Shown here one piece after another: positions 1 through 64,000 of a DNA stretch of 64,000 bases. Position numbers and translations under genes: made by a program. Positions within the stretch are counted from its first letter, which is position 1. Every line of letters begins with the position of its first letter. Origin of the DNA: Candidatus Aenigmatarchaeota archaeon (GTDB taxonomy: Archaea; Aenigmatarchaeota; Aenigmatarchaeia; CG10238-14; SCSR01); contig JAWBPV010000004.1 in assembly GCA_039000425.1 (NCBI GenBank), positions 9,845-73,844 of the forward strand. Direction: 5' to 3'. Under the pieces are notes generated by a model. It had not been told where the DNA came from, ran no database searches, and was given only the letters and a program-made list of their open reading frames with translations.

Positions 1-78
1 AATGCAGAAAAAGTTTTGAGGAAGGTGGAGGAGATTGAAGCTAGGGCCAGGTATGTTGAAAGAAAAGTTAAAAGGTAG
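1..78 (+). CDS. 3' end of an upstream CDS (partial, unknown function)
   Basis: Frame 1 is open from the window edge to TAG at 76-78 ([25 protein letters not shown]). Too short to assign. Confidence 0.25.
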   Translation, partial: NAEKVLRKVEEIEARARYVERKVKR

Positions 79-277
79 AGATAAATTTGAAACTGCAGAG
101 AACTGTTCAATCCTTGGGATAATAATTGGTTTAACATTAATTTCTTCAGGTTTCTTGGTTTCGATGTTAAACCCAAAAGGTCTTGCAGCCATATTGCTTA
201 TGATCGGAAGTTTTATAATTTTTCTCTCGACAGTAGCCCTTGTTTTAACTTGGATTTTCAAAGAAATTTTAGGTTGA
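35..277 (+). CDS. small membrane protein, hypothetical
   Basis: 80-aa ORF (TTG at 35, first ATG at 53) with two hydrophobic helices ([38 protein letters not shown]). No recognisable family. Confidence 0.4.
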
Positions 278-323
278 TTCAAAGTTTTTATATATTCTTG
301 GAATAAGAATATTAAGTGGTTTT

Positions 324-782
324 ATGGCCAGGATGTATTCAGGAAAAAAGGGCAAATCAGGAAGCCACAAGCCTCCTGTTAAGGTTGTACCTAGATGGGT
401 GAAGATGAAAAAAGAGGATGTTGAAAAATTGATAGAAAAACTGGCTCAACAAAGGTTCAGCTCCGCAGAAATAGGGATGATTTTGAGAGATCAATACGGT
501 ATTCCAGACGTCAAAGCGATAACAGGAAAGAGTATAAGCGAGATAATGAAGGAAAAAAATGTGTATCCAGAAATACCAGAAGACTTGTTAAATCTTTTGA
601 GAAGGGCTGTTAACTTAAGGGCACATCTTGAAAAGAATAAAGCAGATAAACATTCTTTAAGAGGACTTCAAAACTTGGAATCGAAGATAAAGAGATTGGG
701 GAAATATTACGTGAGGAAGGGAATTTTACCGAAAGATTGGGAATATTCTCCTGAAAGAGCAAAGCTGATAGTTAAAAAGTGA
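324..782 (+). CDS. rps15: 30S ribosomal protein uS15 (S15P/S13e)
   Basis: 152 aa. The N-terminus [18 protein letters not shown] and the overall length and sequence are typical of archaeal S15P/S13e. Confidence 0.9.
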
Positions 783-786
783 TAGC

Positions 787-2160
787 TTGTTCTTGGAAGA
801 ATTGGAAAGGGCATCCAACATTTTCAAATCGATAGTTAAATGTAAAAAGGTAAAAATTTTTTCTCACATAGATGCAGATGGGATAACGAGTGCCTCCATA
901 CTGATTAAAACTTTAACCAGATTAGGCCAAAATTTTGAGCTCAAGTTTGTAAAGCAACTCACGAGAAAATTCATTGAAAATTTAAAAGTGGGGGAAAACG
1001 AGATCATTGTTTTCTCGGATTTGGGAAGTGGCCAAGTCGATGTTTTGAATAATTTTTTGGATAAAACACAAGTTTTCATACTAGATCACCATGAACCGAA
1101 GAGTTTTAAACATTTAAACCTTTTTCACATAAACCCACTCTTGTTCGGTGAAGAAGAAATTTCTTCTTCGATGATATGCTATCTTTTCTCGAAGAATATT
1201 TCAATAAATAACGTTGATTTGATAGATTTGGCTTTGATCGGAGCTGTTGGGGATGAACAAGATGAAGGATGGAAGTTTGAAGGCTTGGCTAGAAAGATCT
1301 TGGAAGAAGCGGAAAATTTAGGTAAAGTTAGTGTGAGTAAAGGTATAAGATTGTACGGTAGAAACACAAGACCAATCCATAAATGTTTAGAGTTGAGTTT
1401 TGACCCATTCATACCAGGGATAACCGGCTCAGAATCTCAAGCAGTGCAGTTTTTATCAGAGCTTGGTATAAAAGTTAAAGAAAATGGAGAATGGAAAAAA
1501 TTGAGAGATTTAAGCTTGGATGAACAAAGGAAGTTGGCTTCAGCGATCATATTAGAAAGACTAAAATTTTCACAACCAAATGCTGTTGACATATTCGGTG
1601 AAATTTATACAATCTTAGACAGGGAAGAAGAACTTCAAGATGTGAGAGAATTTGCAACTTTTTTGAATGCTTGTGGTAGGACGAAGAATCCAGAGATTGG
1701 TGTTAAGCTTTGCTTGAAAGAAGCTGATATGAGAGAAGTTTGGGAAATAATTGAAGTTTACAGAAGACAAATAAATGAAGGTTTGAAGTTGTTGAGAGAG
1801 GGCGAGATAGTGTTATCTACAAAAAATGCAAATTTCATTCTAGCCGGTGATAAGATAAAGGATACGTTGATAGGTACGATAACTTCCATAGCTTTAAACT
1901 CGAATTTATTCCAAGATAACAAGCCTATATTCGGCTTGGCTGAAACGGATGAGAATATGATTAAAGTATCAGGTAGAGCACCAAAAGATTTCAGAATAAA
2001 CTTGAAAGAAATTTTAGAATATGCTGTTGAAAAATTGGGAGGAGAAGTGGGGGGCCACGCTAATGCTGCAGGTTGTTTAATAGATAAAAATTTACAAAAC
2101 GATTTCGTTAATATTATAGATAAAAAACTTGGTGAGGTCATTGGTGAAGAAAAAAGCTAA
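787..2160 (+). CDS. DHH/DHHA1 phosphoesterase, archaeal RecJ/GAN-like nuclease
   Basis: 457 aa with a TTG start. DHH motifs SHIDADGITS, DLGSG and LDHHE, plus DHHA1 motif GGHANAAG near the C-terminus. Confidence 0.75.
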   Translation: MFLEELERASNIFKSIVKCKKVKIFSHIDADGITSASILIKTLTRLGQNFELKFVKQLTRKFIENLKVGENEIIVFSDLGSGQVDVLNNFLDKTQVFILDHHEPKSFKHLNLFHINPLLFGEEEISSSMICYLFSKNISINNVDLIDLALIGAVGDEQDEGWKFEGLARKILEEAENLGKVSVSKGIRLYGRNTRPIHKCLELSFDPFIPGITGSESQAVQFLSELGIKVKENGEWKKLRDLSLDEQRKLASAIILERLKFSQPNAVDIFGEIYTILDREEELQDVREFATFLNACGRTKNPEIGVKLCLKEADMREVWEIIEVYRRQINEGLKLLREGEIVLSTKNANFILAGDKIKDTLIGTITSIALNSNLFQDNKPIFGLAETDENMIKVSGRAPKDFRINLKEILEYAVEKLGGEVGGHANAAGCLIDKNLQNDFVNIIDKKLGEVIGEEKS

Positions 2161-2722
2161 AGTCAAGGAAACTTTCACGATAATACTACCAAAAATGTTT
2201 GGTGAGAAAGAAATAGGTTATACTTTCGCTTCCAAACCAGAGCAAGTTGTTGGAAGAGAACTAACCGTTAGTGCTTTAGATGTTGTGGATAACATGAACA
2301 AGTATTACTTAAAACTCACTTTCAAAGTGAAAAAAGTTGAGGGGAATAAAGCTTTCACGGAATTCTACGGCTCTGAGTGTTTACAAGACTACATATCGAG
2401 GATGGTTGTAAGAAGGATTAGGAGGATAGATACAGTGCAAGATCTTTATACTAAAGATAAAGTTAAGTTAAGAGTTAAGAGTATATTAACTGTTCCAAGA
2501 AAAGCTAAGAGTAGTATTCAAAAGAAAATGAGCGATAAGATAAAGGAGATGATAAAAAACGAAGTTGAAAATAAGACTTTAGAAGAATTCGTTAAAAGCT
2601 TGATTTCAGACGAGATAAAGATGAAAATCATAACAGAAGGGAAGAAGATATATCCGATAAGAAATTTTGAAATCAGGAAGGTTGAAGTGTTACCTGAGAA
2701 AGAAGGGGAAAAACAAAGTTGA
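2129..2722 (+). CDS. rps3ae: 30S ribosomal protein eS1 (S3Ae)
   Basis: 197 aa. KKKAKVKETFTIILPKMFGEKEIGYT...GRELTVSALD...YYLKLTFKV matches the archaeal S3Ae pattern. TTG start overlaps the preceding gene. Confidence 0.85.
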   Translation: MVRSLVKKKAKVKETFTIILPKMFGEKEIGYTFASKPEQVVGRELTVSALDVVDNMNKYYLKLTFKVKKVEGNKAFTEFYGSECLQDYISRMVVRRIRRIDTVQDLYTKDKVKLRVKSILTVPRKAKSSIQKKMSDKIKEMIKNEVENKTLEEFVKSLISDEIKMKIITEGKKIYPIRNFEIRKVEVLPEKEGEKQS

Positions 2723-3827
2723 ACAATAGAATTGAAATCGTCAGAAAACTTATGAAGTAAGTTATCCCATCTGCATTTTTTTTGCTTATTTTTTCTGCTA
2801 TGGCACGAACCACCATGCCACCATCAAGAGGATATAATGGTAATATGTTGAAAATGGCTACAGCGTAATTTATTATCCACATCCAAGTTAGTAGTTGTAA
2901 CAAGAAATTCATATTCGTATTTCCTCTTGTGACAGGTGAATAAACTATCCCCATGTACGGCAAGCTAGCATTTTCGGGATTCGAAGCAAGTTTTAGTTTG
3001 AATTCAGTGTTGTTCGCTTTAATGGTTATTTCATCACCGGGTTTAAGGTTTGCAGTTTCTTCTGCTAAGTACCTAGATCCAGATAAAAATTCAGTATAAG
3101 TTAACTTCACAGGTTTGCCGTTTATTTCAGTTACGTACATACCAGGTTTTAGACCTGCTTGTGCTGCAGGCCCTGTGGCGTTGACCTCTTTCAATTCTAT
3201 CGGTCCAGGCACAAGGTACGGCCATATGATGTAGGAAGTGAGCGCGTATACGAACAAATAAACCAAGAAGTTTGCGACACTTCCAGCCACGAATATCCTA
3301 AGTTTACTAATGAGTTTGGCCTTTCTGAGTTGTTTTTCATCAGGTTCTACAAAAGCCCCTGGTAATATGAGGAGTAGCAAAAATCCAGCACTTTTAACTT
3401 TCACATTTTCGGTTCTGCACATTATTCCATGTAAACCTTCATGGGGAACTATAACTGAAATCACTATTATAACCCAAAACCAAAAAGGTAGAAGCAGATA
3501 ACCTTTTCCCACTTCAACCTCCGACTTGATAGAGGGTATAACAAAACTTAAACCTGGTAACTTTGCAACTCCCTCTATCAAGAGTTTTCCATAAGCTATT
3601 AAAGAGTAAAATCCTTCAAACATGAGGAAAAAGGCTATAGCTATGCCGATCGTGGCAAAAATCTTCCAGATTTTCTTTGGCTTGGACATTTTATCTAGAA
3701 GTTTTATTCCAAACTTAGTTCTCCTCAACAGTAAAAAATATTTGAATTCTATGTTCTTCCTGTCTTTATATACCAAAAAACCCAAAATCGTTAGGAATAC
3801 GATAACGGACAAAGCATGAACATCCAT
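2673..3827 (-). CDS. M50 family site-2 protease with PDZ domain
   Basis: 384 aa, polytopic. HExxH (PHEGLHG), PDZ-like GLKPGMYVTEINGKPV, and C-terminal NILPLYPLDGG motif. Confidence 0.8.
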   Translation of the reverse strand: MDVHALSVIVFLTILGFLVYKDRKNIEFKYFLLLRRTKFGIKLLDKMSKPKKIWKIFATIGIAIAFFLMFEGFYSLIAYGKLLIEGVAKLPGLSFVIPSIKSEVEVGKGYLLLPFWFWVIIVISVIVPHEGLHGIMCRTENVKVKSAGFLLLLILPGAFVEPDEKQLRKAKLISKLRIFVAGSVANFLVYLFVYALTSYIIWPYLVPGPIELKEVNATGPAAQAGLKPGMYVTEINGKPVKLTYTEFLSGSRYLAEETANLKPGDEITIKANNTEFKLKLASNPENASLPYMGIVYSPVTRGNTNMNFLLQLLTWMWIINYAVAIFNILPLYPLDGGMVVRAIAEKISKKNADGITYFISFLTISILLFNFVFPLLSQVTLQPS

Positions 3828-3919
3828 AACACCACTCTAAAGAAATTATCCTTCTAGATATAAATTGTAATAAAGAAATAAATATCTGGGAGATAAAACA
3901 TCTTTAATAAGTTCTGGCG

Positions 3920-6034
3920 ATGACTGTGAGCGAAGAAAATGAAATGAAAATTTCTAAGATAGTAAAAAGGAATGGAACTATAGTTGATTTCAATCAAGAA
4001 AAGATAACAGAAGCTATATGGAAAGCAGCTCAGGCCGTTGGTGGTAAAGATAGGAATTTAGCCGAAAAGTTATCTTCTCAAGTTGTTGAGTTGTTGAAGA
4101 AACAGCTTAAGCCTGGTGAAATACCTACAGTTGAACAAGTTCAAGATCTTGTCGAGAAAGTTTTGGTAGAGAACGGTCATTATAAAACTGCTAAAGCTTA
4201 CATACTCTACAGGGCATTACACAATCAAATAAGGGAATTGGTTGACGGATACCTTGAGAAAAAAACATGGCTTGTTAAAGAAAATGCCAACATGAGTTAT
4301 TCTTTACAAGGATTGAACACACACATTTCTTCTCAAGTTATTTCACAATATTGGCTTCACAGGATTTACTTGAAGAGGAATCCCGATATAGCCAAAGCCC
4401 ATATAGAAGGAGATTTTCACATCCACAACTTACAAATCCTAGCTCCTTATTGTGTTGGTTGGGATCTACAAGATTTGCTTTTAAGTGGTTTCACTGGTGT
4501 TAGAGGAAAAATATCATCAAAACCAGCTAAGCATTTCAGGGTAGCTTTGATGCATATCGTCAATTTCATCTATACTTTAACAGGAGAAGCAGCTGGTGCT
4601 CAAGCTTTCAGCAATTTCGACACTTTCGTATCACCTTTCATAAGGTTTGATAATTTAAGCTACAAAGAGGTGAAACAAGCCTTGCAAGAGTTCATGTTCA
4701 ACATGAACGTTCCAACAAGAGTGGGTTTTCAATGCCCTTTCAGCAACATAACACTTGACCTTGAAGTTCCCAAATTCATGGAAAATGAGCCGGTTATAAT
4801 AGGAGGAAAACCGATGAATGAAACTTACGGCGATTTTCAAGAAGAAATGGATTTGTTCAACATGGCTTTAGCAGAAATAATGCTCGAAGGTGATGGGATC
4901 GGTAGAGTATTCTCTTTTCCGATTCCAACCATAAACGTTACTAAAAATTTCGACTGGGAAAGTGAAGTTGTTAGAAAAGTTTTGGAGACTAGTGCCAAGT
5001 ATGGAATTCCATATTTCGCCAATTTCATCAATTCAGACATGAAGCCTGAAGACGTTCGCTCTATGTGTTGTAGGCTTAGGATAGACAATAGAGAACTTAG
5101 GAAAAGGGGCGGGGGATTGTTCGGGGCCAACCCTCTTACTGGCAGCATAGGCGTTATAACTATAAACATGCCAAGGATAGGTTATTTATCTAAAGACGAA
5201 AAAGATTTTTTTGAAAGATTGGAAAATCTGATGGAACTGGCAAAACAAGCTTTAGAGATAAAAAGAAGTGTTTTGGAACAGTTCACAGAAAGAGGACTTT
5301 ATCCATATTCTAAATTCTACTTGAGAAGGATAAAAGAGGAGTTTGGTGTTTATTGGAAAAATCATTTCAATACGATTGGTTTAATTGGTATGAACGAAGC
5401 ATGTTTGAATTTCCTCAAATGTTCAATAGGTGATGAGGAAGGTTATAAATTTGCTTTGAAAGTTTTGGATTTCATGCGTGAAAGAATAGCGGATTTTCAA
5501 GAAGAAACAGGAAATATTTACAATCTAGAAGCTACGCCAGCAGAGGGCACAAGCTATAGCTTGGCTAAAAAAGATAAACAGAAATACCCTGATATAATAG
5601 TGGCTAATGAAACCGATGTCAAGACAAGGAAAGCAGAGCCTTATTACACCAACTCAACTTGGTTACCAGTTTATTACACAGATGATCTTTGGGAACTTTT
5701 AAAACATCAAGATGCGCTTCAAGCAAAGTACACAGGGGGAACAGTGGTACACATTTGGCTTGGTGAAAGAGTTTCTCCTGAAAACGTTGGTTTGCTTGTT
5801 AAAAAGATTTTCGAGAATTTCAGATTACCTTACATAACCATAACACCAACATTCAGCGTTTGCCAAACCCATGGCTACGTTTCAGGAGAGCATTGGAAAT
5901 GCCCTGTTTGTAATTCTGAAACAGAAGTTTACTCCAGAGTTGTTGGTTATTTAAGACCTGTTGATCAATGGAATGAAGGTAAGCAAGAAGAATTCAAGCA
6001 GAGAAAAACTTTTGATAAAGTTTTTAAAAAATGA
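3920..6034 (+). CDS. nrdD: anaerobic ribonucleoside-triphosphate reductase (class III)
   Basis: 704 aa. N-terminal ATP-cone (KIVKRNGTIVDFNQEKI), active-site region SMCCRLRID, C-terminal Zn site CPVCN and glycyl-radical motif RVVGYLRP. Confidence 0.9.
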   Translation: MTVSEENEMKISKIVKRNGTIVDFNQEKITEAIWKAAQAVGGKDRNLAEKLSSQVVELLKKQLKPGEIPTVEQVQDLVEKVLVENGHYKTAKAYILYRALHNQIRELVDGYLEKKTWLVKENANMSYSLQGLNTHISSQVISQYWLHRIYLKRNPDIAKAHIEGDFHIHNLQILAPYCVGWDLQDLLLSGFTGVRGKISSKPAKHFRVALMHIVNFIYTLTGEAAGAQAFSNFDTFVSPFIRFDNLSYKEVKQALQEFMFNMNVPTRVGFQCPFSNITLDLEVPKFMENEPVIIGGKPMNETYGDFQEEMDLFNMALAEIMLEGDGIGRVFSFPIPTINVTKNFDWESEVVRKVLETSAKYGIPYFANFINSDMKPEDVRSMCCRLRIDNRELRKRGGGLFGANPLTGSIGVITINMPRIGYLSKDEKDFFERLENLMELAKQALEIKRSVLEQFTERGLYPYSKFYLRRIKEEFGVYWKNHFNTIGLIGMNEACLNFLKCSIGDEEGYKFALKVLDFMRERIADFQEETGNIYNLEATPAEGTSYSLAKKDKQKYPDIIVANETDVKTRKAEPYYTNSTWLPVYYTDDLWELLKHQDALQAKYTGGTVVHIWLGERVSPENVGLLVKKIFENFRLPYITITPTFSVCQTHGYVSGEHWKCPVCNSETEVYSRVVGYLRPVDQWNEGKQEEFKQRKTFDKVFKK

Positions 6035-6038
6035 TAGA

Positions 6039-6743
6039 ATGTTGATAGCAGGATTTCAGAAAACAAGCTTGATAGATTATCCAGGAAAAATTTCTTCTAT
6101 AATTTTCTTGGCTGGATGCAATTTCAGATGTCAATTCTGTTACGTACCTCAACTCGTTTTACCAGAGGAGATTAAGAAAATTAAAGGTATGGGTGAAAAT
6201 AGAATACTCTCTTACTTGAATGAAAACAAAAAGTTCATAGATGCTGTTGTTTTCACGGGAGGAGAACCAACTTTGAACGAAGATTTACCCATTTTAATTC
6301 AAAAGATCAAATCGATGGGATTTTCAATTGGCCTCGAAACTAACGGGAGCAATCCGAAGATGCTTTCAGATTTGATCGAAGAGAAATTGGTAGATTACGT
6401 GGCCATGGATGTTAAGACTAGGTTAGAATTCAGCTCGTACAAAAAAATAGTGCAAAAGTTAAATAGGGAAACTTTCGAGAAAGTTAAAAAATCAATAGAT
6501 ATACTGATCTCTTCCGGGATTGATTACGAGTTCAGAACAACCCTTGTCAAAGAGTTACATTCGGTTGAAGACGTGATTGAAATTTGCAAAAGTTTGAAAG
6601 GTGCAAAAGTTTACTATTTACAAAATTTCAAGAAATTCAACGATATCATTTCTAAAAAAATTTTTTCACCTTTTGAAGAAAAAAGAATTGAAGAGATGGT
6701 AGATAGGGGAAAAGAGTTCGTAAACATAAAGTTCAGGGGTTGA
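6039..6743 (+). CDS. nrdG: anaerobic RNR activating protein (radical SAM)
   Basis: CNFRCQFCY radical-SAM cluster motif and GGEPTL. It lies immediately after nrdD. ATG at 6039 is preferred over the track's TTG at 5961, which lies inside nrdD. Confidence 0.8.
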   Translation: MLIAGFQKTSLIDYPGKISSIIFLAGCNFRCQFCYVPQLVLPEEIKKIKGMGENRILSYLNENKKFIDAVVFTGGEPTLNEDLPILIQKIKSMGFSIGLETNGSNPKMLSDLIEEKLVDYVAMDVKTRLEFSSYKKIVQKLNRETFEKVKKSIDILISSGIDYEFRTTLVKELHSVEDVIEICKSLKGAKVYYLQNFKKFNDIISKKIFSPFEEKRIEEMVDRGKEFVNIKFRG

Positions 6744-8148
6744 TCTTCTTCAATACAGGGCCTTTTTTCGTGTCCTCTACGATGTAACCCAAACTTCTTA
6801 TTTTTTCTCTTAACAAATCGGCTTTTTCAAATTCCCCTCTCTTCCTCAATCGTTCTCTTTCTTCAACAAGCTTTTTAACCTCTTCCGGTATTTCCTCAAT
6901 TCTTACCTCTTTCTGAAGTATACCAAAAATTTGTCCAAATTTTCTAAAAGTATTCACAATTTTTATCGCAAGTGTTTTGGCTATTTCTCCGTTCTGTTTG
7001 TTCAAAATTTCATTGGTTTTATTGGATAGTTTGTGGAGGCAGAGAAGTGCTTTTGGTGTGTTGAAATCGTCATCCATACATTCTTCAAACTCTTTTTCAA
7101 TTTTCTTCAAAAACTTTTCAAACATCCTCTCCCTTTTATTCAAACTTCTCCTCTTTTTCGCCCCCTCCAGATTTTTAATCGTGTTGTAAAATTTCTCCAC
7201 GTTCTTCTTAGCTTGTTCCAAACTCTTTTCATTATAATCTATCGGACTCCTGTAGTGGGAAGATAAAAAGAACAATCTTATAGTTTCGGCATCATATTTT
7301 TTCAAAGCCTCTCTTATCGTTATGAAATTTCCAAGAGACTTGGACATTTTTTTTCCGTTAACTGTTAGAAAACCTGTGTGAAGCCAATATTTAACGAAAG
7401 GCTTTTTCCCCGAAATTGCTTCCATTTGAGCTATTTCAGCCTCATGATGGGGAAATATCAAATCCCTAGCTCCACCGTGGATATCGTATTGAGGACCGAA
7501 ATGTGCTTCTGTTATAGCTGTATCTTCTATATGCCATCCAGGCCTTCCTTCAAACCATGGAGAAGGCCACTTTGGTTCGTCTGGCTTGGATTTCTTCCAT
7601 AAACAAAAATCTCCTTTATTCCTCTTGCTAACGCTTTCATCTATCCTAGAGACAGCATCCTCAGCTTCGAGGGCAGTCCTTCCAGATAACTTTCCATATT
7701 CTTTGAATTTACTTATATCGTAGTAAATACCGTCTTCTATTTCATAAGCGTAACCTTTTTTAATCAATCTTTCAACTTGACTTATTATTTCTTTTATGTA
7801 CTCTGTTGCTCGGGCGTATTTATTAACAGAAGTTATACCCAAAGCTTTCATATCTTCATAATATTCTTTTTCAAACTTCCTCGCTATAGTTTGTGGATCG
7901 GTTCCTTCTTTCTTGGCCCTATCAATTATCTTATCGTCCAAATCAGTTATGTTTTGAAGATAAAATACTTCAAAACCTTTGTACCTTAAGTACCTGGCTA
8001 TGACATCGAACTGAATGTAAGTTTTAGCATGTCCCAAGTGTGAGAAATCGTAGACCGTTGGCCCACAAACGAACATCTTCACTTTTCTATCTTTCATTGG
8101 TTTGAAAACTTCTTTTTTTCTCGTTAGTGTGTTGAATACTCTTAGCAT
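6733..8148 (-). CDS. cysS: cysteinyl-tRNA synthetase
   Basis: HIGH-type motif (FSHLGHAKTY), KMSKS (KMSKSLGN) and the WPSPWFEGRPGWHIE block. Start moved to ATG at 8148 (MLRVFNTLTRKKE) because the longer ORF reads through tRNA-Cys. Confidence 0.9.
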   Translation of the reverse strand: MLRVFNTLTRKKEVFKPMKDRKVKMFVCGPTVYDFSHLGHAKTYIQFDVIARYLRYKGFEVFYLQNITDLDDKIIDRAKKEGTDPQTIARKFEKEYYEDMKALGITSVNKYARATEYIKEIISQVERLIKKGYAYEIEDGIYYDISKFKEYGKLSGRTALEAEDAVSRIDESVSKRNKGDFCLWKKSKPDEPKWPSPWFEGRPGWHIEDTAITEAHFGPQYDIHGGARDLIFPHHEAEIAQMEAISGKKPFVKYWLHTGFLTVNGKKMSKSLGNFITIREALKKYDAETIRLFFLSSHYRSPIDYNEKSLEQAKKNVEKFYNTIKNLEGAKKRRSLNKRERMFEKFLKKIEKEFEECMDDDFNTPKALLCLHKLSNKTNEILNKQNGEIAKTLAIKIVNTFRKFGQIFGILQKEVRIEEIPEEVKKLVEERERLRKRGEFEKADLLREKIRSLGYIVEDTKKGPVLKKINP

Positions 8149-8159
8149 TTTCTCACGAG

Positions 8160-8232
8160 AGCTCGGGGCGGGATTCGAACCCGCATCCACCGCTCTGCAG
8201 GCGGTTGCATAGCCTGGTTCTGCCACCCGAGC
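8160..8232 (-). tRNA. tRNA-Cys(GCA)
   Basis: Minus strand. Acceptor GCTCGGG/CCCGAGC, anticodon arm ACCGC-CTGCAGA-GCGGT, T arm GCGGG-TTCGAAT-CCCGC. No intron. Confidence 0.9.
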
Positions 8233-8237
8233 TTATA

Positions 8238-8268
8238 AATATTTTTTCATTTGAATATTTTTCATTTG
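8238..8268. repeat. tandem 16/15-nt direct repeat (aatatttt(t)tcatttg x2) in the tRNA-Cys 5' flank
   Basis: Read directly. On the minus strand it is CAAATGAAAAATATT CAAATGAAAAAATATT at about -6 to -36 from the tRNA 5' end. It contains TATA-like AAAAATATT. Confidence 0.5.
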
Positions 8269-8486
8269 TCAGACAAAATCTTCTCATTTTAAAAGTATCA
8301 GAGATAAACTCAACAGAAGAGATGTTATTAAAAGAAAATTTTTCAATTTTGATTATTTCTACGTCTACTTCTTCGAATAAATTAAGGTTTTTTGAGTAGG
8401 CAAAAACCCCCACCCATCTTCACACGATTAAAATTTAGTTAGAATAGTATTTAAAGTTATAACATTTATTCATTCTAAAAACATTT

Positions 8487-8849
8487 TCAAACATCTTTTA
8501 TTCTTAATGGTAAAGAGTGGTTGAAGAATATTTTAGTTTCACGGCTCTTAAATTTTCTTGCTACATATTCGAAAGCTTCTTTCAAGTTTGAATCGGGGTT
8601 ACAACTCGATAAATAAAGCAATACGCTTTTGTTTTCTGGGTAAGAAGAAAAAGTTATTATAGATTCTTTTATGATGATAGTGTAAGTAAGACCATACGGT
8701 TCATACTTATGATAACACTCTTCTACAGGCTCGACTTGCATCAATTTAGCAGCTTCTTTAAGTGTTCTAGACACATTTTCAGGATCATCTATATTTTCTT
8801 CACAATCGTACAATCCACCTATTAAAATTTTTTCAAAATTTTTTTCCAC
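8487..8849 (-). CDS. S-adenosylmethionine decarboxylase (SpeH/pyruvoyl) family protein, divergent
   Basis: 120 aa. Aligns by eye to archaeal SpeH (GGLYDCE.., YHKYEPYGLTY, KESIITFSSYPE vs ESHISIHTWPE, SSCN vs FTCG). The Glu-Ser processing dipeptide is present, but the following His and the HTW are replaced. Confidence 0.5.
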   Translation of the reverse strand: MEKNFEKILIGGLYDCEENIDDPENVSRTLKEAAKLMQVEPVEECYHKYEPYGLTYTIIIKESIITFSSYPENKSVLLYLSSCNPDSNLKEAFEYVARKFKSRETKIFFNHSLPLRIKDV

Positions 8850-8921
8850 ATATAAAATATTCTATTCAAAAATTTTAAGCTTTTGTTAGCTTCAGGAAAA
8901 TGAGGAAATGTGTAGAGAAAA

Positions 8922-9005
8922 TGCGGGGAGTGGGATTCGAACCCACGAAGGCACTAAGCCACGAGGCTCTGAACCTCGCGCCATCGACCTCTAGGCGATC
9001 CCCGC
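8922..9005 (-). tRNA. tRNA-Leu(CAG)
   Basis: Minus strand. Acceptor GCGGGGA/TCCCCGC, anticodon arm CGAGG-TTCAGAG-CCTCG, long variable arm TGGCTTAGTGCCTTC, T arm GTGGG-TTCGAAT-CCCAC. Confidence 0.9.
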
Positions 9006-9008
9006 ATT

Positions 9009-9779
9009 TTATTTCACTTCTAAATCAACGCAAACTTTCCACTTTCTAGGTGCATAAGCTGAAACTTTTCTCAAATTCAATATTTTCACTTCTTTACCAA
9101 AATTTCTTGCAATTTTAGTTATTTCTTCCAAGATTTTGGAATAATTTTCATCTTCTACTATCGAGTAAAAATGTATTTTTCCACCATTTTTAATACAATT
9201 GAAAGCTATATCCAAGAAATTCTTTCCACCAAAGGGTAAAGGCATGACTATCCTATCAAATTTAATTCTTAATTTCTCCACTTCTTCCTCAACATTTCCA
9301 TGTATTAAAACTATTTTATCAGAAAGCTTGTTTATCCTCACGTTTTCCTTGGCATATTCATGTGCTTTTTCATTTTTTTCCACGCAGTAAATTTTTTCAA
9401 CTTGAGTTTGTTTTTTAGCTATAGCTATGGCGTAAGGAGCCACGCCAGAAAACATCACTAAAATTTTTTCTCCCGGAAAAACTTGTTTTGCTATCCTCTG
9501 CCTCTCTTCGGCTTCCCTCGGTGAAAAATACACTTTTCTAGGATCAAGTTTTAACAAGTATCCATACTCTTTGTGCACAACTTCAGTGTCGTCACCAGCT
9601 ATCAATTCATACTCCCTGAGCCTCAAATCACCTTTTCTTTCAGATATTTTCTTCAACACACATTTCACATTCTTATGTTTTCTCAATATCTCCTCTACCA
9701 GCTTCTTTTCATCTTCATCTTCACGAACTTCAATTATCGCTACAGCTTTCTCCTTATTACCTATGATTTCGATCGCCAA
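9009..9779 (-). CDS. Trm5/Taw2-like SAM-dependent tRNA methyltransferase (Met-10+ family)
   Basis: 256 aa. KVYFSPREAEERQRIA, SAM-binding ILVMFSGVAPYAIAIAKK, and VMPLP in place of the NLP motif. Confidence 0.65.
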   Translation of the reverse strand: MAIEIIGNKEKAVAIIEVREDEDEKKLVEEILRKHKNVKCVLKKISERKGDLRLREYELIAGDDTEVVHKEYGYLLKLDPRKVYFSPREAEERQRIAKQVFPGEKILVMFSGVAPYAIAIAKKQTQVEKIYCVEKNEKAHEYAKENVRINKLSDKIVLIHGNVEEEVEKLRIKFDRIVMPLPFGGKNFLDIAFNCIKNGGKIHFYSIVEDENYSKILEEITKIARNFGKEVKILNLRKVSAYAPRKWKVCVDLEVK

Positions 9780-10414
9780 TCAACCACCTTTACAACTATC
9801 AAAGTTTTATCGTCGTTGTAAGCACTTATCTTTCTTTCAGCTTTTTTTATCAAATTTTCAACTATTTTTTCAACATCATCCTCTCTTTTAACTTCCTCCA
9901 GAATTTCCAATTCGTTCAAAACATCAGTTATACCATCTGTTGTTAAAATTATTAAATCACCAGATTTCAACTTCTTCTTAGATTCATGAACCTTCACTAA
10001 CCTTTCTCCAATCGCTTGTGTTAAAATGCTAGTCCCTGGTAATTTGTCGATTAAGGATAGCGTTTCTATTTTCCCATCCCTGACCAAAAAAACGATGCTA
10101 TCACCAACGTTACAAATTTCGACCGAATCTCTTTTAAAATGAACCGCTGAGATCGTTGTAAAACCTTTAGAAATTTTCTTGATCTTCTCTTCTATAAAAA
10201 CTTGATTAACTTTTTCTATAGCTTCTTTCAAATTTCCTTTGAAAAATTCTTTCAAATATTTCAAAACCTTCTCACTAGCTTCTTTTCCACCTTCAGGTAT
10301 GCTAACACCATCAGCAACAGCGAAAATTCTTAACTTCGGCTCTACGAGTAGGCTATCTTCATTACATTCATGATCTTCACCTTTAACAGATTTCCCAGCA
10401 CACAAAATCTTCAT
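9761..10414 (-). CDS. PP2C-family Ser/Thr protein phosphatase
   Basis: 217 aa. FAVADGVS and LIILTTDGITD metal-binding motifs are typical of PP2C/SpoIIE-like phosphatases. Confidence 0.7.
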   Translation of the reverse strand: MKILCAGKSVKGEDHECNEDSLLVEPKLRIFAVADGVSIPEGGKEASEKVLKYLKEFFKGNLKEAIEKVNQVFIEEKIKKISKGFTTISAVHFKRDSVEICNVGDSIVFLVRDGKIETLSLIDKLPGTSILTQAIGERLVKVHESKKKLKSGDLIILTTDGITDVLNELEILEEVKREDDVEKIVENLIKKAERKISAYNDDKTLIVVKVVDWRSKS

Positions 10415-10441
10415 AAATATTTTTCAGAAAATTATTGAATT

Positions 10442-11215
10442 ATGCTTACTTTAGTTGGTTTAGGGCTTTGCGACGAGAAAGATTTGAGTTTGAGAGGATT
10501 GGAAGAGGTGAATAAGGCAGATAAGGTTTACTTAGAAATTTACACAACATTTTGGTTTGGGGATGTTAAAAAATTGGAAGAGCTCGTGAATAAGGAAGTT
10601 AAAGTTTTGAAAAGGAAAGATTTGGAAGAAAATTCGGAAAAAATATTGGAGGAAGCTGAAGGAAAAAATGTTGTGATTCTAGTTGGGGGAGACCCGTTGG
10701 TAGCAACAACACATTCGGCTCTGATCTTAGAAGCCAAGAAAAGGAACATAAAAACCAAAATCATTCACAATTCTTCCATATTTTCTGCTGTTGCCGAAAC
10801 AGGCCTTCACATCTACAAGTTTGGCCCATGCGTCACGATACCTTTCCTGGAGAAAACTAAAGGTAAGCTTCCGGAATCAGTTTACGATGTAATAAAGATG
10901 AATAAAGCTAGAGGGCTACACACCCTTTGTCTTCTTGATATAGAGGCTGATGGAAATAAAATAATGGATGTTAGAGAAGCTCTTGAAATTTTAATCAAAA
11001 TAGAAGAATCGAGAAGAGAAAACGTGATAGACTTGAACGAGAGAATAATAGTTGCATCTAGGATAGGAAGCGAAGAATCGAGGATATTTTACGAAGAAGT
11101 TCGTGATTTATTGAAGGAGGAAGTGAAAAAACCAGCGGTTCTGATAATCCCTGGCTTACTCCATTTCACGGAAAGAGAATTCTTGAAAGTTATTTCTTCT
11201 TCTCTTCACGACTGA
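10442..11215 (+). CDS. dph5: diphthine synthase
   Basis: 257 aa. MLTLVGLGLCDEKDLSLRGLE...VYLEIYT...VGGDPLVATTH are tetrapyrrole-methylase-fold Dph5 signatures. Confidence 0.9.
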   Translation: MLTLVGLGLCDEKDLSLRGLEEVNKADKVYLEIYTTFWFGDVKKLEELVNKEVKVLKRKDLEENSEKILEEAEGKNVVILVGGDPLVATTHSALILEAKKRNIKTKIIHNSSIFSAVAETGLHIYKFGPCVTIPFLEKTKGKLPESVYDVIKMNKARGLHTLCLLDIEADGNKIMDVREALEILIKIEESRRENVIDLNERIIVASRIGSEESRIFYEEVRDLLKEEVKKPAVLIIPGLLHFTEREFLKVISSSLHD

Positions 11216-11738
11216 CGAAGATTACTATCCCAGCTATAACTAATAGCAGCACAGCTATCGTGGCTACGGATATCACAACATCTTCTGGTATTTCAACAAA
11301 ACCTTCTGGAAAGAATATACTCGTGAGACCACTTGTTACTAGGAGAGTTATACCTATTATGATACCACCAACTAACAACGCTCCTAAATACCTTGCTCCC
11401 AATTTTTCTTGGATCTTACCAGGAAGGTCTGGACCGAAAAACATACCTGCTATGAGGACAGATATCATTACAACAACACTCGCTACCATACTTTGTAAGA
11501 AGAATTTAGCGAGTTGTTGTTCTATGTTTATCCCAGCTATTATAGGTGCTGATAATACCATGAAGCTCGCTACTATAGCAACAACTGCATTAACAGCCAC
11601 ATTCTTTTCAGGTGGTCCGAATATTTGTGATTTCCTGAGTAGCCCGTAGAGAACAGCAGACATGAGTATGAATGGGAGTAAGAAAGTGAAGAAACCGAGT
11701 TGTTGTAGCTTTAGTATTAAAAATTCGAATGGGTTCAC
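11190..11738 (-). CDS. polytopic membrane protein, LPF...KSxIFG family member A
   Basis: 182 aa. NPFEFLILKLQQLGFFTFLLPFILMSAVLYGLLRKSQIFG, and GPDLPGKIQEKLG shared with the neighbouring paralog. Confidence 0.6.
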   Translation of the reverse strand: MNPFEFLILKLQQLGFFTFLLPFILMSAVLYGLLRKSQIFGPPEKNVAVNAVVAIVASFMVLSAPIIAGINIEQQLAKFFLQSMVASVVVMISVLIAGMFFGPDLPGKIQEKLGARYLGALLVGGIIIGITLLVTSGLTSIFFPEGFVEIPEDVVISVATIAVLLLVIAGIVIFVSREEKKK

Positions 11739-12370
11739 TTCCTACCACCTATTAATGCAGCTATTAGTAAAACAACTACGAATATTATCAAACCCACCAC
11801 GAGTATCATGATATCACTACTCATACCAGGAGTTGCTTTGTATCCTGCCCATAGAACCCAGATAGACCTGGAAGTTATTAAAAGGGCAAGTGCTATCGGT
11901 ATCATTATGTAGAGTAGAGTAGTCCCTTTTATGTGTTCAGCCAACACTCTAGGAAGGTCTGGGTAGAAGATACTTGCCACTACAAGGCCTACGATGAACA
12001 TTAAGCCTATAACACCAACTTGAGTGAAAAATCTGGATAAAGGTTCTATCAAACTGAATCCCGTGAACGTTGAATAAAGTGTTAAGAAAAAAGCCGCTAT
12101 GACAGCCACAACTCCATTCAACCCTACACTACCCCCCAAGATCTTCGATTTTGCTAGAAGTGCGTAAAAGACCAAAAAGAAGAATAAGAATAAAAACATA
12201 TCAAAAACACCTATCAACCTGAATTTTTCCACCATTTCTAGGAATGGATTTTGTGCTGAAGATAAGGAAGGGAGACATGTTAATAATATTAAAGCGAGCG
12301 AGATCCCGATTATTTTACCCATTTTCCTCAATTTTATTTTATTTCTGAAAAATTTAAGTTTGTTAAGCAA
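11735..12370 (-). CDS. polytopic membrane protein, LPF...KSKILG family member B (with signal peptide)
   Basis: 211 aa. Signal-like LLTCLPSLSSAQ, then NPFLEMVEKFRLIGVFDMFLFLFFFLVFYALLAKSKILG and YPDLPRVLAEHIKG. Paralog of 11190-11738, overlapping it by 4 nt. Confidence 0.6.
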   Translation of the reverse strand: MLNKLKFFRNKIKLRKMGKIIGISLALILLTCLPSLSSAQNPFLEMVEKFRLIGVFDMFLFLFFFLVFYALLAKSKILGGSVGLNGVVAVIAAFFLTLYSTFTGFSLIEPLSRFFTQVGVIGLMFIVGLVVASIFYPDLPRVLAEHIKGTTLLYIMIPIALALLITSRSIWVLWAGYKATPGMSSDIMILVVGLIIFVVVLLIAALIGGRK

Positions 12371-13007
12371 GCTTTTTCATCCTTTGTACTACATCGCTCA
12401 AAGCCCTCACACTTTCTATAAGCGCTGGTAGTGCATCTTTAAAAGCTTTTTCCATACCAGCTACCCTTATTTCTAGCTCACTCAAAAGTGATTTGAATTC
12501 ATCAAGCCTTGCCAAGATAAGTTGTTCGCTAGTGCTCCTACTCTTTATCAATTCTTCTAATTGTTGCTTTAGTTCAGAAAATCTCTTCTCGAGTTCAGAA
12601 TATTTTAAAGTGAATTCTCTCAATTTATCGTCTAACTCAGCTGTCCTCTCCCTGATTATGAGATCTATGTAATCTTCAGTTGGGTAAGGTTGTTGGTAAG
12701 GCTGTGATGTGTAATAATATTCTTCTGGAATAGAAGTTTCTGGAACTTCAGCAACTGCTTGTTTTGGTTCTAATTCTTCAAGTTTTGGTAAATTAACCGG
12801 ACCTTCGGAAGGTGGAGAAATACCGCTAACCCCGAATTTCAGAGCTTCTGTTAAAGCAGAATCTATTTCTTCAGGGGAATAACCTTCTTTCCTCAATATA
12901 TCTATTATTTCAACTTCTGAAAACCCTCTAGAAGAAAGCTCTTTAACTCTATCTATAGGAACTTTTTTAACGCTTTCAGGCTTTTGTTGTAAGAATGGTA
13001 AAGGCAT
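12363..13007 (-). CDS. coiled-coil protein, unknown function
   Basis: 214 aa. Small helical N-domain (RGFSEVEIIDILRKEGYSPEEIDSAL), Pro/Glu/Tyr-rich linker, and C-terminal heptad-rich region. Confidence 0.55.
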   Translation of the reverse strand: MPLPFLQQKPESVKKVPIDRVKELSSRGFSEVEIIDILRKEGYSPEEIDSALTEALKFGVSGISPPSEGPVNLPKLEELEPKQAVAEVPETSIPEEYYYTSQPYQQPYPTEDYIDLIIRERTAELDDKLREFTLKYSELEKRFSELKQQLEELIKSRSTSEQLILARLDEFKSLLSELEIRVAGMEKAFKDALPALIESVRALSDVVQRMKKLA

Positions 13008-13043
13008 ACTCTCTTTATAATTATTCTGTTTTTAAATACAAAT

Positions 13044-13442
13044 TTATGATTTCTTTTCCAACCTTTCTTCTAAAACCCTTTCCAATTCTTCTCTTGTCAC
13101 GAACTTGGAAGTAACCGGATTCACCAAATCTATGAAAGTTTCTATCTTCTTAATATCGCTCTTCAAAGCAGTTTTCCCCAATTCTTTGTTTATCCTAACT
13201 ATTTCATTTTCAATACTCGCTAACTTTTCTGAAAATGAAGATAATCTTTGGGTTAATTTTTCCAACCCGATTTTCAAGTTGTTGAGTTGAACTAAAACAG
13301 TTTCTTCTATACTAGTAATCCTACTCTCCAACCTGTCCAACCTCATTTCAACATTTTTCAACCTTCCACTGTATTCATTCATCCTTCTTATAACTTCTGT
13401 AGTTAAGATCGGTTCATGTTCTTTTGCAGGCACATCTATCAA
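13044..13442 (-). CDS. coiled-coil protein, unknown function
   Basis: 132 aa, almost entirely heptad-like (RLKNVEMRLDRLESRITSIEETV...). Divergent from the pilus ATPase gene. Confidence 0.5.
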   Translation of the reverse strand: MIDVPAKEHEPILTTEVIRRMNEYSGRLKNVEMRLDRLESRITSIEETVLVQLNNLKIGLEKLTQRLSSFSEKLASIENEIVRINKELGKTALKSDIKKIETFIDLVNPVTSKFVTREELERVLEERLEKKS

Positions 13443-13478
13443 TAAACATTTGTTTTACAGAATAGATAAATTAATTGT

Positions 13479-15713
13479 ATGGTTGATTACGAGGTTGTTG
13501 ATAATACTGTTAGAATAAACGCGATGAACTGGGCTATAGAACCGAGCATAGAAGATTCAGAAGCTTGTATGGCTGTGGTTATAGATGTTTTACTTGAAGT
13601 AAAAGCAGCTGAAAGAATCGTTTTAGTAGAGAGTAGGGAAAGAGAATACGATTACGAGCAAGTAAAACTTTTGAGGGAAATAGCCGATGCTTACTTCAAA
13701 ATATTAAACGAAGAAAAATTGATATCTATAAGTAAATTTGGTCCCAGAGAATGCGAGAATTTATTTGCAAGTAGGATTTCTGAGTTGGAGTTTATCGTAA
13801 CGCAGTTGTTAAGAAAAGATCCTGTTAGAGCTTATTGGAGTTTGCAGAAGATCATAAACAGAGAAAAGATAATGGAAGAAAGAGCACAAGGTACTTCGAA
13901 GAAGTGCCATTCAGAGTACTTAAAAAACGTTCTATTACCTATGGAAAAAATATTATCCAATTGCACTTTAATTCAACTAGCCAAACCAGTGCTTTCAAAG
14001 TTTAAACCTGGGGACAGGAGCTTCTACAGACAAATTTTTCGTCCACTGATAAGACCAAACTTCATGCTCACGCGTTACATGATACTACCTCCTAAAGAAG
14101 GCGTTTCTGTTCAAAAATATTTCGTAGGTAAAACTTCTGTAGAGATATTCAAGATTCCCGGGAAAATAAGGTATTTTTACCACGTTATTCCACCAGAGTT
14201 CACTTTGAGTGAAGATAAATATGCTATACTAGATCTTGCAAGAAGGTATTTAGCGGAGCACAGACCTTCTGAAAAAGAATTCACGGAACCTGAAAAAGCA
14301 AGGGAAGTATTCCTCAGCATAGGGAGGGATTTGATAAGAGACATAGCAAGGAGTAGGGGAATAGAGCTTTCTTCGCAAGAAATAGAAGAACTGGCACAAA
14401 TACTAGCAAGGTATACAGCAGGCTTCGGTGTTTTGGAGATTTTATTGGCTGATGAAAAAATTCAAGATGTTTACATCAATTCACCAATAGGCTCAACACC
14501 GATATTCGTTAATCATTCAGAATTTGAAGAATGTGAAACGAACTTATTACCAACAAAAGAAGATGCAGAATCTTGGGCTACGAGGTTCAGGCTTTATTCG
14601 GGCAGACCATTAGACGAAGCCAATCCAGTTCTAGACACAGAACTTATAATCCCAGGAGGAAGGGCAAGGGTTGCGGCTATAACAAGAACTTTATCTCCTT
14701 ATGGCCTGGGTTACGCTTTCAGGAGGCATAGGGATAAACCATGGACTTTCCCACTTTTCATAAAAACAGGATTTATAGACCCCCTTTACGCAGGCTTGAT
14801 GAGTTTCATAATAGATGGTGGAAGGAGTTTGTTAGTAGCTGGTGGAAGGGGATCTGGAAAAACTAGTTTGCTAGGATCTATAATGCTCGAAGTTATGAAG
14901 AAGTTCAGGATATGTGTTGTTGAAGACACTCTAGAGCTTCCAGCAGTCCAACTTATGGAATTGGGCTACAACATAGAAAGGTTAAAATCGAGATCGGTGA
15001 TAACTAGGGTTGAGGCAGAATTGCCAGCTGAAGAAGCTTTGAGAACTGCTCTAAGGCTTGGTGATTCTGTTCTAATAATAGGAGAAGTGAGAAGCGTTGA
15101 GGCTTTAGCTTTGTTCGAAGCGATGAGGATAGGAGCCCTAGCTAATTTAGTTGCGGGCACTATTCATGGTGAATCTGCTTATGGTGTTTTCGACAGAGTT
15201 GTTAACGATTTGAAAGTACCTCCAACAAGCTTTAAAGCTTTAGACGTGATAACGATATGTAACTTACTAAAAACTCCTGATGGGTTGAGAAGATTCAGGA
15301 GAGTTGTGGAATTGACAGAAGTGAGAAAACATTGGAAAGAAGACCCACTAGATGAGGGAGGTTTTGTTACACTTATGGAATATTCTGCTAAAGAAGATAA
15401 GTTGAAGCCAACGGATGTTCTGATAAACGGGGAAAGTTTTGTTTTGAACGAAATCGCTAAGAGGGTGAGGGAATGGAGGGGAAATTGGGATGCTGTTTGG
15501 GATAACATTTTGCTAAGAGCTAAAATAAAGCAGACAATGGTTGATTTCGCTAGGGAGTTGAATAGAGATGACATACTAGAAGCTCCTATGGTTGTTGAAA
15601 GTAATGAAATGTTCCACATGATTTCGGAAGAAGTTAGAGAAGAAGTCGGAAGTTTGGATTCAAAAATGATATATGAGAAATGGTTGAGTTGGTTTAAAGA
15701 GAGGATAAGATGA
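13479..15713 (+). CDS. type IV pilus/archaellum-type secretion ATPase (FlaI/PilB/TadA family) with extended N-terminus
   Basis: 744 aa. Walker A GGRGSGKTS (nt about 14841), ICVVEDTLEL, DSVLIIGEVRSVEA and GTIHGES blocks are typical of VirB11/FlaI-type ATPases. Confidence 0.85.
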   Translation: MVDYEVVDNTVRINAMNWAIEPSIEDSEACMAVVIDVLLEVKAAERIVLVESREREYDYEQVKLLREIADAYFKILNEEKLISISKFGPRECENLFASRISELEFIVTQLLRKDPVRAYWSLQKIINREKIMEERAQGTSKKCHSEYLKNVLLPMEKILSNCTLIQLAKPVLSKFKPGDRSFYRQIFRPLIRPNFMLTRYMILPPKEGVSVQKYFVGKTSVEIFKIPGKIRYFYHVIPPEFTLSEDKYAILDLARRYLAEHRPSEKEFTEPEKAREVFLSIGRDLIRDIARSRGIELSSQEIEELAQILARYTAGFGVLEILLADEKIQDVYINSPIGSTPIFVNHSEFEECETNLLPTKEDAESWATRFRLYSGRPLDEANPVLDTELIIPGGRARVAAITRTLSPYGLGYAFRRHRDKPWTFPLFIKTGFIDPLYAGLMSFIIDGGRSLLVAGGRGSGKTSLLGSIMLEVMKKFRICVVEDTLELPAVQLMELGYNIERLKSRSVITRVEAELPAEEALRTALRLGDSVLIIGEVRSVEALALFEAMRIGALANLVAGTIHGESAYGVFDRVVNDLKVPPTSFKALDVITICNLLKTPDGLRRFRRVVELTEVRKHWKEDPLDEGGFVTLMEYSAKEDKLKPTDVLINGESFVLNEIAKRVREWRGNWDAVWDNILLRAKIKQTMVDFARELNRDDILEAPMVVESNEMFHMISEEVREEVGSLDSKMIYEKWLSWFKERIR

Positions 15714-17644
15714 TAGAAGCCTACAAGAAATTTTTAGAAAGTGAATACGTTTACAGAAAACTTTCTTGGTACGAAAAATTTTGTAATTTTTTTGATAAAG
15801 TTAAAGTACCTATACCAAAAGACCTGGAAAAAAAGTTAATAGATGAAATAAATTTTTGTCACTTGAGAATAACACCAAATGGAGTGATATCAACTGCTAT
15901 CCTATTTCCGTTTTTCTTGGTATTTTCGATTTCTCTTCTATTACTCATATTCAAAATTTTCTCCACATCTTTTTTGTTTATAATGCTCATACTCTATTCT
16001 ATAATCTTTTATTATCTTTTTTCCTACACACGATTCCTTACAAAACACTTCAGAGCTAAAGCAGCGTCAGAGATGACTTTGGCTGTAGTTTACATGTCTA
16101 TTTCAATGAAAACAAATGCAAGCTTAGAAGCTGCTGTGGCTTTCGCTGCTTCCAACTTGTCAGGACCGCTTGGATTGGATCTAAAGAAAATTCTCTGGGA
16201 TATGGAAACAGGGCGTTTGATATCTGTAGTTCAAGGAATAGATGAGTTGATAGAAAAGTGGAAAAGCGAAAGCGAAGAGTTTGTAGATGCTTTATCACTT
16301 CTCAAAAGTTGTGTGGTACAGCCTTTTGATAGAATGGAGAATACTTTGAAGCAAGCAGTTGAATTGATGATAGAAGGTACGAAATCTAGGATGAAAAAAT
16401 ATGCAATAGAAATGCGAAGTCCTTTGAAAATACTCAACGCTTTTGGTATATTGTTACCGATGTTGGGATTGATATTTTTCCCCATGTTGATAATCTTCAT
16501 ACCAGAAATAGCTAAGCCTGAATTGTTGGTTTTCTCCTACACGATACTCTTTCCTTCAATGGTTTACATATTCCTTAAACAGCACATACACATGAAACCA
16601 TACTCATACCATCAAGTTCAACTTGAAAATTTTGAAGAATTCAAGGAGATGAAAAAATATGCGATAATCCTAGCAATTCCAATAGCTTTGTCATCCTTTT
16701 ATTTCATCTGCCGTTTGATTCCTTCCAAAGAAATTTTCTCCTTAGAACAATTTTTATATTCTTACTTCACAGTTCTCATGATTTCACTTTCAGTTATAGT
16801 TTATTCTTTTTTATCGATTTCAAGAAGCTTGAAGAAGAATGAAGAGATCTTGAAGATTGAAAGCGAATTGCCTGTAGCCCTTTTTCAATTGAGTGTAATC
16901 TCGACTAGTAGCAAACCTATAGAAAAGAACATAGAAGATTTATTACCAAGGATTAAGACTTTAGAAATAAAGAAGTTGTTCCAGGAAATTTTATCCAGGG
17001 TTAAATCTTTGGGCATGTCTTTTGAATCGGCTATCATGGACGAAAAAGTCGGAGTTTATAAATTTTATCCTTCCAGGATAATTTTTTCTTCTCTCAGGTT
17101 GTTGGTCGATATTTCAAAGAAAGGTATGATCTTTTTATCGATGGCTCTGAAAACTATGTCCGAATTTCTTAAAGATGCAGATGAGGTTGATAAAGCCACG
17201 AGTGAAATATTATCTGAAACAACTTCTGATATGCAGATTCAAGCTTGGGTTTTCGCTCCTTTGTCTGCAGGTATAGTTGTTGGTTTGATGGCCGTGGTTA
17301 TTTATATCTTTTCATTCTTCGGTGGAAATTTGGAAGAAATAGCAAAATTCTTAGGTGGTGGTACGATCGGTGATGTAACAGCATCCTCGCTCAGTTTTTT
17401 ACCAAACATAGGAAAACAAATGCCTTTCCATTATTTTCAAATCATGGTAGGAATTTATATGGTAGAAATGGTTATTTTGATTTCTTACTTCTTGGGTGAA
17501 TTGAACTATGGTGAAGATGAAGTGAATAAAACTAGAGATATGGGGAAAATAATGTTGATAGCTATCCTAGTTTATTCTTTAACAGTTTTATCCTTATATT
17601 TCGGGGTTTCTAGTTTCCTGAAGTTAGAAGGAGGATTGATATGA
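15710..17644 (+). CDS. pilus platform membrane protein (FlaJ/TadC/PilC, T2SSF-like)
   Basis: 644 aa, polytopic. ATGA overlap with the ATPase gene. Cytoplasmic helical blocks (SLEAAVAFAASNLSGPLGLDLKKILWDMETGR). Paralog of 30029-32155. Confidence 0.75.
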   Translation: MIEAYKKFLESEYVYRKLSWYEKFCNFFDKVKVPIPKDLEKKLIDEINFCHLRITPNGVISTAILFPFFLVFSISLLLLIFKIFSTSFLFIMLILYSIIFYYLFSYTRFLTKHFRAKAASEMTLAVVYMSISMKTNASLEAAVAFAASNLSGPLGLDLKKILWDMETGRLISVVQGIDELIEKWKSESEEFVDALSLLKSCVVQPFDRMENTLKQAVELMIEGTKSRMKKYAIEMRSPLKILNAFGILLPMLGLIFFPMLIIFIPEIAKPELLVFSYTILFPSMVYIFLKQHIHMKPYSYHQVQLENFEEFKEMKKYAIILAIPIALSSFYFICRLIPSKEIFSLEQFLYSYFTVLMISLSVIVYSFLSISRSLKKNEEILKIESELPVALFQLSVISTSSKPIEKNIEDLLPRIKTLEIKKLFQEILSRVKSLGMSFESAIMDEKVGVYKFYPSRIIFSSLRLLVDISKKGMIFLSMALKTMSEFLKDADEVDKATSEILSETTSDMQIQAWVFAPLSAGIVVGLMAVVIYIFSFFGGNLEEIAKFLGGGTIGDVTASSLSFLPNIGKQMPFHYFQIMVGIYMVEMVILISYFLGELNYGEDEVNKTRDMGKIMLIAILVYSLTVLSLYFGVSSFLKLEGGLI

Positions 17645-17769
17645 AGAAGAAAGGATCGAGGACTCTTTTATCCCTGGTTTTCATCTTGTTGGTATTGCTT
17701 GCCATAGCTTTATTTTATTTAGTTGGGAAAAAAATATTAGAAAGACTATTTTTGGGAGGTCCTGGATGA
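17641..17769 (+). CDS. 42-aa single-helix protein (not in ORF track)
   Basis: ATGA overlap with the platform gene stop. MKKKGSRTLLSLVFILLVLLAIALFYLVGKKILERLFLGGPG. Ends in an ATGA overlap with the next ORF. Confidence 0.45.
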   Translation: MKKKGSRTLLSLVFILLVLLAIALFYLVGKKILERLFLGGPG

Positions 17770-17930
17770 AAGGTTTGGAGATGACGATAATAAACTTGGT
17801 TATATTGGTTATAGCTATAGCTATAATCACAATCATCATAATGAAATTAATTCCTGCTTTTGGTGATTTTGTTTCAAAATCGTTGAAAGGTATAAAAGAT
17901 AATATTTGCAAGAGCATCGGTATGTGTTAA
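17766..17930 (+). CDS. 54-aa pilin-like protein, candidate major pilin (not in ORF track)
   Basis: MKGLEMTIINLVILVIAIAIITIIIMKLIPAFGDFVSKSLKGIKDNICKSIGMC. MKG followed by a hydrophobic helix is an archaeal class III signal pattern. The track shows only an antisense ORF here. Confidence 0.6.
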   Translation: MKGLEMTIINLVILVIAIAIITIIIMKLIPAFGDFVSKSLKGIKDNICKSIGMC

Positions 17931-17956
17931 TTTAAATTGAAATCAAAAGTATTATT

Positions 17957-18769
17957 ATGAAAGCATCTACGATGGAGCGTACGGTTTTTTTAATACTTGC
18001 GGTCATCTTCTTCATACTAGCAGTTTTCGTTATTTTTAAAATTTTCCCAAATCTTTTGCTTCAATTACAGCTTGCGCTTGGTATAGTTAAATTGAGTAAT
18101 GCTGAAAAAGCAATTTTGTGTTCTATTTACAGATGTGTTGAAGGATGCATGAGTATGAAAGTACAAGAATTGAGTTGGAAAGATAAGGATGAATGTGAGT
18201 TTTGTACATGTCAAGATTTTTGTACAGGGGAGCCTTATGGTTTGGGTGGAGATCTTCCAGATGATGCATACGTGAAAACATGGTTTGGGTTTGGTGCACC
18301 AGAACTCTCTAGGAGGATTTGTAATCCAAAGTATCCGGTAATATTCAAAACAAAAGATAAAGAAAAGATTGAGAAATCACATCTTCAATTGGGGAGTCAA
18401 AAAATTAGCGATGTTAGATGTATTATACCAACACATACATCAGGTCCCGATATTTTATCGATCCTAGGTTTCATCTTTGGTGGTGGTATTTGGTCAGGTA
18501 TTCAAAATGCATGGACGCTTATAACAGGAGGCACTATAAGTGAGAATTGGGTTATCATTGATAGAGATGTTATTCAATCTACTGGTACGAAAGAAGATTG
18601 TGTAGCAGCAGGAACGAATATAATAGCAACCCACGATTCTTTAAAAGAGTTAAATTTGTGGAAAGATAAGACTGTAAAAATAGTTACGATGTTTCATGAA
18701 TTCGGGGCAGTAAACAGCGTATTTACACTTTTCTTAGGTGAAGAAAAATATGCAGCGCTCGGGGGTTAG
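17957..18769 (+). CDS. pilin-like protein with Cys-rich extracellular domain
   Basis: 270 aa. N-terminus MKASTMERTVFLILAVIFFILAVFVIF, then CSIYRCVEGC...CEFCTCQDFC. Confidence 0.6.
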   Translation: MKASTMERTVFLILAVIFFILAVFVIFKIFPNLLLQLQLALGIVKLSNAEKAILCSIYRCVEGCMSMKVQELSWKDKDECEFCTCQDFCTGEPYGLGGDLPDDAYVKTWFGFGAPELSRRICNPKYPVIFKTKDKEKIEKSHLQLGSQKISDVRCIIPTHTSGPDILSILGFIFGGGIWSGIQNAWTLITGGTISENWVIIDRDVIQSTGTKEDCVAAGTNIIATHDSLKELNLWKDKTVKIVTMFHEFGAVNSVFTLFLGEEKYAALGG

Positions 18770-19022
18770 CAGCACTGCAATTTTTGTTTTAGTTGTTATA
18801 GGGATAATGTTGCTTGCAGGCCTTGTTATTTTTTGGAAATGGTTTGAAATTCAAAAAAATGAAGCTAACGAGTTTAGATGTAAGATAAAACAAAGGAGTT
18901 ATTGCTCGTCCCTAATACAGGGAGAAAATCCAAATTGGGAAGAAATTGAACCGAAAAGCGGTTGTGAAAAATTTGAGATAGTTAAACCAAGTGTCGAAGA
19001 ATGTAAAAAGATGGTCGGATGA
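18750..19022 (+). CDS. small pilin-like protein
   Basis: ATG at 18750 gives MQRSGVSSTAIFVLVVIGIMLLAGLVIFW (RSG + helix). The track ORF starts at GTG 18738. Four Cys in the short ectodomain. Confidence 0.55.
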   Translation: MQRSGVSSTAIFVLVVIGIMLLAGLVIFWKWFEIQKNEANEFRCKIKQRSYCSSLIQGENPNWEEIEPKSGCEKFEIVKPSVEECKKMVG

Positions 19023-19438
19023 AGGGTGTTGTAACTTCAGATATAATAGGGATAATGTTGTTGATATTAACTGTGATAGTTTTTTTTACAATAATATTTC
19101 CAAAATTTTTATCGGAAATGATAGAATTGTTTGGTAAAACATCTGCCGAGAGTGTTGCTAGACAACTTTCTGGTTTTATCACGATTTCGGGTTCAGCACC
19201 AAACGAAATTAAAATAGAATTCTTTCCTTCAAGAGATGTGACGTACTCTTTTAGTATAAAAGAAAGGAATATAATGATTAAACCTGAATTTAAAGTGGAA
19301 TACATGGAAAAGGCAAGTAGTTCACAACCGTTCGCAGTAGAACTGATAGAGCAAGAACAAAGGAATGTTAATCATTTTTTCATAGAAAAAAGATTTGAAG
19401 GTGTTTCGAACTATGTTTTTTACGGAAAAAAAGAATAA
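19019..19438 (+). CDS. pilin-like protein
   Basis: 139 aa. MKGVVTSDIIGIMLLILTVIVFFTIIF. ATGA overlap with the upstream gene. Confidence 0.65.
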   Translation: MKGVVTSDIIGIMLLILTVIVFFTIIFPKFLSEMIELFGKTSAESVARQLSGFITISGSAPNEIKIEFFPSRDVTYSFSIKERNIMIKPEFKVEYMEKASSSQPFAVELIEQEQRNVNHFFIEKRFEGVSNYVFYGKKE

Positions 19439-20120
19439 GGGTTTGGTGATAACTTTAAATTTAATACTCGGTGCTTTGTTTGCAGTTGGTTTAATAGCTC
19501 TTATCTACTGGATTTTTATTTCTAGAATACTCGAAGTCCATGTTGCGATAGAAGAAAATACTTTAGAAAGACGCGCGATAAATCTGGCCAACCTTTTAAT
19601 ATCTTCGGAAAAAATAGCTTACGAAAAAGATGGCAAAATCATGAGAGGTATTCTTGATTCCGAAAAACTTGAAAATATTTTTTCACGAGAGTACATTTTT
19701 CTCTCTCAAGAATTGAAAACTAAAAATATAGGGATAGGTTATCCAAATTCGATAATACTAGTTAGAGTTTTGGATTTGGAAGAATGTGATAGTTCAGGAA
19801 ATTGTAAAGGTTGGGCAACTCTACTTTCTGGTCCAATTTCTTTGGAAGGTACTTCAATAAACAAGTTTTTGAAGTGTTTGTCGGAGCACGTTAAGCTCGA
19901 TGTTGGTTCAATATTCAGATGGGCAGTTGGTGGAATAGTTCTCGGTTTATGGCAACCGTGGGACGTAAAGAATTGTGTTCAAAATACCATGCCAGCAAAC
20001 GTGAAAGCTATATTCACAACTTCGAAAATTTCTTCCCAAGGTTTACCTGTGATGATAAAGTATCCAAACGGTGAATTACATCTAGGTAGAATTTCGGTAG
20101 CAATCGGTGAGTTTTTATGA
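19413..20120 (+). CDS. pilin-like protein
   Basis: ATG at 19413 gives MFFTEKKNKGLVITLNLILGALFAVGLIALIYWIF. The track ORF starts at TTG 19395. Confidence 0.55.
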   Translation: MFFTEKKNKGLVITLNLILGALFAVGLIALIYWIFISRILEVHVAIEENTLERRAINLANLLISSEKIAYEKDGKIMRGILDSEKLENIFSREYIFLSQELKTKNIGIGYPNSIILVRVLDLEECDSSGNCKGWATLLSGPISLEGTSINKFLKCLSEHVKLDVGSIFRWAVGGIVLGLWQPWDVKNCVQNTMPANVKAIFTTSKISSQGLPVMIKYPNGELHLGRISVAIGEFL

Positions 20121-20545
20121 AAGGTATTTTACCCATAACAATCGCAATCCTTGGTGTTATGGCAACTTCTACTATTTTTATTTCTTTAACATTACCAATT
20201 TTAGTTTTGAAATATCATTTGAACATAAATTTGAAACAAGAATATGAATATCAAGATTCACAATTGATCTTGTTAACTTTAGTATCATCCAAATACAATG
20301 AAAGCTATTCGATGTATCAAGTTTTTTCGGAAAGAGATTCGAATGGTTTTAATGATGATATGAAGGATAAAGTATATCATGTGATAGAAACTTTATCCAT
20401 GTCAAGATGTTTTAAGATCGTAACAGAGAAAGAAGTGATTTTGAATTCGAACTGCAATCCAAAGAAGAACGTGGGTGAAATATACATATTTAAACCCTAC
20501 AATGAACGTGAGCTCGTGGAAGAGTTAATACTGGTGTATGAATGA
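20117..20545 (+). CDS. pilin-like protein
   Basis: 142 aa. MKGILPITIAILGVMATSTIFISL. ATGA overlap upstream. Confidence 0.65.
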   Translation: MKGILPITIAILGVMATSTIFISLTLPILVLKYHLNINLKQEYEYQDSQLILLTLVSSKYNESYSMYQVFSERDSNGFNDDMKDKVYHVIETLSMSRCFKIVTEKEVILNSNCNPKKNVGEIYIFKPYNERELVEELILVYE

Positions 20546-21036
20546 AGGGTGTTATAGAGATAGCATTAGTTGCTGTAGCTATATTGATCTTGTTAGAGGG
20601 ATTTTTCTTGAACGTTTTCATAGGAAAACAAATAACTCTTAAACAAACGGCTAAAGAACTAGAGATAATTAAAGCCGTTAACAAAATGGAATCTGTTAAA
20701 AGAGGATTACCTTACTCACTTTATTATTCTTTCGAAGAAGCTTTGAAGAGAAGTGGATATTCTTCATTTTCTCAAGTACAAGATTTGGAAGGATTTGAAA
20801 AGAACATTTCGATTATCTTCAACGAATACATGGAAGAATTGGAAGAAAAAGCTGGTGTGAAAATATCTATGGGTAAAATAAAGATAATTCCAAACGGAAA
20901 CGAACTCGTACTCCAATTTTCTTCTCCAAGTAGTATGAAGTACGAATATTCTTCTAACGACTTTTCTTTCACAATTCTAGATAATCCCAACGTGACGATA
21001 ATTTTAAGGAATGGTTTTTTTGTAGAAAATATTTAA
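20542..21036 (+). CDS. pilin-like protein
   Basis: 164 aa. MKGVIEIALVAVAILILLEGFFL. ATGA overlap upstream. Confidence 0.65.
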   Translation: MKGVIEIALVAVAILILLEGFFLNVFIGKQITLKQTAKELEIIKAVNKMESVKRGLPYSLYYSFEEALKRSGYSSFSQVQDLEGFEKNISIIFNEYMEELEEKAGVKISMGKIKIIPNGNELVLQFSSPSSMKYEYSSNDFSFTILDNPNVTIILRNGFFVENI

Positions 21037-21059
21037 GTAATGGAAACAAAATTTAAAAT

Positions 21060-21374
21060 ATGAAGGGATTGACAACAGCAGAAATAATTGGGATAATTTT
21101 GGCAGTAATAGCTGTGATAGTTGCTATATACATCATGTGGGTAAAAGGATGGATTCCTTTTCTATCTCCTGTAGATGAATCAACTTGTAGGACAAATTTG
21201 ATCAAAGCATGTGAAGGTACAATCAAGTGGGATGGAAGAGAATTGGAGGGAGATAACATAAAGTTTTTCAGAAAATGCTTAAAATTCTACTCTGACATAC
21301 AAAAAACATATTTAGAGAATTGTCTAGAGGATCCACAAAACCAGTGTGATGCTTTTTGTGCAACTCTTTATTGA
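21060..21374 (+). CDS. pilin-like protein, Cys-containing
   Basis: 104 aa. MKGLTTAEIIGIILAVIAVIVAIYIMW. Last gene of locus 1. Confidence 0.65.
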   Translation: MKGLTTAEIIGIILAVIAVIVAIYIMWVKGWIPFLSPVDESTCRTNLIKACEGTIKWDGRELEGDNIKFFRKCLKFYSDIQKTYLENCLEDPQNQCDAFCATLY

Positions 21375-23254
21375 ATTTCTTCAACTTTCATACATTCTTC
21401 AGTTCTTGTGTAAGGTACGATTTCCCCAGAGTAAAAATCTATTTCCCTTTCATACTCAAGTTCCAGTAAAACATGAACGTATGAAAGAGATTCTTTAACT
21501 ATTTCTCTTTCTTTCACGTTTTCCTTTTTCAAAAGTTCACAAAGTCCACTTTCAGAAACAGTCTCATAAATTTTATCCCAATTCGTACTCCAAAAAACAT
21601 ATCCTCGCTCAGTTATGTTAGGTTTAACTTTGTAGCAGTAATTATTTATGAAAGAATAAGTAACGTTGTTAACTTCAATAACTTCTTTATTTCTCAAATC
21701 TATCAACGTTGTTTTAACGAAAGGTGGTTTAAGTGTACACAATTTTCCACCAATTTCAGATCCAGATTTAAGAGTTCCTGGTAAAATTTCTTCCAAACTT
21801 CTGCAACTAATCACTTCAGTTCCAACTTCTTCTAATAGCTCGATTTCTTTTTCTTTGTCTATCGTATGAATAACTGTTTTTTGTGGCAAGACTTTAAAAT
21901 TATTTAAGCGTATTTCACCACCAAAATTCTGAAAAGTGACGAACATAGAAACATCTTCCCTGTATCCATGAATTGTTGCTACATATGGATTTGGGATGAA
22001 CTCTATTATTACCCTTAAAGGGCCTTGTATCAGCTCGGTTGCACGTACAGGATTAACGATTTTTTCTGAGTAGTACAAGCTTGAATTACCCAAAAAGAAT
22101 CCTGTATGTTTAATATTCATTTTCACTTTCAAGGGATTTCGTGAACAAGTGGCCAAGTTCCAATCAACACATGCACACTGGAAAACATCTAATTTCGTGC
22201 AACTTGCTTTTGGATTTTCACAAGGTTTTCCTCGAGAACAAGGTACTTTATCTTCAGGCAAACCAGTAGCAATGGATATTTGATCAGTAGTGTACGGACA
22301 AGTTCCTTTTCCAGTATACATTTCATTTGGATTGAGGAAAACAACATCTTGGTAAAACTCTCTTGGTTTAAGAGAAGAGATTTTTTGGTTGAAAGGTTGA
22401 ATGAATTCTATGTTAGAACCGTAATAGCTTACAATGGAAGGTTTTATTAAGAAATTTATATCCCTGTCATACAAATTTGTGATCACGAAAGTAAATTCGT
22501 ATGGGTTTCCTCCGTAAAGTGTTGAAGGTGTTTCTATCCTTACTGTTATGCCACCAGCAACTGGTATCTTCACTGTTTTTATAGGATCAACCTTTACTTC
22601 CCTTGGTTTACAGATTGATGTTCCGTACATGAACGGAATTTGCTTGCAGAACTTGTAATAATTTGCTGGGCTTAACAATGGTATCAAGATGAACATTAAT
22701 ATTGATGTTATTACTGTAATGACAACTATGTAAATCTTCCAATCTTTTATCATAGGTATTAAGGTTAAGTAGAAAGTAAGGACTATGAAAAAAGTTGCAA
22801 CCGCACCAAGGGTTCCGAATCTAGCCGAAATTATCCAAAAACATGCTTGAGAACCACAGTTTAAAGATGAAGACAGTATTAACAATATTGCAAAAAAAAT
22901 TATGCAGAATACGATGTTTACGATCACATCTGTACCAGGAAAAACTTTGGCAAATACTATGATGATTATCAAAATTACAAGTATTATTATGAAGAGGATC
23001 AAGTAGGTTGTGGCTATTTGTTGGATTACAAAAGGAAAAAATATTAAGAAAGTGGCTATGAAGGCGAAGAAAAGTTTGAACAATAAACCCTTGCCCGTTT
23101 CCACTTTTTTCTCTATTTTTTCGTCTACTCTTTTTACTTTACTCAACAAACTTTCGAGTTTTATTTTTTCCTCAACTATCTTTACTTTACTCAACAGGCT
23201 GTCAATTTTTTCTTTTACCAAGGATGAAATCTTATTCATCAATTCCTTGACCAT
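21368..23254 (-). CDS. large membrane-anchored surface protein, unknown function
   Basis: 628 aa. N-terminal repeated coiled segment (SLLSKVKIVEEKI / SLLSKVKRVDEKI), about 6 hydrophobic helices, then a Cys-containing beta-rich ectodomain (YEFTFVITNLYDRDINFLIKPS...). Confidence 0.6.
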   Translation of the reverse strand: MVKELMNKISSLVKEKIDSLLSKVKIVEEKIKLESLLSKVKRVDEKIEKKVETGKGLLFKLFFAFIATFLIFFPFVIQQIATTYLILFIIILVILIIIIVFAKVFPGTDVIVNIVFCIIFFAILLILSSSLNCGSQACFWIISARFGTLGAVATFFIVLTFYLTLIPMIKDWKIYIVVITVITSILMFILIPLLSPANYYKFCKQIPFMYGTSICKPREVKVDPIKTVKIPVAGGITVRIETPSTLYGGNPYEFTFVITNLYDRDINFLIKPSIVSYYGSNIEFIQPFNQKISSLKPREFYQDVVFLNPNEMYTGKGTCPYTTDQISIATGLPEDKVPCSRGKPCENPKASCTKLDVFQCACVDWNLATCSRNPLKVKMNIKHTGFFLGNSSLYYSEKIVNPVRATELIQGPLRVIIEFIPNPYVATIHGYREDVSMFVTFQNFGGEIRLNNFKVLPQKTVIHTIDKEKEIELLEEVGTEVISCRSLEEILPGTLKSGSEIGGKLCTLKPPFVKTTLIDLRNKEVIEVNNVTYSFINNYCYKVKPNITERGYVFWSTNWDKIYETVSESGLCELLKKENVKEREIVKESLSYVHVLLELEYEREIDFYSGEIVPYTRTEECMKVEEIQ

Positions 23255-23298
23255 TTAAATAATTTTTTGTTTCAGAAATAGTTAAATTTCATCCTTTG

Positions 23299-24132
23299 CT
23301 AAATAACTTCAATTTTACCTTTAACTTTATCCAAGTAAGTATAACTCAATAAGAAATTAACTTGGAAGTCGGTATAATTCTGGATATCGTCTTTATTTAC
23401 TATTAATCTACAAACAATACTCTTGTTTTTGTTAGAAATTTTTATCAATTCACCATCACGGAAATCGCAATTTAAAGTTGAGGTTGTTGCGAATTCGAAT
23501 CTTAAATATCCTTTATCCCTTTCAAAAGGCGGGTAATTGCTGAAATCAGTGTAAACTTCTCCCGATCCTACATTCTCTATCTCCAAGACGAAAGGAAATG
23601 TTTCAATGTATTTAGTTAAGATGAAAGGTTGCTGAACGTTAACGTTCAGCTTCACAGGAGCGTTTTTGCTTGAATTGAAATAGATTACGGCCGATTTTTC
23701 TTTTATTTTTTTACTTTCTTCAGGTTTAAGTGTGTTTAAATAATCGTTATCGTAAACCCTCAACTTCAAATTTGCTTTCGTGCTCATGAAATAAAAAATG
23801 TTAGCAACTGGTGTGAAAGTTTTGTTTTGTGATGGTGAATAAGCAACCCAAGAAAATTTGTACAAGTCGTTTGGCCTAAGAACTTTAAGTTCTTGTAATT
23901 CTTTTTCGACTTGCCAGTTGGTTAAATTTGTCAAGTGAACTTTTATATTTTCAGCATCTTCAGAAGCCAAGTTCTTCATAGTTAAAATGAAAGTTGTTGG
24001 CATTGTAGCTGGAACTTTCTTAGCAGATGTTAAAGTTGCACTCAAACCAACTTCAGAAATTTTTTTCTCCCCGCTTTGAATGCAGCCTGACATAAAAATT
24101 ATCAACAGTAGCAAAATGAAAAAAATCCTCAT
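23299..24132 (-). CDS. putative lipoprotein / surface beta-sandwich protein
   Basis: 277 aa. MRIFFILLLLIIFMSGCIQSG (lipobox-like SGC). Two beta-rich segments (TFILTMKNLASEDAENIKVHL; FPFVLEIENVGSGEVY) resemble CARDB-like folds; this is inference. Confidence 0.55.
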   Translation of the reverse strand: MRIFFILLLLIIFMSGCIQSGEKKISEVGLSATLTSAKKVPATMPTTFILTMKNLASEDAENIKVHLTNLTNWQVEKELQELKVLRPNDLYKFSWVAYSPSQNKTFTPVANIFYFMSTKANLKLRVYDNDYLNTLKPEESKKIKEKSAVIYFNSSKNAPVKLNVNVQQPFILTKYIETFPFVLEIENVGSGEVYTDFSNYPPFERDKGYLRFEFATTSTLNCDFRDGELIKISNKNKSIVCRLIVNKDDIQNYTDFQVNFLLSYTYLDKVKGKIEVI

Positions 24133-24184
24133 ATAAGATATTTCTAAACGGTTAGATTTATGTTTTAAATTTTAACTCTTAATT

Positions 24185-25171
24185 ATGGGGTCAGAAAGTT
24201 TGGAAGAAGTTTGCGAAATACTTGAAATAATAGCTGATAACTACGAAAAGCCAGAAGATGCTATACAAAAACTTTCAAGCATGAGAAACGCACCTAAAAG
24301 TGTTGAAGGGATTAAAACTTACCTTCAACAGCTTGGTGAAGCCCTGATCTTAAGAGAGTTGGGAGTTGAGAGTATTTTTCCAAACGTAGGGTATGATGAG
24401 ATTGTGGAAAAATTGAAATGGCCTATCAAGAAAATTTTCGAGAAAAGTGGAAGAAAATTTATATTGGTGGGAGAAGTTAAGGATAAAATGGTAGGTATAC
24501 ACCCTTTCATCGTTTATTTTTGTGATAGCTTGAAAGGTGATTATCTTCTAGAAGATGATCACCTCTACAAGAAAATCGATGTTGTCGTGTCTCATGGGCC
24601 AAAGTTGATGGGTTTTGAAGGTGTGGAAATTTATTTACCTTTGATGTTTTTAGAAGATCCTTGGAATTTTTACATAGCTTTTAACGAAAAAGACCTGGAT
24701 TACTTGGGCTTAAGAAGTGAAGAAGAAAGGAATGAAATTACAGCGAATTACAAGATAAAAGAACGTTTGGACTCTTTATCCATTGAAATATTAAAACCTG
24801 AAGAACCCAGTTTGAAAGTCATTTTAAACCTCCCAGAAATTTTTTCAGAGATAAAAGAAGATGTGAATGAATTGAGGAAGTTGGTTGGAAGTGATTTCGA
24901 ACCTTACATAAAAGTTCAGATGAAAAGAGAAAAATTGATGGGAGAATTAGAAGAAGCATGTCTGGAGAATGAAAATTTTTACAAGGAGTTGATAGAAGCG
25001 AGGAAAGCTGACGAATACATACCACCAGACTTACCTCTAAACAAATCAGATAGTAAAGAGTTTAAGAAACTTTATGAAGTTGCTTTGATAGAGATTGAAG
25101 ATTACATAGAGAGGAGGGAAAGAGAGATGGAAGAAAAAAGGAAGAAGATCATGGAGAGGTTGATGAAATGA
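24185..25171 (+). CDS. hypothetical acidic cytoplasmic protein
   Basis: 328-aa ORF with an ATG start and no TM segments. No motif recognised. Confidence 0.5.
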   Translation: MGSESLEEVCEILEIIADNYEKPEDAIQKLSSMRNAPKSVEGIKTYLQQLGEALILRELGVESIFPNVGYDEIVEKLKWPIKKIFEKSGRKFILVGEVKDKMVGIHPFIVYFCDSLKGDYLLEDDHLYKKIDVVVSHGPKLMGFEGVEIYLPLMFLEDPWNFYIAFNEKDLDYLGLRSEEERNEITANYKIKERLDSLSIEILKPEEPSLKVILNLPEIFSEIKEDVNELRKLVGSDFEPYIKVQMKREKLMGELEEACLENENFYKELIEARKADEYIPPDLPLNKSDSKEFKKLYEVALIEIEDYIERREREMEEKRKKIMERLMK

Positions 25172-26348
25172 TTTTCTTCAATTCTTCTTTTCTTTTTTCG
25201 TTAACGTGAAATAGCGGATCAAAACTCTCCATAAGCTCTACAATTTCTCTCAATTCTTCTTTTCTTAAAGCATTGATTTCCGATTTTTTCCTCAGTTCAT
25301 AAATCTTCTCTTCTATCCTACTTACAGATTTCGGAAAAAGAACGTTCAGTGATAGGAAATCTTCTATTTTTGATGAGATGTAGTTAAAATCTTCGTAATC
25401 ATAAGATTTTATTTCTTCAGCGAGTTCTATCATTTTTTCACTCTCTTCAGGTTTATACAATGAAGAAAAAATTTTAGCCCTTCTATACAAATTCAAGTAA
25501 GGTTTTATTTTCCTGAAATCTTCTCTCAACTCAGGAGCATTTATCACGTACTCATAATTTCCATATTTTTCTAAATCTTTTCCGACGAAGAGTGTAACCC
25601 CGAGTTTAGACCCAACTTTAGCAACAACAGGTTCTTCAAAATGTGATAAATCATCCGTGACGTATATCAAATTAGGTTTTTTAGAGTTGGTCAAGAAAGA
25701 AAGATCACAATAAGTTTCAGGAAGGAAATATTCACTCATGCTTTTTTTCTTATTTTCACCCAAGTTTAAAGACGAGGTTGAAAAATAACCTTTTTCATCG
25801 AAGAGAAATTCAGATCCAGCTATGTTCGAATTATCAACACCGATCTTCCTTTTACAAATTTCTTCGATCGCTGTTTTTGGCGAACCACTGTTAATACCAA
25901 CAACACAACCCATTTTTTCTAATTCGATAAAAGCTTCCCTAGCGTAATGAACTATTTTTATGTTTTTACTCCTTCCAGTTTCAACGCAAGCTTCGAGGAA
26001 TTGACTTTTTGTCAACTTGCTCTCTTTCAATATCTTGTTGAGTTTTTTGTGCGATTTTTCAAAATTTGAAGGTGAAGTATCTATCTCAAATATACATTTT
26101 TTGATTTCATTCAAATTCTCCTCTATTTTTTTGTTTACCCTGGGGAGTTGATTGAAATAAAATTCTTCAAAAACTGTGCGACCATCTTCTCTTGTTAAAG
26201 TTAAATCAAAATCTGTTATTATGTAGAGTTTAGCAGTTAATGGGCGAAAAACACCTTCAACATTAATTTCATCATCTAGCACGGATTTAATTTTTCCGAT
26301 AGAATCGAAATGAAAAAGGATAGACCATTTTAAGTATTCATTGTACAT
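25149..26348 (-). CDS. HAD-superfamily hydrolase-like protein with C-terminal helical extension
   Basis: 399 aa. Candidate HAD motifs I (IITDFDLTLT), II (GINSGS) and IV (YVTDDLSH). Assignment by eye only. Confidence 0.45.
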   Translation of the reverse strand: MYNEYLKWSILFHFDSIGKIKSVLDDEINVEGVFRPLTAKLYIITDFDLTLTREDGRTVFEEFYFNQLPRVNKKIEENLNEIKKCIFEIDTSPSNFEKSHKKLNKILKESKLTKSQFLEACVETGRSKNIKIVHYAREAFIELEKMGCVVGINSGSPKTAIEEICKRKIGVDNSNIAGSEFLFDEKGYFSTSSLNLGENKKKSMSEYFLPETYCDLSFLTNSKKPNLIYVTDDLSHFEEPVVAKVGSKLGVTLFVGKDLEKYGNYEYVINAPELREDFRKIKPYLNLYRRAKIFSSLYKPEESEKMIELAEEIKSYDYEDFNYISSKIEDFLSLNVLFPKSVSRIEEKIYELRKKSEINALRKEELREIVELMESFDPLFHVNEKRKEELKKIISSTSP

Positions 26349-26379
26349 ATTTTTAAAGTTGTTTTTCCAAATAATTATT

Positions 26380-27357
26380 ATGGTGAACTGGAAAGTTTTT
26401 GTTTTTGGCGTGGTAATTATCGTGGCTTTTTATGCAACATTCCTCCTAATTCCTACATTGTTTGGAATCCAACTCGATTTCTTGTCTTATCCTTTAGTTT
26501 ATGTAACACTAATACTAGCTGGAATATTCATAGCGATAAGTGGTCTTTTACCTTACGGTTGGGGAAAGATTCTAAGAAACATAGCTTATTTCTGTCTTTT
26601 CGTTTTAATCCTGATTTTGGAAATAAACGTGATGAAAGTAGCTCTTCAAAGACATCCTACTCAAGAATTAACTTTAGAAAAATGCACAACTTTATTCGGT
26701 GAAAAAGAACAACCAGAAAAAATTATAGACGCTGTTTCGATTTGGAGTTGTGTAACTACTGGCTATTTTCCGAAAGAAACTGGAGATTTAGGATGGACCA
26801 TATTCGCGATATTCTATATAATCTTGCCATTCGCTTTCATCGTTGCTTTCCTCTACGGCATAATGACAGGAATTGGCTTAGAAGCTATTTTCGGTAACGT
26901 TGCGGGAACGGTGAAAGGAGTTTTAACTTTTGTGATATCGATGTTCGCTATGAGACAACTTTTTGGATTTTTCTTGCTCGACATGTTTGGGTATGGTGCC
27001 TGGGGCTTAGCGGGTGTTTTTTTGGCAGCCCTCTTCGTTATGGCATTAAGGAATATAGTAGAAAAATGGTACAGGATTGAGGAATATGGGAAAGAAATGC
27101 AAGAAGCCATGAAGACAGCCCTCGAGATCGAAAAAAACGCAAAAAAAGCACTTTACGATTATGTTAAGAAGATAAAGGGCTATAGAGGGACACCATTATA
27201 TCAATCATTACAAAGCATAGTAGGTGGTAAAGGAACGCTGCAGTATCAAGCATATTCAAATTTAGGTGAGGTTCTTCAAGCACAAGTGAAACAAACGATA
27301 GATGAGATTATAAGTGGTAGAAAGAGTGTAGATGATTTATTAAATTTACTTAAGTAA
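26380..27357 (+). CDS. polytopic membrane protein, LPF-family member F with helical C-terminal tail
   Basis: ATG at 26380 is preferred over TTG 26341, which overlaps the divergent gene start. FYIILPFAFIVAFLYGIMTGIGLEAIFG and GAWGLAGVFLAALFV are shared with 29089-30000. Confidence 0.55.
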   Translation: MVNWKVFVFGVVIIVAFYATFLLIPTLFGIQLDFLSYPLVYVTLILAGIFIAISGLLPYGWGKILRNIAYFCLFVLILILEINVMKVALQRHPTQELTLEKCTTLFGEKEQPEKIIDAVSIWSCVTTGYFPKETGDLGWTIFAIFYIILPFAFIVAFLYGIMTGIGLEAIFGNVAGTVKGVLTFVISMFAMRQLFGFFLLDMFGYGAWGLAGVFLAALFVMALRNIVEKWYRIEEYGKEMQEAMKTALEIEKNAKKALYDYVKKIKGYRGTPLYQSLQSIVGGKGTLQYQAYSNLGEVLQAQVKQTIDEIISGRKSVDDLLNLLK

Positions 27358-27370
27358 ATAGTTTAAGTAC

Positions 27371-28204
27371 TTATTCTTCTTCATCTCCCGTTATCATTTT
27401 GTAAAATGCTTTACAAGTCTTAAATCCTCCATATTCTGATAAGGTATATAATGTATTACAAAAGGCTTCGTATGCCTCATATTCTTTTTTTTGAAGTTCT
27501 AGAGAATTCTTGACCGCTGCGATTATGATAGGCATATAAGGATTCATCTCGTAAGTTTCACAAGCTGAAGTTTCACTCCTTACATATTCCAAAAGTTTTT
27601 TGATATCTACTTTCCCGTTCTCCACATCTTCCATTAATTTCTTTGTTTTTGACATATATTCTTTAAAATCTTCATCATCCTCTATATATTCTTTACTCAC
27701 AACGTACTCTGATGCAATTTTCTTAAGATCTTCTTGCGGTTCTTGTGTTTTCATTTGGACTTGGGGAGAAACTTGAGGCTCTGTAGTTTTTTCTTGTTTT
27801 TTAATTTTTTCCAAGATCAAATTGAACTTTTCATCCAATTTTTTTTCAAGATCTTTGAGAGCATTCTGAATCTTTTCATCTATCCTTTCATCTATATGTT
27901 GCCAAATCGTTTTAGGTTTAGACTCTTTTTCAGGCGGATCGTCGATATCATTTCGCTTTAAGTACTCGCTAATTCTGCTAATTTCGTTTTCAATTTTTTT
28001 TAATCTCTTTTCATAATCTTTAAAAACATCTTGAATTCTGGTTGGAGCATATATTTGTTTGTAGGGCAACCCTCTAACTCCCTTCCTTTTAATTAAAATG
28101 TAAGCTTCATATGGGGTTTCTTCTAAGGGAATTAAAAAATCTCCATCCTCGTAAGATATCATTCTTCTCCTATGGTGTAAACGCTTAGCTTTTTTCCTTG
28201 CCAT
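27371..28204 (-). CDS. hypothetical protein (basic N-terminus, coiled middle)
   Basis: 277-aa ORF starting MARKKAKRLHHRRRMISYEDGDFLIPLEE. No family recognised. Confidence 0.5.
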   Translation of the reverse strand: MARKKAKRLHHRRRMISYEDGDFLIPLEETPYEAYILIKRKGVRGLPYKQIYAPTRIQDVFKDYEKRLKKIENEISRISEYLKRNDIDDPPEKESKPKTIWQHIDERIDEKIQNALKDLEKKLDEKFNLILEKIKKQEKTTEPQVSPQVQMKTQEPQEDLKKIASEYVVSKEYIEDDEDFKEYMSKTKKLMEDVENGKVDIKKLLEYVRSETSACETYEMNPYMPIIIAAVKNSLELQKKEYEAYEAFCNTLYTLSEYGGFKTCKAFYKMITGDEEE

Positions 28205-28297
28205 ATTTTCCCATGTAAGAATAAAACAGTTAATTATTTAAGCCTTTTCATTAACGAAGACAGAGCATTTTATTCCTTACAATTACAAATCTATTTT

Positions 28298-28816
28298 ATG
28301 GAAGTTTTTGGCTTAACTTTGCAAGAATTGATTTTCTCGATTTTTTTACCCTTCCTCTTATTCTATATCTTGATTTACGCTCTACTCACAAAATCTAAAA
28401 TTCTAGGCGAAAATGTTAATAAGCTTAATTCCATGCTCTCTCTTGTGATTTCAGCTTTAGGCATTTTTTCCCTTTACTCTTTAGGTCTCGCCTATTGGCT
28501 CCCTTTCTTCGCAGCTTTTCTAGCAGTCGCTGCTTTTGTTCTTGTGTATGTATTTGGTGTTGGTGGTTTAGCTTTTAAGAAAATTGGTAAGTATAAAGAA
28601 GAAGCAACTGGTGATAAGAAGAAATTTGAAGAAGGTGTTAAAAATTGTGAAGAGATATGGGAAAAGTTCAAAAGGGAAACCGATTTAACCAAAAAAGCCA
28701 TGATACTTGGGGAGATGAAGAATGAAGTGGAAAAGCTCAAACCTTTAGCAGAAAAATTGGGAGAAAATTTAGGGAAATATCAGTGGTATAGGGATTACGA
28801 AAAAATTAAGGTGTAA
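28298..28816 (+). CDS. membrane protein, LPF...KSKILG family member C
   Basis: 172 aa. LQELIFSIFLPFLLFYILIYALLTKSKILGENVNKLNS, plus a charged helical C-terminal tail. Confidence 0.6.
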   Translation: MEVFGLTLQELIFSIFLPFLLFYILIYALLTKSKILGENVNKLNSMLSLVISALGIFSLYSLGLAYWLPFFAAFLAVAAFVLVYVFGVGGLAFKKIGKYKEEATGDKKKFEEGVKNCEEIWEKFKRETDLTKKAMILGEMKNEVEKLKPLAEKLGENLGKYQWYRDYEKIKV

Positions 28817-28818
28817 AT

Positions 28819-29058
28819 GTGGAATTCGTGATTCAATTCTTGTTGTTCCTACTGTCTTTTTTGGTCTCTTATGGTTTTTTAAGGAAAGTTAAGATTTTTA
28901 ATCCTAGCGTGAACTTGATAATTTCTCTAGTAATAGCTTTTTACGTGCTGTTCGCCTCCACTTATTACCTAGAGAACGCAATCTTGATAATAGCTTATTC
29001 TTTCATCTCCCTATTGCTAATTTTTTCCGTAGCTTTATTGTACCGTTACAAAAAATAG
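28819..29058 (+). CDS. small membrane protein, family member D
   Basis: 79 aa, GTG start 3 nt after the upstream stop. MEFVIQFLLFLLSFLVSYGFLRKVKIFNPSVNLIISL matches the family motif. Confidence 0.5.
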   Translation: MEFVIQFLLFLLSFLVSYGFLRKVKIFNPSVNLIISLVIAFYVLFASTYYLENAILIIAYSFISLLLIFSVALLYRYKK

Positions 29059-29088
29059 GATTTATATTTACATTTTCAAATATAGATT

Positions 29089-30000
29089 ATGGAGAAATTT
29101 GAAGGAAATTTGAAAGAAAAAGTTATTTTCTCCTTTTCAGTTCTGTTAATAACAGCACTTATTTTTAACTTGGCTCAAGGCCAGGATGTTTTTGGACAAA
29201 TAACATCTGCTCTAAAAGATTATTGGGGATTAATATTCATTTTAATCTTCGTTTTAATCCTTCTAGCTCTTGGTGGTGTTTTGAAAAGACCGAAAGGAGG
29301 AATGCCAACAGGTCTTATAATATTCATAATCCTGATAGTTTTGTTGTTCATTTTACCACAGTTTGTACCATATCCCCAATACTTGGAAGTTCCAGAAAGC
29401 TTTAGGTACTATAAATTACCAGATCCTGCTGTAGAAGTTTTAGGATACATTGGAATACCAAGAGACTGGGGTTATGTACCAGCGATAATCTATTTGTTCA
29501 TATTACCTTTTACGGCAATTTACACTCTAGTTTGGGCTTTTCTATCTTCTCTTAAAATATTCGAGGGAATGCCGAGGGTTAACGTTGTTCTTGCTTTTGT
29601 GATAACTTTTATGACAATTCCGATGGGTTGGTTCGTGAAAATGGTATGGGTCTTATTCAGTTTTGTAGGCGCTTGGTCTGTCGCAGTTTTCGTCGCAGTT
29701 TTCGTTTTAGGGATAATGTTTAGAGGTTATGGTATAGTTACTGGCGAATACTACAGAGCTTCGGCTAGGAAATGGAGGGAAGAAGCTAAAAAATTCTTGA
29801 GACAAGCTCAAGATGACCTTGAGTACAACAGGGAAGGGTCTGCTATAAATAATCTTGAAGCGGCTAGACACATAGCAGGTTTTTCACAAACTTATTACAC
29901 AAGGATAGCAGAAGCCCTGAACGCTTTGCAACAAAAACCTGCAGGCTACTTGCAAACAGCCAAAGATGCTGTAAAAGAAGCTTTGAAAGAGTTGGGATGA
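29089..30000 (+). CDS. polytopic membrane protein, LPF-family member E with helical C-terminal tail
   Basis: 303 aa. IIYLFILPFTAIYTLVWAFLSSLKIFEG and GAWSVAVFVAVFVLG. Lies directly upstream of the second platform gene. Confidence 0.6.
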   Translation: MEKFEGNLKEKVIFSFSVLLITALIFNLAQGQDVFGQITSALKDYWGLIFILIFVLILLALGGVLKRPKGGMPTGLIIFIILIVLLFILPQFVPYPQYLEVPESFRYYKLPDPAVEVLGYIGIPRDWGYVPAIIYLFILPFTAIYTLVWAFLSSLKIFEGMPRVNVVLAFVITFMTIPMGWFVKMVWVLFSFVGAWSVAVFVAVFVLGIMFRGYGIVTGEYYRASARKWREEAKKFLRQAQDDLEYNREGSAINNLEAARHIAGFSQTYYTRIAEALNALQQKPAGYLQTAKDAVKEALKELG

Positions 30001-30028
30001 TTTATTTCGGGAAAAACTAAATTAAATT

Positions 30029-32155
30029 ATGAAATTTTTTGGTTCGAGAAGTAAGAGTTTCGAAAGAAAAGGTATTTCTAAAGAGTATGTGGAATTCTTG
30101 CTCCAAGAACAAAGGTTGAAAGAACCAACAAATTGGTACGAAAAGCTTTGTAAGTTTGCAGAGAAGCTTAAAGTTAAGCCCTCGAAATCGATGGAAGAAA
30201 ATCTAAATTTCCAAATACTTTTCTCTTCGTTAAACGTTTCACCTACCGGCGTGATTTCAGCAACGATACTTGTTCTCTTACTTTCTTTTTTGCTAGTTTC
30301 CCCAATCCTTCTATTCACAACTGATTTTTTAACAACTATTTTTTTCTTGTTTATTCCGATAGGATTAGCATGGTATATTTTTACTTATCCTTCCTTCATG
30401 GCTACAGTGAACAAAGTTCAAGCAGGGGATGAAGCTATAAAGATAATACTTTACATGGTTATTTACCTAAAGTTGAATCCAAGTCTTGAAGGTGCAGTTA
30501 ATTTTGCCGTTCAACATTCCAAAGGTCCAATAACAGAAGACATAAAAAAAGCGATGTGGGACTTACAAATCGGAAAATATAAAACTGTGGAAGAGGCTTT
30601 GGGGAAGTACACGCAAAAATGGGTTTGGTGGAACGAAGATTTTGTCAGGTCTTTAAGCTTGTTATACGGCGTTCTCATAGAGCCAACAGAAAAAGGAAGA
30701 GAAGATATAATGAGGAAAGCTTTGAACTTCATACTAGAATCGACTCATGCAAAGATGAAAACTTATGTGGAAGAAATAACTTCACCACTCATGATTTTAC
30801 ACATGATGGGGTTGTTGTTGCCTGTGATCGGACTCGTGATGTTCCCAATGATTTCAATTTTCCTCCATCAACAAGTGAGTACGCCCCAATTGATAATCGG
30901 ATACGTTGTGATATTGCCTTTTATGAATTACTTCTTGATAAACAGGATATTGCATAAAAGGCCTGGAGCTTTCATGGTTCCAGACATAAGTAAACATCCG
31001 AAGCTTCCGTCAGAGGATTATTTTGAGATTAAGATCGGAAGAACTAGGTTATGGATACCAATTTTCATTTTATCCTTGTTAATAGGTTTCGTGGTGATGA
31101 TACCAGGTTTATTACATTTTGCTGATTTAATAATAAACTTGAACTTTCCAACCCCAGACCTCAACCAGAGATTGGGTTGCTCCATGCAAATCTCTCCAAG
31201 GAAATGTATACTCATGAACGAGGCTAAGATGACCCCAGGGAATTTATTGGCAACTTTTTCGATAACAGGTGGTTTTGCTGTCATGGTCATACTTTACTTT
31301 TACTTGAGAAGTTTTCAAAGGATTAAGATAAGGAATGAAATAAAGAATATAGAAGAAGAGTTCAAACTAGGTCTTTTTTCCATAGGGAATTACCTTTCTG
31401 AAGGTTATCCTATAGAAGTTGGAATCGAAAAAACTATAGAAGAATATGAAAAACTCGGTATGCAAAAAAGACCAACCTACTCTTTCTTTCAAAAACTCTA
31501 TTACAACATAAAGAATTTTGGATTAACATTCAAGAGGGCTCTTTTCGATAAAGAGCACGGTGTTATAAAATTTTACCCTTCGGTTTTGATAAACGAGATA
31601 ATGAAAATACTTTCTGATGCTTCGGAAAAAAGTTCTGTTTTATTAGGCACTGTTTCAAAAACTATAGCTAGCTATCTTGAAAGCATATACACGATAGAAG
31701 CTAGGATAAAGGAATTGTTAGCCGAAACAAGATCTGCACTTAAAGTGCAAGCTAGTTTTATAATACCCATGATAACCGGAATAGTTGGCGCTTTAGCCAT
31801 GTTCATATTGGATATGCTTAGGATATTAGCTGAAAAACTTTCGGAAATAGAGAAGATGTTAGGGATAACTATGCTCCCAGGTGAAGGAGCGAAGTCTTTC
31901 ATAGACTTGTTGGTCGGCGGCTTTGAGAACATAGTGCCGTTAACAGCACTTCAAGCTGCTATAGGTATTTACACAGTCGAAGCTGTGAGTTTATTCTCTT
32001 TGTTGTTGAGTGGAATAGAGAACGGATTCGATAAAACAGCTAGGGATTGGGAAATTTCTCAAAATTTGATAACTGCTATCGTTCTCTACGGTCTCGTTAA
32101 CTTTTTGGCTTTGATAGTTTTCTTGAACCTTGGTAAAACGATAGCTCAAACTTAG
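30029..32155 (+). CDS. second pilus platform membrane protein (FlaJ/TadC-like paralog)
   Basis: 708 aa. Shares WYEKLCKF, SPTGVIS and KGPITEDIKKAMWDLQIGK blocks with 15710-17644. Polytopic. No adjacent ATPase. Confidence 0.75.
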   Translation: MKFFGSRSKSFERKGISKEYVEFLLQEQRLKEPTNWYEKLCKFAEKLKVKPSKSMEENLNFQILFSSLNVSPTGVISATILVLLLSFLLVSPILLFTTDFLTTIFFLFIPIGLAWYIFTYPSFMATVNKVQAGDEAIKIILYMVIYLKLNPSLEGAVNFAVQHSKGPITEDIKKAMWDLQIGKYKTVEEALGKYTQKWVWWNEDFVRSLSLLYGVLIEPTEKGREDIMRKALNFILESTHAKMKTYVEEITSPLMILHMMGLLLPVIGLVMFPMISIFLHQQVSTPQLIIGYVVILPFMNYFLINRILHKRPGAFMVPDISKHPKLPSEDYFEIKIGRTRLWIPIFILSLLIGFVVMIPGLLHFADLIINLNFPTPDLNQRLGCSMQISPRKCILMNEAKMTPGNLLATFSITGGFAVMVILYFYLRSFQRIKIRNEIKNIEEEFKLGLFSIGNYLSEGYPIEVGIEKTIEEYEKLGMQKRPTYSFFQKLYYNIKNFGLTFKRALFDKEHGVIKFYPSVLINEIMKILSDASEKSSVLLGTVSKTIASYLESIYTIEARIKELLAETRSALKVQASFIIPMITGIVGALAMFILDMLRILAEKLSEIEKMLGITMLPGEGAKSFIDLLVGGFENIVPLTALQAAIGIYTVEAVSLFSLLLSGIENGFDKTARDWEISQNLITAIVLYGLVNFLALIVFLNLGKTIAQT

Positions 32156-32163
32156 GTGGAAAA

Positions 32164-32553
32164 ATGGAAGTTGGTAAGATGTTGACTTATCTCATGTTCA
32201 TTTTAATTCCTATAGTAGCTATGCTTGTTTACATTTCAATTTCAAGCAAACTTTTTCCAGAATGTAGGGAAAAAATAACCGGAAGTAAATTTTCAATTCT
32301 AGGTTATTTATCAAAATGTGTTGAATATTGTTGGTCAAAACACGATTTCGGTGGAGATGTTTATTCGGACGATTGTTTTTTGATCGAAGTGAATCCAACA
32401 GATAAAATAGAAAAAAATGAAATTGAGAAATTTTTAGGAAGAAACGTTAAAGTTTATTTCAACACTTTAGAAGCCAATTCAATTCAAAAGCTTAAGATAA
32501 GGTACAATTCAACCGGAAAAGAAATAAGTTTGATTTTAGTAGAAATTCAATAG
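32164..32553 (+). CDS. small N-terminally anchored protein, CW...C[FY] family
   Basis: 129 aa. LTYLMFILIPIVAMLVYISI helix, then CVEYCWSKHDFGGDVYSDDCFLIEV. Confidence 0.55.
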   Translation: MEVGKMLTYLMFILIPIVAMLVYISISSKLFPECREKITGSKFSILGYLSKCVEYCWSKHDFGGDVYSDDCFLIEVNPTDKIEKNEIEKFLGRNVKVYFNTLEANSIQKLKIRYNSTGKEISLILVEIQ

Positions 32554-32584
32554 CTATTTCTTGAAAGAAAGGATAAATAAAATT

Positions 32585-33079
32585 ATGAAAGGAATCGCTA
32601 TTTCCACTATAGCTTTATTTCTGATAGCAATAGCTTCAATAGTCGTTCTCATATCCTTCGTTGGAACAAATCTACCAGCAGCTTTGAAAGAACTCTATTG
32701 CTCCCTATTTCAAGGTATAGCTGGTTTTTTACCTTTACCAGAATATATGAAATCATCCCCACCAAGTTTTTGTAAATCTACACAAATCCAAAAAGTTTTT
32801 TATATAGAAGCTTCAGATCCCGAAAGGATATCTTTTGAGATAGCCAGCCATGTTTTGGCTTGCTGGGAGATCACAGGTAAGATAGGAGTTGATCAGAACA
32901 CGAACTGCTACGAGATTGTTATAAAAAGGATAAACGGTATCGTTGATGAAGATAGCGTTAAATCAAATTTACCAAAAGATTACAAGGGAATAATGAAATG
33001 GGAGGCAGGGGAAATAACAACTCCAAAATCCATAGGTATTTTTTACAATTCAACCAGCAAGTTGATAACGGTGATTTGA
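32585..33079 (+). CDS. pilin-like protein, CW...C[FY] family
   Basis: ATG at 32585 gives MKGIAISTIALFLIAIASIVVLISF. Ectodomain has SHVLACWEITGKIGVDQNTNCYEIVI. Confidence 0.6.
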   Translation: MKGIAISTIALFLIAIASIVVLISFVGTNLPAALKELYCSLFQGIAGFLPLPEYMKSSPPSFCKSTQIQKVFYIEASDPERISFEIASHVLACWEITGKIGVDQNTNCYEIVIKRINGIVDEDSVKSNLPKDYKGIMKWEAGEITTPKSIGIFYNSTSKLITVI

Positions 33080-33080
33080 A

Positions 33081-33482
33081 ATGAAAGGAATGGCTTTGGA
33101 ATATGTGTTTAAAATGTTTTTGTATGTTGTTGTGGTTATCGTTGTGATAAGTTTGATAATACATTTCAGAGAAGAGATATCTTCTTCCTTAAAACTTTGT
33201 GAATATTTGTCGATTGGTTGCGGAGAAGAAAAATGTGAAACGATTCAAGCAAGCGAAGATAGGTTGGAAGAAAAAGTGATAAAGAAATATTGTGATCTAT
33301 GCTGGAGGAAAACTGGAAGTAAAGATTATGGAAAAGATTGTTTTTGTTATATAGTGAGCGGAAGCTTTTTTGTAAACAATTACAACTTACCCGAATACTG
33401 TGAAATGGAGTGTAGAAAAGATGCTACCAGTTTGATCTTTATCTACAACAGCTTAATGAAGAAAGTTTTCGTACAGTGTTGA
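33081..33482 (+). CDS. pilin-like protein, Cys-rich, CW...C[FY] family
   Basis: 133 aa. MKGMALEYVFKMFLYVVVVIVVISLI, then YCDLCWRKTGSKDYGKDCFCYIVSG. Confidence 0.6.
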   Translation: MKGMALEYVFKMFLYVVVVIVVISLIIHFREEISSSLKLCEYLSIGCGEEKCETIQASEDRLEEKVIKKYCDLCWRKTGSKDYGKDCFCYIVSGSFFVNNYNLPEYCEMECRKDATSLIFIYNSLMKKVFVQC

Positions 33483-33483
33483 T

Positions 33484-33930
33484 ATGAAAGGGTTGGCTTT
33501 AGATTATGTTTTTGTGATGATGGTTGGCGTTGTAGTTATTTGCGTGGCCGTAGCTATTATAGCAGGCTTTTTAAAACTTGAATTCATATTTAAACCTAAA
33601 TGGATAACTGAAGTCAAATACGCTTGTTCCAAATACAACAACAGCAAAATAAATCTTGAAAATCTAAAAGTTGTGATCTATGGTTTTTTAACAGGTCAGT
33701 GCAACGATTTTTATTCACAGCTAACCCAAGACATAAAATTCGAAGATGTTAAAAGAATAGTGGGAGAAATTGACGGTAAGGTGAATGTGATTTTGTTGAG
33801 AGAGTGTGAATTCTTAAAAACCAACACACATTCAGTTTACGTTTGTTGTGATAAGTTTGAGTCTGGAGAAAGTATTAATATAAAAAGAAGAGAAATTAAA
33901 AATAGTGATGTCTTGGTTTGTAAGAAGTGA
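33484..33930 (+). CDS. pilin-like protein
   Basis: 148 aa. MKGLALDYVFVMMVGVVVICVAVAII. Starts 1 nt after the upstream stop. Confidence 0.6.
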   Translation: MKGLALDYVFVMMVGVVVICVAVAIIAGFLKLEFIFKPKWITEVKYACSKYNNSKINLENLKVVIYGFLTGQCNDFYSQLTQDIKFEDVKRIVGEIDGKVNVILLRECEFLKTNTHSVYVCCDKFESGESINIKRREIKNSDVLVCKK

Positions 33931-34831
33931 AATCGGTAGGAAAGGTATAAATGCTTTAGAAATAGTTTTCGCCATGTTCATCTTGATAGTTGTAACGCTG
34001 GTCGTGATAAGGCTTTTTACAACGACAGTTACAAGAGAAACTTTACCGAACATAGAAGATTTCAGGAAAACTTACAATTACGATAAAGAAAAAAGTAAAT
34101 GTAACAATTTGTGCTCTTCTTACCAAAGTGAAAATTGTGAGTTGAGTGCAGCAGTTAACTATTGCCAGCAAAAGATATCAATAGACATAGATGGGAATTT
34201 CAGGACAAACGAGAGGAATCATGGCGGCTTGATAGCGGGTGTGCCTTACTGCGAAGATGGCCTTTATTGTTTTCATATAACTTCTTGTGAGTGTGGTTTT
34301 GTACTCGATGCTAAAACATGTTTAGAGATCATGAAAGAGTATTATGTAAACCAATTGGGTTTATCTGAAGATGAAGCGAAACAGATAATAGTCAACAAAA
34401 TAACTCCAGGCACATGCGACCGAAACCCTGCAAGATGGGGTGTTAAATTTTATCAAGGCTATAAGCCGATAAAACCAAGTGATGAAGAATGTAGAAGGTA
34501 TAGATTGGATCCGGGTTGCAATTTGCCGTCTGATTGGTGGTGGTGGAAAGCTGGTTATGGTGATATAGCACAAGAAATTGGAGTCTTGAAAGGTGGGATA
34601 TCCCCATATCCCTTGTTTTACTGTATTAGTGGAGATAGAAAAATTGAATGCAAATGGGTTGGTTGTCCTTTAGGAAAAATTCATATTTTCTTGAGTGATG
34701 GTAGTGTTTATGAAGATGAGGATAAGCCAATTGGTGATGTTATTTTTGGTCCGCTTAACAAAGGAAGTTACTCAGCAGTTCTTGTTTGTGGTGGAAAAAC
34801 GGCAAGTTCCGGATTAATTCTCATTGATTAA
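33908..34831 (+). CDS. pilin-like protein with Cys-rich ectodomain
   Basis: 307 aa from ATG 33908. ...SEIGRKGINALEIVFAMFILIVVTLVVIRLF (RKG + helix), followed by many Cys. Confidence 0.6.
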   Translation: MSWFVRSEIGRKGINALEIVFAMFILIVVTLVVIRLFTTTVTRETLPNIEDFRKTYNYDKEKSKCNNLCSSYQSENCELSAAVNYCQQKISIDIDGNFRTNERNHGGLIAGVPYCEDGLYCFHITSCECGFVLDAKTCLEIMKEYYVNQLGLSEDEAKQIIVNKITPGTCDRNPARWGVKFYQGYKPIKPSDEECRRYRLDPGCNLPSDWWWWKAGYGDIAQEIGVLKGGISPYPLFYCISGDRKIECKWVGCPLGKIHIFLSDGSVYEDEDKPIGDVIFGPLNKGSYSAVLVCGGKTASSGLILID

Positions 34832-34835
34832 TGTT

Positions 34836-34852
34836 TTAATTTTTAAAATTAA
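34836..34852 (+). promoter_or_regulatory. AT-only 17-nt palindrome / candidate TATA region upstream of the 1015-aa gene
   Basis: ttaatttt-t-aaaattaa read directly, lying 11-27 nt upstream of ATG 34863. AT-rich background makes chance occurrence plausible. Confidence 0.25.
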
Positions 34853-34862
34853 ATAATTAATT

Positions 34863-37800
34863 ATGGATAGTTGGTGTAAATTTTCTATTTTCTCATTGTT
34901 GACAATATTAGTACTTATAACTATTCCAAACACTGGCTTTGGAGACTGTAGACTTTTTTACATATCTAACTCAGATTGTTCTTATTTTTATTATGTACCG
35001 TCTGGACCTGGGTATGCTGCTGCTTTATGTACTATTAATAAAAAACCCGTAGAAAGTTATAGAAATTATCAGTATACTCAGTGTAGTGAAACTTATGCAT
35101 CTGGAAAAGCAAACGCGTGTCCACCTATTTCTCATTCATATTTTAATGGAAAACCATGTTATATACACAAGGATTGTTTTGTAGGTTATTGTACATACAA
35201 AGAATATGAAGGCAGATGGTCTGCAAGCACAAAAGAGTGTGTGAAATGTGAAGGTAGGATGAAGCGATATGTGTATGGAAATGCTGAAAAAATTTGTGTT
35301 GATTGTTCAGGAAATATTCTTTGTTATCATGGAACGTATGTATGTGAATCTGCTTGTGGTGCTCCATCGGAATGTGACGATAAAAAACCTGGTGATCCTA
35401 TTCCAGGTGGTTATTGTGATAGTAATTGCAATCCTGTGTTAACATGTGATAGTTCTAGCTATAATTCTTGTAGTTCTGCTTACAATTTTGGAAGTACCTC
35501 TGGAACAAAAACCGATATGTGTGGGGCAGATCAATATTACAAAGTTTCAACACCACCCGGAAAGAAATGTGATATAAAATGGACTGTAACCCCAGATGGC
35601 AATGCTGATTATGATCTATACGTGAAATGGTCTTCGGTTTGTCCATCAACTTCAAACTACGATTGTATATCTAGAGCCGGAACTGGAAGACAAGATAGCT
35701 GTTCAAAAAACGAACACATAGGGGAAACTTATGCTCTGGTTCATAAATATGGTGGAAGCGGAGCTTATACTGTTTCTGTTTCCATTAGTAATTGTGTTGA
35801 TGTTGTAACTACCACAACTTCTTCAACCACCACCTCAACCACAACAATTCCGGATTGCCGTAAGTGTGAAATTCGAAACTTACAATGTCCGTCTACAGTT
35901 AACCCAGGTGAAGATTTTAACATAAAATTCGAGTTCTACGGTACAGGACCAACATACAAATACGAGCACAGAAGTTTATGGTTAGGTGGAAATAGGATAG
36001 GTTGTCATTATGGTGTGGATCATCCGGATTGTCAATGGCACCTAGATAGCTTCGTAGTGACAGCACCATCAACTCCAGGAACTTACACTTACACTGTAAA
36101 ATGTTACGGATACTCTTCTTCATCAGAAAGTTATTGTAGCCCAACTTACCAAGATGATTACAAATCTTGCACAGTTACTGTGCGAGAAACCACTACAACA
36201 ACCTCCACAACATCCACAACAACCACCATACCAGAAGATGACCCATGTGACAATTCTGGAACATGGAAGAAATATGGAATTTATTGTTGCGAAGGAGGAG
36301 ATTGTTCAAATGATGAATCAAAAGTAAGAGGAGTGTGTATAGATAAAAGTACTTACGAGCAAAACAAAGATAAGTTTGATTTAGTTAGAGCTGGTTCAAA
36401 CGAACATTGTGTTAAATGTAAAAATAGTGATTGTTGCCATGAATTCAGAAGCTTTTGTTTTGATTATTCTTCAAGCTCACCAACTGGTTGTATAGGTCGC
36501 AGAGGAATTGTAACATCAACTTGTGCTGACAAAAATGGAAACACGTGTGATTTATTATCAGCCCTTAAAGGGTGTGATTTAAAAGAAGAAATGTCTAAGC
36601 TTGGTCAATTATATTGCGCTTTTTGTCGAAATCCTCCGACAACCACAACAACCCAACCTACCACATCTACCACAACAACCCAACCTACCACATCTACCAC
36701 AACAACCACCATACCAGAAGATGACCCATGTGACAATTCTGGAACATGGAAGAAAGCTTCAATTTATTGTTATGAAGGTGATGTTAGAGAAGAGAATAAG
36801 AGAGGTTTTTGCTTGGATAAGAGTGTAGCAGAACAGAGGAGTGATTTGGAAATCGTTAGATATGGTGCTCAACAACATTGTGTTAAATGTAAAGCAAATA
36901 GTTGTTGTTTTGATTTAAGAAGTTTTTGTTTCGAATACAACGCAACAGAACCTACAGGCTGTAGTTATCCAGGTAGCGTAACAAGCAGGTGTGGAGATGA
37001 AGGTGGTAATGTTTGTTCACATCCTTCGCAAGTTGGGGAAAATTGTGTGATCAAAGAGAATAAAGATAAACTTGGTTTATGGTATTGCTATGCATGTCCT
37101 TCTGCCAAGAAAATAGAATGTGAAGAATGTTATGCTAGGTCAGAATGTAAATGTGAGTTGAAAACAACTTGCGATAATGGTTTTTGGATTTTACAGAATC
37201 AACAAGGCAAGCCTTTGGATTCTATGGTGAATTCTCCAATTCCACCATACCAAATAGATTTTGAGCCGAATTCAAGTGGAAAAATATTGATAACTGCTAT
37301 CTGCTTCAAAAATACACAACCCCAAACTTTTCAACATATTTTAGAAGTTAAAGAACCTTTCTTGGAATGTGACGAAGATTGTAGAACTAGAGAGCCTTGC
37401 GAATGTAGAGTTAACGGATGTGAAGATGGATGGTTTAGCGCAGTTTTAGGAACAACTTTATTGAAATGGAAGGAAAAAATAAATAAGACAAGATTCAAGA
37501 CGTCCTTCATTTCAGAGAAGCCTGGTGTTGTTGAAGTTACTGTTCAATGTATTAGCCCGCAAACATATGAAGAAAAACAAGTTGTTGTAGGAGGAACGAT
37601 TCCAACGAGAAAATTCCAAGCGTTTAACTTCAGAGCAGAAAAGCAGGATAATACTATTAAAATAAAATTAGATTATTCCAACAATCTTGCTGAAGATGTG
37701 GTAATAGTTTTCACCTTAAGTAAAGAAGGAAAAACTATCAACAAAAAATATACAGCTATGATAGGCGATGGAACAGCGAGCTTATCTTTGGATTGCACCG

Positions 37801-37910
37801 ATATAGGAAGAGGAACTTATTCAGTAACTTGGAAAGCTTTTAAGAGCTCTGATGTTGTGAACCCGATAGCTTGGTCAAAACCTGGAGAAATGGTAAGTGT
37901 GACATGTTGA
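34863..37910 (+). CDS. giant secreted Cys/Thr-rich multidomain surface protein
   Basis: 1015 aa. Sec-type signal (FSIFSLLTILVLITIPNTGFG). PPC-like segment (GNADYDLYVKW...GAYTVSVSI). Thr linkers ending TTTIP. Duplicated Cys-rich domain of about 130 aa. Two C-terminal Cys-framed beta modules. Confidence 0.8.
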   Translation: MDSWCKFSIFSLLTILVLITIPNTGFGDCRLFYISNSDCSYFYYVPSGPGYAAALCTINKKPVESYRNYQYTQCSETYASGKANACPPISHSYFNGKPCYIHKDCFVGYCTYKEYEGRWSASTKECVKCEGRMKRYVYGNAEKICVDCSGNILCYHGTYVCESACGAPSECDDKKPGDPIPGGYCDSNCNPVLTCDSSSYNSCSSAYNFGSTSGTKTDMCGADQYYKVSTPPGKKCDIKWTVTPDGNADYDLYVKWSSVCPSTSNYDCISRAGTGRQDSCSKNEHIGETYALVHKYGGSGAYTVSVSISNCVDVVTTTTSSTTTSTTTIPDCRKCEIRNLQCPSTVNPGEDFNIKFEFYGTGPTYKYEHRSLWLGGNRIGCHYGVDHPDCQWHLDSFVVTAPSTPGTYTYTVKCYGYSSSSESYCSPTYQDDYKSCTVTVRETTTTTSTTSTTTTIPEDDPCDNSGTWKKYGIYCCEGGDCSNDESKVRGVCIDKSTYEQNKDKFDLVRAGSNEHCVKCKNSDCCHEFRSFCFDYSSSSPTGCIGRRGIVTSTCADKNGNTCDLLSALKGCDLKEEMSKLGQLYCAFCRNPPTTTTTQPTTSTTTTQPTTSTTTTTIPEDDPCDNSGTWKKASIYCYEGDVREENKRGFCLDKSVAEQRSDLEIVRYGAQQHCVKCKANSCCFDLRSFCFEYNATEPTGCSYPGSVTSRCGDEGGNVCSHPSQVGENCVIKENKDKLGLWYCYACPSAKKIECEECYARSECKCELKTTCDNGFWILQNQQGKPLDSMVNSPIPPYQIDFEPNSSGKILITAICFKNTQPQTFQHILEVKEPFLECDEDCRTREPCECRVNGCEDGWFSAVLGTTLLKWKEKINKTRFKTSFISEKPGVVEVTVQCISPQTYEEKQVVVGGTIPTRKFQAFNFRAEKQDNTIKIKLDYSNNLAEDVVIVFTLSKEGKTINKKYTAMIGDGTASLSLDCTDIGRGTYSVTWKAFKSSDVVNPIAWSKPGEMVSVTC
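36214..36272 (+). repeat. 59-nt exact repeat, copy 1 (inside the 1015-aa gene)
   Basis: ccacaacaaccaccataccagaagatgacccatgtgacaattctggaacatggaagaaa is identical to 36697-36755. Encodes TTTTIPEDDPCDNSGTWKK. Confidence 0.9.
36645..36707 (+). repeat. 27-nt tandem repeat, about 2.3 copies (TTTQPTTST linker)
   Basis: acaacaacccaacctaccacatctacc at 36645-36671 and 36672-36698, with a partial third copy. Confidence 0.9.
36697..36755 (+). repeat. 59-nt exact repeat, copy 2
   Basis: Identical to 36214-36272. Flanking sequence is diverged, with only short identical patches such as acattgtgttaaatgtaaa. Confidence 0.9.
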
Positions 37911-38428
37911 TGAAAAAATTTTTGTTGATCGTTTTAACAGTATTTTTTTTATTGCAGAGTGTAACATCTGCTGAAATAGTTTGTTCGAAATGTTTCGTTG
38001 GAGATTGTTATTGCACTGTAACAGATTGCGATTCTGGTATAGTAGATATCTTTTATTCCCCTTGTTCGATGAACCCGAGCTATGAATTCACTTTTTCGAA
38101 CGGATACTTCAAGTGGAAGCCTGAAGTTGAAAATATTCATTATTTGAAAGTTTTGTGTTCGGATGGAGAAACTCAAAGTGAATGTACACCAATCGTTGTT
38201 GAAGCATCTCGTGAGAAAACAACAACCACAACAGCAGAAACAACAATTCCAGCGAAAACAACCACAACTTTAGAAATGGAAGAAGAAACCGAAGGGCCGG
38301 ATTACTTTTTGATAGTTTTGATAGTTATGCTCATCCTCATACTCCTCTTCGCAGCTTATTACTTCTTCTTTATGAAGAAGAAAGGAAAAACTTATGAAGA
38401 TCTTTACAAGAAGTGGGGGAGAAGATAA
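37910..38428 (+). CDS. secreted Cys-framed module protein with Thr linker and C-terminal TM anchor
   Basis: ATG 37910 overlaps the upstream stop (TGATG). MKKFLLIVLTVFFLLQSVTSA signal, CSKCFVGDCYCTVTDCDSG module, TTTTTAETTIPAKTTTT linker, C-terminal helix FLIVLIVMLILILLFAAYYFFF. Confidence 0.7.
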   Translation: MKKFLLIVLTVFFLLQSVTSAEIVCSKCFVGDCYCTVTDCDSGIVDIFYSPCSMNPSYEFTFSNGYFKWKPEVENIHYLKVLCSDGETQSECTPIVVEASREKTTTTTAETTIPAKTTTTLEMEEETEGPDYFLIVLIVMLILILLFAAYYFFFMKKKGKTYEDLYKKWGRR

Positions 38429-38443
38429 TCGATTTTAATAACA

Positions 38444-38451
38444 TTTATAAA
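38444..38451 (+). promoter_or_regulatory. candidate TATA box upstream of alba
   Basis: TTTATAAA, about 62 nt upstream of ATG 38513. Consistent with an archaeal TATA consensus, assuming a leadered transcript. Confidence 0.35.
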
Positions 38452-38499
38452 TCTTCCTAATCATATTTCTTATAATTAAAGCAGATAGCAGAACATAAA

Positions 38500-38506
38500 G
38501 GAGGTG
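38500..38506 (+). promoter_or_regulatory. Shine-Dalgarno sequence of alba
   Basis: GGAGGTG, 6 nt upstream of ATG 38513. Confidence 0.55.
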
Positions 38507-38512
38507 GATTGA

Positions 38513-38800
38513 ATGGCAGAAAAAGCAGGAAATCAAGACAACGTGATATTCGTTGGTAAAAAACCTTCTATGGCTTACGTGCTAGGGGTGATAACTCAAT
38601 TCAACTCTGGTAAAAAAGAAGTTCATATAAAAGCTAGGGGGAGAGCTATATCAAGAGCAGTAGACGTTGCACAGATAGTTACCAGGAGGTTCATAACAGA
38701 TGCAAAGATAAAGAACATAGAAATAGGAACAGAAGAAAAAGAGCTTGAAGATAAGAGTAAGATAAACGTTTCCACGATAACCATAACGCTTGAGAGGTGA
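38513..38800 (+). CDS. albA: DNA/RNA-binding protein Alba
   Basis: 95 aa. [51 protein letters not shown] is a typical Alba sequence. Confidence 0.9.
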
Positions 38801-38806
38801 CTCCCC

Positions 38807-38822
38807 CTTTTTTATTTTTATT
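38807..38822 (+). terminator. T-rich tract after alba
   Basis: cttttttatttttatt lies immediately after the stop codon. Oligo-T tracts serve as archaeal terminators. Confidence 0.4.
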
Positions 38823-38858
38823 GACTGAAATTTAAGTTAGCGAAATCAATTTCTATTT

Positions 38859-39380
38859 ATGCCTGAATTGTGGGTTTACGTTTTTGGAGGTATAGTTATC
38901 GCTATACTTGCCATGTTGGTTGGGTATAACTTACTTTCCAACATGATCAACTATTCTCAAAAGCAAGATGCTCTAGCTCAATTTTCAGACCTCTGCTACA
39001 ACATTAACACGGTTTGCGTTCAAGAGTTGGGAAATTATTTGATAAAGAAATACAGCTTTCCGTCAACGGTGAGGGTAGTTTATGCTACGCAAGATGTTTT
39101 CAACCCATTACCCAAAGTTTTAGATAAAATAAAAAACGGAGAAATTAGTTTTGGAAAAAGCGTTTGCTTACAATTTAAAGATGAAAAATACTTGAGGTGT
39201 TGTCCAGAGCCACCTAAACAATTTCTATGTAGAATTCAAATGCCACACCTAGGAGTTTTACCTGAGCAAGAAGACATTTTCGTCGCAGTGAACAAGATTT
39301 TGGGAAGATCGCCGAGAAGAGATTATGAAATCTTGATAAACAAGACTTCTGGTGATGAAGTTTTAGTTACAACCATTTGA
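38859..39380 (+). CDS. N-terminally anchored Cys-containing protein
   Basis: 173 aa. MPELWVYVFGGIVIAILAMLVGYNLL helix. Ectodomain has 7 Cys by eye. Confidence 0.55.
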   Translation: MPELWVYVFGGIVIAILAMLVGYNLLSNMINYSQKQDALAQFSDLCYNINTVCVQELGNYLIKKYSFPSTVRVVYATQDVFNPLPKVLDKIKNGEISFGKSVCLQFKDEKYLRCCPEPPKQFLCRIQMPHLGVLPEQEDIFVAVNKILGRSPRRDYEILINKTSGDEVLVTTI

Positions 39381-40687
39381 TTTTTTTATCAATTTTTCAA
39401 ATAATATTTGTGAAAGCTATAGCAACAGAAATTATTTTGACTATCGGAGTTTTAATTGCGGTTGGCATCACGGCTTTTCAATTGAGGGGAATTTACATAG
39501 CTCAACAACAGCTTGGAGAAGAAGAAGTTATTTTATCTTTCATCAAAGATTTGGAATCGATAGTTGATAGAGCTATAGGAACAACAGGAGATGCCGCTTT
39601 TATTTATTACCCAATAATTGAGAAATATAGGGTTGAAATTGAGAATAATGTTGTTAAAGCTTTGGATAAAATTTCTGGGAAACAAGCGAGCTTTTCAAAA
39701 TTAGCTCCAGAAATCGTTGAAAATTCTTTTGAAGATTGTGAAAAGATTTTTGTTTTGAAGAAAGGAAGAAAAATAGCTTTGATGTGTAGGTGCTTGGATT
39801 TGGGAGAATATTGTACTGATTCCATACTTTGTTGCTCTGGTTATTGTAATCACACGAGCTTAAAATGTGAAGAAATGCCTATTTGCTCAGAAGATAGGAT
39901 TTGCCCAGGTGCACCGGAGGCAAAAAAAGATTCTTTAGGAAGGGATTGTTGTCCTTCAGAAGCACCGATTTGTACTAATGGACATTGTTGCCCTGTGGAT
40001 AAACCAAAATGGTGTGAAAAACCTAAAGATGGCAGTGCACCGAGATGTATGGATAAAGTGGAATATGATAACAATTGTAAAAGAGGTTTTCCTATAATTT
40101 ATATACCTTTAAATTATAAGGAAGACGAGTTCAATCTTTTCAAATCAGGTGCGGAAAGAAATTTTTTTGATTATGTAACAAAATATGCTCCGAGTAAGGA
40201 ATGTCGTAATCCTTATTCGGTTTTTCAACCCTATTATTTAGATCCAAGTAAATGCACAATAAAATGTTCTAATCCATGTGAAGATTGCCTATCTGTTACT
40301 TTCAATTGTTTTATTAATAATTACCAAGAGGTTATAAACGATGCAAATGATTGGATGGTGATTGGTATATGTAAAGATTTTTCTTGTACTGCTGGAGGTA
40401 AATGGTGTGGTTGCTCAGTACTATTCAGTAGATTCTCAGTTGATAACATTGGTTGTGGAAGTGATTCAGCCGCCCATGAAATGGGCCATTCTGTAGGGTT
40501 CAATCATGTTGATGGTATTTGTGACAACCCCGCAGGCGCTTGTCAAGGGATTAATGCAGGAGATTGTAATGATCCTAAAAAATATGAAGATCTTATGACA
40601 TATTGTCGCACACGTTTTAGATATGGAAACATAGCTTATGAGTATTTAAAAAATACGATATTTAAAGATTATTTAGTTGGTTGTTGA
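39377..40687 (+). CDS. membrane-anchored (pilin-like?) Cys-knot + metzincin-type zinc metalloprotease
   Basis: HEMGHSVGFNH (HExxHxxGxxH) at 40475-40507. Dense Cys region CRCLDLGEYCTDSILCCSGYCNH...CCPSEAPICTNGHCCP. TTG 39377 (TTGA overlap) or in-frame GTG 39410, which gives MKAIATEIILTIGVLIAV. Confidence 0.7.
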   Translation: MIFLSIFQIIFVKAIATEIILTIGVLIAVGITAFQLRGIYIAQQQLGEEEVILSFIKDLESIVDRAIGTTGDAAFIYYPIIEKYRVEIENNVVKALDKISGKQASFSKLAPEIVENSFEDCEKIFVLKKGRKIALMCRCLDLGEYCTDSILCCSGYCNHTSLKCEEMPICSEDRICPGAPEAKKDSLGRDCCPSEAPICTNGHCCPVDKPKWCEKPKDGSAPRCMDKVEYDNNCKRGFPIIYIPLNYKEDEFNLFKSGAERNFFDYVTKYAPSKECRNPYSVFQPYYLDPSKCTIKCSNPCEDCLSVTFNCFINNYQEVINDANDWMVIGICKDFSCTAGGKWCGCSVLFSRFSVDNIGCGSDSAAHEMGHSVGFNHVDGICDNPAGACQGINAGDCNDPKKYEDLMTYCRTRFRYGNIAYEYLKNTIFKDYLVGC

Positions 40688-40688
40688 A

Positions 40689-41336
40689 ATGAAAAAGTTA
40701 TTAATGTTAATAATATTTTTTGCATTTGTTGTACTATTGACGTTAGCTAGTGCACAAACAAATAAAATAATTGTCTTGGAGTTGTTAATATTTCAAAATG
40801 ATACAGTTATTTTAAAAAGTTTTATAATAACTGATGGGGTACCAGATAAATTTTTCCCACAGGAGATAAACCCATCTTACTTACTTAAAATAATTTCTTT
40901 TGACGGACAAGTTGTTTTCCAAGAAAATTTAAGAATAAGTTTTTTAGCTTACCCAACAAGTTTTTCAGAGAACGTCTCAGATACAGTGATAAATTTGGAG
41001 AAAGTAAATTTATATTTAAAGCTCCCATTTTTTGAGACTGCTGAAAAGATTCAAATATATCATGATTCAAAACTGATATTTGATTTTAAAATACCGTGGT
41101 GTAACAATAATGGTTTATGTGAAATTGAAAAAAATGAAAATTATATAAACTGCTTTAATGATTGTCATTGTGGTAACAGTATATGTGACAAATTTGCGGG
41201 AGAAAGTTTTTCGAACTGTCCTCAAGATTGTCCACATGAAGAGATAAAAACACCAATCTACATTTATTTAACTATTATTGGTTTTATTGTCTTAATCGTC
41301 ATTCTTCTCGTTTACAAGATAAGGTTGGTGAGATGA
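40689..41336 (+). CDS. secreted beta-rich protein with Cys-rich stalk and C-terminal TM anchor
   Basis: ATG 40689 gives MKKLLMLIIFFAFVVLLTLASAQ (Sec signal). CNNNGLCE...CFNDCHCGNSICD...CPQDC. C-terminal helix IYIYLTIIGFIVLIVILLVY. Confidence 0.6.
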   Translation: MKKLLMLIIFFAFVVLLTLASAQTNKIIVLELLIFQNDTVILKSFIITDGVPDKFFPQEINPSYLLKIISFDGQVVFQENLRISFLAYPTSFSENVSDTVINLEKVNLYLKLPFFETAEKIQIYHDSKLIFDFKIPWCNNNGLCEIEKNENYINCFNDCHCGNSICDKFAGESFSNCPQDCPHEEIKTPIYIYLTIIGFIVLIVILLVYKIRLVR

Positions 41337-42727
41337 AAGGACAAACAAGTATTTTGATCAAAGGAATTTACCTTATCTTGATCTTAGTAAGTATAGCGAT
41401 CTTCATAAACAGAATTTTTTACTCCAATTTGACTTCAGCTCAACAAGAAAGAAATTTAATGCTCAAGAATAGGGCAAACAGGTTGCTGGATGTTCTTGCA
41501 GGCGACGTAAATTGTTTAGGTTATGAAGAAAAAGGCAGTGTGGAAAAAAAGGTTATAGAATTGAGTTCTCACAGGATCTTGGAAAAGAAAAAACTCGATG
41601 ATTTCTCGAAATTTAACGATATCCAGCCAGATTGTGCTAGAGATTTTGATTTTGGTTATAGGGTTGATGTGGAAACTTTTCCTTTGTACATAAGTTCAGC
41701 AGAAGTTGAAAGAAAGGGAGGGGTTTTTGGTAAGTTGTTGTCTATAATAAATGGAAAAAAAGTTGTTTTTGTTCTAGATGTATCTGGAAGTATGGGGAAT
41801 TATGGGGGTAAATGTGATGTTGATCATGATAGAGACACAAAGATCTGTTGTTTAAAGCTTTTCATGTATGGTTTCATAGAAGGAATGAGTGATGATAGTG
41901 AGATAGCTGTTATACCTTTTGGTGATGAAAGTGGGTGCAATCCGCGATTGTTATTCGATTTCACAAGATTGAATGGTTTTTCTACAAGGGAAGAGTTGAA
42001 AAAAAAGATTTCTTCACTTTCTCCGAAACATGGAACTCCGATGGCAGCAGGTTTAAAGAAGGGGTTTGAATATGCTTTTGCAAATGGTGGTGAAGCTATT
42101 GTACTTTTAACAGATGGTGTAGAAAATGAGTGCATACCACCAAATTCGATTGATGTAGCGAGAAGTTTCAAGTATACAGGAATACCAGTTTACACAGTCG
42201 CTTATGGTTCCGTAGCTGATACAGGAGTACTGCAAGAAATAGCGTCTATAAGCAATGGTCAATTCTTCGATGCTAGGATGTGTGAAGAGTTGGTTTCAAA
42301 ACCGAAAGAAAGTCTTGAAGTGGAAATTCCTCCAATGAAGTGGAGCTTTGGTGATGCAGAATTCTCGAGGAAAGAATCCTTGAGACAAAAAATTTCTGTT
42401 TCAATTCCGATAAATGTTTTAGTGGATGAAAAAACGATAATTCCTGGAAAAATGACGATAACGATTTTCGATGGTGAGTTGGAAGAATTCAGGGGTTTCT
42501 TGGATAAGAGTTGTTTAACTAACACTAACTTCAGAAAAACTTTCACTTTCCATTATCCTTTACATTTTGATTCTTCGAACAAAAAGTTGTGTCTAGAAAT
42601 TGATGGAAAAGAATTTTGTCAAAAAATTAAATGTGAAAAAAACATAAAATTCCCGAAAAAAATTTCGCCAGGAAAATATGATGTGATCATAAGAAATGAA
42701 GGTGATGAGTTAGAGGTGATGATTTGA
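41333..42727 (+). CDS. pilin-signal protein with von Willebrand factor A domain (TadG/PilY1-N-like)
   Basis: 464 aa. MKGQTSILIKGIYLILILVSIAIF. MIDAS DVSGS at 41777-41791 (VVFVLDVSGSMG), GTPMAAGL, IVLLTDGVEN. ATGA overlap upstream. Confidence 0.8.
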   Translation: MKGQTSILIKGIYLILILVSIAIFINRIFYSNLTSAQQERNLMLKNRANRLLDVLAGDVNCLGYEEKGSVEKKVIELSSHRILEKKKLDDFSKFNDIQPDCARDFDFGYRVDVETFPLYISSAEVERKGGVFGKLLSIINGKKVVFVLDVSGSMGNYGGKCDVDHDRDTKICCLKLFMYGFIEGMSDDSEIAVIPFGDESGCNPRLLFDFTRLNGFSTREELKKKISSLSPKHGTPMAAGLKKGFEYAFANGGEAIVLLTDGVENECIPPNSIDVARSFKYTGIPVYTVAYGSVADTGVLQEIASISNGQFFDARMCEELVSKPKESLEVEIPPMKWSFGDAEFSRKESLRQKISVSIPINVLVDEKTIIPGKMTITIFDGELEEFRGFLDKSCLTNTNFRKTFTFHYPLHFDSSNKKLCLEIDGKEFCQKIKCEKNIKFPKKISPGKYDVIIRNEGDELEVMI

Positions 42728-44256
42728 AAGCACAAACCATGGAACTGATGGACTTACTCATTTTGGTAGTTGGTGTATCTATCTTGATCTTAACTTCCTA
42801 TTTTTTGTTTTCTTCTAGAGTTCAGAGATCAGCAGCTATGGTATCAACACAACACAAATATGAAAGAGTGGTTGAAGCTTGTAGGAATTTCCTCTACACT
42901 AAAATTCCTAAATTTGAGAAAACTTATGGTCAATTGCTTGGCGATATGGTTGTTAATGGTGGGGAAGATGTTGTTGATTATGGAGATAAATATGGTGGAA
43001 TAAACGTAACGAAAATAATTTATGATTACTTCGATTCGCATTTTCAAAACAAGTGGAACTTAACGCTTACGGCGAGAACAGAAATTTTTCATGTTTTGTG
43101 GATACCAAATTCTGATCAAGGAAATTCTATCTCAAAAGTTTCTATAATAGATGGGAGAGAACTTGGAAGATATTACGTAGCGCCACCCAAGGTGAATGGA
43201 AATCCGTCAAGAGTTGCTATGGATAAACAAGGAAACGTTTGGGTTGGTAACCGAGGTACTAGGACTTTAGTTAAGATAGGTTTAAAAGAAAATGGTCAAT
43301 GTGTCGATAAAAATGGAGACGGAATAATAAAAACTTCAGAAGATTTGAACGGCAACGGGTTGATAGAAGATACGGAAATATTGCCTTTCGATCAAGATGA
43401 ATGTCTTCTTGCCGAAGTTTTCCTGGGAGGAAATACTCACGGAAGTTTTGGGAAGAAAGGTGTGAGAGCTGTTTGTTTCAGTGAGAAAGAGAATGTGGTT
43501 TATGCAGGGTTGTATGAAGAGAGAAAATTTTTCAAAGTTTCAAACGATGGAATAGTCTTGAAGGAATGGGATTTGGGTGGGCTCGGTGTTAATCCGTATG
43601 GTTGCTTTGTTGATAAGGACGGAATAGTCTGGATTTCAGCAGTTCATCAGAAGAAACTGGTGAAATTCGACCCTTTCAATGAAAATTTTGAAGTTATAGA
43701 TATAGGATATAAAGTTTATGGAATAGCTCCTTGCTATTCAGAAGATTGTTTAGTGATAAATTGCTACGATGATTCTAGATTGATAAAATTCAACACTTCT
43801 AACGATAAAATAATTTTCAACTTAAGGAAGCCCGAATTGGATAAAGGTAGAGGGGTTATAGTTGATGGTGAAGAAAATATATACGCTGTTTCTTCGAAAA
43901 AGAATTTGGTAGTGAAGTATGATAAAGAAGGTAATGAATTGGCGAGGAGCTCGACTTGTAGAGAACCTACAGGAGTTGGTATAGATATACTTGGAAAAAT
44001 TTGGGTTACTTGTTTAGATTCGGAAATTCAAAGGTTTGATGGAAATCTGAATTTTGAAATAGGTAGTAAGTTTGGTTCTGGCCATTACGTCTACAACTTT
44101 TTCACAAGTTACAACACACCACCGATAACTATTGGAAAAAGTTTGAGCTTTGGTTATCCGGAAGAGGTCACCGAAGAAATGACAACATTCTTCGCTCCAG
44201 TCCCGATACCAAGCTGGAGGGGTGAGGTAATCCAGCTTCATTTAAAGGTGTGGTGA
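42724..44256 (+). CDS. pilin-signal protein with six-bladed beta-propeller and tandem EF-hand loops (PilY1-C-like)
   Basis: 510 aa, TTG start in a TTGA overlap. MKAQTMELMDLLILVVGVSILIL. Six repeats of the type GNVWVGN / GIVWISA / KIWVTCL each followed by L(V/I)K(F/Y/I)(D/N). DKNGDGIIKTSEDLNGNGLIEDTE at 43306-43377. Confidence 0.75.
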   Translation: MKAQTMELMDLLILVVGVSILILTSYFLFSSRVQRSAAMVSTQHKYERVVEACRNFLYTKIPKFEKTYGQLLGDMVVNGGEDVVDYGDKYGGINVTKIIYDYFDSHFQNKWNLTLTARTEIFHVLWIPNSDQGNSISKVSIIDGRELGRYYVAPPKVNGNPSRVAMDKQGNVWVGNRGTRTLVKIGLKENGQCVDKNGDGIIKTSEDLNGNGLIEDTEILPFDQDECLLAEVFLGGNTHGSFGKKGVRAVCFSEKENVVYAGLYEERKFFKVSNDGIVLKEWDLGGLGVNPYGCFVDKDGIVWISAVHQKKLVKFDPFNENFEVIDIGYKVYGIAPCYSEDCLVINCYDDSRLIKFNTSNDKIIFNLRKPELDKGRGVIVDGEENIYAVSSKKNLVVKYDKEGNELARSSTCREPTGVGIDILGKIWVTCLDSEIQRFDGNLNFEIGSKFGSGHYVYNFFTSYNTPPITIGKSLSFGYPEEVTEEMTTFFAPVPIPSWRGEVIQLHLKVW

Positions 44257-45497
44257 TGAAATCTCAATCAAGTTTGTTGGTTTTGATTTGTCTTATCGGT
44301 ATTTCTTTAATACTTTGGATCACTTCAGCATTTTTAGCGACAACTTCATCCCAGAGGGTTGTTCAAGAAACTATATTTTCCAAAATTTCAAAATATTTGG
44401 ATTACGTGAAGGGTTTCACGAGGAATGCCCTGATATTTTCTGTTCATGCTGAAAGTAAGCGAATTGCAAGTCAAGGTGGTCAAACCAGTGATGCTGGAAT
44501 TCCAAGGAGTTGGATTTGTAATGCTGAAGTTTCACCTAGTGTTGATGAAGTTAGGTTTTTCCTTTCAGAAGAAACTAAGATGGATTTGAACAAATATTTG
44601 AAAAATTTCAAACTTCAAGACTTGCCTGTAATAAACGTAACCAATTCAACTTGTGTTGATTACGATGTTGATGAAACTTCGGTACTTTCAGGAAAGAATG
44701 ATGAAGAATTCAAAGTTGGTTGTTATGGTAGTAAGATAAACATAAGTCTTGATGAAAATTTGGTGAGTTCATCGAATGAGGTTTACGAAGGAATAGAACA
44801 AAACAGGTTTTGGTACATGTACAGGATATTCAGGGAATGGGCTCCAGTCGCTACGCAAATATTAGTCGGCGGTACGTGTAGTTGTTTATCGAAAATTTGC
44901 TCTTGTGGTAATTCTGATTATTCTGGTGGCTGTATGCCATGTGCTTCTACTTGCCCTGGATTTCAAAACTGTTTGGAAAATGTGGTTGAAAATGCTAGGA
45001 AAGTTCTACAAAATTCTTTTGATGAATATGTTAGATGCAACGCAAGGTTGATAGGTTGTTACCATGAGCTTGAACCTTGCACCGGAGTTTTTGAATGCAT
45101 CGATTGGGAAAACGCACCAGCTTGCAATAATTGCTTAAGAGAAAATGCTGGTGAGCTGTGTTCTAAGCGCATTATCATGGAAAGACCAACTGTACAAGCT
45201 AAGCCCACTTTCTCAACAAGTTTTTCCAAAAACAAGCTAAGCTCAATTTATTTCTCCGATTCATGTTCATCTAAAAAATGTAAACTTTGGTATGAAACTA
45301 AGGGCTCTATGGAAGCTGTATTTTCATGTACGGATGAAAAATACTTACTCTCTGTTTCAGGGGACAGACATTTGATGTTCAGCGTTCATGCAATGGCAAA
45401 ACTGAGGGCGATAAGATGTTATTATGAAAGACCTTGTGTCGAATCTGATGGCGATTGCGTATGTCCTCCTGGTTCTTGGTGTACTGAATGTGAATGA
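44256..45497 (+). CDS. pilin-signal protein with Cys-rich ectodomain
   Basis: ATG 44256 overlaps the upstream stop (TGATG). MKSQSSLLVLICLIGISLILWITSAF. Cys clusters such as CSCLSKICSCGNSDYSGGCMPCASTCPGFQNC. Confidence 0.65.
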   Translation: MKSQSSLLVLICLIGISLILWITSAFLATTSSQRVVQETIFSKISKYLDYVKGFTRNALIFSVHAESKRIASQGGQTSDAGIPRSWICNAEVSPSVDEVRFFLSEETKMDLNKYLKNFKLQDLPVINVTNSTCVDYDVDETSVLSGKNDEEFKVGCYGSKINISLDENLVSSSNEVYEGIEQNRFWYMYRIFREWAPVATQILVGGTCSCLSKICSCGNSDYSGGCMPCASTCPGFQNCLENVVENARKVLQNSFDEYVRCNARLIGCYHELEPCTGVFECIDWENAPACNNCLRENAGELCSKRIIMERPTVQAKPTFSTSFSKNKLSSIYFSDSCSSKKCKLWYETKGSMEAVFSCTDEKYLLSVSGDRHLMFSVHAMAKLRAIRCYYERPCVESDGDCVCPPGSWCTECE

Positions 45498-47039
45498 TCA
45501 TCTTTCTAGTATGAAAGTTTTTTTATGTAAAGGTATTTCTCTTACATGTTGGATGAGCATTTCTCTCTTATCACCAACACCAACAATTCCATCCTCTTCC
45601 AACATCTTCTTAACCCTTTCAAGCTTCCTGGATTTTTCAGCGTAAACTGTTAGCAATTTTTCTCCTTTTAAGACTTTATCGTTAAGTTTTTTGTAAAGTA
45701 TCAAACCAGCTCCTTTATCTTTAGGTGCACCAGCAGCTCTTGCTAATTCATTTATCAAAGCATTGTTCAACCATAAAACAATTCCACTTTTTTCTGAGAT
45801 CAAATCGAACTTATGTGAACCGACTTCTATTTCTTCAGGTCTTACTTTTTCATTTCCGCCTTGGGCAGCTATTATCTCCCTCATCTTCTTCTCAGCTTTG
45901 CCCGATTTCAAGATCTGGACAGCTAAATCGTAGCCATTTTTCTTCCCAACCATTTCAAGAAGAATTCCTGCGATGTGGGCGGCTTTATCTATGAGATCTT
46001 GAACTTTCCTTCCCATCAAAACTTCAAGAGCTTCTTTTGCTTCGAGTGAAGGCCCAACGGCATAACCCAAAGGTTGCTCACCATCTGTTATAGCACACTG
46101 TGTTTTAATACCGAGCCTCTCACCAAGTTCGATGAACTCTTTTGCTAACAAATTCGCATCACCTATAGTTTTAACTTTAGCTCCTCTTCCAGTTGGTATG
46201 TCTACTACCAAGAACTTAGCACCCACAGCTTTTTTCTTGGCCATTATCGAAGGTAAGAGTAAAGGATCTATTGTTAAAGGATATTCAGCTTGGATGAAAA
46301 TATCGTCTGCTGGAGCCAGATGTAAAGCACCACCCCAAGCTATGCATCCATTGGTTTTTTCAACAACTTTTTCCATTTCTTCTGTTGTTAGGCTTACGTT
46401 CATGAGACATTCGGCTCTATCCGCGGTTCCCGCTGCTCCGGTTATCGCTCTAGAAGAAGTTTTTGGTATGGCTAAGCCCGCAGCAGCTACTATCGGCACG
46501 ACTAGAAGAGTTGTTTTATCTCCGGGAATACCTCCGATGCTATGTTTATCAACTATCACCTTCTTTTTCAAATTAAGTTTCTTACCAGTTTCAACCATCG
46601 CTAAAGATAAATACGCAGCCTCATCCAAATCCAAGCCTTTAGTCTCCAGAGCTACTACGAAAGAAGCTATTTCACCTTCGCTTAAATTTCCCTCAACAAC
46701 ATCTTTAACTATTTCAAGAATTTCTTCATAGTTTAATTTTTTGCCTTTTAGCTTGTTCTTTATGTGTTGTAGGGATGAGGGAAACTTTGCGACATCAACT
46801 TCCACTTCAGTTCGTTCTTTCAAACCTAGAATTTTAGCAACGTTTTCCGTTACGCCTATTTCATTTTCTTCCACTATTTCCGTTGTAACGTTTGTTATCG
46901 CAGTTAACTTTTTATCCCCAAATTTAACTACAACCCTCGAAAGCCCTCTTATTCCAAGATCTTCTGCATCTTCCTTGTTGATTATCACTATAGGTTTTCC
47001 ACCAGTCTCCAATTTTAAAAACTTAACTTTCAGTTTCAT
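45498..47039 (-). CDS. deoA: AMP phosphorylase (thymidine phosphorylase family)
   Basis: Start at MKLKVKFLKLETGG. HSIGGIPGDKTTLLVVPIVAAAGLAIPKTSSRAITGAAGTAD, WGGALHLAPADD and IDPLLLPSIMAKK closely match archaeal AMPpase as I recall it from Thermococcus. Confidence 0.85.
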   Translation of the reverse strand: MKLKVKFLKLETGGKPIVIINKEDAEDLGIRGLSRVVVKFGDKKLTAITNVTTEIVEENEIGVTENVAKILGLKERTEVEVDVAKFPSSLQHIKNKLKGKKLNYEEILEIVKDVVEGNLSEGEIASFVVALETKGLDLDEAAYLSLAMVETGKKLNLKKKVIVDKHSIGGIPGDKTTLLVVPIVAAAGLAIPKTSSRAITGAAGTADRAECLMNVSLTTEEMEKVVEKTNGCIAWGGALHLAPADDIFIQAEYPLTIDPLLLPSIMAKKKAVGAKFLVVDIPTGRGAKVKTIGDANLLAKEFIELGERLGIKTQCAITDGEQPLGYAVGPSLEAKEALEVLMGRKVQDLIDKAAHIAGILLEMVGKKNGYDLAVQILKSGKAEKKMREIIAAQGGNEKVRPEEIEVGSHKFDLISEKSGIVLWLNNALINELARAAGAPKDKGAGLILYKKLNDKVLKGEKLLTVYAEKSRKLERVKKMLEEDGIVGVGDKREMLIQHVREIPLHKKTFILER

Positions 47040-47317
47040 TTCATCACACATTTTCCGTTTTCACATACACAATATAAATTTGGTTTCGGAGATGGAATTT
47101 TTGGACATATCACATGTTTAGGACATTCTTGCTCGACGAAAACTTTCTTATTCACACATTCCCATTTCGCCCCAGCTTCTTCTGTACAGCAATTAGTTAT
47201 CTTCCATTCACACTCATTATCTAAAATACAAAAGTTCTTAGTCAATTTACTGAAAAATATGATTAAGAAAGCTGCTCCAAAAAATAGGATTAAAGTTAAA
47301 ATTTGTCTCATTTCCAT
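47036..47317 (-). CDS. small secreted Cys-rich protein embedded in the AMP-salvage operon
   Basis: 93 aa. Signal/anchor ILTLILFFGAAFLIIFF, then 10 Cys (CILDNECEWKITNCCTEE...CVCENGKC). ATGA overlap with deoA and a 10-nt overlap with the rbcL stop. Confidence 0.55.
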   Translation of the reverse strand: MEMRQILTLILFFGAAFLIIFFSKLTKNFCILDNECEWKITNCCTEEAGAKWECVNKKVFVEQECPKHVICPKIPSPKPNLYCVCENGKCVMK

Positions 47318-48528
47318 TCCTCCAAAGCAATCTTCAGTTCTTCATGAGTTTTGGCATACTCTTCCAAACTAACTCCATCGACCACAGCTTCAACAGCTTG
47401 TCTCATCGCTATAGCCCCACTCCTCGTACCGAGTCTATGCCCGTGGATTCCACCACCAGCTTGTATCACAACATCTTTTCCAAAAATTTCGAATATCTTT
47501 GGGATATCAACAGGAGAAATACCACCGGATGCAACTGGCATCACGACTTTAAATTTCCACATCTTCTCTTTCAAAACTTTACAATTTTCCACAACTTCTT
47601 CCTTTCCTTCGAACATTTTACCGAAAGCTGCACCTACATGAAACTGATCTATGCCAATCATCCTAACAAGTTTTGCCAAAACTTTCATGGAAATTCCGTG
47701 TTTTGGATTTTTCGTTATCGCAGCATGACCAGCCCTGTGTCCATGTATAACCAAATCGTAATCTTTATTCCTCAAAGTTTGTAAAGCAGACCATCCAACC
47801 ATGATAACATCAACCATAATATATTCATTTCCCATTTCTTCAACAAGTTTTGATCTTTTCACCATTTCTTCTGTTTCTGCGGTGACGTTTATCATATAAA
47901 CTTTCTTTTCTCCTGTTTCTCTTTCAGCCTTCTCTTTCATCTTTAAAGTTTTTTCCAATCTATTTTCAAATTTATTGAATTTTTGTCCACTCAAGTTTTC
48001 ATCATCTTTAACTATATCACAACCACCGACCCAAGCTTCGTAAGCAACTTTTGCATGTTCTTCAGTTTTAAGACCAATTTTAGGCTTGATGATAGTGCCT
48101 ATCAACGGCCTATCTTTCACTTTAAATATTTTCCTTATCCCATCGATTCCATACTTAGGGCCTTTAAAACTTCTCAGAATTTTCTCAGGGAAATTCACGT
48201 CCAAAAGCCTCAAATTTTTCAAATGTTTCATACCGAAAATATTTCCGGCTATACTGCTCAAGATGTTCGGCAAATTGCCGGGCTCGAAAAGTTCAACAGG
48301 ATAAGCAACTTTCACGAAATTTCCATTGATTTGAAAAACTTTGGCTGAAAGTTTTTTGATGTGAGGTTCTGTCGCGATTTCAGTCCAAGTTCCAGTACTA
48401 CTCTCAGCAGCCAGAGCACCAGCAGCTTTTTTCAACTTTACTCCTCTAACCGCCTCAACCCAGAATTCACATACCAAATCATCTTTATCCGGCAAATATT
48501 CCAAATCAAGATAGTCTTCGTATCTCAT
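47308..48528 (-). CDS. rbcL: ribulose-1,5-bisphosphate carboxylase, form III (archaeal type)
   Basis: 406 aa. ESSTGTWTE, IIKPKIGL, GGCDIVKDDENL (carbamylated-Lys motif), HGHRAGHAA, GGGIHGH. Confidence 0.85.
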   Translation of the reverse strand: MRYEDYLDLEYLPDKDDLVCEFWVEAVRGVKLKKAAGALAAESSTGTWTEIATEPHIKKLSAKVFQINGNFVKVAYPVELFEPGNLPNILSSIAGNIFGMKHLKNLRLLDVNFPEKILRSFKGPKYGIDGIRKIFKVKDRPLIGTIIKPKIGLKTEEHAKVAYEAWVGGCDIVKDDENLSGQKFNKFENRLEKTLKMKEKAERETGEKKVYMINVTAETEEMVKRSKLVEEMGNEYIMVDVIMVGWSALQTLRNKDYDLVIHGHRAGHAAITKNPKHGISMKVLAKLVRMIGIDQFHVGAAFGKMFEGKEEVVENCKVLKEKMWKFKVVMPVASGGISPVDIPKIFEIFGKDVVIQAGGGIHGHRLGTRSGAIAMRQAVEAVVDGVSLEEYAKTHEELKIALEEWK

Positions 48529-49343
48529 CTTATCATCTTAATTATTTTTTCTGGTTTGAAAATTCCTATATCTGTTATAACAGCCGTTACGCAATCCCAG
48601 GGAACTAGATCGAAAGCAGGGTTCCTAACTTTAACCCCCTTTATCTTCTTAGGTAGAACTTCATCAGCCGGTCTTTCTTCAAGTACGAATTTTTTCCTAG
48701 AATCGAACTTGAAATGGCTACCTACAACGTAAAAAGGCTTACCATGTCTCTTAGCTTCTTCAGCTATCAACCAACTCCCAACTTTATTCACAAAACCTTC
48801 TTTTCTTATAGCATCACTCCCAACTATAACCAAATCAGCATGATTAATCAAATGACCAACTGCTATGTCTTCTGCGATTGTAACAGGAATTTTCATCTTA
48901 GCCAACTCTCTAGCCGTTTTTATACCTTGCTTTAAAGGTCTCGTTATAGTGGCTAAGACAGAAATTTTCTTACCGCGCTTGAAAGCTTCTTTTATGACCG
49001 CTAAAGCTTCACCGGAATGGCAATGGGTTAATATTTTTTGCCCATCTTCTACGACTTTTTGACCTATTTCAGCTATCTTTTGAGTAGCTTCTTGCAATTC
49101 CTTTATCAATCTATCTATAGTTTGTATCTTCTTCTCTTTTTTCACGATTTCCAAACAATTGTGAAGTACTACAGCAGTTGGCCTCGCTCTTTCTAGTATC
49201 ATCGCCGCGACTTCGAACTTTAAGCCAAAACCATACTTTTTACAAAATCTTCTCAAGTAGTTCAAAGAATAAATAGCTATTTCTTTTGCACCCTGAACTT
49301 TAACGGACTTTATCCTTTCAGCAACCAAAGCAGGACTTTCCAT
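48525..49343 (-). CDS. ribose-1,5-bisphosphate isomerase (eIF-2B alpha/beta/delta-like, e2b2 family)
   Basis: 272 aa. ILTHCHSGEA, TRPLKQG, VIVGSDAIRKEGFVNKVGSWLIA, KPFYVVGSHFKFD. The specific function is inferred from the operon with rbcL and deoA. Confidence 0.7.
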   Translation of the reverse strand: MESPALVAERIKSVKVQGAKEIAIYSLNYLRRFCKKYGFGLKFEVAAMILERARPTAVVLHNCLEIVKKEKKIQTIDRLIKELQEATQKIAEIGQKVVEDGQKILTHCHSGEALAVIKEAFKRGKKISVLATITRPLKQGIKTARELAKMKIPVTIAEDIAVGHLINHADLVIVGSDAIRKEGFVNKVGSWLIAEEAKRHGKPFYVVGSHFKFDSRKKFVLEERPADEVLPKKIKGVKVRNPAFDLVPWDCVTAVITDIGIFKPEKIIKMIR

Positions 49344-49375
49344 ATTTATTCAAATTATCTTCCAAAATTAAAAAT

Positions 49376-50020
49376 GTGAATCTGGAAAAAAAGAGGAAAG
49401 AGATGATAGAGTTTTTGGAGAAGTGTGGCTACGTAAAGTATCCTGCAGTGAAAAGAGCGATGTTGAAAGTTAAGAGAGAAGATTTCGTTTTACCTGAATG
49501 TAGAGAAATCGCTTATTCCAACACACCTTTGCCGATTCCAGGAGGTGTAACTATATCAGCGGAACACATGCATGCAATCTTCCTTTCAGCCTTGAATCTT
49601 AAAGCTGGTGATAAAGTGCTTGAAATAGGTGCAGGTTCAGGCATCTTGTTAGCTTACATGAAAGAAATTGTGGGAGAAAAAGGAGAGGTTTATGGTGTTG
49701 AGATAATTCCAGAAACTTATGAGTTTGCTAAGCAGAACTTGAAAAAAACTGGATATTGGAATAAAGTCAAACTTTTTTTAAGAGACGGTTCTAAAGGATT
49801 GCCGGAATTTGCACCTTTCGATAAAATAGTTTCCAGTGCTGCTCCTAGGGAAAGAATACCGAAAGCTTGGATAGATCAACTCAAGCCTGGAGGTATATTA
49901 ATCACACCCCTTGGACCACCTTATGAACAAGATCTGATTTACCTGGAAAAAAAGAAAGGAGGAGGGATGATGAAGAAGAATCTTGGACCAGTGATTTTCA
50001 CCGAGCTTGTAGAGAAATGA
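49376..50020 (+). CDS. pcm: protein-L-isoaspartate O-methyltransferase
   Basis: 214 aa, GTG start. VLEIGAGSGILLAYM SAM motif and QLKPGGILITPLG. Confidence 0.8.
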   Translation: MNLEKKRKEMIEFLEKCGYVKYPAVKRAMLKVKREDFVLPECREIAYSNTPLPIPGGVTISAEHMHAIFLSALNLKAGDKVLEIGAGSGILLAYMKEIVGEKGEVYGVEIIPETYEFAKQNLKKTGYWNKVKLFLRDGSKGLPEFAPFDKIVSSAAPRERIPKAWIDQLKPGGILITPLGPPYEQDLIYLEKKKGGGMMKKNLGPVIFTELVEK

Positions 50021-50033
50021 TTTTGAAAAGAGT

Positions 50034-50477
50034 TCATAAGCGTAGCGATCTTTTTATTTCTTCCGTCCATTTCTTAACATCTTCTTCTCTTTTTGGAATA
50101 GGATTTTTCATGTAATTTCCCATGTTTGGTATTATATTTCTTATCCCACCACTTGGATCTTCCACATCCCCAAACTTTCTGAAAATTACGTGATAATGAA
50201 GGTGAGGAACAGTTTGTCCTGCTAATTCACCTTGATTTAAACCGAAGTTATAATCTTTTAACCCAGTTTTTCTCTCGATGAGTTCAACCAAATAAACTTT
50301 CAATTTATGTAATTCTAGAACTTCACATTCTTTCAATTCCTTTTCCCTGGTAACATGTCGATTAGGAATTATTAGTAAATGGTAATCACTCACCGGCCAA
50401 AGTGAAAATAGAGCAGAAGCATGTTTTCCCCTGTACAAAATCCTTTCTTCTGGCAAATTACAAAACGGACAACTCAT
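50034..50477 (-). CDS. HIT family hydrolase/nucleotidyltransferase
   Basis: Start at ATG 50477 (MSCPFCNL...), because the longer ORF runs into tRNA-Trp. Histidine triad HLHYHVI. Confidence 0.75.
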   Translation of the reverse strand: MSCPFCNLPEERILYRGKHASALFSLWPVSDYHLLIIPNRHVTREKELKECEVLELHKLKVYLVELIERKTGLKDYNFGLNQGELAGQTVPHLHYHVIFRKFGDVEDPSGGIRNIIPNMGNYMKNPIPKREEDVKKWTEEIKRSLRL

Positions 50478-50515
50478 CGAATTTAATTGAAAAAGGAAAT
50501 ATTTAAAAGAGAGTG

Positions 50516-50616
50516 TGGGGTCGAGGGGATTTGAACCCCCACATACAGGTTTCTTCATCTCCATCAGAGCTCCATCGACTGGAGCCTGCTGTCCTACCTG
50601 GTTAGACGACGACCCC
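50516..50616 (-). tRNA. tRNA-Trp(CCA) with 28-nt intron at canonical 37/38
   Basis: Acceptor GGGGTCG/CGACCCC, anticodon stem GCAGG/CCTGT, loop CTCCAG..A, intron at 50551-50578, T arm GGGGG-TTCAAAT-CCCCT. Intron TGGAG pairs with CTCCA. Confidence 0.8.
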
Positions 50617-50672
50617 TAATTTTTATAATTTTTCATGTTTTATTAAATTATTGAAATTTAAAAGTTGGGATA

Positions 50673-51374
50673 ATGAACGGGTTAACACTTCCAAATCATC
50701 TAGGAATAATATTAGACGGAAATAGGAGATGGGCGATAGCCCATGGGCTGAAACCTTGGGAAGGTCATAGATATGGGGCGAAGAAATTCGAGGAATTCTT
50801 GAAATGGTGTGCAGAGCTTGGGATACCACAAGTTTCTGCTTATGTTTTATCTACAGAGAATCTTGACAGACCAAAGAAAGAGTTGGATGAACTTTTCAGA
50901 TTGCTTCATCGCTACCTAGAGAAATGGAGTAAGGATGAGAGCTTATTCGAAAAATATGAAATAAAAGTGAGGTTTATAGGTGATTTGAGTAGATTACCTC
51001 CAAGGCTTGTTAAGTTGATGGGTATAATAATGAGGAAAACAGCCAAATATCAGAAAAAGATTTTGAACGTGATGATAGCTTATGGAAGTAAATTCGAGTT
51101 GACCCATGCCATGAAGAAAATTTTAGAAAAGGCGATTAAAGTTGGTAGAATAGAAATTACGGAAAAAGATATAGAAGCTAACCTCCTAGTTCCTGTTCCG
51201 ATAGATTGTTTAATCCGTACTGGAGGGGAGAAAAGACTTTCAAATTTTCTTTTATGGCAAGCGGCTTACGCTGAGCTGATATTCATCGATAAATTTTGGC
51301 CAGATTTCTCAAAAGAGGATTTAATTCGGTGCATCGAAGAATTTAACAGAAGGCAGAGAAGATTTGGTAGGTAA
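50673..51374 (+). CDS. uppS: cis-prenyltransferase (undecaprenyl/di-trans,poly-cis-polyprenyl diphosphate synthase)
   Basis: 233 aa. HLGIILDGNRRWA, STENLDRP, IRTGGEKRLSNFLLWQAAYAEL. Confidence 0.9.
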   Translation: MNGLTLPNHLGIILDGNRRWAIAHGLKPWEGHRYGAKKFEEFLKWCAELGIPQVSAYVLSTENLDRPKKELDELFRLLHRYLEKWSKDESLFEKYEIKVRFIGDLSRLPPRLVKLMGIIMRKTAKYQKKILNVMIAYGSKFELTHAMKKILEKAIKVGRIEITEKDIEANLLVPVPIDCLIRTGGEKRLSNFLLWQAAYAELIFIDKFWPDFSKEDLIRCIEEFNRRQRRFGR

Positions 51375-51381
51375 TTCTGGA

Positions 51382-52428
51382 ATGAAGGATTTTGATGTTG
51401 TGATAATTGGTGGAGGTCCTGCTGGTTGTAGGACTGGTGAAAAAATTGCTAAGAAGGGATACGAAGTTTTAATCTTGGAAGAACATCCAAAAATAGGAGA
51501 GCCTGTTCAGTGCACGGGTTTGGTTAGTAAAAAGATAGGAAAGATTCCAAAAAAGTTGATATCGAATAGGATTAAGAGAGCTAGATTCTTTTGTGGAAAA
51601 GAGTATTTCGAAGTTGAATCGAAAGAAGATATGTTAGTTATCGATAGGAAAGGCTACGATGCTTGGTTAGCTGAAAGGGCTGAAGATGCTGGATGTAAAA
51701 TAATGACATCTTCAAGATTTCTCGATTTTAAGAATAGCTTTGTTATCACGAACAAAAGCAAGTTTAAAACCAAGCTTCTGGTAGGAGCAGATGGTCCGAA
51801 CTCAAGCGTAGCCAAAGTAAATGGGATAAAACTTCCAGAGAAGATATTATTAGCTTTACAAGTCAAGGTTGAGTCAAGTTTTGATGAGAATACAGTGGAG
51901 CTCCATTTTGGAAAAGGAATAGCTCCCGGTTCTTTTGCTTGGGTTGTTCCTGAAGATGAGAAAACAGCAAGAGTTGGTTTGATGTGTAAGAAAGATCCGA
52001 ACGAATATTTGGAAAAATTCCTTAATTTGAGGTTTGGGGAAGTTGAGTATTATGAAAAAGTTGGAGATATCGTGAGGTATGGTTTGATAAAAGAGTCCGT
52101 TAGCGATAAAGTGCTTCTAGTCGGTGATGCTGCATCTCAAGTAAAACCTTTTTCAGCCGGAGGCCTAGTTTACAACAAAATTTGTGCTGAAATAGCGAGT
52201 AAGGCTGTGATCAAGGCTTTGAAAGAAGAAAATTTCTCTAAAAGTTTTTTGATCGAAAATTACGACAAAATATGGAAAAAGGAGTTGAGTTTATCTATAA
52301 GGGAAGGGATGTTGATGAAAACAATTTTTGAGAAAATTTCTGATTTCCCCCTAACTTTTAAGTTGATAAGGGAATTGAAACTGGAAAATTTAGCTAGATT
52401 TTTAGATGTAGATTTTTTATTGAAATAA
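51382..52428 (+). CDS. geranylgeranyl reductase family flavoprotein
   Basis: ATG 51382. FDVVIIGGGPAGC FAD motif, LLVGADGPNSSVA, LLVGDAASQVKPFSAGG. Confidence 0.8.
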   Translation: MKDFDVVIIGGGPAGCRTGEKIAKKGYEVLILEEHPKIGEPVQCTGLVSKKIGKIPKKLISNRIKRARFFCGKEYFEVESKEDMLVIDRKGYDAWLAERAEDAGCKIMTSSRFLDFKNSFVITNKSKFKTKLLVGADGPNSSVAKVNGIKLPEKILLALQVKVESSFDENTVELHFGKGIAPGSFAWVVPEDEKTARVGLMCKKDPNEYLEKFLNLRFGEVEYYEKVGDIVRYGLIKESVSDKVLLVGDAASQVKPFSAGGLVYNKICAEIASKAVIKALKEENFSKSFLIENYDKIWKKELSLSIREGMLMKTIFEKISDFPLTFKLIRELKLENLARFLDVDFLLK

Positions 52429-52448
52429 TCCATTGCAAGGCGAATAAG

Positions 52449-52540
52449 AGCCTCGTGAGGGATTCGAACCCTCAACCCTCCGCTTACAAGGTTCACCAGA
52501 GCTAAGCTCTTCGGATGCTCTACCGTTGAGCTAACGAGGC
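52449..52540 (-). tRNA. tRNA-Thr(UGU) with 20-nt intron at non-canonical position 30/31
   Basis: Acceptor GCCTCGT/ACGAGGC, D arm GCTC-AACGGTA-GAGC. Anticodon arm TCCG[intron 52492-52511]C-CTTGTAA-GCGGA. T arm GAGGG-TTCGAAT-CCCTC. Confidence 0.75.
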
Positions 52541-52581
52541 TTTCTAAAAATATAATTCCCTCAACTAAATTTAAAAATGAT

Positions 52582-53256
52582 ATGAGGGAAAAATTTTGTC
52601 CAAAATGTGGGAAAAAAACGGAAAAATTTTTTGAGAATTTGTGTGAAGAATGTTTTTTGTCCAAAATTTCTTTTTCAAAAATTTTTCCTGAAAAAATAAT
52701 TATAAAACAATGTGGAGGATGTGGTAAATTCTTTATCGAAAAACTTTCTTCTACTTCACTGGAAGGCTTGATAGATTCTTTCCTGCAAAGATTCCTTAAA
52801 AAAGAAGGAATAATTTCGATTAAATATTCATTGGAAGAAAACAGGATTGATCTTCGGATAATTTCAAGAACAGAAGGATTGAAAAAAGAGGAGGAGAAAA
52901 AAATCGATCTCAAGTTCAAAAAAATCGTTTGTCAATATTGCTGGATGAAATCTTCCGGTTATTTCCAAGCAGTAATTCAAGTTAGAGCTCCTATTGATTT
53001 GTTGGAAGAAGTGGAAGAAGATGTGGAAAAACAAATTAAAACTTTGAAAGAATTCGATGATTTAGCTTTCATATCAAAAATGGAGAGGAGGAAGAATGGA
53101 TTTGATTTCTTCCTCGGATCAAAAAATTCAGCAAATCGAATAGCGAGGTACTTAAAAGAAAAATACGGTGGAAAAATGAAGATAACGAGGAAGTTTGTGG
53201 GTTATTCAAAAGGAAAGAAAATTTATAGGGACACGATACTAATTTCTATTCCTTGA
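52582..53256 (+). CDS. NMD3-family protein (short archaeal form)
   Basis: 224 aa. Zn-ribbon series CPKCG...CEEC, CGGCGKF, CQYCW, then SGYFQAVIQVR, typical of the NMD3 N-terminal domain. Confidence 0.55.
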   Translation: MREKFCPKCGKKTEKFFENLCEECFLSKISFSKIFPEKIIIKQCGGCGKFFIEKLSSTSLEGLIDSFLQRFLKKEGIISIKYSLEENRIDLRIISRTEGLKKEEEKKIDLKFKKIVCQYCWMKSSGYFQAVIQVRAPIDLLEEVEEDVEKQIKTLKEFDDLAFISKMERRKNGFDFFLGSKNSANRIARYLKEKYGGKMKITRKFVGYSKGKKIYRDTILISIP

Positions 53257-53281
53257 AGTAAGAAATAATTAGGTTGGAAAA

Positions 53282-53605
53282 ATGGGAAAGAAACAAGAAC
53301 CAACTCAAGAAGAAATGGAAATAGCGAGGATAAGGATACCTAAGGAAGGAGAAATTTTGGGTGCTGTTGAGATGATGTTGGGTGGAGATAAATTAAAAGT
53401 TATTTGTGATGATGGTAACGTTAGGATTTGTAGGATTCCCGGGAAATTGAGGAAGAAAGTTTGGGTTGGTGCTGGTGATTTGGTCTTAGTTCAACCTTGG
53501 AAAGTTCAAAGTGGTGAAAGGGGGGATATAATATTCAAGTACACACCAACCCAAGCTAATTGGCTTAAGAGAAACGGTTTCGTGAAAAACCTTCCAGTAG
53601 AGTGA
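53282..53605 (+). CDS. eif1a: translation initiation factor aIF-1A
   Basis: 107 aa. RIPKEGEILGAVEMMLGGDKLKVICDDGNVRICRIPGKLRKKVWVGAGDLVLVQPW. Confidence 0.9.
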   Translation: MGKKQEPTQEEMEIARIRIPKEGEILGAVEMMLGGDKLKVICDDGNVRICRIPGKLRKKVWVGAGDLVLVQPWKVQSGERGDIIFKYTPTQANWLKRNGFVKNLPVE

Positions 53606-53606
53606 A

Positions 53607-54092
53607 ATGTTGGGTTTTGTTAGAATTCCTGAAGAAAGGTTGAAGATTTTTGAAAAGAGGGGGTACTTGAAGAAGTTGGAAGAATTGGTGAATTGTAAGA
53701 TAAAAGTTGATGAAGAAATTTCCATAGAATGTGAAGACCCTTTGTTGCTCTTAAGGGTTAAAGAAGTGGTGAAAGCTTTTGGCAGAGGCTTTAGTTTCGA
53801 CGATGCTTTGAACCTTTTAGACGAAGAATATTTCCTGGAAACTGTGAACATAAAGGATTTTTCTGGAAAATCTAAGAGCAGGTTTTTCCAGATAAAGGGA
53901 AGGGTTATAGGGAGTGAAGGAAAAGCAAAAAAATTAATAGAAAAATATACAAATGTTAAAATTGCGATTTATGGAAAAACTGTGTCGATAATAGGAAAGT
54001 GGGACGATGTTCAGAGAGCAAAGCAAGCAGTTGAAAGTTTGTTGATGGGAAGAAAGCATGGTACAGTTTTTAGGAATTTGACCGAGGTTTGA
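53607..54092 (+). CDS. KH-domain RNA-binding protein (Dim2/Pno1-like)
   Basis: 161 aa. Two KH-like segments (GRVIGSEGKAKKLIEKYTNVKIAIYG). Position after aIF-1A matches a common archaeal arrangement. Confidence 0.6.
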   Translation: MLGFVRIPEERLKIFEKRGYLKKLEELVNCKIKVDEEISIECEDPLLLLRVKEVVKAFGRGFSFDDALNLLDEEYFLETVNIKDFSGKSKSRFFQIKGRVIGSEGKAKKLIEKYTNVKIAIYGKTVSIIGKWDDVQRAKQAVESLLMGRKHGTVFRNLTEV

Positions 54093-55708
54093 AAATGGTT
54101 GAAGAGAGTATAGCTGAAAAGATGGCAAGGGATATGAAAGAAGTTTCGGTAGCGGAATTTTTCGAGAAGAATAGGCACTTGCTCGGTTATGAAAATCCAA
54201 CAAAAGCTTTGTTGACTGTAGTAAAAGAAGCAGTTGATAACAGCTTGGATGCTTGTGGTGAAGCTGGGATCCTACCAGAGATAAAAGTTGTGGTTAAACC
54301 TTTGAACGCTGACAGGTTTAAGATTTTGGTTGAAGACAATGGCCCGGGTGTTGTGGAGTCAAAAGTTCCTTATGCTTTCGGTAAATTCCTCTACGGATCC
54401 AAATTCCACAAACTTAAACAATCTAGAGGGATCCAGGGCCTTGGGATTCACGGAGCAGTACTTTACTCTCAACTAACGACAGGTAAACCAACTAAGATAA
54501 CAACTAGCACTGGAAAAGAGATTCATACTTTCGAACTGATGATAGACGTGGTTAAAAACGAACCTATAGTACTTTCTCACAAAGTGGAAAAAAATCCGAA
54601 GAAATGGCATGGTGTTATAATAGAGATGGAAGTTGAAGGGAAATACGTTGAAAGAGCTCAATCTATCCCAGAGTACTTGAAACAAACTGCAATAGCGAAC
54701 CCTTACGCAAGGATAATATTCGAAGGACCAAACGGCAAAATGGAATTCGAAAGGGCTGTTGAAGAAATTCCAAAACAACCCAAAGAGATAAAACCACATC
54801 CTTACGGTGTGGAACTAGGTTTGTTGAGGAGGATGTTATCAACCACAAAAACAAGGAATTTAATACAATTCTTGACTACCGAATTTTCAAGGGTGGGAAG
54901 GAAATCGGCGGAACAAATTTGCAAGCTTGCCAAGCTCGGATTTGATAAAAAACCACAAGATTTAACTCATGAAGAATCGGAAAGATTACACAAAGCTATG
55001 CAATTGGTTAAACTCATGGCTCCCCCAACGGATTGTCTCTCTCCTTTAGGTGAAAAGCTGATAACAGAAGGATTGAAGAAAGAAACTGGTGCTGATCATG
55101 TCGTAGCTGTTACAAGACAACCAAGCGTTTACCGAGGAAATCCGTTTTTAGTTGAAGTTGGTTTAGCTTACGGAGGAAAAATTCCTCCAGATCAAGCCCA
55201 ACTCTTGAGATTCGCCAACAAAGTTCCATTACTTTACCATCAATCTGACTGTGCTTTGACTGAAGCAACCTCAGAAACAGATTTCAGAAGGTATGGGTTG
55301 CCACAATCTCAAGGTCAGCTCCCTTCCGCTCCTTTAGTGATATTGATCCATTTCGCTTCAGTTTGGGTACCTTTCACTTCTGAAGGTAAGCAAGCCATAG
55401 CTAAATACCCGGAAATAATAAAAGAAGTTAAGTTAGCTTTACAAGATGCTGGAAGGAAGTTAGCTTCTTACATAAGGGAACAAAGAAGGTTGAAAGAAAG
55501 ACAGATGAGGAGACAAATATTTGAAAGGTATGTACCGGAAGTTGCGAAAGCTCTTGCTAAATTAACTAACAAAGATCAAAAGATTATATTGAAGAAATTG
55601 GAAGATATGATGAAGAAGAAAGTGGATCTGTTACAAGATTTGGAAAATATTGAAGGGGAACAAAGTTTAAGAAAGGGGGAAAATGAAGGAAGCGAAGAAA
55701 AAGCTTGA
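54089..55708 (+). CDS. top6B: DNA topoisomerase VI subunit B
   Basis: 539 aa. GHKL ATPase motifs (KEAVDNSLDA, DNGPGV, GIQGLG). Followed by top6A. Confidence 0.9.
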   Translation: MKMVEESIAEKMARDMKEVSVAEFFEKNRHLLGYENPTKALLTVVKEAVDNSLDACGEAGILPEIKVVVKPLNADRFKILVEDNGPGVVESKVPYAFGKFLYGSKFHKLKQSRGIQGLGIHGAVLYSQLTTGKPTKITTSTGKEIHTFELMIDVVKNEPIVLSHKVEKNPKKWHGVIIEMEVEGKYVERAQSIPEYLKQTAIANPYARIIFEGPNGKMEFERAVEEIPKQPKEIKPHPYGVELGLLRRMLSTTKTRNLIQFLTTEFSRVGRKSAEQICKLAKLGFDKKPQDLTHEESERLHKAMQLVKLMAPPTDCLSPLGEKLITEGLKKETGADHVVAVTRQPSVYRGNPFLVEVGLAYGGKIPPDQAQLLRFANKVPLLYHQSDCALTEATSETDFRRYGLPQSQGQLPSAPLVILIHFASVWVPFTSEGKQAIAKYPEIIKEVKLALQDAGRKLASYIREQRRLKERQMRRQIFERYVPEVAKALAKLTNKDQKIILKKLEDMMKKKVDLLQDLENIEGEQSLRKGENEGSEEKA

Positions 55709-56756
55709 AGATCTGGGAGAAAAAGTTTTGAGAGATATAGAGAAGATGGAAAACCCTAGCATAGACGTTCCAATTCGCTCACTATCAAATATAATTTACG
55801 ATAAGAAGACTGGTATGTTACTCCTTGGAAATAAAACCGCTAAAAGGTACTTGTTCCATGTCGGACATTCAAAAAAATTCATGCAAACGATGCTGGTTGC
55901 AGCTTTTTGTAAAGAATTGATAGAACAAAACCTCCACACGAGCTTGAGAGATTTGTTTTATGCTTTGAAGAGGACTTTACCAAATTCCAATGAAAATACT
56001 TTCAACGAACAAAATGAAAGCGATCCTATCGTGGTAGATCTTGAAGTTATGTTGAACATTTTAAGAGAGCAATTGCATCTAAACGCTGATGTGAGAGGTA
56101 GAATCGTTGGAGATGTTGTTATAAGGGATAGGGGAGATACTATAGACTGGTCAAAACTTGGTTCTGGAGGTTGGGCCATACCTAGCAACGTTGAAGATCT
56201 GGAATTCAAGAAGGTGAAAGCGAATTTCATCCTTGTAATAGAGAAGAACGCAGCTTTTGAAAGATTGCATGAAGATAAATTCTGGAAAAAGCATGAATGT
56301 ATTCTAGTTACAACTCAAGGTCAAGCTGCAAGGGGTACGAGGAGGTTGATACAAAGACTAGCTACGGAATTCGATTTACCAGTTTACGTTTTTTCAGATG
56401 CAGATAGCTATGGTTGGTACATCTACTCTGTTATAAAATATGGATCAATGAGCTTGGCCCATGTTTCGGATAGATTGGGAACACCTAACGCGAAATTCCT
56501 CGGTTTGACGATAAGCGATATAGATAAATTCGGCCTGAAAGATTTCACGATAAAAGCGGAAGAAGTTGATATAAAAAGGGCTAAAGAGATGTTGAATTAT
56601 GAATGGTTTAAGCATCCAGCTTGGCAAAAAGAGTTGAAGATGATGATAGAGAGGAAGATAAAAGCTGAGTTGGAAGCTTTATCAGGAAAGGGGTTGAAAT
56701 TCATAACTGAAAACTATTTACCAGAGAAAATAGAGAAGGAAGATTTCTTACCTTAA
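55683..56756 (+). CDS. top6A: DNA topoisomerase VI subunit A (Spo11 family)
   Basis: 357 aa. Toprim region ILVIEKNAAFERL...VTTQGQAARGTRRL...VFSDADSYGWYIY. Confidence 0.9.
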   Translation: MKEAKKKLEDLGEKVLRDIEKMENPSIDVPIRSLSNIIYDKKTGMLLLGNKTAKRYLFHVGHSKKFMQTMLVAAFCKELIEQNLHTSLRDLFYALKRTLPNSNENTFNEQNESDPIVVDLEVMLNILREQLHLNADVRGRIVGDVVIRDRGDTIDWSKLGSGGWAIPSNVEDLEFKKVKANFILVIEKNAAFERLHEDKFWKKHECILVTTQGQAARGTRRLIQRLATEFDLPVYVFSDADSYGWYIYSVIKYGSMSLAHVSDRLGTPNAKFLGLTISDIDKFGLKDFTIKAEEVDIKRAKEMLNYEWFKHPAWQKELKMMIERKIKAELEALSGKGLKFITENYLPEKIEKEDFLP

Positions 56757-56797
56757 AATTTTAAAAGTTGCTTTCACTTTACCTATTTAATGGAAGT

Positions 56798-57496
56798 ATG
56801 AAGAATTTTGCTTTGATACCCGCTTACAACGAAGAAGAAAATATAGAAGAGGTTGTTAAGAGGATAAAGAAATGTGGATTGGTACCGATAGTGATAGATG
56901 ATTGTTCAAAAGATAGAACTTTTGAGCTCGCGAAAAAAGCAGGGGCTTTAGTTTTGAGGCATGAAGTTAACAAGGGAAAGGGAGAAGCTATAAAGACTGG
57001 AATAAGCTTCTTGTTGAAAAGGTATGTTGTGGATAATGTTGTCGTGATAGATGCTGACTTGCAGTATTCGCCTGAAGAATCTTTGAAACTGATAAAACCT
57101 TTGGAAGAAGGTAAAGCTGATTTTGTGATGGGAAAAAGGGATTGGTCGAAAGTACCTTTCATGCACAGATTTGGAAATTTTTTATGGAGATTTTTTTTCA
57201 ACTTCTTCTTTGAACAAAGACTTTCAGACACGAATTGTGGCTTCGTCGCTTTTTCAAGGAAAGCTATGGAAAAATTGAAAGATCAAGTGCATGGTGGCTA
57301 CATATTGGAAGATGAAATGTTGATAGCTATGGTGAAGAATAGATTGAAAATAACTCAAGTTCCCGTTGAAGTTACTTATAAAAAAACTTCAAGTTTTTTA
57401 AGAGGTGTGAGGATGGTTTTAGGGATTTTAATTTTCGTTGTTAGAGAAGGTTTGAAGTACAAGATTTCAAAGTTAATCGATAAATTAAAAAAATGA
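56798..57496 (+). CDS. family 2 glycosyltransferase (dolichyl-phosphate sugar synthase-like)
   Basis: ATG 56798. ALIPAYNEEENI, VIDDCSKDRT, VIDADLQYSPEE. Confidence 0.75.
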   Translation: MKNFALIPAYNEEENIEEVVKRIKKCGLVPIVIDDCSKDRTFELAKKAGALVLRHEVNKGKGEAIKTGISFLLKRYVVDNVVVIDADLQYSPEESLKLIKPLEEGKADFVMGKRDWSKVPFMHRFGNFLWRFFFNFFFEQRLSDTNCGFVAFSRKAMEKLKDQVHGGYILEDEMLIAMVKNRLKITQVPVEVTYKKTSSFLRGVRMVLGILIFVVREGLKYKISKLIDKLKK

Positions 57497-57509
57497 GAAA
57501 TAATTAGAA

Positions 57510-57597
57510 GGGACGGTAGCTCAACCCGGGAGAGCAACCTTCGGCTCTAGATCGCCTGAAGAGCGATGTGTTGTGGGTTCAAATCCCACCCGTCCCA
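57510..57597 (+). tRNA. tRNA-Phe(GAA) with 14-nt insertion at the D-arm/anticodon-stem junction (about 26/27)
   Basis: Acceptor GGGACGG/CCGTCCC, D arm GCTC-AACCCGGGA-GAGC, extra ACCTTCGGCTCTAG (57537-57550). Anticodon arm ATCGC-CTGAAGA-GCGAT, T arm GTGGG-TTCAAAT-CCCAC. Confidence 0.75.
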
Positions 57598-57626
57598 TTT
57601 TTATTCTTCACGAGTAATTTAATTTC

Positions 57627-58139
57627 ATGAAGCTGACTATAGTTCAACTCGGTAAAATAAATGAAAACGTGCTTACTGCTGTAACGAACGAACTAAGAGA
57701 AAAATTCAATTTTGAAACACAAACAACACAGCCTATTAAAATACCTTCAGAATTTTACAACGCTATTCGTCGACAATATCCTGCTCCATTGATATTGAAG
57801 TTCCTCTCTGAAAAGTTCAGAGGTAAAACTTTGGGTATGACGGACGAAGACCTTTACGCAGAATCTCTTAATTTCGTTTTCGGTCAAGCTTATTGTCCTG
57901 GAAATTTCGCCGTAGTTTCTATTCATCGACTTGACCCAACTTTCTACAAACAAAAACCTAACGAGAAGCTTTTGATAGAAAGAGCTGTGAAAGAGGCTGT
58001 TCACGAAGTAGGTCACATGTTAGGTTTAACCCATTGCCCAACATCAACTTGTGTTATGAGTTTTTCGAACACGATAAGCGATGTTGATAAGAAGAGTAAA
58101 GATCTTTGCGAAAGTTGCAACAGGAAGATATGGGTTTGA
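57627..58139 (+). CDS. amzA: archaemetzincin
   Basis: 170 aa. HEVGHMLGLTHCPTSTCVM...CESC matches the archaemetzincin consensus HExxHxxGxxxCxxxxCxM...CxxC. Confidence 0.85.
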   Translation: MKLTIVQLGKINENVLTAVTNELREKFNFETQTTQPIKIPSEFYNAIRRQYPAPLILKFLSEKFRGKTLGMTDEDLYAESLNFVFGQAYCPGNFAVVSIHRLDPTFYKQKPNEKLLIERAVKEAVHEVGHMLGLTHCPTSTCVMSFSNTISDVDKKSKDLCESCNRKIWV

Positions 58140-58178
58140 AGATAACATTTTTAAAAACCGTTGAAGTAAATTAGATGT

Positions 58179-58745
58179 ATGGTGGACAAGATTTTTGAAG
58201 GAGAATTGATAGAGAATAGGGTCATAATATGGGATAGAGAATCCGTTAGACTTTATGATGACTCTGGCTACGGGAAACCAACTCCCGAAGATAATCCACA
58301 AAGACTCGAGCTTGAACTCGTGGAGGCCGCGTACTTGCTCGAGAAAGGCAAGATAAAGGTTTTCATCAAAGAAGGTGAGAAGAAGAAATTCTTGGATTTG
58401 AAAGAATTGGTTGAAATAGCTAGTAAAAACGTAAACCAATTCCACCCGCAGTTCATTGTGTACAGAGACTTGAGGGATAGAGGGTATCTTGTGAAAACGG
58501 GCTTCAAGTTCGGAGCACACTTCAGGGTTTACGAAAGGGGTGTGAAGCTTGTTAGAGGGCCTAAGGCTCCACACGAGCACACTAAGTTTGTTGTCCATGC
58601 TGTACCTGAAGAAGCAGCTTTTTCTTTACCAGAGATGTCAAGGGCTGTGAGGCTTGCCCATAACATAAGGGCAACTTTCGTTTGGGCAGTTGTCGATAGG
58701 GAGAACGACTGCACTTACTATGAAATAAAGCGGCTCACACCTTAG
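58179..58745 (+). CDS. endA: tRNA-splicing endonuclease (catalytic-type subunit)
   Basis: 188 aa. YRDLRDRGYLVKTGFKFGAHFRVYERG and HEHTKFVVHAV are typical of archaeal EndA. Confidence 0.85.
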   Translation: MVDKIFEGELIENRVIIWDRESVRLYDDSGYGKPTPEDNPQRLELELVEAAYLLEKGKIKVFIKEGEKKKFLDLKELVEIASKNVNQFHPQFIVYRDLRDRGYLVKTGFKFGAHFRVYERGVKLVRGPKAPHEHTKFVVHAVPEEAAFSLPEMSRAVRLAHNIRATFVWAVVDRENDCTYYEIKRLTP

Positions 58746-58756
58746 TCAGTGGTCTC

Positions 58757-58945
58757 ATGGGAAGGATAAAGACCTCTTTCATAAAGAACATAGCTGAAGA
58801 ACTTTTGAGTAAAAATCCTGAAAAATTTTCCACAGATTTTGAGATTAATAAAAAGGTTGTTGATGAGTTGATCCAACTCAAATCGAAAAGGATAAGGAAT
58901 GTTGTAGCAGGTTACATAACTTCTGTTAAGAAAAGAGCGCAATAA
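58757..58945 (+). CDS. rps17e: 30S ribosomal protein eS17 (S17e)
   Basis: 62 aa. MGRIKTSFIKNIAEELLSKNPEKFSTDFEINKK. Confidence 0.85.
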   Translation: MGRIKTSFIKNIAEELLSKNPEKFSTDFEINKKVVDELIQLKSKRIRNVVAGYITSVKKRAQ

Positions 58946-58987
58946 AAACTTATCCTTAAGCGAGATAATTAAAATTAGGGAATTTGA

Positions 58988-60088
58988 ATGAAATCTCAAA
59001 TAGACGAGTTCGCTCTAGTGCTTTTGGCAGGTTTAATATTAGTAGGTATACTAGTAGTAGTTTGGACTTCCCAAGCTTCTCAACAACTTACCGTTAACCC
59101 GAAATCGAAGCATTTGGTCGTAGCAAGGGGTTCTTCCTCCTATTTTTTCATTTTCTTGAACGGAAGTGCTGAAAACGTTAGTTTGAGAAGTTCTGGAGAG
59201 GTTGCGAACTGGATAAGTTTTGAAAGGAATATGCTGAACGTGAAAGATTTTGAAAAAGTTAAAGTTTTAGTTACCGTTCCAACAACAGCTTCCTACGGTG
59301 TACATTGGGGGGAAATTTACGTGGAAGCTTTGGGTTTTAAAGAAATAATTCCAATTTCGATCAACGTATCAACGAGAACCGAACGTGAAAAAATATCCTT
59401 CTCTTTCGGTGATTTCAAAGTTGGCTACATAGTTGGTGAAGAGGTAATCATGGAGAAAGAAAATATAAAAGTGGAAAAAGGATATTTCCATGAGAATTCC
59501 CCAAACTTTGCTGTTTTGATCCCAGAAGAGAAGTTGCCTTTGATCTCAAGCGCTTACTTGCAAGTTGAAATAGAAAAGACAAACTCTTTGGGAAGCTTGA
59601 TATTTGAATTTAACGATGAAAAAATTTTTGAAAAGAAAGTTGGGGTTGGGGAAGTTGTAATACCAATTAAAAAAGAATTGATAAATAAATCCAATTCAAT
59701 AGTTTTGAAAACAGTACAACCAGGCTTAATCTTTTGGTCGAACTCTTTTTATAGAATTAAAGCTTTGAAGTTTATACTAGAGTACAACGGAACAATCTTC
59801 AAAGATTTTGAATTTTTCTTGGAAGATTTTGAAGTTCTGAATTTTAAGGAAGGCTTGGTGAGCATGGTAACGAAGGTTTATGATCTAGGTTTGCCACGAA
59901 GAGAAGCGAAATTGATAATAGAGATAAACGGTAATAAAATTTTCGAAGATGTACCACCATATTTCTTGATGAAAAAATTTGGAGAAGAAGTTGATATCAA
60001 AGCTGGAAAAAATGTTATATCTTTTTCAACTTCGATCGGAGGGTCTTACTCGCTTGAAGAAGTTGTCCTCACGATTTTCCAGTACTAA
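58988..60088 (+). CDS. N-terminally anchored (pilin-signal-like) beta-sandwich surface protein
   Basis: 366 aa. MKSQIDEFALVLLAGLILVGILVVVW, then NEW3/CARDB-like WISFERNMLNV...VKVLVTVPTTASYGVHWGEIYV; the fold is inference. Confidence 0.55.
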   Translation: MKSQIDEFALVLLAGLILVGILVVVWTSQASQQLTVNPKSKHLVVARGSSSYFFIFLNGSAENVSLRSSGEVANWISFERNMLNVKDFEKVKVLVTVPTTASYGVHWGEIYVEALGFKEIIPISINVSTRTEREKISFSFGDFKVGYIVGEEVIMEKENIKVEKGYFHENSPNFAVLIPEEKLPLISSAYLQVEIEKTNSLGSLIFEFNDEKIFEKKVGVGEVVIPIKKELINKSNSIVLKTVQPGLIFWSNSFYRIKALKFILEYNGTIFKDFEFFLEDFEVLNFKEGLVSMVTKVYDLGLPRREAKLIIEINGNKIFEDVPPYFLMKKFGEEVDIKAGKNVISFSTSIGGSYSLEEVVLTIFQY

Positions 60089-60849
60089 ACCGAGAGGATA
60101 AGCCTTAAAGCATCTCTGGTTCCTGTGGATGCGCCCAAGACTGCGATCAAGAGCTTGACAAAATTCTTCGATTCTTCATCCCCTTTAATCTTATCGAGTA
60201 TGAAGAGAATTAAAAAAACGATCAAAGCTTTGAAGAATATGAAAGAAATAGGTCCGAAATTTTGGATCAAAATATTTGGTAAAACGTGCATTTCTTCATA
60301 ACCGAAAAAATTAATACCTACGAAGCTAACAGTTGCGTCGAAAATTTGGGTTAAGAAAACTGCTTTGTTCTCTTTTTTCCATTTCAAGATTTTCATGGAT
60401 ATAAGCCATGGTGAAAATAAAATGGAGATGAAAATAAAAGGTAAGAGGTTGTTGATCTTGGATATTGCGATCGTGAAAAATGGTGAAAGAATTAGTACTC
60501 CGATAAGAAATGTTATTTTCGAATAAGGAATTTTGAACTTCTTTTGAAGGAACGTTGAGAAGAATAGTGTTAAAGATAAAAACAAGCCCAAAGTCAAGTA
60601 GATCAAGGGTGTTACGAGAAGTACGCTGTAAAAAACATTGGCGTCGATAAGAACTCTTAAACAACTCCCGAGCAATATGAACGGCACAAAAGATACAGCT
60701 AAGTTTGCATCAATTTTTATCCTAATGAATCTCAAGAACGAGAAAAAAATGTAGGAAGAAATCACAAAGCCGATCGCGTAGAATAGGGTGTTGAATAAAG
60801 TGTATTCGGGTTGTGGTAAGAGGATAGAGGATAAATTTTCAATTCCCAT
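60085..60849 (-). CDS. polytopic membrane protein (possibly DUF63-like)
   Basis: Start at ATG 60849 (MGIENLSS...), because the longer ORF runs into tRNA-Val. About 7 hydrophobic helices. Family assignment is tentative. Confidence 0.5.
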   Translation of the reverse strand: MGIENLSSILLPQPEYTLFNTLFYAIGFVISSYIFFSFLRFIRIKIDANLAVSFVPFILLGSCLRVLIDANVFYSVLLVTPLIYLTLGLFLSLTLFFSTFLQKKFKIPYSKITFLIGVLILSPFFTIAISKINNLLPFIFISILFSPWLISMKILKWKKENKAVFLTQIFDATVSFVGINFFGYEEMHVLPNILIQNFGPISFIFFKALIVFLILFILDKIKGDEESKNFVKLLIAVLGASTGTRDALRLILSV

Positions 60850-60881
60850 ATTCAGAACATATAATTCTTTTCTTAAATTGA

Positions 60882-60963
60882 TGGGTCCGTTGGGAGTTGA
60901 ACCCAATTCTCCACCGTGTGAGGGTTCCGCTACCTTGGCGTCCTACCGTTAGACTACGGACCC
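60882..60963 (-). tRNA. tRNA-Val(CAC) with 11-nt intron in the anticodon stem (29/30 or 28/29)
   Basis: Acceptor GGGTCCG/CGGACCC, D arm GTCT-AACGGTA-GGAC. Anticodon arm CCA[intron 60925-60935]CC-CTCACAC-GGTGG. T arm TTGGG-TTCAACT-CCCAA. Confidence 0.7.
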
Positions 60964-61029
60964 GATATTATTTATTTACACCCATATTAATTCATATTTC
61001 GATGGGAAAATTGAAAAAAGGTTTTTGAA

Positions 61030-61740
61030 ATGTTGAAGGTTATAAACTTGCACGTTAAAGTTGGAAACAACGAGATTTTGAAAGGGGTTAACTTGAACAT
61101 AGGTGAAGGAGAAATTCATGCTTTGCTCGGTCCAAACTTCAGCGGAAAGACTACTTTAGCCTATGCTATAATGGGGATACAAGGTTACAAAGTGATTAAA
61201 GGGAAGATATTGTTTAAAGGTAAGGATATAACTAAGTTGAAAGTTCATAAAAGGGCTAGGTTAGGGATAGCACTTGCTTTCCAACATCCACCAGATGTGA
61301 AAGGGGTTAAGTTGAAAAAAATTTTGGAAATAATAGGGGGAGAAAAAGTTGATGTGAAGAGATTTGGGTTGAAAGAAGAATTGCTCGAGAGAGAAGTAAA
61401 CGTCGGTTTTTCAGGCGGGGAGAAAAAGCTTTCTGAAATAATCCAGTTGCTGGCTATGAAGCCGAAGTTGGCCATATTCGATGAGATAGATTCCGGCTTA
61501 GATTTGGAGAAAAGTGGGATGATAATGAAAATAATAAAGAGAAAATTTTTGGGGGAAGGAAGTTCTGTGTTGCTTATAACACATAACGCCAGCTTACTTA
61601 AATTCATAAATCCCGATTTAACCCATTTATTGGTTAGAGGGAAAATAATTTGTTCTCGAAGAAGTTGGAAAAAAGTTTTGAACAATATAAAAAGGTATGG
61701 ATATGAAAGATGTGAAAAATGTGAATTATTATCAAGTTGA
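61030..61740 (+). CDS. sufC: Fe-S cluster assembly ATPase SufC
   Basis: 236 aa. Walker A GPNFSGKTT, ABC signature FSGGEKK, Walker B LAIFDEIDSGLD. Followed by a sufB/D-like gene. Confidence 0.8.
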   Translation: MLKVINLHVKVGNNEILKGVNLNIGEGEIHALLGPNFSGKTTLAYAIMGIQGYKVIKGKILFKGKDITKLKVHKRARLGIALAFQHPPDVKGVKLKKILEIIGGEKVDVKRFGLKEELLEREVNVGFSGGEKKLSEIIQLLAMKPKLAIFDEIDSGLDLEKSGMIMKIIKRKFLGEGSSVLLITHNASLLKFINPDLTHLLVRGKIICSRRSWKKVLNNIKRYGYERCEKCELLSS

Positions 61741-62605
61741 TCATCAAGTTAAGCAAATTTTGAGTAAAGAAGGGGTTAAGATTTTAACTACTCCTGAAGC
61801 TTGGGAGAAATACAACTGGGTCAGGAAATACTTCGATTCAAAACCTAGGGAAGGATTCTTCGTATGGGTGAAAAAACAAATCGACTTTCCTTTAAGCGGA
61901 TGCATAACTATATCTTCCCCAAAAATTTCCCAAGATTTGAAGAATGTTTTGGTTGTGGAGAAGAATTTGAAAGTTAGTGTTAGTGTAATGTGCAACGCGA
62001 GCAGGTTTGATCTGTGTGGGACTCATGCAGCTCAAGGAAAAGTTATACTCAAGAAAAACTCTTCCTTATGTTATAATCACCTTCAAATTTGGGGAGAAGG
62101 AGATGTAGTTTTGCCTTTTTACGAATTCTTACTCGAGAAGAATTCACACCTCGACTACAATTTCAAGAATTTCTTTCCACCTAGAAAAATGAAGATGAAA
62201 ACATCGATTCGTTGTCTCGAAAAAGCTTCGGTTAACTTGAAAATTTTGATGAAAGCTAAATCTTGTGAAGTTGATTTGGTTGATGAAGTTTTTTTAGAAG
62301 AGGATGATTCGAGTGCTGTTATCAGGTTAAGAGTAGTTGGTGAAAAAGAGGGCGATGTGGTAGCACACACTAAGCTTACAGCGAAATCTAGGGCTAAAGG
62401 TCACATAGATTGTCAAGGTCTACTTTTGGATAAAAATTCGAATATAAGGTTAATTCCTGAATTGGTTAGCAAGGACAAGGATGCAACCATAACTCATGAA
62501 GCTTCCATAGGGAAGATATCTGAAGAAGTTTTGAATTACTTGATGTCTAGAGGTTTAAGCGAAAAAGAAGCTGTAAACTTGATAGTCACAGGATTCTTGG
62601 AATGA
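61697..62605 (+). CDS. SufB/SufD-family Fe-S assembly protein (short)
   Basis: 302 aa. C-terminal TITHEASIGKISEEVLNYLMSRGLSEKEAVNLIVTGF is the conserved SufBD C-terminal block. Overlaps sufC by 44 nt. Confidence 0.7.
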   Translation: MDMKDVKNVNYYQVDHQVKQILSKEGVKILTTPEAWEKYNWVRKYFDSKPREGFFVWVKKQIDFPLSGCITISSPKISQDLKNVLVVEKNLKVSVSVMCNASRFDLCGTHAAQGKVILKKNSSLCYNHLQIWGEGDVVLPFYEFLLEKNSHLDYNFKNFFPPRKMKMKTSIRCLEKASVNLKILMKAKSCEVDLVDEVFLEEDDSSAVIRLRVVGEKEGDVVAHTKLTAKSRAKGHIDCQGLLLDKNSNIRLIPELVSKDKDATITHEASIGKISEEVLNYLMSRGLSEKEAVNLIVTGFLE

Positions 62606-63868
62606 CTAGAATTGTTTTAAATCTTTCTGTAAAGGAACTTTCCCTTTCACGATTTCAAAATTTTCATCGAATACAGGGCTACCGTAAACACCATCGTAGC
62701 CGGGAATGTACTTAATTTTCCCTTCTCTCACTTTTATTATAGCTTCAACTATTTTTTCACCCGTAACTTTTAACAATTCTTCTTTGGGTACGTTCAACAA
62801 AACATTCAACTCATTCCCAAATTTCTTTATCAACTTATCATGTTCTTCCAAAACTTTTTTCGAGTAAAGTTCTCCAGAACCTGAGGCGAAAGAAATTACT
62901 TCATACAAAGGAAGTAGTGTTTTAAAAGGAATAGCATCTTTTGGAACGAAACCTTCTGGCCTGTCCGCAAGTTCTTCAACCCTTTGTAAAACACCAACTG
63001 TAAGCTTCTTATGACATTTTGGGCAGATGTTTTTGAGCTTGATAGCATCTTTTGGATGTAAACTTATGTTACAAGAGCGATGTCCAGTGAAATGATATTT
63101 TCCATAGTTCGGGTCGACTTCTATAGTGTACAAAAACCTTTTCCCATCTTTCTTCTTTATAACATCGAAAATTTCCCAATAACTTATTTTTTTCAAGTCA
63201 AAGACGTTTGCTTCTCTTCCCAAACGCCATGGGTGCGGGGAGTGAGAATCGCTGTTACTCAACAAAGTGAATTTATCGAGGGAAGATAACCTCCAATTCA
63301 TCTCAGGATTGCTAGATAGCCCAGTTTCCAAAGCGAATATATTTTTAACTTGATCTTGGTAGCACTCTTCCATTGAATTAAAACCAGACTTACTTCCAAA
63401 ACAAGACATCCAAGGAGTCCATGCATGTGCAGGATAAATCAACACATCTTCACTTATTTCTGTCAAGATCTCAACAAGCTCTTGAGCGCTTAAGTTCAGG
63501 ACAGGCCTTCCGTCAGAATTAAGGTTCCCATATTTTATCAACTTATCAACTATTTGTTCTACTATTTCAAAAGATGGTGCATGGATCACGTGATGCACTC
63601 TTTTGATTTCCCCACGAACTTCAAAATACGTAGCCACTTCACTCGTTAGAGTGAAGAAAACATCTTCATAAAAAAACAAACCAGAATCTTCTAAAACTTC
63701 CAACTTGTCCTTCAATTCTTCAAACCATTTAGGATGTGTGAAATCACCAGTTCCAACAAGATTCAATCCCTTTATCTTTGCACCTTCAGCTATTCCTTTC
63801 AAGTTCATTTGCTTACTGGTGGCTTTACTCCAGAGTGAATGTACGTGAAAATCAGCTATTACGATCAT
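62606..63868 (-). CDS. PHP-domain endonuclease Q-like protein
   Basis: 420 aa. MIVIADFHVHSLWSKATSK...GLNLVGTGDFTHP (PHP metal site), SNSDSHSP, and Zn-finger CPKCHKK. Resembles Thermococcales EndoQ as I recall it. Confidence 0.55.
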   Translation of the reverse strand: MIVIADFHVHSLWSKATSKQMNLKGIAEGAKIKGLNLVGTGDFTHPKWFEELKDKLEVLEDSGLFFYEDVFFTLTSEVATYFEVRGEIKRVHHVIHAPSFEIVEQIVDKLIKYGNLNSDGRPVLNLSAQELVEILTEISEDVLIYPAHAWTPWMSCFGSKSGFNSMEECYQDQVKNIFALETGLSSNPEMNWRLSSLDKFTLLSNSDSHSPHPWRLGREANVFDLKKISYWEIFDVIKKKDGKRFLYTIEVDPNYGKYHFTGHRSCNISLHPKDAIKLKNICPKCHKKLTVGVLQRVEELADRPEGFVPKDAIPFKTLLPLYEVISFASGSGELYSKKVLEEHDKLIKKFGNELNVLLNVPKEELLKVTGEKIVEAIIKVREGKIKYIPGYDGVYGSPVFDENFEIVKGKVPLQKDLKQF

Positions 63869-63877
63869 CGTTTCACT

Positions 63878-64000
63878 TCAAAATATTCTGAAAACAAGGA
63901 TGAAAGAAATTATTGTAACGAAGATCCAAAGCCAAGGTTTCCATTGTATGATTTTACTTCCATCCAAAGGGGGGATGGGTAACAAATTGAAGAAAGCTAA
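63878..64000 (-). CDS. C-terminal end of a second M50-family protease (partial at window edge)
   Basis: Minus frame from 64000 reads LAFFNLLPIPPLDGSKIIQWKPWLWIFVTIISFILVFRIF, stop at 63878-63880. NxxPxxPLDG is the M50 C-terminal motif. Confidence 0.6.
   Translation of the reverse strand, partial: LAFFNLLPIPPLDGSKIIQWKPWLWIFVTIISFILVFRIF

Follow-up and report, generated by a model that had tools for sequence, protein, structure and literature searches.

A candidate pilus-like gene cluster with modular prepilin-type subunits and its own platform paralog in Candidatus Aenigmatarchaeota

The window (the whole stretch of DNA analysed, 64,000 nt of Candidatus Aenigmatarchaeota archaeon, GCA_039000425.1, contig JAWBPV010000004.1, positions 9,845 to 73,844, forward strand) contains a cluster at 30029-45497 in which every called gene lies on the + strand and intergenic gaps range from -40 to +84 nt, confirming the dense, single-strand arrangement observed in a first-pass annotation. 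The genes of the cluster, with those directly upstream, are the following.

28298..30000, + strand: three small polytopic membrane-protein genes (172, 79 and 303 aa; gaps of 2, 30 and 28 nt)
30029..32155, + strand: G01, 708-aa polytopic membrane protein, TadC/FlaJ/T2SSF-like, paralog of the locus-1 platform, no adjacent ATPase
32164..32553, + strand: G02, 129-aa bitopic protein with conserved MEVGK and transmembrane N-terminus
32585..33079, + strand: G03, small pilin-like protein, MKG-IAISTIALF...
33081..33482, + strand: G04, small pilin-like protein, MKG-MALEY..., Cys-rich head
33484..33930, + strand: G05, small pilin-like protein, MKG-LALDY...
33908..34831, + strand: G06, 307-aa pilin-like protein, ..RKG-INALE (Glu at +5), Cys-rich head, 16 Cys
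34863..37910, + strand: G07, secreted protein of 1015 aa (Sec-type), Cys content 7.8%, internal repeats and four linkers rich in Thr/Ser
37910..38428, + strand: G08, 172 aa, Sec signal, then a small Cys-rich domain and a Thr linker, anchored by a C-terminal transmembrane segment
38513..38800, + strand: alba, chromatin/RNA-binding (Pfam Alba, E 7e-21)
38859..39380, + strand: G10, 173-aa bitopic protein, MPELWVYVFGG...
39410..40687, + strand: G11, prepilin-type MKA-IATEIIL, carrier head of ~120 aa, Cys-rich linker of ~100 aa, metzincin (HEMGHSVGFNH)
40689..41336, + strand: G12, 215-219 aa, Sec signal, ectodomain, Cys-rich segment, C-terminal transmembrane anchor
41333..42727, + strand: G13, modular pilin-like MKG-QTSIL..., vWA domain with MIDAS (DVSGS...T...D; Pfam VWA, E 4e-15)
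42724..44256, + strand: G14, pilin-like (M)KA-QTMEL... with six-bladed NHL/SGL-type beta-propeller
44256..45497, + strand: G15, 413-aa, MKS-QSSLLVL..., 70-residue N-terminal helix, Cys-rich globular domain

The junctions at 41333 (ATGA), 37908 and 44254 (TGATG) and 42724 (TTGA) were found as first given, but the TTGA overlap given for 39377 probably arose from calling the longest ORF, because orthologs and the public gene call P0192 begin at GTG 39410, the likely true start of G11, from which translation would give MKAIATE. The strand run itself stands, with its beginning moved from 30029 to 28298 to take in the three small membrane-protein genes, and the 173-aa (38859) and 215-219-aa (40689) genes are added to the original list. 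Those three upstream genes are possible accessory components of uncertain membership; counterparts lie upstream of G01 in six loci (L001, L007, L016, L023, L036 and L062) and adjoin the ATPase locus in other DPANN, and weak paralogy to 11190-12370 is apparent. Across Aenigmatarchaeota the order G01-G06 and G10-G15 is kept, relatives retain the downstream genes together with the platform paralog, and the runs QW040_00445 to 00380 and QMD36_01410 to 01475 (NCBI locus tags) comprise 14 genes each. The alba gene, initially counted as part of the system, is instead a passenger, being missing from the locus in L001 and placed upstream of G01 in L009-L013 and downstream in L080; its flanks are the sole gaps above 50 nt in the cluster. 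Several AT-rich, TATA-like elements within the cluster suggest more than one transcription unit. Genes for AMP salvage (RuBisCO III, AMP phosphorylase, R15P isomerase) adjoin the cluster.

The platform paralog was compared with a second locus in the same window, referred to as locus 1.

13479..15713, + strand: locus-1 FlaI/TadA-family ATPase (Pfam T2SSE, E 5e-15)
15710..17644, + strand: locus-1 platform protein (644 aa), with a 4-nt overlap at the ATPase stop
17957..21374, + strand: set of seven prepilin-like genes (MKAS.., MKGV.., MKGI.., MKGL..)

The proposed paralogy was borne out by 29% identity over 669 columns between G01 and 15710-17644 (BLASTP, E 9e-87), with the blocks WYEK(L/F)C, P(T/N)GVIS and GP..D(I/L)KK..WD common to both. 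The window protein itself scores 16 bits against Pfam T2SSF, under the 25.2-bit cutoff, while five of 12 G01 orthologs match the family and its gathering score is exceeded by one ortholog (L035, 27.6 bits) and one ATPase-linked protein (L076, 26.9 bits), supporting the T2SSF/TadC/FlaJ-type assignment. Solved platform structures gave no sequence match to G01, nor was the two-domain internal repeat expected of T2SSF proteins detected in it. In a neighbour-joining tree the G01 orthologs form a monophyletic, ATPase-less clade specific to Aenigmatarchaeota, and the locus-1 platform orthologs always directly follow the ATPase. No second ATPase gene or ATPase paralog was found within the 64-kb window, in agreement with the description of a second locus lacking one, and the locus-1 ATPase (NCBIfam E values of 4e-36 to TadA and 2e-35 to FlaI, each under its equivalog cutoff) is the presumed motor for locus 2, acting in trans. 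G01 adjoins the ATPase-platform pair in two genomes (L031, L041), and in another lineage (L010/L050) some 17 kb separates the two loci, much as in the window.

Eight cluster genes (about ten at the widest count) have an archaeal prepilin-type N-terminus, in which [K/R][G/A/S] closes a short basic leader and a hydrophobic helix comes next, and these include the metzincin, vWA, NHL-propeller and Cys-rich proteins. Gln occupies +1 in the last three (G13-G15), and Glu or Asp occupies +4/+5 in most prepilin-like cluster proteins. The prepilin-like N-termini, a resemblance pointed out earlier for the large proteins, are conserved in orthologs at 25-80% identity, the motifs kept being KG-IA, KG-xALE, KKG-xxALE, KA-IATE, K(G/A)-Q.S, K(A/G)-Q..E and K(S/A)-QSS, in agreement with the published processing sites KGQ(V/L/I), KAIS and KGIS (PMC4371748). 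A simple class III rule run on 70 window reading frames was positive for 17, of which seven fall in 17.9-21.4 kb and eight in 32.5-45.5 kb, a concentration in the two loci greater than chance. AF2 models have N-terminal helices of 57-70 residues followed by beta-sheet. Because no prepilin peptidase was found among the scanned polytopic proteins of the window, signal cleavage is something we infer, as we do filament assembly and host targeting by this locus. On N-termini, co-conservation and platform identity alike, the results fell on the side of the first-pass annotation, the interpretation of which is partly supported overall.

Among the five small proteins said to have MKG/RKG-helix N-termini, four (32585, 33081, 33484 and 33908) have the K-G pair and helix, and the 129-aa protein instead has MEVGK and a helix. 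The MKG-IA(L/I)ST start of G03, which always follows G01/G02, is kept in more than 25 orthologs, and the (R/K)KG-xxALE of G06 in about 20. The K-G motif is absent from G02 and G10 in the window genome and from distant G04 orthologs, which begin M(S/AE)-M-x-LE; distant G10 orthologs begin MKGVA.WI, which is prepilin-like, and G10 is duplicated in L080, where one copy is lengthened to 493 aa. Groundwater relatives carry a GH3 glycosidase (L022/L080; Pfam E 7e-36) joined to a G02-like N-terminus. Position varies among relatives for G07, the orthologs of which bear Flg_new_2 (L001) or Laminin_G_3/Stig1 (L080) domains, and G12 is kept between G11 and G13 in L001, L010, L011 and L013.

Sequence comparison shows that several cluster genes encode conserved carrier pilin modules, with the cargo grafted onto or into them differing by lineage; in the window genome G11 carries a metzincin, G13 a MIDAS vWA, G14 an NHL-type propeller and G15 a Cys-rich domain without a recognised fold. 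The metzincin assignment of G11 was upheld by the HExxHxxGxxH motif and by Foldseek matches to ADAM-8, acutolysin and ADAM33 (probability 0.99-1.0; Pfam Reprolysin weak), and to its earlier description as membrane-anchored can be added that the N-terminus read from GTG 39410 is also prepilin-type. Its AF2 model has a helix at 3-59, beta strands at 73-125 and an alpha/beta domain at 227-425, with low confidence in the N-terminal carrier (pLDDT 30-60). This carrier also occurs solo, at ~125 aa, and fused to metzincin, C25, C1 (papain), GH39, GH5, SLT+M14, SLT+M23 or SLT+reprolysin; in P0151 an N-terminal half 84% identical to window G11 is followed by C25 in the metzincin's place. The vWA and six-bladed propeller assignments likewise held. 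In G13 the vWA sits inside, between conserved N- and C-terminal scaffold parts, and across an alignment of 13 orthologs the scaffold is constant, with a vWA in six, none in six, and an NHL/SGL propeller instead in one (L003). G14 matches Pfam SGL at 29.8 bits (cutoff 26.3) and the Pizza6/PknD NHL propellers among PDB sequences (E 4e-14), and in L080 its ortholog lacks the propeller, consisting of a pilin module of 156 aa. The G15 family is confined to Aenigmatarchaeota, with a Pfam domain in 0 of 29 clusters, and a Foldseek comparison of its AF2 model (pLDDT 85, pTM 0.76) with PDB and BFVD yielded no match (best E values 0.07 and 0.0055, TM about 0.1).

The first-pass annotation could not map this arrangement to a described archaeal system, and no earlier description of it was found in the searchable literature; bacterial modular pilins (PMC8179133) and the Sulfolobus bindosome (PMC4371748) are nevertheless precedents, making functional domains on pilin carriers a known principle. 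In Streptococcus sanguinis, PilB is a pilin with vWA and PilC a pilin with lectin, and an InterPro survey, which rests on the bacterial motif IPR012902 and does not mention archaea, adds pilins with peptidases (Raynaud et al. 2021, PMC8179133). Ultrasmall episymbiotic CPR bacteria often encode pilins of this kind, and the modular subunits are presumed to be at the filament tip (PMC8179133). The locus is an archaeal counterpart to these bacterial modular pilins, plus a dedicated platform paralog: both have a class III signal and small pilin module carrying a grafted domain, vWA with MIDAS and peptidase cargo, and highly varied architectures, whereas the archaeal locus differs in having the vWA placed inside the scaffold instead of added to its end, a set of four to six modular subunits in one locus, hydrolase-dominated cargo and its own platform paralog without an ATPase. 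A parallel to the proposed structure is offered by the T4aP tip complex (PilY1/PilC adhesin, vWA plus beta-propeller, on PilHIJK) and T2SS GspHIJK, where minor pilins that prime assembly hold such domains at a filament tip (PMC10191384, PMC8179133), and GspK has a domain inserted within the pilin fold; however, PilY1 is one non-pilin protein with a PilY1-type propeller, while in the window the vWA and the NHL-type propeller belong to two different proteins that both have a prepilin-like N-terminus, and no Pfam match to the PilY1/PilC family was seen. The Epd pili of Methanococcus maripaludis (EpdA-E, EpdJ/K/L, EppA) share KGQ-type sites with +1 Gln and +5 Glu (PMC4371748, PMC4858521), one ATPase for two TadC-like proteins and pilin genes spread over several loci, but the Epd pilins are small, both TadC genes lie together with the ATPase, and an EppA-type peptidase and pyroglutamate are demonstrated for the Epd system. 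Woese-/Pacearchaeota have large extracellular proteins with SLT (murein lytic transglycosylase) domains, proposed to act on bacterial host walls, and a module specific to Aenigmarchaeota, composed of uncharacterised families of membrane and extracellular proteins, has been noted (Castelle et al. 2021, PMC8204110). Those proteins likewise place murein-degrading domains outside DPANN cells, but are giants reaching 3,000 aa, with no connection to pilin carriers or to a pilus locus, whereas in Aenigmatarchaeota SLT+M14/M23 is found on the G11 carrier inside the locus, a slot holding a metzincin in the window genome.

The cluster appears to specify a pilus-like surface structure with subunits bearing exchangeable proteases, sticky domains and, in relatives, cell-wall-cutting enzymes, and is a strong candidate for a putative host-gripping and host-opening device of a tiny symbiotic archaeon. 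Attachment to, or processing of, another cell was the function first proposed, and the cargo types in orthologous slots strengthen this proposal. On balance, the locus is probably an accessory type IV filament module with which this DPANN archaeon binds and digests the envelope of another cell. Subunits would be inserted by Sec and their leaders removed by a prepilin peptidase encoded elsewhere, after which the G01 platform, powered in trans by the lone FlaI/TadA-type ATPase, which lies 14 kb upstream, would build a short filament or pseudopilus from G03-G06. The large modular proteins would go in at or near the tip, which has room for a single copy or a few. Another cell would be bound by the vWA and propeller domains and its envelope digested locally by the protease, a step that in relatives may fall to papain or gingipain-like enzymes, glycosidases or murein hydrolases, with cargo swaps possibly following the envelope chemistry of the host.

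An unlikely alternative is that the class III N-termini and platform paralog only anchor and organise envelope hydrolases and binding proteins, much as Sulfolobus Bas does for sugar-binding proteins, and that the enzymes, instead of acting on a partner cell, supply an auxotroph by breaking down protein, polysaccharide and necromass from the environment. In the S. solfataricus bindosome, large functional proteins with class III signals do need a PilB/PilC-type pair and small pilin-like proteins for assembly and for their place at the cell surface (PMC4371748), general polymer hydrolases (GH5 cellulase, GH39, GH3, papain, C25) are among relatives' cargo, and the adjoining AMP-salvage genes would suit scavenging. 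However, Bas cargo consists of uptake substrate-binding proteins served by their own ATPase, BasE, while neither is present in the window locus: substrate-binding proteins and transporters were not found in it, and the locus-1 ATPase, at 39.5 bits against a BasE cutoff of 1000 bits, is not BasE-like at the family level. Further, a vWA with MIDAS, an NHL propeller and the murein-specific SLT+M23, SLT+M14 and GH3 suggest that the target is a structured surface and not bulk polymer.

It is similarly improbable that G01 is the second subunit of a heteromeric platform in the style of TadB/TadC or EpdJ/EpdK, with loci 1 and 2 forming one machine and one filament to which locus 2 contributes the minor-pilin and tip complex. 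Many archaeal T4P systems have two TadC-like genes per ATPase (PMC4858521; EpdL with EpdJ and EpdK), the window has a single ATPase, G01 adjoins the ATPase-platform pair in L031 and L041, and two lineages have loci 1 and 2 close to each other. Against this, ATPase-linked loci of Woese-, Nano- and Micrarchaeota have one platform gene within +/-10 kb, G01 accompanies the modular-pilin set rather than the ATPase in ~30 loci, and locus 1 has seven pilin-like genes of its own. Least probable by some distance is that these are plain exoproteins with uncleaved type II signal anchors, clustered through co-regulation only, with the TadC-like protein serving another membrane function. Although the failure to find a peptidase in the window, the missing K-G motif of G02 and G10 and the ordinary Sec signals of G07, G08 and G12 would fit such anchors, the [K/R][G/A/S] pair keeps its spacing from the start over deep divergence and is accompanied by Gln at +1 or an acidic residue at +4/+5, co-conservation with the platform paralog is strict, the solo carrier modules are pilin-sized, and the identical motif is found in the seven small proteins of the ATPase-linked locus 1.

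The main new result of this analysis is a set of pilin-type carrier modules with exchangeable cargo domains, encoded together with a platform paralog in the second pilus locus of the window. The first-pass annotation had described a one-strand locus, and all called genes between 30029 and 45497 do lie on the + strand, with gaps of -40 to +84 nt and with the quoted overlaps at 37908, 41333, 42724 and 44254 present; the TTG start at 39377 given to G11, and its TTGA overlap with it, was replaced by a GTG start. Three genes for small polytopic membrane proteins extend the co-directional run further upstream, to 28298. GC content across the window is approximately 35%, and AT-rich, TATA-like elements are located upstream of 28298, 29089, 30029, 34863, 38513 and 38859, while a scan for sigma-70 promoters and intrinsic terminators, a model inapplicable to an archaeon, returned no enrichment over shuffles.

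Genes of the locus in order, with conserved N-termini from ortholog comparison where listed
30029-32155, +, G01, platform paralog
+, G02, 129-aa bitopic protein
+, G03, small pilin-like protein, MKG-IA(L/I)ST
+, G04, small pilin-like protein, MKG-xALE in close relatives, shorter leader in distant ones
+, G05, small pilin-like protein, MKG-(L/I)ALEY
+, G06, small pilin-like protein, (R/K)KG-xxALE, Glu at +5
34863-37910, +, G07, secreted Cys-rich protein
+, G08, secreted Cys-rich protein
38513-38800, +, alba
+, G10, bitopic protein, MPELW in the window, MKGVA.W in distant relatives
39410-40687, +, G11, metzincin carrier, MK(A/G)-xATE, GTG start at 39410
+, G12, secreted and anchored protein
+, G13, vWA protein, M(K/R)(G/A)-Q.S
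+, G14, propeller protein, K(A/G)-Q..E
44256-45497, +, G15, Cys-rich protein, K(S/A)-QSSLL

To obtain the conserved N-termini, the orthologs of each gene in the fetched loci were extended 5' as far as the preceding stop codon. Five small proteins had been described as starting with an MKG/RKG helix, which holds for G03 to G06 but not for G02, in which the conserved start is a MEVGK-helix. A check for class III N-termini by a simple rule found the motif in 17 of 70 window frames, 15 of them within the two pilus loci, in line with the proposed prepilin resemblance. Archaeal processing sites with experimental support include KGQV/L/I in EppA substrates, with Gln at +1, and KAIS/KGIS in PibD substrates (PMC4371748), and the K-G/A motifs of the locus, which fall into two classes (KG|I/L/M and K[GAS]|Q), match these types. 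The rule-based scan and the conservation among orthologs together point to predicted class III (prepilin) signals. The rival reading of plain signal anchors, to be set beside the ordinary Sec-type signals of G07, G08 and G12 (the latter two also with C-terminal anchors) on one side and the conserved motifs on the other, is considered unlikely. No Peptidase_A24 match indicative of a prepilin peptidase was found among the scanned polytopic proteins of the window, and a 338-aa window protein with eight TM segments has no GxGD-type motif.

The paralogy of the two platform proteins reported earlier extends over their full length, as G01 (708 aa) aligns with the 644-aa protein at 15710-17644 at 29% identity (E 9e-87), and the sequence blocks listed for the pair are found in the alignment. 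The suggested T2SSF/FlaJ likeness of G01 is upheld by this paralogy and by ortholog scores, but not by its own Pfam score of 16 bits, below the gathering score of 25.2. T2SSF was matched in 5 of 12 G01 orthologs; scores above that cutoff were obtained for an ortholog of the G01 clade, L035 (27.6 bits), and over the same region for L076, an ATPase-linked locus from Micrarchaeota (26.9 bits). These comparisons argue for G01 being a polytopic platform protein of the PilC/TadC/FlaJ (T2SSF) type. A T2SSF internal duplication was not detected by hhalign of the N- against the C-half of the platform alignment (probability 0.9%, E 0.059), and the one match of the platform-family profile to PDB sequences, a potassium-channel-like protein at 15.8 bits, was rejected as spurious.

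The locus had also been described as lacking an ATPase, and none is present in 28298-45497 or in approximately 30 orthologous loci, with L031 and L041 having one adjacent. The sole ATPase of the window, at 13479-15713, stands in trans to G01 (Pfam T2SSE, E 5e-15; NCBIfam TadA/FlaI, E approximately 1e-36 and below equivalog cutoffs), no second ATPase gene being present in the 64-kb window; its stop codon is overlapped by the platform-1 gene, after which seven small prepilin-like genes follow (17957-21374). An ortholog scan reduced to one genome per species gave 75 loci, which split cleanly into two groups by identity to G01 and by ATPase neighbour. Loci at least 33% identical to G01 are from Aenigmatarchaeota, save some 'uncultured archaeon' metagenome-assembled genomes, and have no adjoining ATPase except for L031 and L041. 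Loci 25-32% identical are from Aenigmat-, Woese-, Nano- and Micrarchaeota and have the ATPase immediately upstream in all cases reaching far enough upstream. The ATPase-less platform group forms one clade in a rough neighbour-joining tree drawn without support values, and the closest homologues of G01 are all from Candidatus Aenigmatarchaeota; a public contig of 3.6 kb is identical, and the window is assigned to a hot-spring DPANN archaeon. An 802-kb Aenigmatarchaeota contig (JAVZHQ010000001.1) contains both loci. In L031 (5585-12600) the order is G01-type paralog, ATPase, platform 1, and in L041 (7028-11953) the ATPase-less paralog is directly beside the ATPase-platform-1 pair in a divergent arrangement. 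This adjacency hints that the paralog uses the locus-1-type ATPase; alternatively, both platform proteins may belong to one machine as a heteromeric platform, a reading to be weighed with the single ATPase of the window on one side and the association of G01 with the modular-pilin set, not with the ATPase, on the other.

The enzymatic and adhesive domains assigned from the sequence alone were largely recovered by profile and structure searches. G13 matches Pfam VWA at 56.8 bits (cutoff 23.8, E 4e-15), with an intact MIDAS in the alignment (DVSGS, the T of GTPMAAG, the D of LLTDG). G14 matches SGL at 29.8 bits (cutoff 26.3) and, by phmmer, Pizza6 designer propellers and the PknD sensor domain (E down to 4e-14), from which a six-bladed NHL/SGL propeller is predicted, the number of blades being taken from the six-bladed templates. 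The metzincin of G11 (residues approximately 227-425) has the zinc motif HEMGHSVGFNH, kept with H/D variants in 14 homologues, and Foldseek placed ADAM-8, acutolysin A, ADAM33 and Bacteroides metallopeptidases on top for its AF2 model (probability 0.97-1.0; mean pLDDT 68, 80-90 in the C-terminal domain), while Pfam Reprolysin_3/5 matched below cutoff, at E 0.02-0.03 only. The carrier part of this model comprises a helix at 3-59 and five or six strands at 73-125, at pLDDT 30-60. G15 was modelled with pLDDT 85 and pTM 0.76 as an N-terminal helix of approximately 70 residues (3-72) with a beta-sheet and a Cys-rich alpha/beta domain, without a significant Foldseek match in PDB or BFVD and without one to any pilin; ssRNA-phage maturation (pilus-binding) proteins, the only neighbours to recur and not significant (PDB 5mnt, BFVD; probability 0.01-0.04, TM approximately 0.1), are probably noise and were set aside. 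Each of the 29 sequence clusters in the G15 family comes from Aenigmatarchaeota or from metagenome contigs. The secreted G07 protein (1015 aa) has a Cys content of 7.8% and four Thr/Ser linkers. The NCBIfam search gave no family for G01, G06, G07, G11 or G15. As a separate observation, G07 contains two copies of a Cys-rich module of approximately 150 aa beginning IPEDDPCDNSGTWKK, which the Thr/Ser-rich linkers at residues 316, 443, 600 and 609 precede and separate.

Homologues of G11 have their first approximately 225 residues in common (helix, head and Cys-rich linker) and diverge after this point. One of these, P0151, is 84% identical to G11 over the common part and then continues into a C25 gingipain-like domain, and the cargo of others includes papain (C1), a GH39-like domain and domains without assignment. 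When the carrier by itself was used for an exhaustive HMMER scan, 73 clusters were returned, among them fusions to SLT+M14, SLT+M23, SLT+reprolysin (in a protein annotated as Aenigmarchaeota), GH5 and another glycosidase core. The module (residues 1-123) is joined to at least eight different enzyme architectures and also occurs stand-alone as proteins of 125-133 aa. A similar trend is seen in an alignment of 13 members of the G13 family, in which the N-terminal approximately 120 aa and C-terminal approximately 140 aa form a constant scaffold, and the insert is a vWA domain in six, absent in six and an NHL/SGL propeller in L003. At L080, a locus of a groundwater-type lineage (contig CAYJVB010000001.1, 1-17137), the G11 slot is filled by an SLT+M14 protein and a GH3 glycosidase is joined to a G02-like N-terminus, alongside a G13-like protein that lacks the vWA domain, a G14-like protein of 156 aa that lacks the propeller, and a G15 ortholog. 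With murein-degrading enzymes on its pilin-like carriers, that lineage is suggested to target bacteria rather than archaea. The same locus also encodes a 1010-aa Laminin_G_3/Stig1 protein and has G10 duplicated and extended.

The order G01-G02-G03-G04-(G05)-G06 ... G10-G11-G12-G13-G14-G15 recurs in relatives with a 50-80% identical platform, these genes being co-conserved with the platform paralog; compact complete gene sets are present in three loci (L010, L011 and L013). By NCBI locus tags, one genome has G11 exactly 9 genes and G15 exactly 13 genes from G01, and in another G15 is again 13 genes from G01. The positions of G07 and G08 vary between genomes. The inclusion of alba in the locus was not sustained, as the L001 locus lacks it and other genomes have it elsewhere, and it is regarded as a passenger; a role as locus regulator was rejected because its position is not conserved. 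Alba is inside the pilus locus in this genome only, bracketed by the sole intergenic gaps above 50 nt, with its own Shine-Dalgarno-like GGAGGTG, TTTATAAA upstream and an oligo-T tract after the gene. Across the relatives compared (L001, L009-L013 and L080) it stays nearby at varying spots, either shortly before the platform gene or at the opposite end of the locus.

The locus had been presented as one that could not be mapped to a described system. This stands in so far as no archaeal account of it was found in the literature searched, but the principle is that of the bacterial modular pilins (PMC8179133), a survey that covered the bacterial motif only, with no mention of archaea. By sequence, G11, G13 and G14 would each qualify as modular pilins, combining a stand-alone module with a non-pilus functional module. 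Comparative studies of archaea described combinatorial ATPase/TadC/pilin sets and unannotated DPANN pilins (PMC4858521, PMC6393860), with this locus and pilin-borne enzymes absent from both, and among the Aenigmarchaeota genomics papers found, only one mentions pili, in one sentence (PMC8407114). Castelle et al. listed a module specific to Aenigmarchaeota that consists of membrane and extracellular families without annotation, and described SLT giants from other DPANN (PMC8204110). No closer recent description of such a locus was found in the literature searched. The locus is unlike two systems with partly similar components: PilY1/PilC tip adhesins are non-pilins with a C-terminal PilY1-type propeller, whereas G13 and G14 each have their own prepilin-like N-terminus and no match to Pfam Neisseria_PilC / IPR008707 at E<=0.1, and neither appears to belong to that family. 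Membership of the Sulfolobus bindosome (Bas) likewise does not appear to apply, the window ATPase scoring 39.5 bits on the BasE model against a cutoff of 1000, and the substrate-binding proteins that form the bindosome cargo having no counterpart domain in any locus protein. The locus is rated as a candidate set of archaeal, platform-paralog-linked modular pilins with polymorphic hydrolase cargo.

The most likely working of these modular pilins is that the locus proteins would be inserted via Sec, that a prepilin peptidase from a gene outside the locus would remove the leaders, and that G01, with the single ATPase in trans, would handle the subunits. The small subunits would then form a short filament or pseudopilus, with the bulky modular subunits shown at its tip, where the vWA and propeller domains may bind the surface of a partner and the hydrolase may open it locally. 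The cargo bears on what such a structure would be for, and a bindosome-like display for scavenging may be an alternative, with surface display of pilin-borne domains in common and no substrate-binding domain among the cargo. Since murein-specific combinations (SLT, M23, M14, GH3) occur in relatives and cargo is rapidly exchanged among close relatives, action on the envelope of another cell appears to fit better than housekeeping. A much broader proposal, held only tentatively and regarded as rather improbable in full, is a host-engagement organelle of a whole phylum within the DPANN: a short type-IV filament with a dedicated platform paralog borrowing the cell's only pilus ATPase, its pilins serving as interchangeable carriers of lytic or adhesive cargo, its cargo set (S-layer-type proteases versus SLT/M23/M14/GH3 murein hydrolases) giving a genomic read-out of an archaeal or bacterial host, and G15 contributing a new tip-protein fold.

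Little has been described of the way in which DPANN cells attach to a host and breach it, and no member of the Aenigmatarchaeota cultivated with a host was found in the literature searched. The locus would offer a concrete, phylum-wide, 14-gene candidate apparatus for these steps, with testable parts in the predicted cleavage sites, the metal-dependent adhesin, the protease and the platform/ATPase pairing. The carriers with swappable cargo would bring the 'modular pilin' principle, described for bacteria, into the Archaea. Should the type of cargo follow the envelope chemistry of the host, the hosts of uncultured lineages could be predicted from genomes alone, one example being bacteria as targets of those groundwater Aenigmatarchaeota that carry murein hydrolases. 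A likely role is also provided for a block of the 'Aenigmarchaeota-specific families without function' of earlier comparative work (PMC8204110).

Several further genes of the window lack Pfam matches. A 366-aa protein outside both loci (58988-60088, +) has the N-terminus MKSQIDEFALVLLAGLILVG, prepilin-like at K-S|Q as in G15. Right after locus 1 (21368-24132, -) are a 628-aa protein that has approximately six TM segments and, at its C-terminus, a large domain containing Cys, and beside it a 277-aa protein starting with the lipobox-like MRIFFILLLLIIFMSGC. Weakly paralogous families of small polytopic membrane proteins flank both pilus loci (28298-30000, +; 11190-12370, -), and in Woese-/Nanoarchaeota, as in other Aenigmatarchaeota, homologues of the 172-aa and 303-aa proteins encoded at 28298-30000 adjoin the ATPase-platform pair; the flanking proteins may be unrecognised parts of DPANN type IV filament machines. 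Directly downstream of the locus, on the opposite strand, is an AMP-salvage cluster.

Genes of the AMP-salvage cluster
within 45498-49343, -, AMP phosphorylase (Pfam domains Glycos_transf_3/PYNP_C)
within 45498-49343, -, form III RuBisCO (E 4e-85)
within 45498-49343, -, IF-2B-family ribose-1,5-bisphosphate isomerase (E 3e-61)
47036-47317, -, 93-aa secreted Cys-rich protein between RuBisCO and AMP phosphorylase, no Pfam match

In L002 and L004 the platform paralog is directly preceded by the same enzyme trio, and the neighbourhood of AMP salvage and pilus genes is conserved but rearranged. In these two loci the slot of the 93-aa protein holds a gene for a protein of 128 aa or 169 aa.

Follow-up and report, generated by a model that had tools for sequence, protein, structure and literature searches.

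Modular type IV pilins, in which a pilin-type N-terminus is joined to a large module with no link to pilus biogenesis, include PilB (vWA module) and PilC (ConA-like lectin module) of S. sanguinis (Raynaud et al. 2021, PMC8179133; PMC9934059). The 2021 survey of modular pilins relied on a bacterial InterPro signature and makes no mention of archaea (PMC8179133). A related arrangement is found in GspK, the minor (tip) pseudopilin of type II secretion, which has an extra domain inserted in the beta-sheet of its pilin fold (PMC8179133). Two other bacterial systems display vWA domains: TadG is a vWA pilus component (Makarova 2016), and in a pilus context P. aeruginosa PilY1 and Neisseria PilC bring together a vWA domain, a propeller of seven blades and a Ca site resembling an EF-hand. 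On the archaeal side, M. maripaludis pili have class III peptides ending in Gly, with Gln at +1, and use an ATPase plus two membrane components (PMC3875500), a layout similar to that of the archaeal TFF "system 1" (preprint 10.64898/2026.04.22.720090). Here, we describe two adjacent archaeal genes, A (vWA) and B (propeller), whose products are probably archaeal counterparts of the bacterial modular pilins, serving as exchangeable adhesins on or beside a filament.

The window (the whole stretch of DNA analysed, 64,000 nucleotides) was assigned to Candidatus Aenigmatarchaeota (DPANN) from the source names of homologues; the organism is a tiny symbiotic-type archaeon. A type IV filament locus in it comprised a TadA/FlaI-like ATPase, two platform genes of the FlaJ/TadC type and over 12 pilin-like open reading frames (ORFs) (Table 1), and linkage to this machinery was kept in relatives, which bears out the archaeal pilus-locus context of the original prediction. 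Of the 107 ORFs with 80 amino acids or more, a strict scan gave class III-like leaders in 9, all on the plus strand and within the three pilin gene clusters. Models for pilins in Pfam and NCBIfam matched none of the cores. Orthologues of FlaJ2 (33 to 78% identity) lay upstream of the cassette in loci L001, L004, L005, L008, L011, L012, and L014, and the order kept was FlaJ2, five small pilin-like genes, a variable part, p173, p436, p219, A, B, and C, with C following B in essentially all related loci. The best explanation is that A and B belong to a conserved pilin-like cassette (p173, p436, [p219], A, B, C) of the type IV filament system. The start of C is probably the ATG at 44256 (MKSQSS), which gives a TGATG junction with B. 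Upstream, p436 has a metzincin motif (HEMGHSVGFNH, 40475 to 40507); a Peptidase_C1 module is present on a neighbouring core in L005, and the neighbouring cores of L087 bear M15, Amidase_2 plus M23, and GDSL-like modules.

Table 1. Positions of the filament genes, the pilin-like cassette and the parts of genes A and B within the window
Feature	Position	Strand	Basis or remark
Type IV filament ATPase	13479-15713	+	NCBIfam TadA-family 4.2e-36, FlaI 1.7e-35; Pfam T2SSE 4.6e-15
First FlaJ/TadC-like platform gene	15710-17644	+	Paralogous to FlaJ2 by tblastn
Pilin-like ORF cluster 1	17957-21374	+	MKG/MKA N-termini
Second FlaJ/TadC-like platform gene (FlaJ2)	30029-32155	+	Weak T2SSF match; heads conserved pilin-like operon
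Pilin-like ORF cluster 2 (p129, p172, p133, p148, p308)	32164-34831	+	Kept downstream of FlaJ2
p173, upstream cassette gene	38859-39380	+	Conserved order
p436, upstream cassette gene	39377-40687	+	Class III-like start VKA/IATE
p219, upstream cassette gene	40677-41336	+	Sec signal and C-terminal TM
Gene A (464 aa), vWA inserted in a pilin-like core	41333-42727	+	ORF, coordinates exact
A-core N-terminal part, residues 1-122	41333-41698	+	Leader, helix 2-57, small beta-sheet (DSSP on model)
vWA module, residues ~131-321	41723-42295	+	Pfam VWA, Foldseek, PDB profile
A-core C-terminal beta-sandwich, residues 324-464	42302-42724	+	Strands 329-463 in model; conserved in vWA-less forms
Gene B (510 aa), beta-propeller inserted in a pilin-like core	42724-44256	+	TTG start
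B-core N-terminal part, residues 1-122	42724-43089	+	K-A-Q leader, helix 2-60, alpha/beta element
NHL/YVTN-type beta-propeller module, residues ~123-474	43090-44145	+	Absent as a single block from short orthologues
Two adjacent EF-hand-type loops	43306-43377	+	Insertion bracketed by Cys193 and Cys227, blade 2
B-core C-terminal strands, residues 475-510	44146-44253	+	Align with C-termini of short orthologues
Gene C (p415), Cys-rich pilin-like, third of A-B-C triad	44256-45497	+	ORF call

Almost all of the 45 proteins in the gene A family came from Ca. Aenigmatarchaeota. The AF2 model of A had a mean pLDDT of 88, and the domain arrangement is uncertain because its pTM was 0.52. The N-terminus read MKG/QTSILIKG/IYLILILVSIAIFI, a K-G-Q class III-like leader with an alternative site at K10-G11, and the modelled N-terminal helix was 56 residues long. 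Pfam VWA (PF00092) matched residues 144 to 315 (E = 4.3e-15; 56.8 bits versus a cutoff of 23.8). The MIDAS was formed by DVSGS (residues 149 to 153; 41777 to 41791), T235 (42035 to 42037) and D261 in LLTDG (42113 to 42115). With D149, S153, T235, and D261 invariant in 28 family members and residue 151 either Ser or Thr, the predicted complete MIDAS was present and conserved in the family. Foldseek and the PDB profile search returned PTMP1, BatB, ITIH, CMG2, and S. sanguinis PilB (many vWA structures, with their Rossmann-like fold, at Foldseek probability 1.0), and the profile also matched the pilus adhesins PilB (1.1e-9; Foldseek rank 41), Mfa5, and SpaC.

Gene A ends in ATT TGA at 42727, past the TTG start of gene B at 42724; the 4-nt TTGA overlap, and with it the translational coupling, was therefore real; an overlap of this type was kept in relatives (in L001, A spans 10001 to 11398 and B starts at 11395). 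Gene B began with MKA/QTMELMDLLILVVGVSILIL, a K-A-Q leader, and its orthologues started with MK[GA]Q at the same position (family alignment A2). Both N-termini were prepilin-like, as the original prediction had it, following the archaeal class III pattern of [KR][GA], then Gln, then a hydrophobic helix; the predicted leaders are just three residues long (MKG and MKA), or longer in A if cleavage is at K10-G11.

The propeller of B matched Pizza, PknD and NHL propellers in the PDB profile search (best E = 1.8e-21 for Pizza6; PknD, 1.2e-12), and in Foldseek it came closest to a Methanosarcina S-layer protein with a YVTN propeller (1l0q), to NHL domains, and to Vgb lyase; its repeated blades of about 42 to 45 amino acids bear the NHL-type motif. 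The model placed 28 strands in residues 111 to 449 and superposed best on seven-bladed propellers (7bid; TM, 0.84; rmsd, 3.0), so B probably has seven blades rather than the six first proposed, although the sequence plainly shows only about six repeats. Within the window's ORF segments of 80 amino acids or more (29,120 residues), the pattern D.[DN].[DN]G.[ILV]...[DE] matched only the loops DKNGDGIIKTSE (residues 195 to 206) and DLNGNGLIEDTE (residues 207 to 218). By their sequence pattern, they are two DxNxDG-type loops of the sort expected for the Ca site of PilY1/PilC. Columns D195, G200, I202, S205, D207, and E218 were invariant in the family, and EF-hand_1 and EF-hand_5 weakly matched the corresponding loop of homologue P0071. 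DSSP assigned no flanking helices to the modelled loops, only H189-192. On the model, these two conserved, putatively Ca-binding loops are therefore EF-hand-like DxDxDG loops and not EF-hand domains, in which helices flank the 12-residue loop.

That B is instead a secreted or anchored enzyme of the lactonase or streptogramin-lyase kind, and not a binding module, we regard as barely credible. In JGI, homologues are annotated as "streptogramin lyase" or "sugar lactone lactonase YvrE", the Foldseek TM to Vgb lyase was 0.75, Vgb_lyase models matched weakly, and Pfam SGL scored 29.8 bits versus a cutoff of 26.3; however, the SGL match covered one blade (residues 289 to 332), Vgb_lyase reached 17 bits versus a cutoff of 50, and identity to Vgb was 13 to 14%. 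The invariant columns of the B family alignment were structural NHL-repeat positions and Cys pairs, with no conserved His/Glu cluster among them, and the sole invariant His (H454) lay outside the blades. The closest relatives of the propeller were archaeal surface proteins (PKD, PEF-CTERM, and S-layer YVTN).

Both modules had been inserted cleanly into cores that are small and conserved (A, about 270 amino acids; B, about 155 amino acids). The vWA was a single insertion, since orthologues of 266 to 272 amino acids covered 100% of an artificial vWA-deleted A, and the N-terminal part of the A core was collinear with vWA-less orthologues (P0028, P0029, and P0035). The propeller was likewise a single insertion: short B orthologues (125 to 157 amino acids) aligned to residues 1 to 122 plus 475 to 510, and those of L004, L005, L008, and L010 aligned end to end with the N-terminal part of the B core. 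The two cores were unrelated and shared only the N-terminal helix. Their contents varied; the site in A cores held nothing, a Cys-rich module, a vWA, a gene-B-type propeller (at the vWA site in other genomes; 40% identity, E = 1e-66), or ConA-like lectin domains (two Laminin_G_3/ConA-like lectin domains in P0164). Judged by sequence, the A-core inserts are all of predicted binding type, and the modules appear lineage specific, exchangeable, and independent of each other. Since relatives carry different inserts, or none, at the same spots, this variation looks like an exchangeable adhesin kit and not a split copy of PilY1.

The original prediction had seen in the pair a split PilY1/TadG-like module that points to a tip adhesin complex; in its strict form, the two proteins would make one obligate pilus-tip complex equivalent to the PilY1 architecture. 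The domain logic does match, with a MIDAS vWA and a propeller with a predicted Ca site; A and B are translationally coupled, and the genes adjoin in many close relatives (L001, L007, L009, L090 to L093, L097 to L099, and L101). We nevertheless find this reading highly unlikely. The PilY1/PilC and TadE/TadG families matched neither A nor B in Pfam or NCBIfam (for TadE/TadG, E <= 0.1 to 1), the PDB profile search up to E = 10 and the best 50 Foldseek matches contained no PilY1 chain, and the propeller was of the NHL/YVTN type. Among about 40 related loci, all four combinations of vWA and propeller presence and absence occurred in orthologous cassettes, so the modules are not inherited together as a conserved pair, and they sit in cores with nothing in common but the N-terminal helix; A-B adjacency was a property of the cores and not of the modules. 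PilY1 is a single non-pilin polypeptide with another family of propeller, whereas here two genes encode pilin-like proteins in which each domain is separately present or absent. With PilY1 and PilC, the pair shares a presumed adhesive role, and adhesion is the most reasonable function to propose for A and B. TadG resembles A in having a (pseudo)pilin-like N-terminus followed by a vWA in a Tad-type system (TadA-like ATPase, TadC-like platform), but A had no detected TadE/TadG N-terminal family, and its vWA lies between the halves of a conserved archaeal core.

A second alternative is that the N-terminal helix is merely a membrane or pseudopilus anchor and that A, B, C and their enzyme-bearing neighbours coat the cell surface, as in a bindosome; we consider it unlikely. 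Sulfolobus sugar-binding proteins have class III signals but are not known to form long pili. A search of the 64-kb window (Pfam plus a GxGD scan) turned up no prepilin peptidase gene, neighbouring cores carry hydrolase modules, and the A-B-C triad lay away from any FlaJ gene in L088 and L089. In metagenomic P0023, P0071, P0080, P0160, and P0161, the A core stood in frame behind a p219-like protein with its own TM, so the "leader" site is internal, between two TM segments; such fusions fit a plain membrane anchor and a pilin equally. Against a surface coat stand the tight, repeated linkage of the genes to the ATPase/platform operon, the K[GAS]Q N-termini common to A, B, C and at least 12 small pilin-like ORFs, and N-terminal helices of 55 to 60 residues, which are typical of pilins.

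The modular-pilin reading accounts for A and B as follows. Each would be built from a leader of class III type, a long hydrophobic helix at the N-terminus and a small beta domain, and one loop of this core would have taken up an extracellular binding module: a vWA with intact MIDAS in A and a propeller with two Ca-type loops in B. The leaders would be cut by a prepilin peptidase, and the cores may then be built, by way of their N-terminal helices, into the filament or into a short pseudopilus as subunits of low abundance, with the inserted modules displayed outside the cell. The vWA would bind protein ligands through its MIDAS metal, and the Ca-stabilized propeller would bind a second ligand. 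In a DPANN archaeon, the modules would probably target the surface of a host cell or of a partner.

As in S. sanguinis PilB and PilC, a module that is not pilus specific is grafted on a pilin-like core (and is absent from the short orthologues), and the genes lie beside type IV filament machinery, a linkage conserved in relatives. The vWA has a functional-type MIDAS, like that of PilB, and the lectin module of PilC recurs in the A-core family. In contrast to PilB and PilC, A and B are archaeal proteins whose processing and polymerization are predicted, their modules lie inside the core rather than appended at its end, and several adjacent cores bear modules; the cores had no detectable sequence relation to bacterial pilins. 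GspK shares with A and B an extra domain inserted within a pilin-type core, but the A and B inserts are recognizable binding domains that vary between orthologues. With the M. maripaludis Epd system and "system 1", the locus has in common a single ATPase, a pair of platform proteins and numerous, diverse pilin-like genes that have Gly-ending leaders and +1 Gln; pilins bearing a vWA or a propeller are not described there, where DUF2341 proteins are the predicted adhesins, and the acidic residue of B is at +4, not +5.

It is possible, if doubtful, that the Aenigmatarchaeota have a conserved minor-pilin cassette with dedicated loop "sockets" and that binding modules and lytic enzymes are swapped between lineages as a host-targeting toolkit. 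The sockets would hold vWA, NHL propeller, ConA-like lectin, and Cys-rich knot modules, and the neighbouring cores would bear the enzymes (metzincin, papain-like, M15, M23/amidase, and lipase-like). If so, a combinatorial toolkit displayed on the filament would set both the attachment target of these DPANN archaea (a host or partner cell) and the mode of breach, and module shuffling would be the mechanism by which host range changes.

Genes A and B, the two genes predicted to encode a tip adhesin complex, each encode a small pilin-like core with a module inserted into a core loop, and their positions and TTGA overlap were as originally predicted (table). A carries the expected vWA domain (Pfam VWA, E=4.3e-15) with a complete MIDAS (D149-x-S151-x-S153, T235, and D261), of which D149, S153, T235, and D261 were unchanged in an alignment of 28 A-family members. 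B as a single sequence gave SGL, NHL, and Reg_prop matches, all weak (Pfam), and its family profile recovered PknD/Pizza/NHL propellers (PDB profile search; best E=1.8e-21). AlphaFold models made from family alignments were confident (pLDDT, 88 for A and 83 for B). In the A model, a helix (residues 2-57) and a small beta-sheet (to residue 121) precede the vWA domain (131-321), which is followed by a C-terminal beta-sandwich (329-463); the B model comprised a helix (2-60), 28 propeller strands within residues 111-449, and three C-terminal strands. By Foldseek, the vWA domain resembled BatB, PTMP1, ITIH, and CMG2, with the S. sanguinis minor pilin PilB at rank 41. The same search grouped the propeller with NHL domains, Vgb lyase, and a Methanosarcina S-layer protein (its YVTN propeller). 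On superposition, seven-bladed designs gave the best fit (TM, 0.84; rmsd, 3.0), and the propeller is therefore read as seven bladed, in place of the six blades predicted. Two loops, DKNGDGIIKTSE and DLNGNGLIEDTE (B residues 195-218), were the sole EF-hand loop pattern matches in 29,120 window ORF residues and are kept across the B-family alignment; flanking helices are missing around them in the model, so the EF-hand assignment holds for EF-hand-like loops but not for a domain. Right after the last blade, FG-x-x-HYVYNFFT (window 44089-44106; B residues 451-461) was invariant in 25 of 25 B-family members and may be the boundary between module and core or a surface for interactions. The A and B cores were considered as paralogues and taken as unrelated, since hhalign aligned only their first ~52-57 residues (signal peptide and N-terminal helix; probability, 40%).

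Features of the locus and its surroundings in the window
Feature	Position	Strand	Remarks
TadA/FlaI-like ATPase	13479-15713		Upstream of A and B; NCBIfam 4e-36, Pfam T2SSE 4.6e-15
First divergent FlaJ/TadC-like gene	15710-17644		Upstream of A and B
Second divergent FlaJ/TadC-like gene (FlaJ2)	30029-32155		Upstream of A and B
Cys-rich secreted protein	34863-37910		1015 aa; poly-Thr linkers; internal duplication
Alba	38513-38800		Archaeal marker
Gene A	41333-42727	+	464 aa, ORF
Gene B	42724-44256	+	510 aa, ORF
AMP phosphorylase, type III RuBisCO, ribose-1,5-bisphosphate isomerase	45498-49343	-	Archaeal markers; complete AMP-salvage trio

The window had a G+C content of ~35%, and named homologues of A and B came from Candidatus Aenigmatarchaeota MAGs in nearly all cases. 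More than 12 window ORFs have an MK[GA] start followed by a hydrophobic helix, with small pilins at 19019-21374 and 32164-33930. A strict class-III-like filter passed 9 of 107, all on the + strand and inside three pilin clusters; no prepilin peptidase gene was found in the 64-kb window (Pfam on multi-TM ORFs; GxGD/multi-TM scan). Distant from the main pilin clusters, a 366-aa ORF (58988-60088) has the class III-like start MKSQIDEFALVLLAGLILVGILVVV. A Cys-rich 93-aa ORF (47036-47317) lies between the AMP phosphorylase and RuBisCO genes, with a 92-aa counterpart in related locus L001.

Window proteins were cut into parts and run by tblastn against ~40 related loci, which came from a protein-to-contig look-up, a genome contig scan, and a metagenome contig scan. 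From the genome contig scan, 70 of 80 loci were discarded as generic vWA proteins, mostly bacterial, and Micrarchaeota loci L018 and L020 were discarded as vWA proteins with ordinary Sec signals outside pilus context. The kept gene order was FlaJ2, five small pilin-like genes, a variable large protein, the cassette genes p173, p436, and p219, then A, B, and C (a Cys-rich pilin-like gene). The variable position is filled in the window by the 1015-aa Cys-rich protein, in which IPEDDPCDNSGTWKK... is present twice; only its C-terminal quarter is kept in L001, where Flg_new_2 and NPCBM_assoc matches were found. Alba stands downstream of C in relatives (L001 14249-14530, L004, L005, L007, and L009). 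In the window it lies between a 185-aa ORF and p173, and AMP phosphorylase comes after C; this shift is a local rearrangement within the cassette region. In L086, a LAGLIDADG homing-endonuclease-like ORF (7672-8502) separates C from Alba.

What is conserved across the related loci is the cores, not the modules. B orthologues of 125-157 aa (L004, L005, L008, and L010) match only B residues 1-122 and 475-510, so the propeller is absent as one block. Likewise, A orthologues of 266-272 aa aligned over the full length (100%) of an A sequence from which the vWA domain had been artificially removed, with 55-56% identity; as a query, this construct gained one new protein, and the natural short forms were collinear with it. 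The two modules turn over independently: both are present in the window, L001, L007, L009, L090-L093, L097-L099, and L101; the vWA domain without the propeller in L004, L008, L010, L013, and L015; the propeller without the vWA domain in L086-L089, L094, L102, and L125; and neither in L005. L095 (Ga0315289_10000299; 5186-12048) holds two tandem A-B-C cassettes that differ in module state, the first with a propeller and no vWA domain, the second with a vWA domain and a short B. The same propeller also occupies the vWA site of A-type cores in L003 and metagenomic loci L105-L113 and L146 (40% identity to the B propeller; E=1e-66), where HY(T/G)YSDFTG stands in place of the conserved B motif. In L003, from a distant Aenigmatarchaeote, genes for subunits of RNA polymerase (RNA_pol_N and Rpb6; 11434-11873) separate the vWA-bearing A paralogue from the propeller-bearing one. 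Adjacency within the FlaJ2 gene order is a trait of the A-B-C cores, except in L088 and L089, and not of the vWA domain and propeller, which vary independently.

An A-core-only profile searched against 1.84 billion cluster representatives returned a family of only 153 proteins, of which ~60 were <320 aa (insert free or fragmentary). The vWA domain was the commonest insert; others were the propeller, a ~110-aa Cys-rich module, two ConA-like/Laminin_G_3 lectin domains (P0164), and several inserts of 450 to 640 aa of no recognised kind. Neighbouring cassette genes carry hydrolase-type modules: p436 (39377-40687) has a metzincin motif (HEMGHSVGFNH, 40475-40507), its L005 orthologue (7438-9057) has a papain-like domain (Peptidase_C1), and L087 (1332-2546, 2981-4264, and 6633-9617) has a p173 core bearing Peptidase_M15_4, an Amidase_2+M23 protein in the p219 position, and a C core extended by a GDSL-lipase-like region. 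Such modules may be enzymes that attack cell envelopes and are displayed alongside adhesins.

A serious rival is that A and B are bindosome-like or membrane/surface-anchored proteins and not filament subunits, because pilin HMMs recognise neither core (no meaningful pilin family match for cores or small ORFs; Pfam E<=10, NCBIfam), the leaders are very short, the A-B-C triads of L088 and L089 lie away from FlaJ, and, in several database proteins, the A-core is fused in frame behind a p219-like protein that brings a TM segment of its own, making the K-G-Q site internal. In these metagenomic fusions (P0023, P0071, P0080, P0160, and P0161), the p219-like part comprises a Sec signal, ectodomain, and TM, and the K-G-Q "leader" site comes to lie in a loop on the cytoplasmic side, flanked by two TM helices. 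Cleavage at the cytoplasmic face is compatible with this arrangement, and a simple membrane anchor fits equally well: either the p219-like part is a giant leader that can be cleaved off, or the A-core can serve as an anchor only. Misassembly or frameshifts at the ATGA-overlapped genes could also have produced the fusions.

The original prediction of a split PilY1/TadG-like module described the features of A and B correctly apart from the blade count, but as an interpretation it is supported only in part: PilY1/TadG homology did not stand, the defining domains having been searched for and not found. Membership was dropped because Pfam, NCBIfam, PDB sequence profile, and Foldseek searches gave no PilY1/TadG-specific match for A or B; the likeness is retained as analogy. 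The closest concept is the modular pilin, set out in bacteria in 2021 and exemplified by S. sanguinis PilB with a vWA domain (matched by the A-family profile at 1.1e-9) and PilC with a ConA-like lectin; that survey covers bacteria only, and archaea go unmentioned (PMC8179133). Unlike in bacterial modular pilins, the inserts here sit inside a conserved core, at a loop that stays the same, and are swapped between orthologues. With its single ATPase, its pair of platform proteins, and numerous pilins carrying Gln at +1, the window matches the Methanococcus Epd pilus in layout (PMC3875500); this layout is also reported for archaeal TFF "system 1" of methanogens and DPANN (preprint 2026, 10.64898/2026.04.22.720090). 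In archaeal T4P loci, vWA proteins were described as cytoplasmic regulators only and DUF2341 proteins were predicted as PilY-like adhesins (Makarova et al. 2016); "dark-matter" pilins were noted at DPANN T4P loci, domain detail not given (Makarova et al. 2019). Searchable papers described no vWA-bearing or propeller-bearing archaeal pilin, and no relevant one connected von Willebrand domains to Aenigmarchaeota or joined DPANN, pilin, and vWA. A and B are best filed as putative archaeal, insertion-type modular pilins with exchangeable predicted adhesin modules, a new variant of that principle.

As modular pilins, A and B would have their leaders cut by a class III peptidase, with G3|Q4 and G11|I12 as candidate sites in A; their N-terminal helices would take the cores into a filament or short pseudopilus, and the vWA domain (via its MIDAS metal) and Ca-loop propeller would recognise ligands that a partner cell or a surface presents. 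Every insert identified at the A-core site is of a binding type, and the propeller is related to archaeal surface proteins that carry PKD or PEF-CTERM. Both observations favour adhesion over catalysis, and an enzymatic role for the propeller is the less probable reading.

To our knowledge, host recognition and attachment by DPANN archaea are largely unknown, and we know of no adhesin pinned down in Aenigmatarchaeota. The MIDAS-bearing vWA domain and Ca-loop propeller, each on a pilin-like core, are concrete, testable adhesin candidates, for which related genomes supply natural module "deletions" and "swaps" as built-in controls. They would widen the modular pilin principle from bacteria to Archaea, and would gain weight if module swapping proves to set DPANN host specificity.
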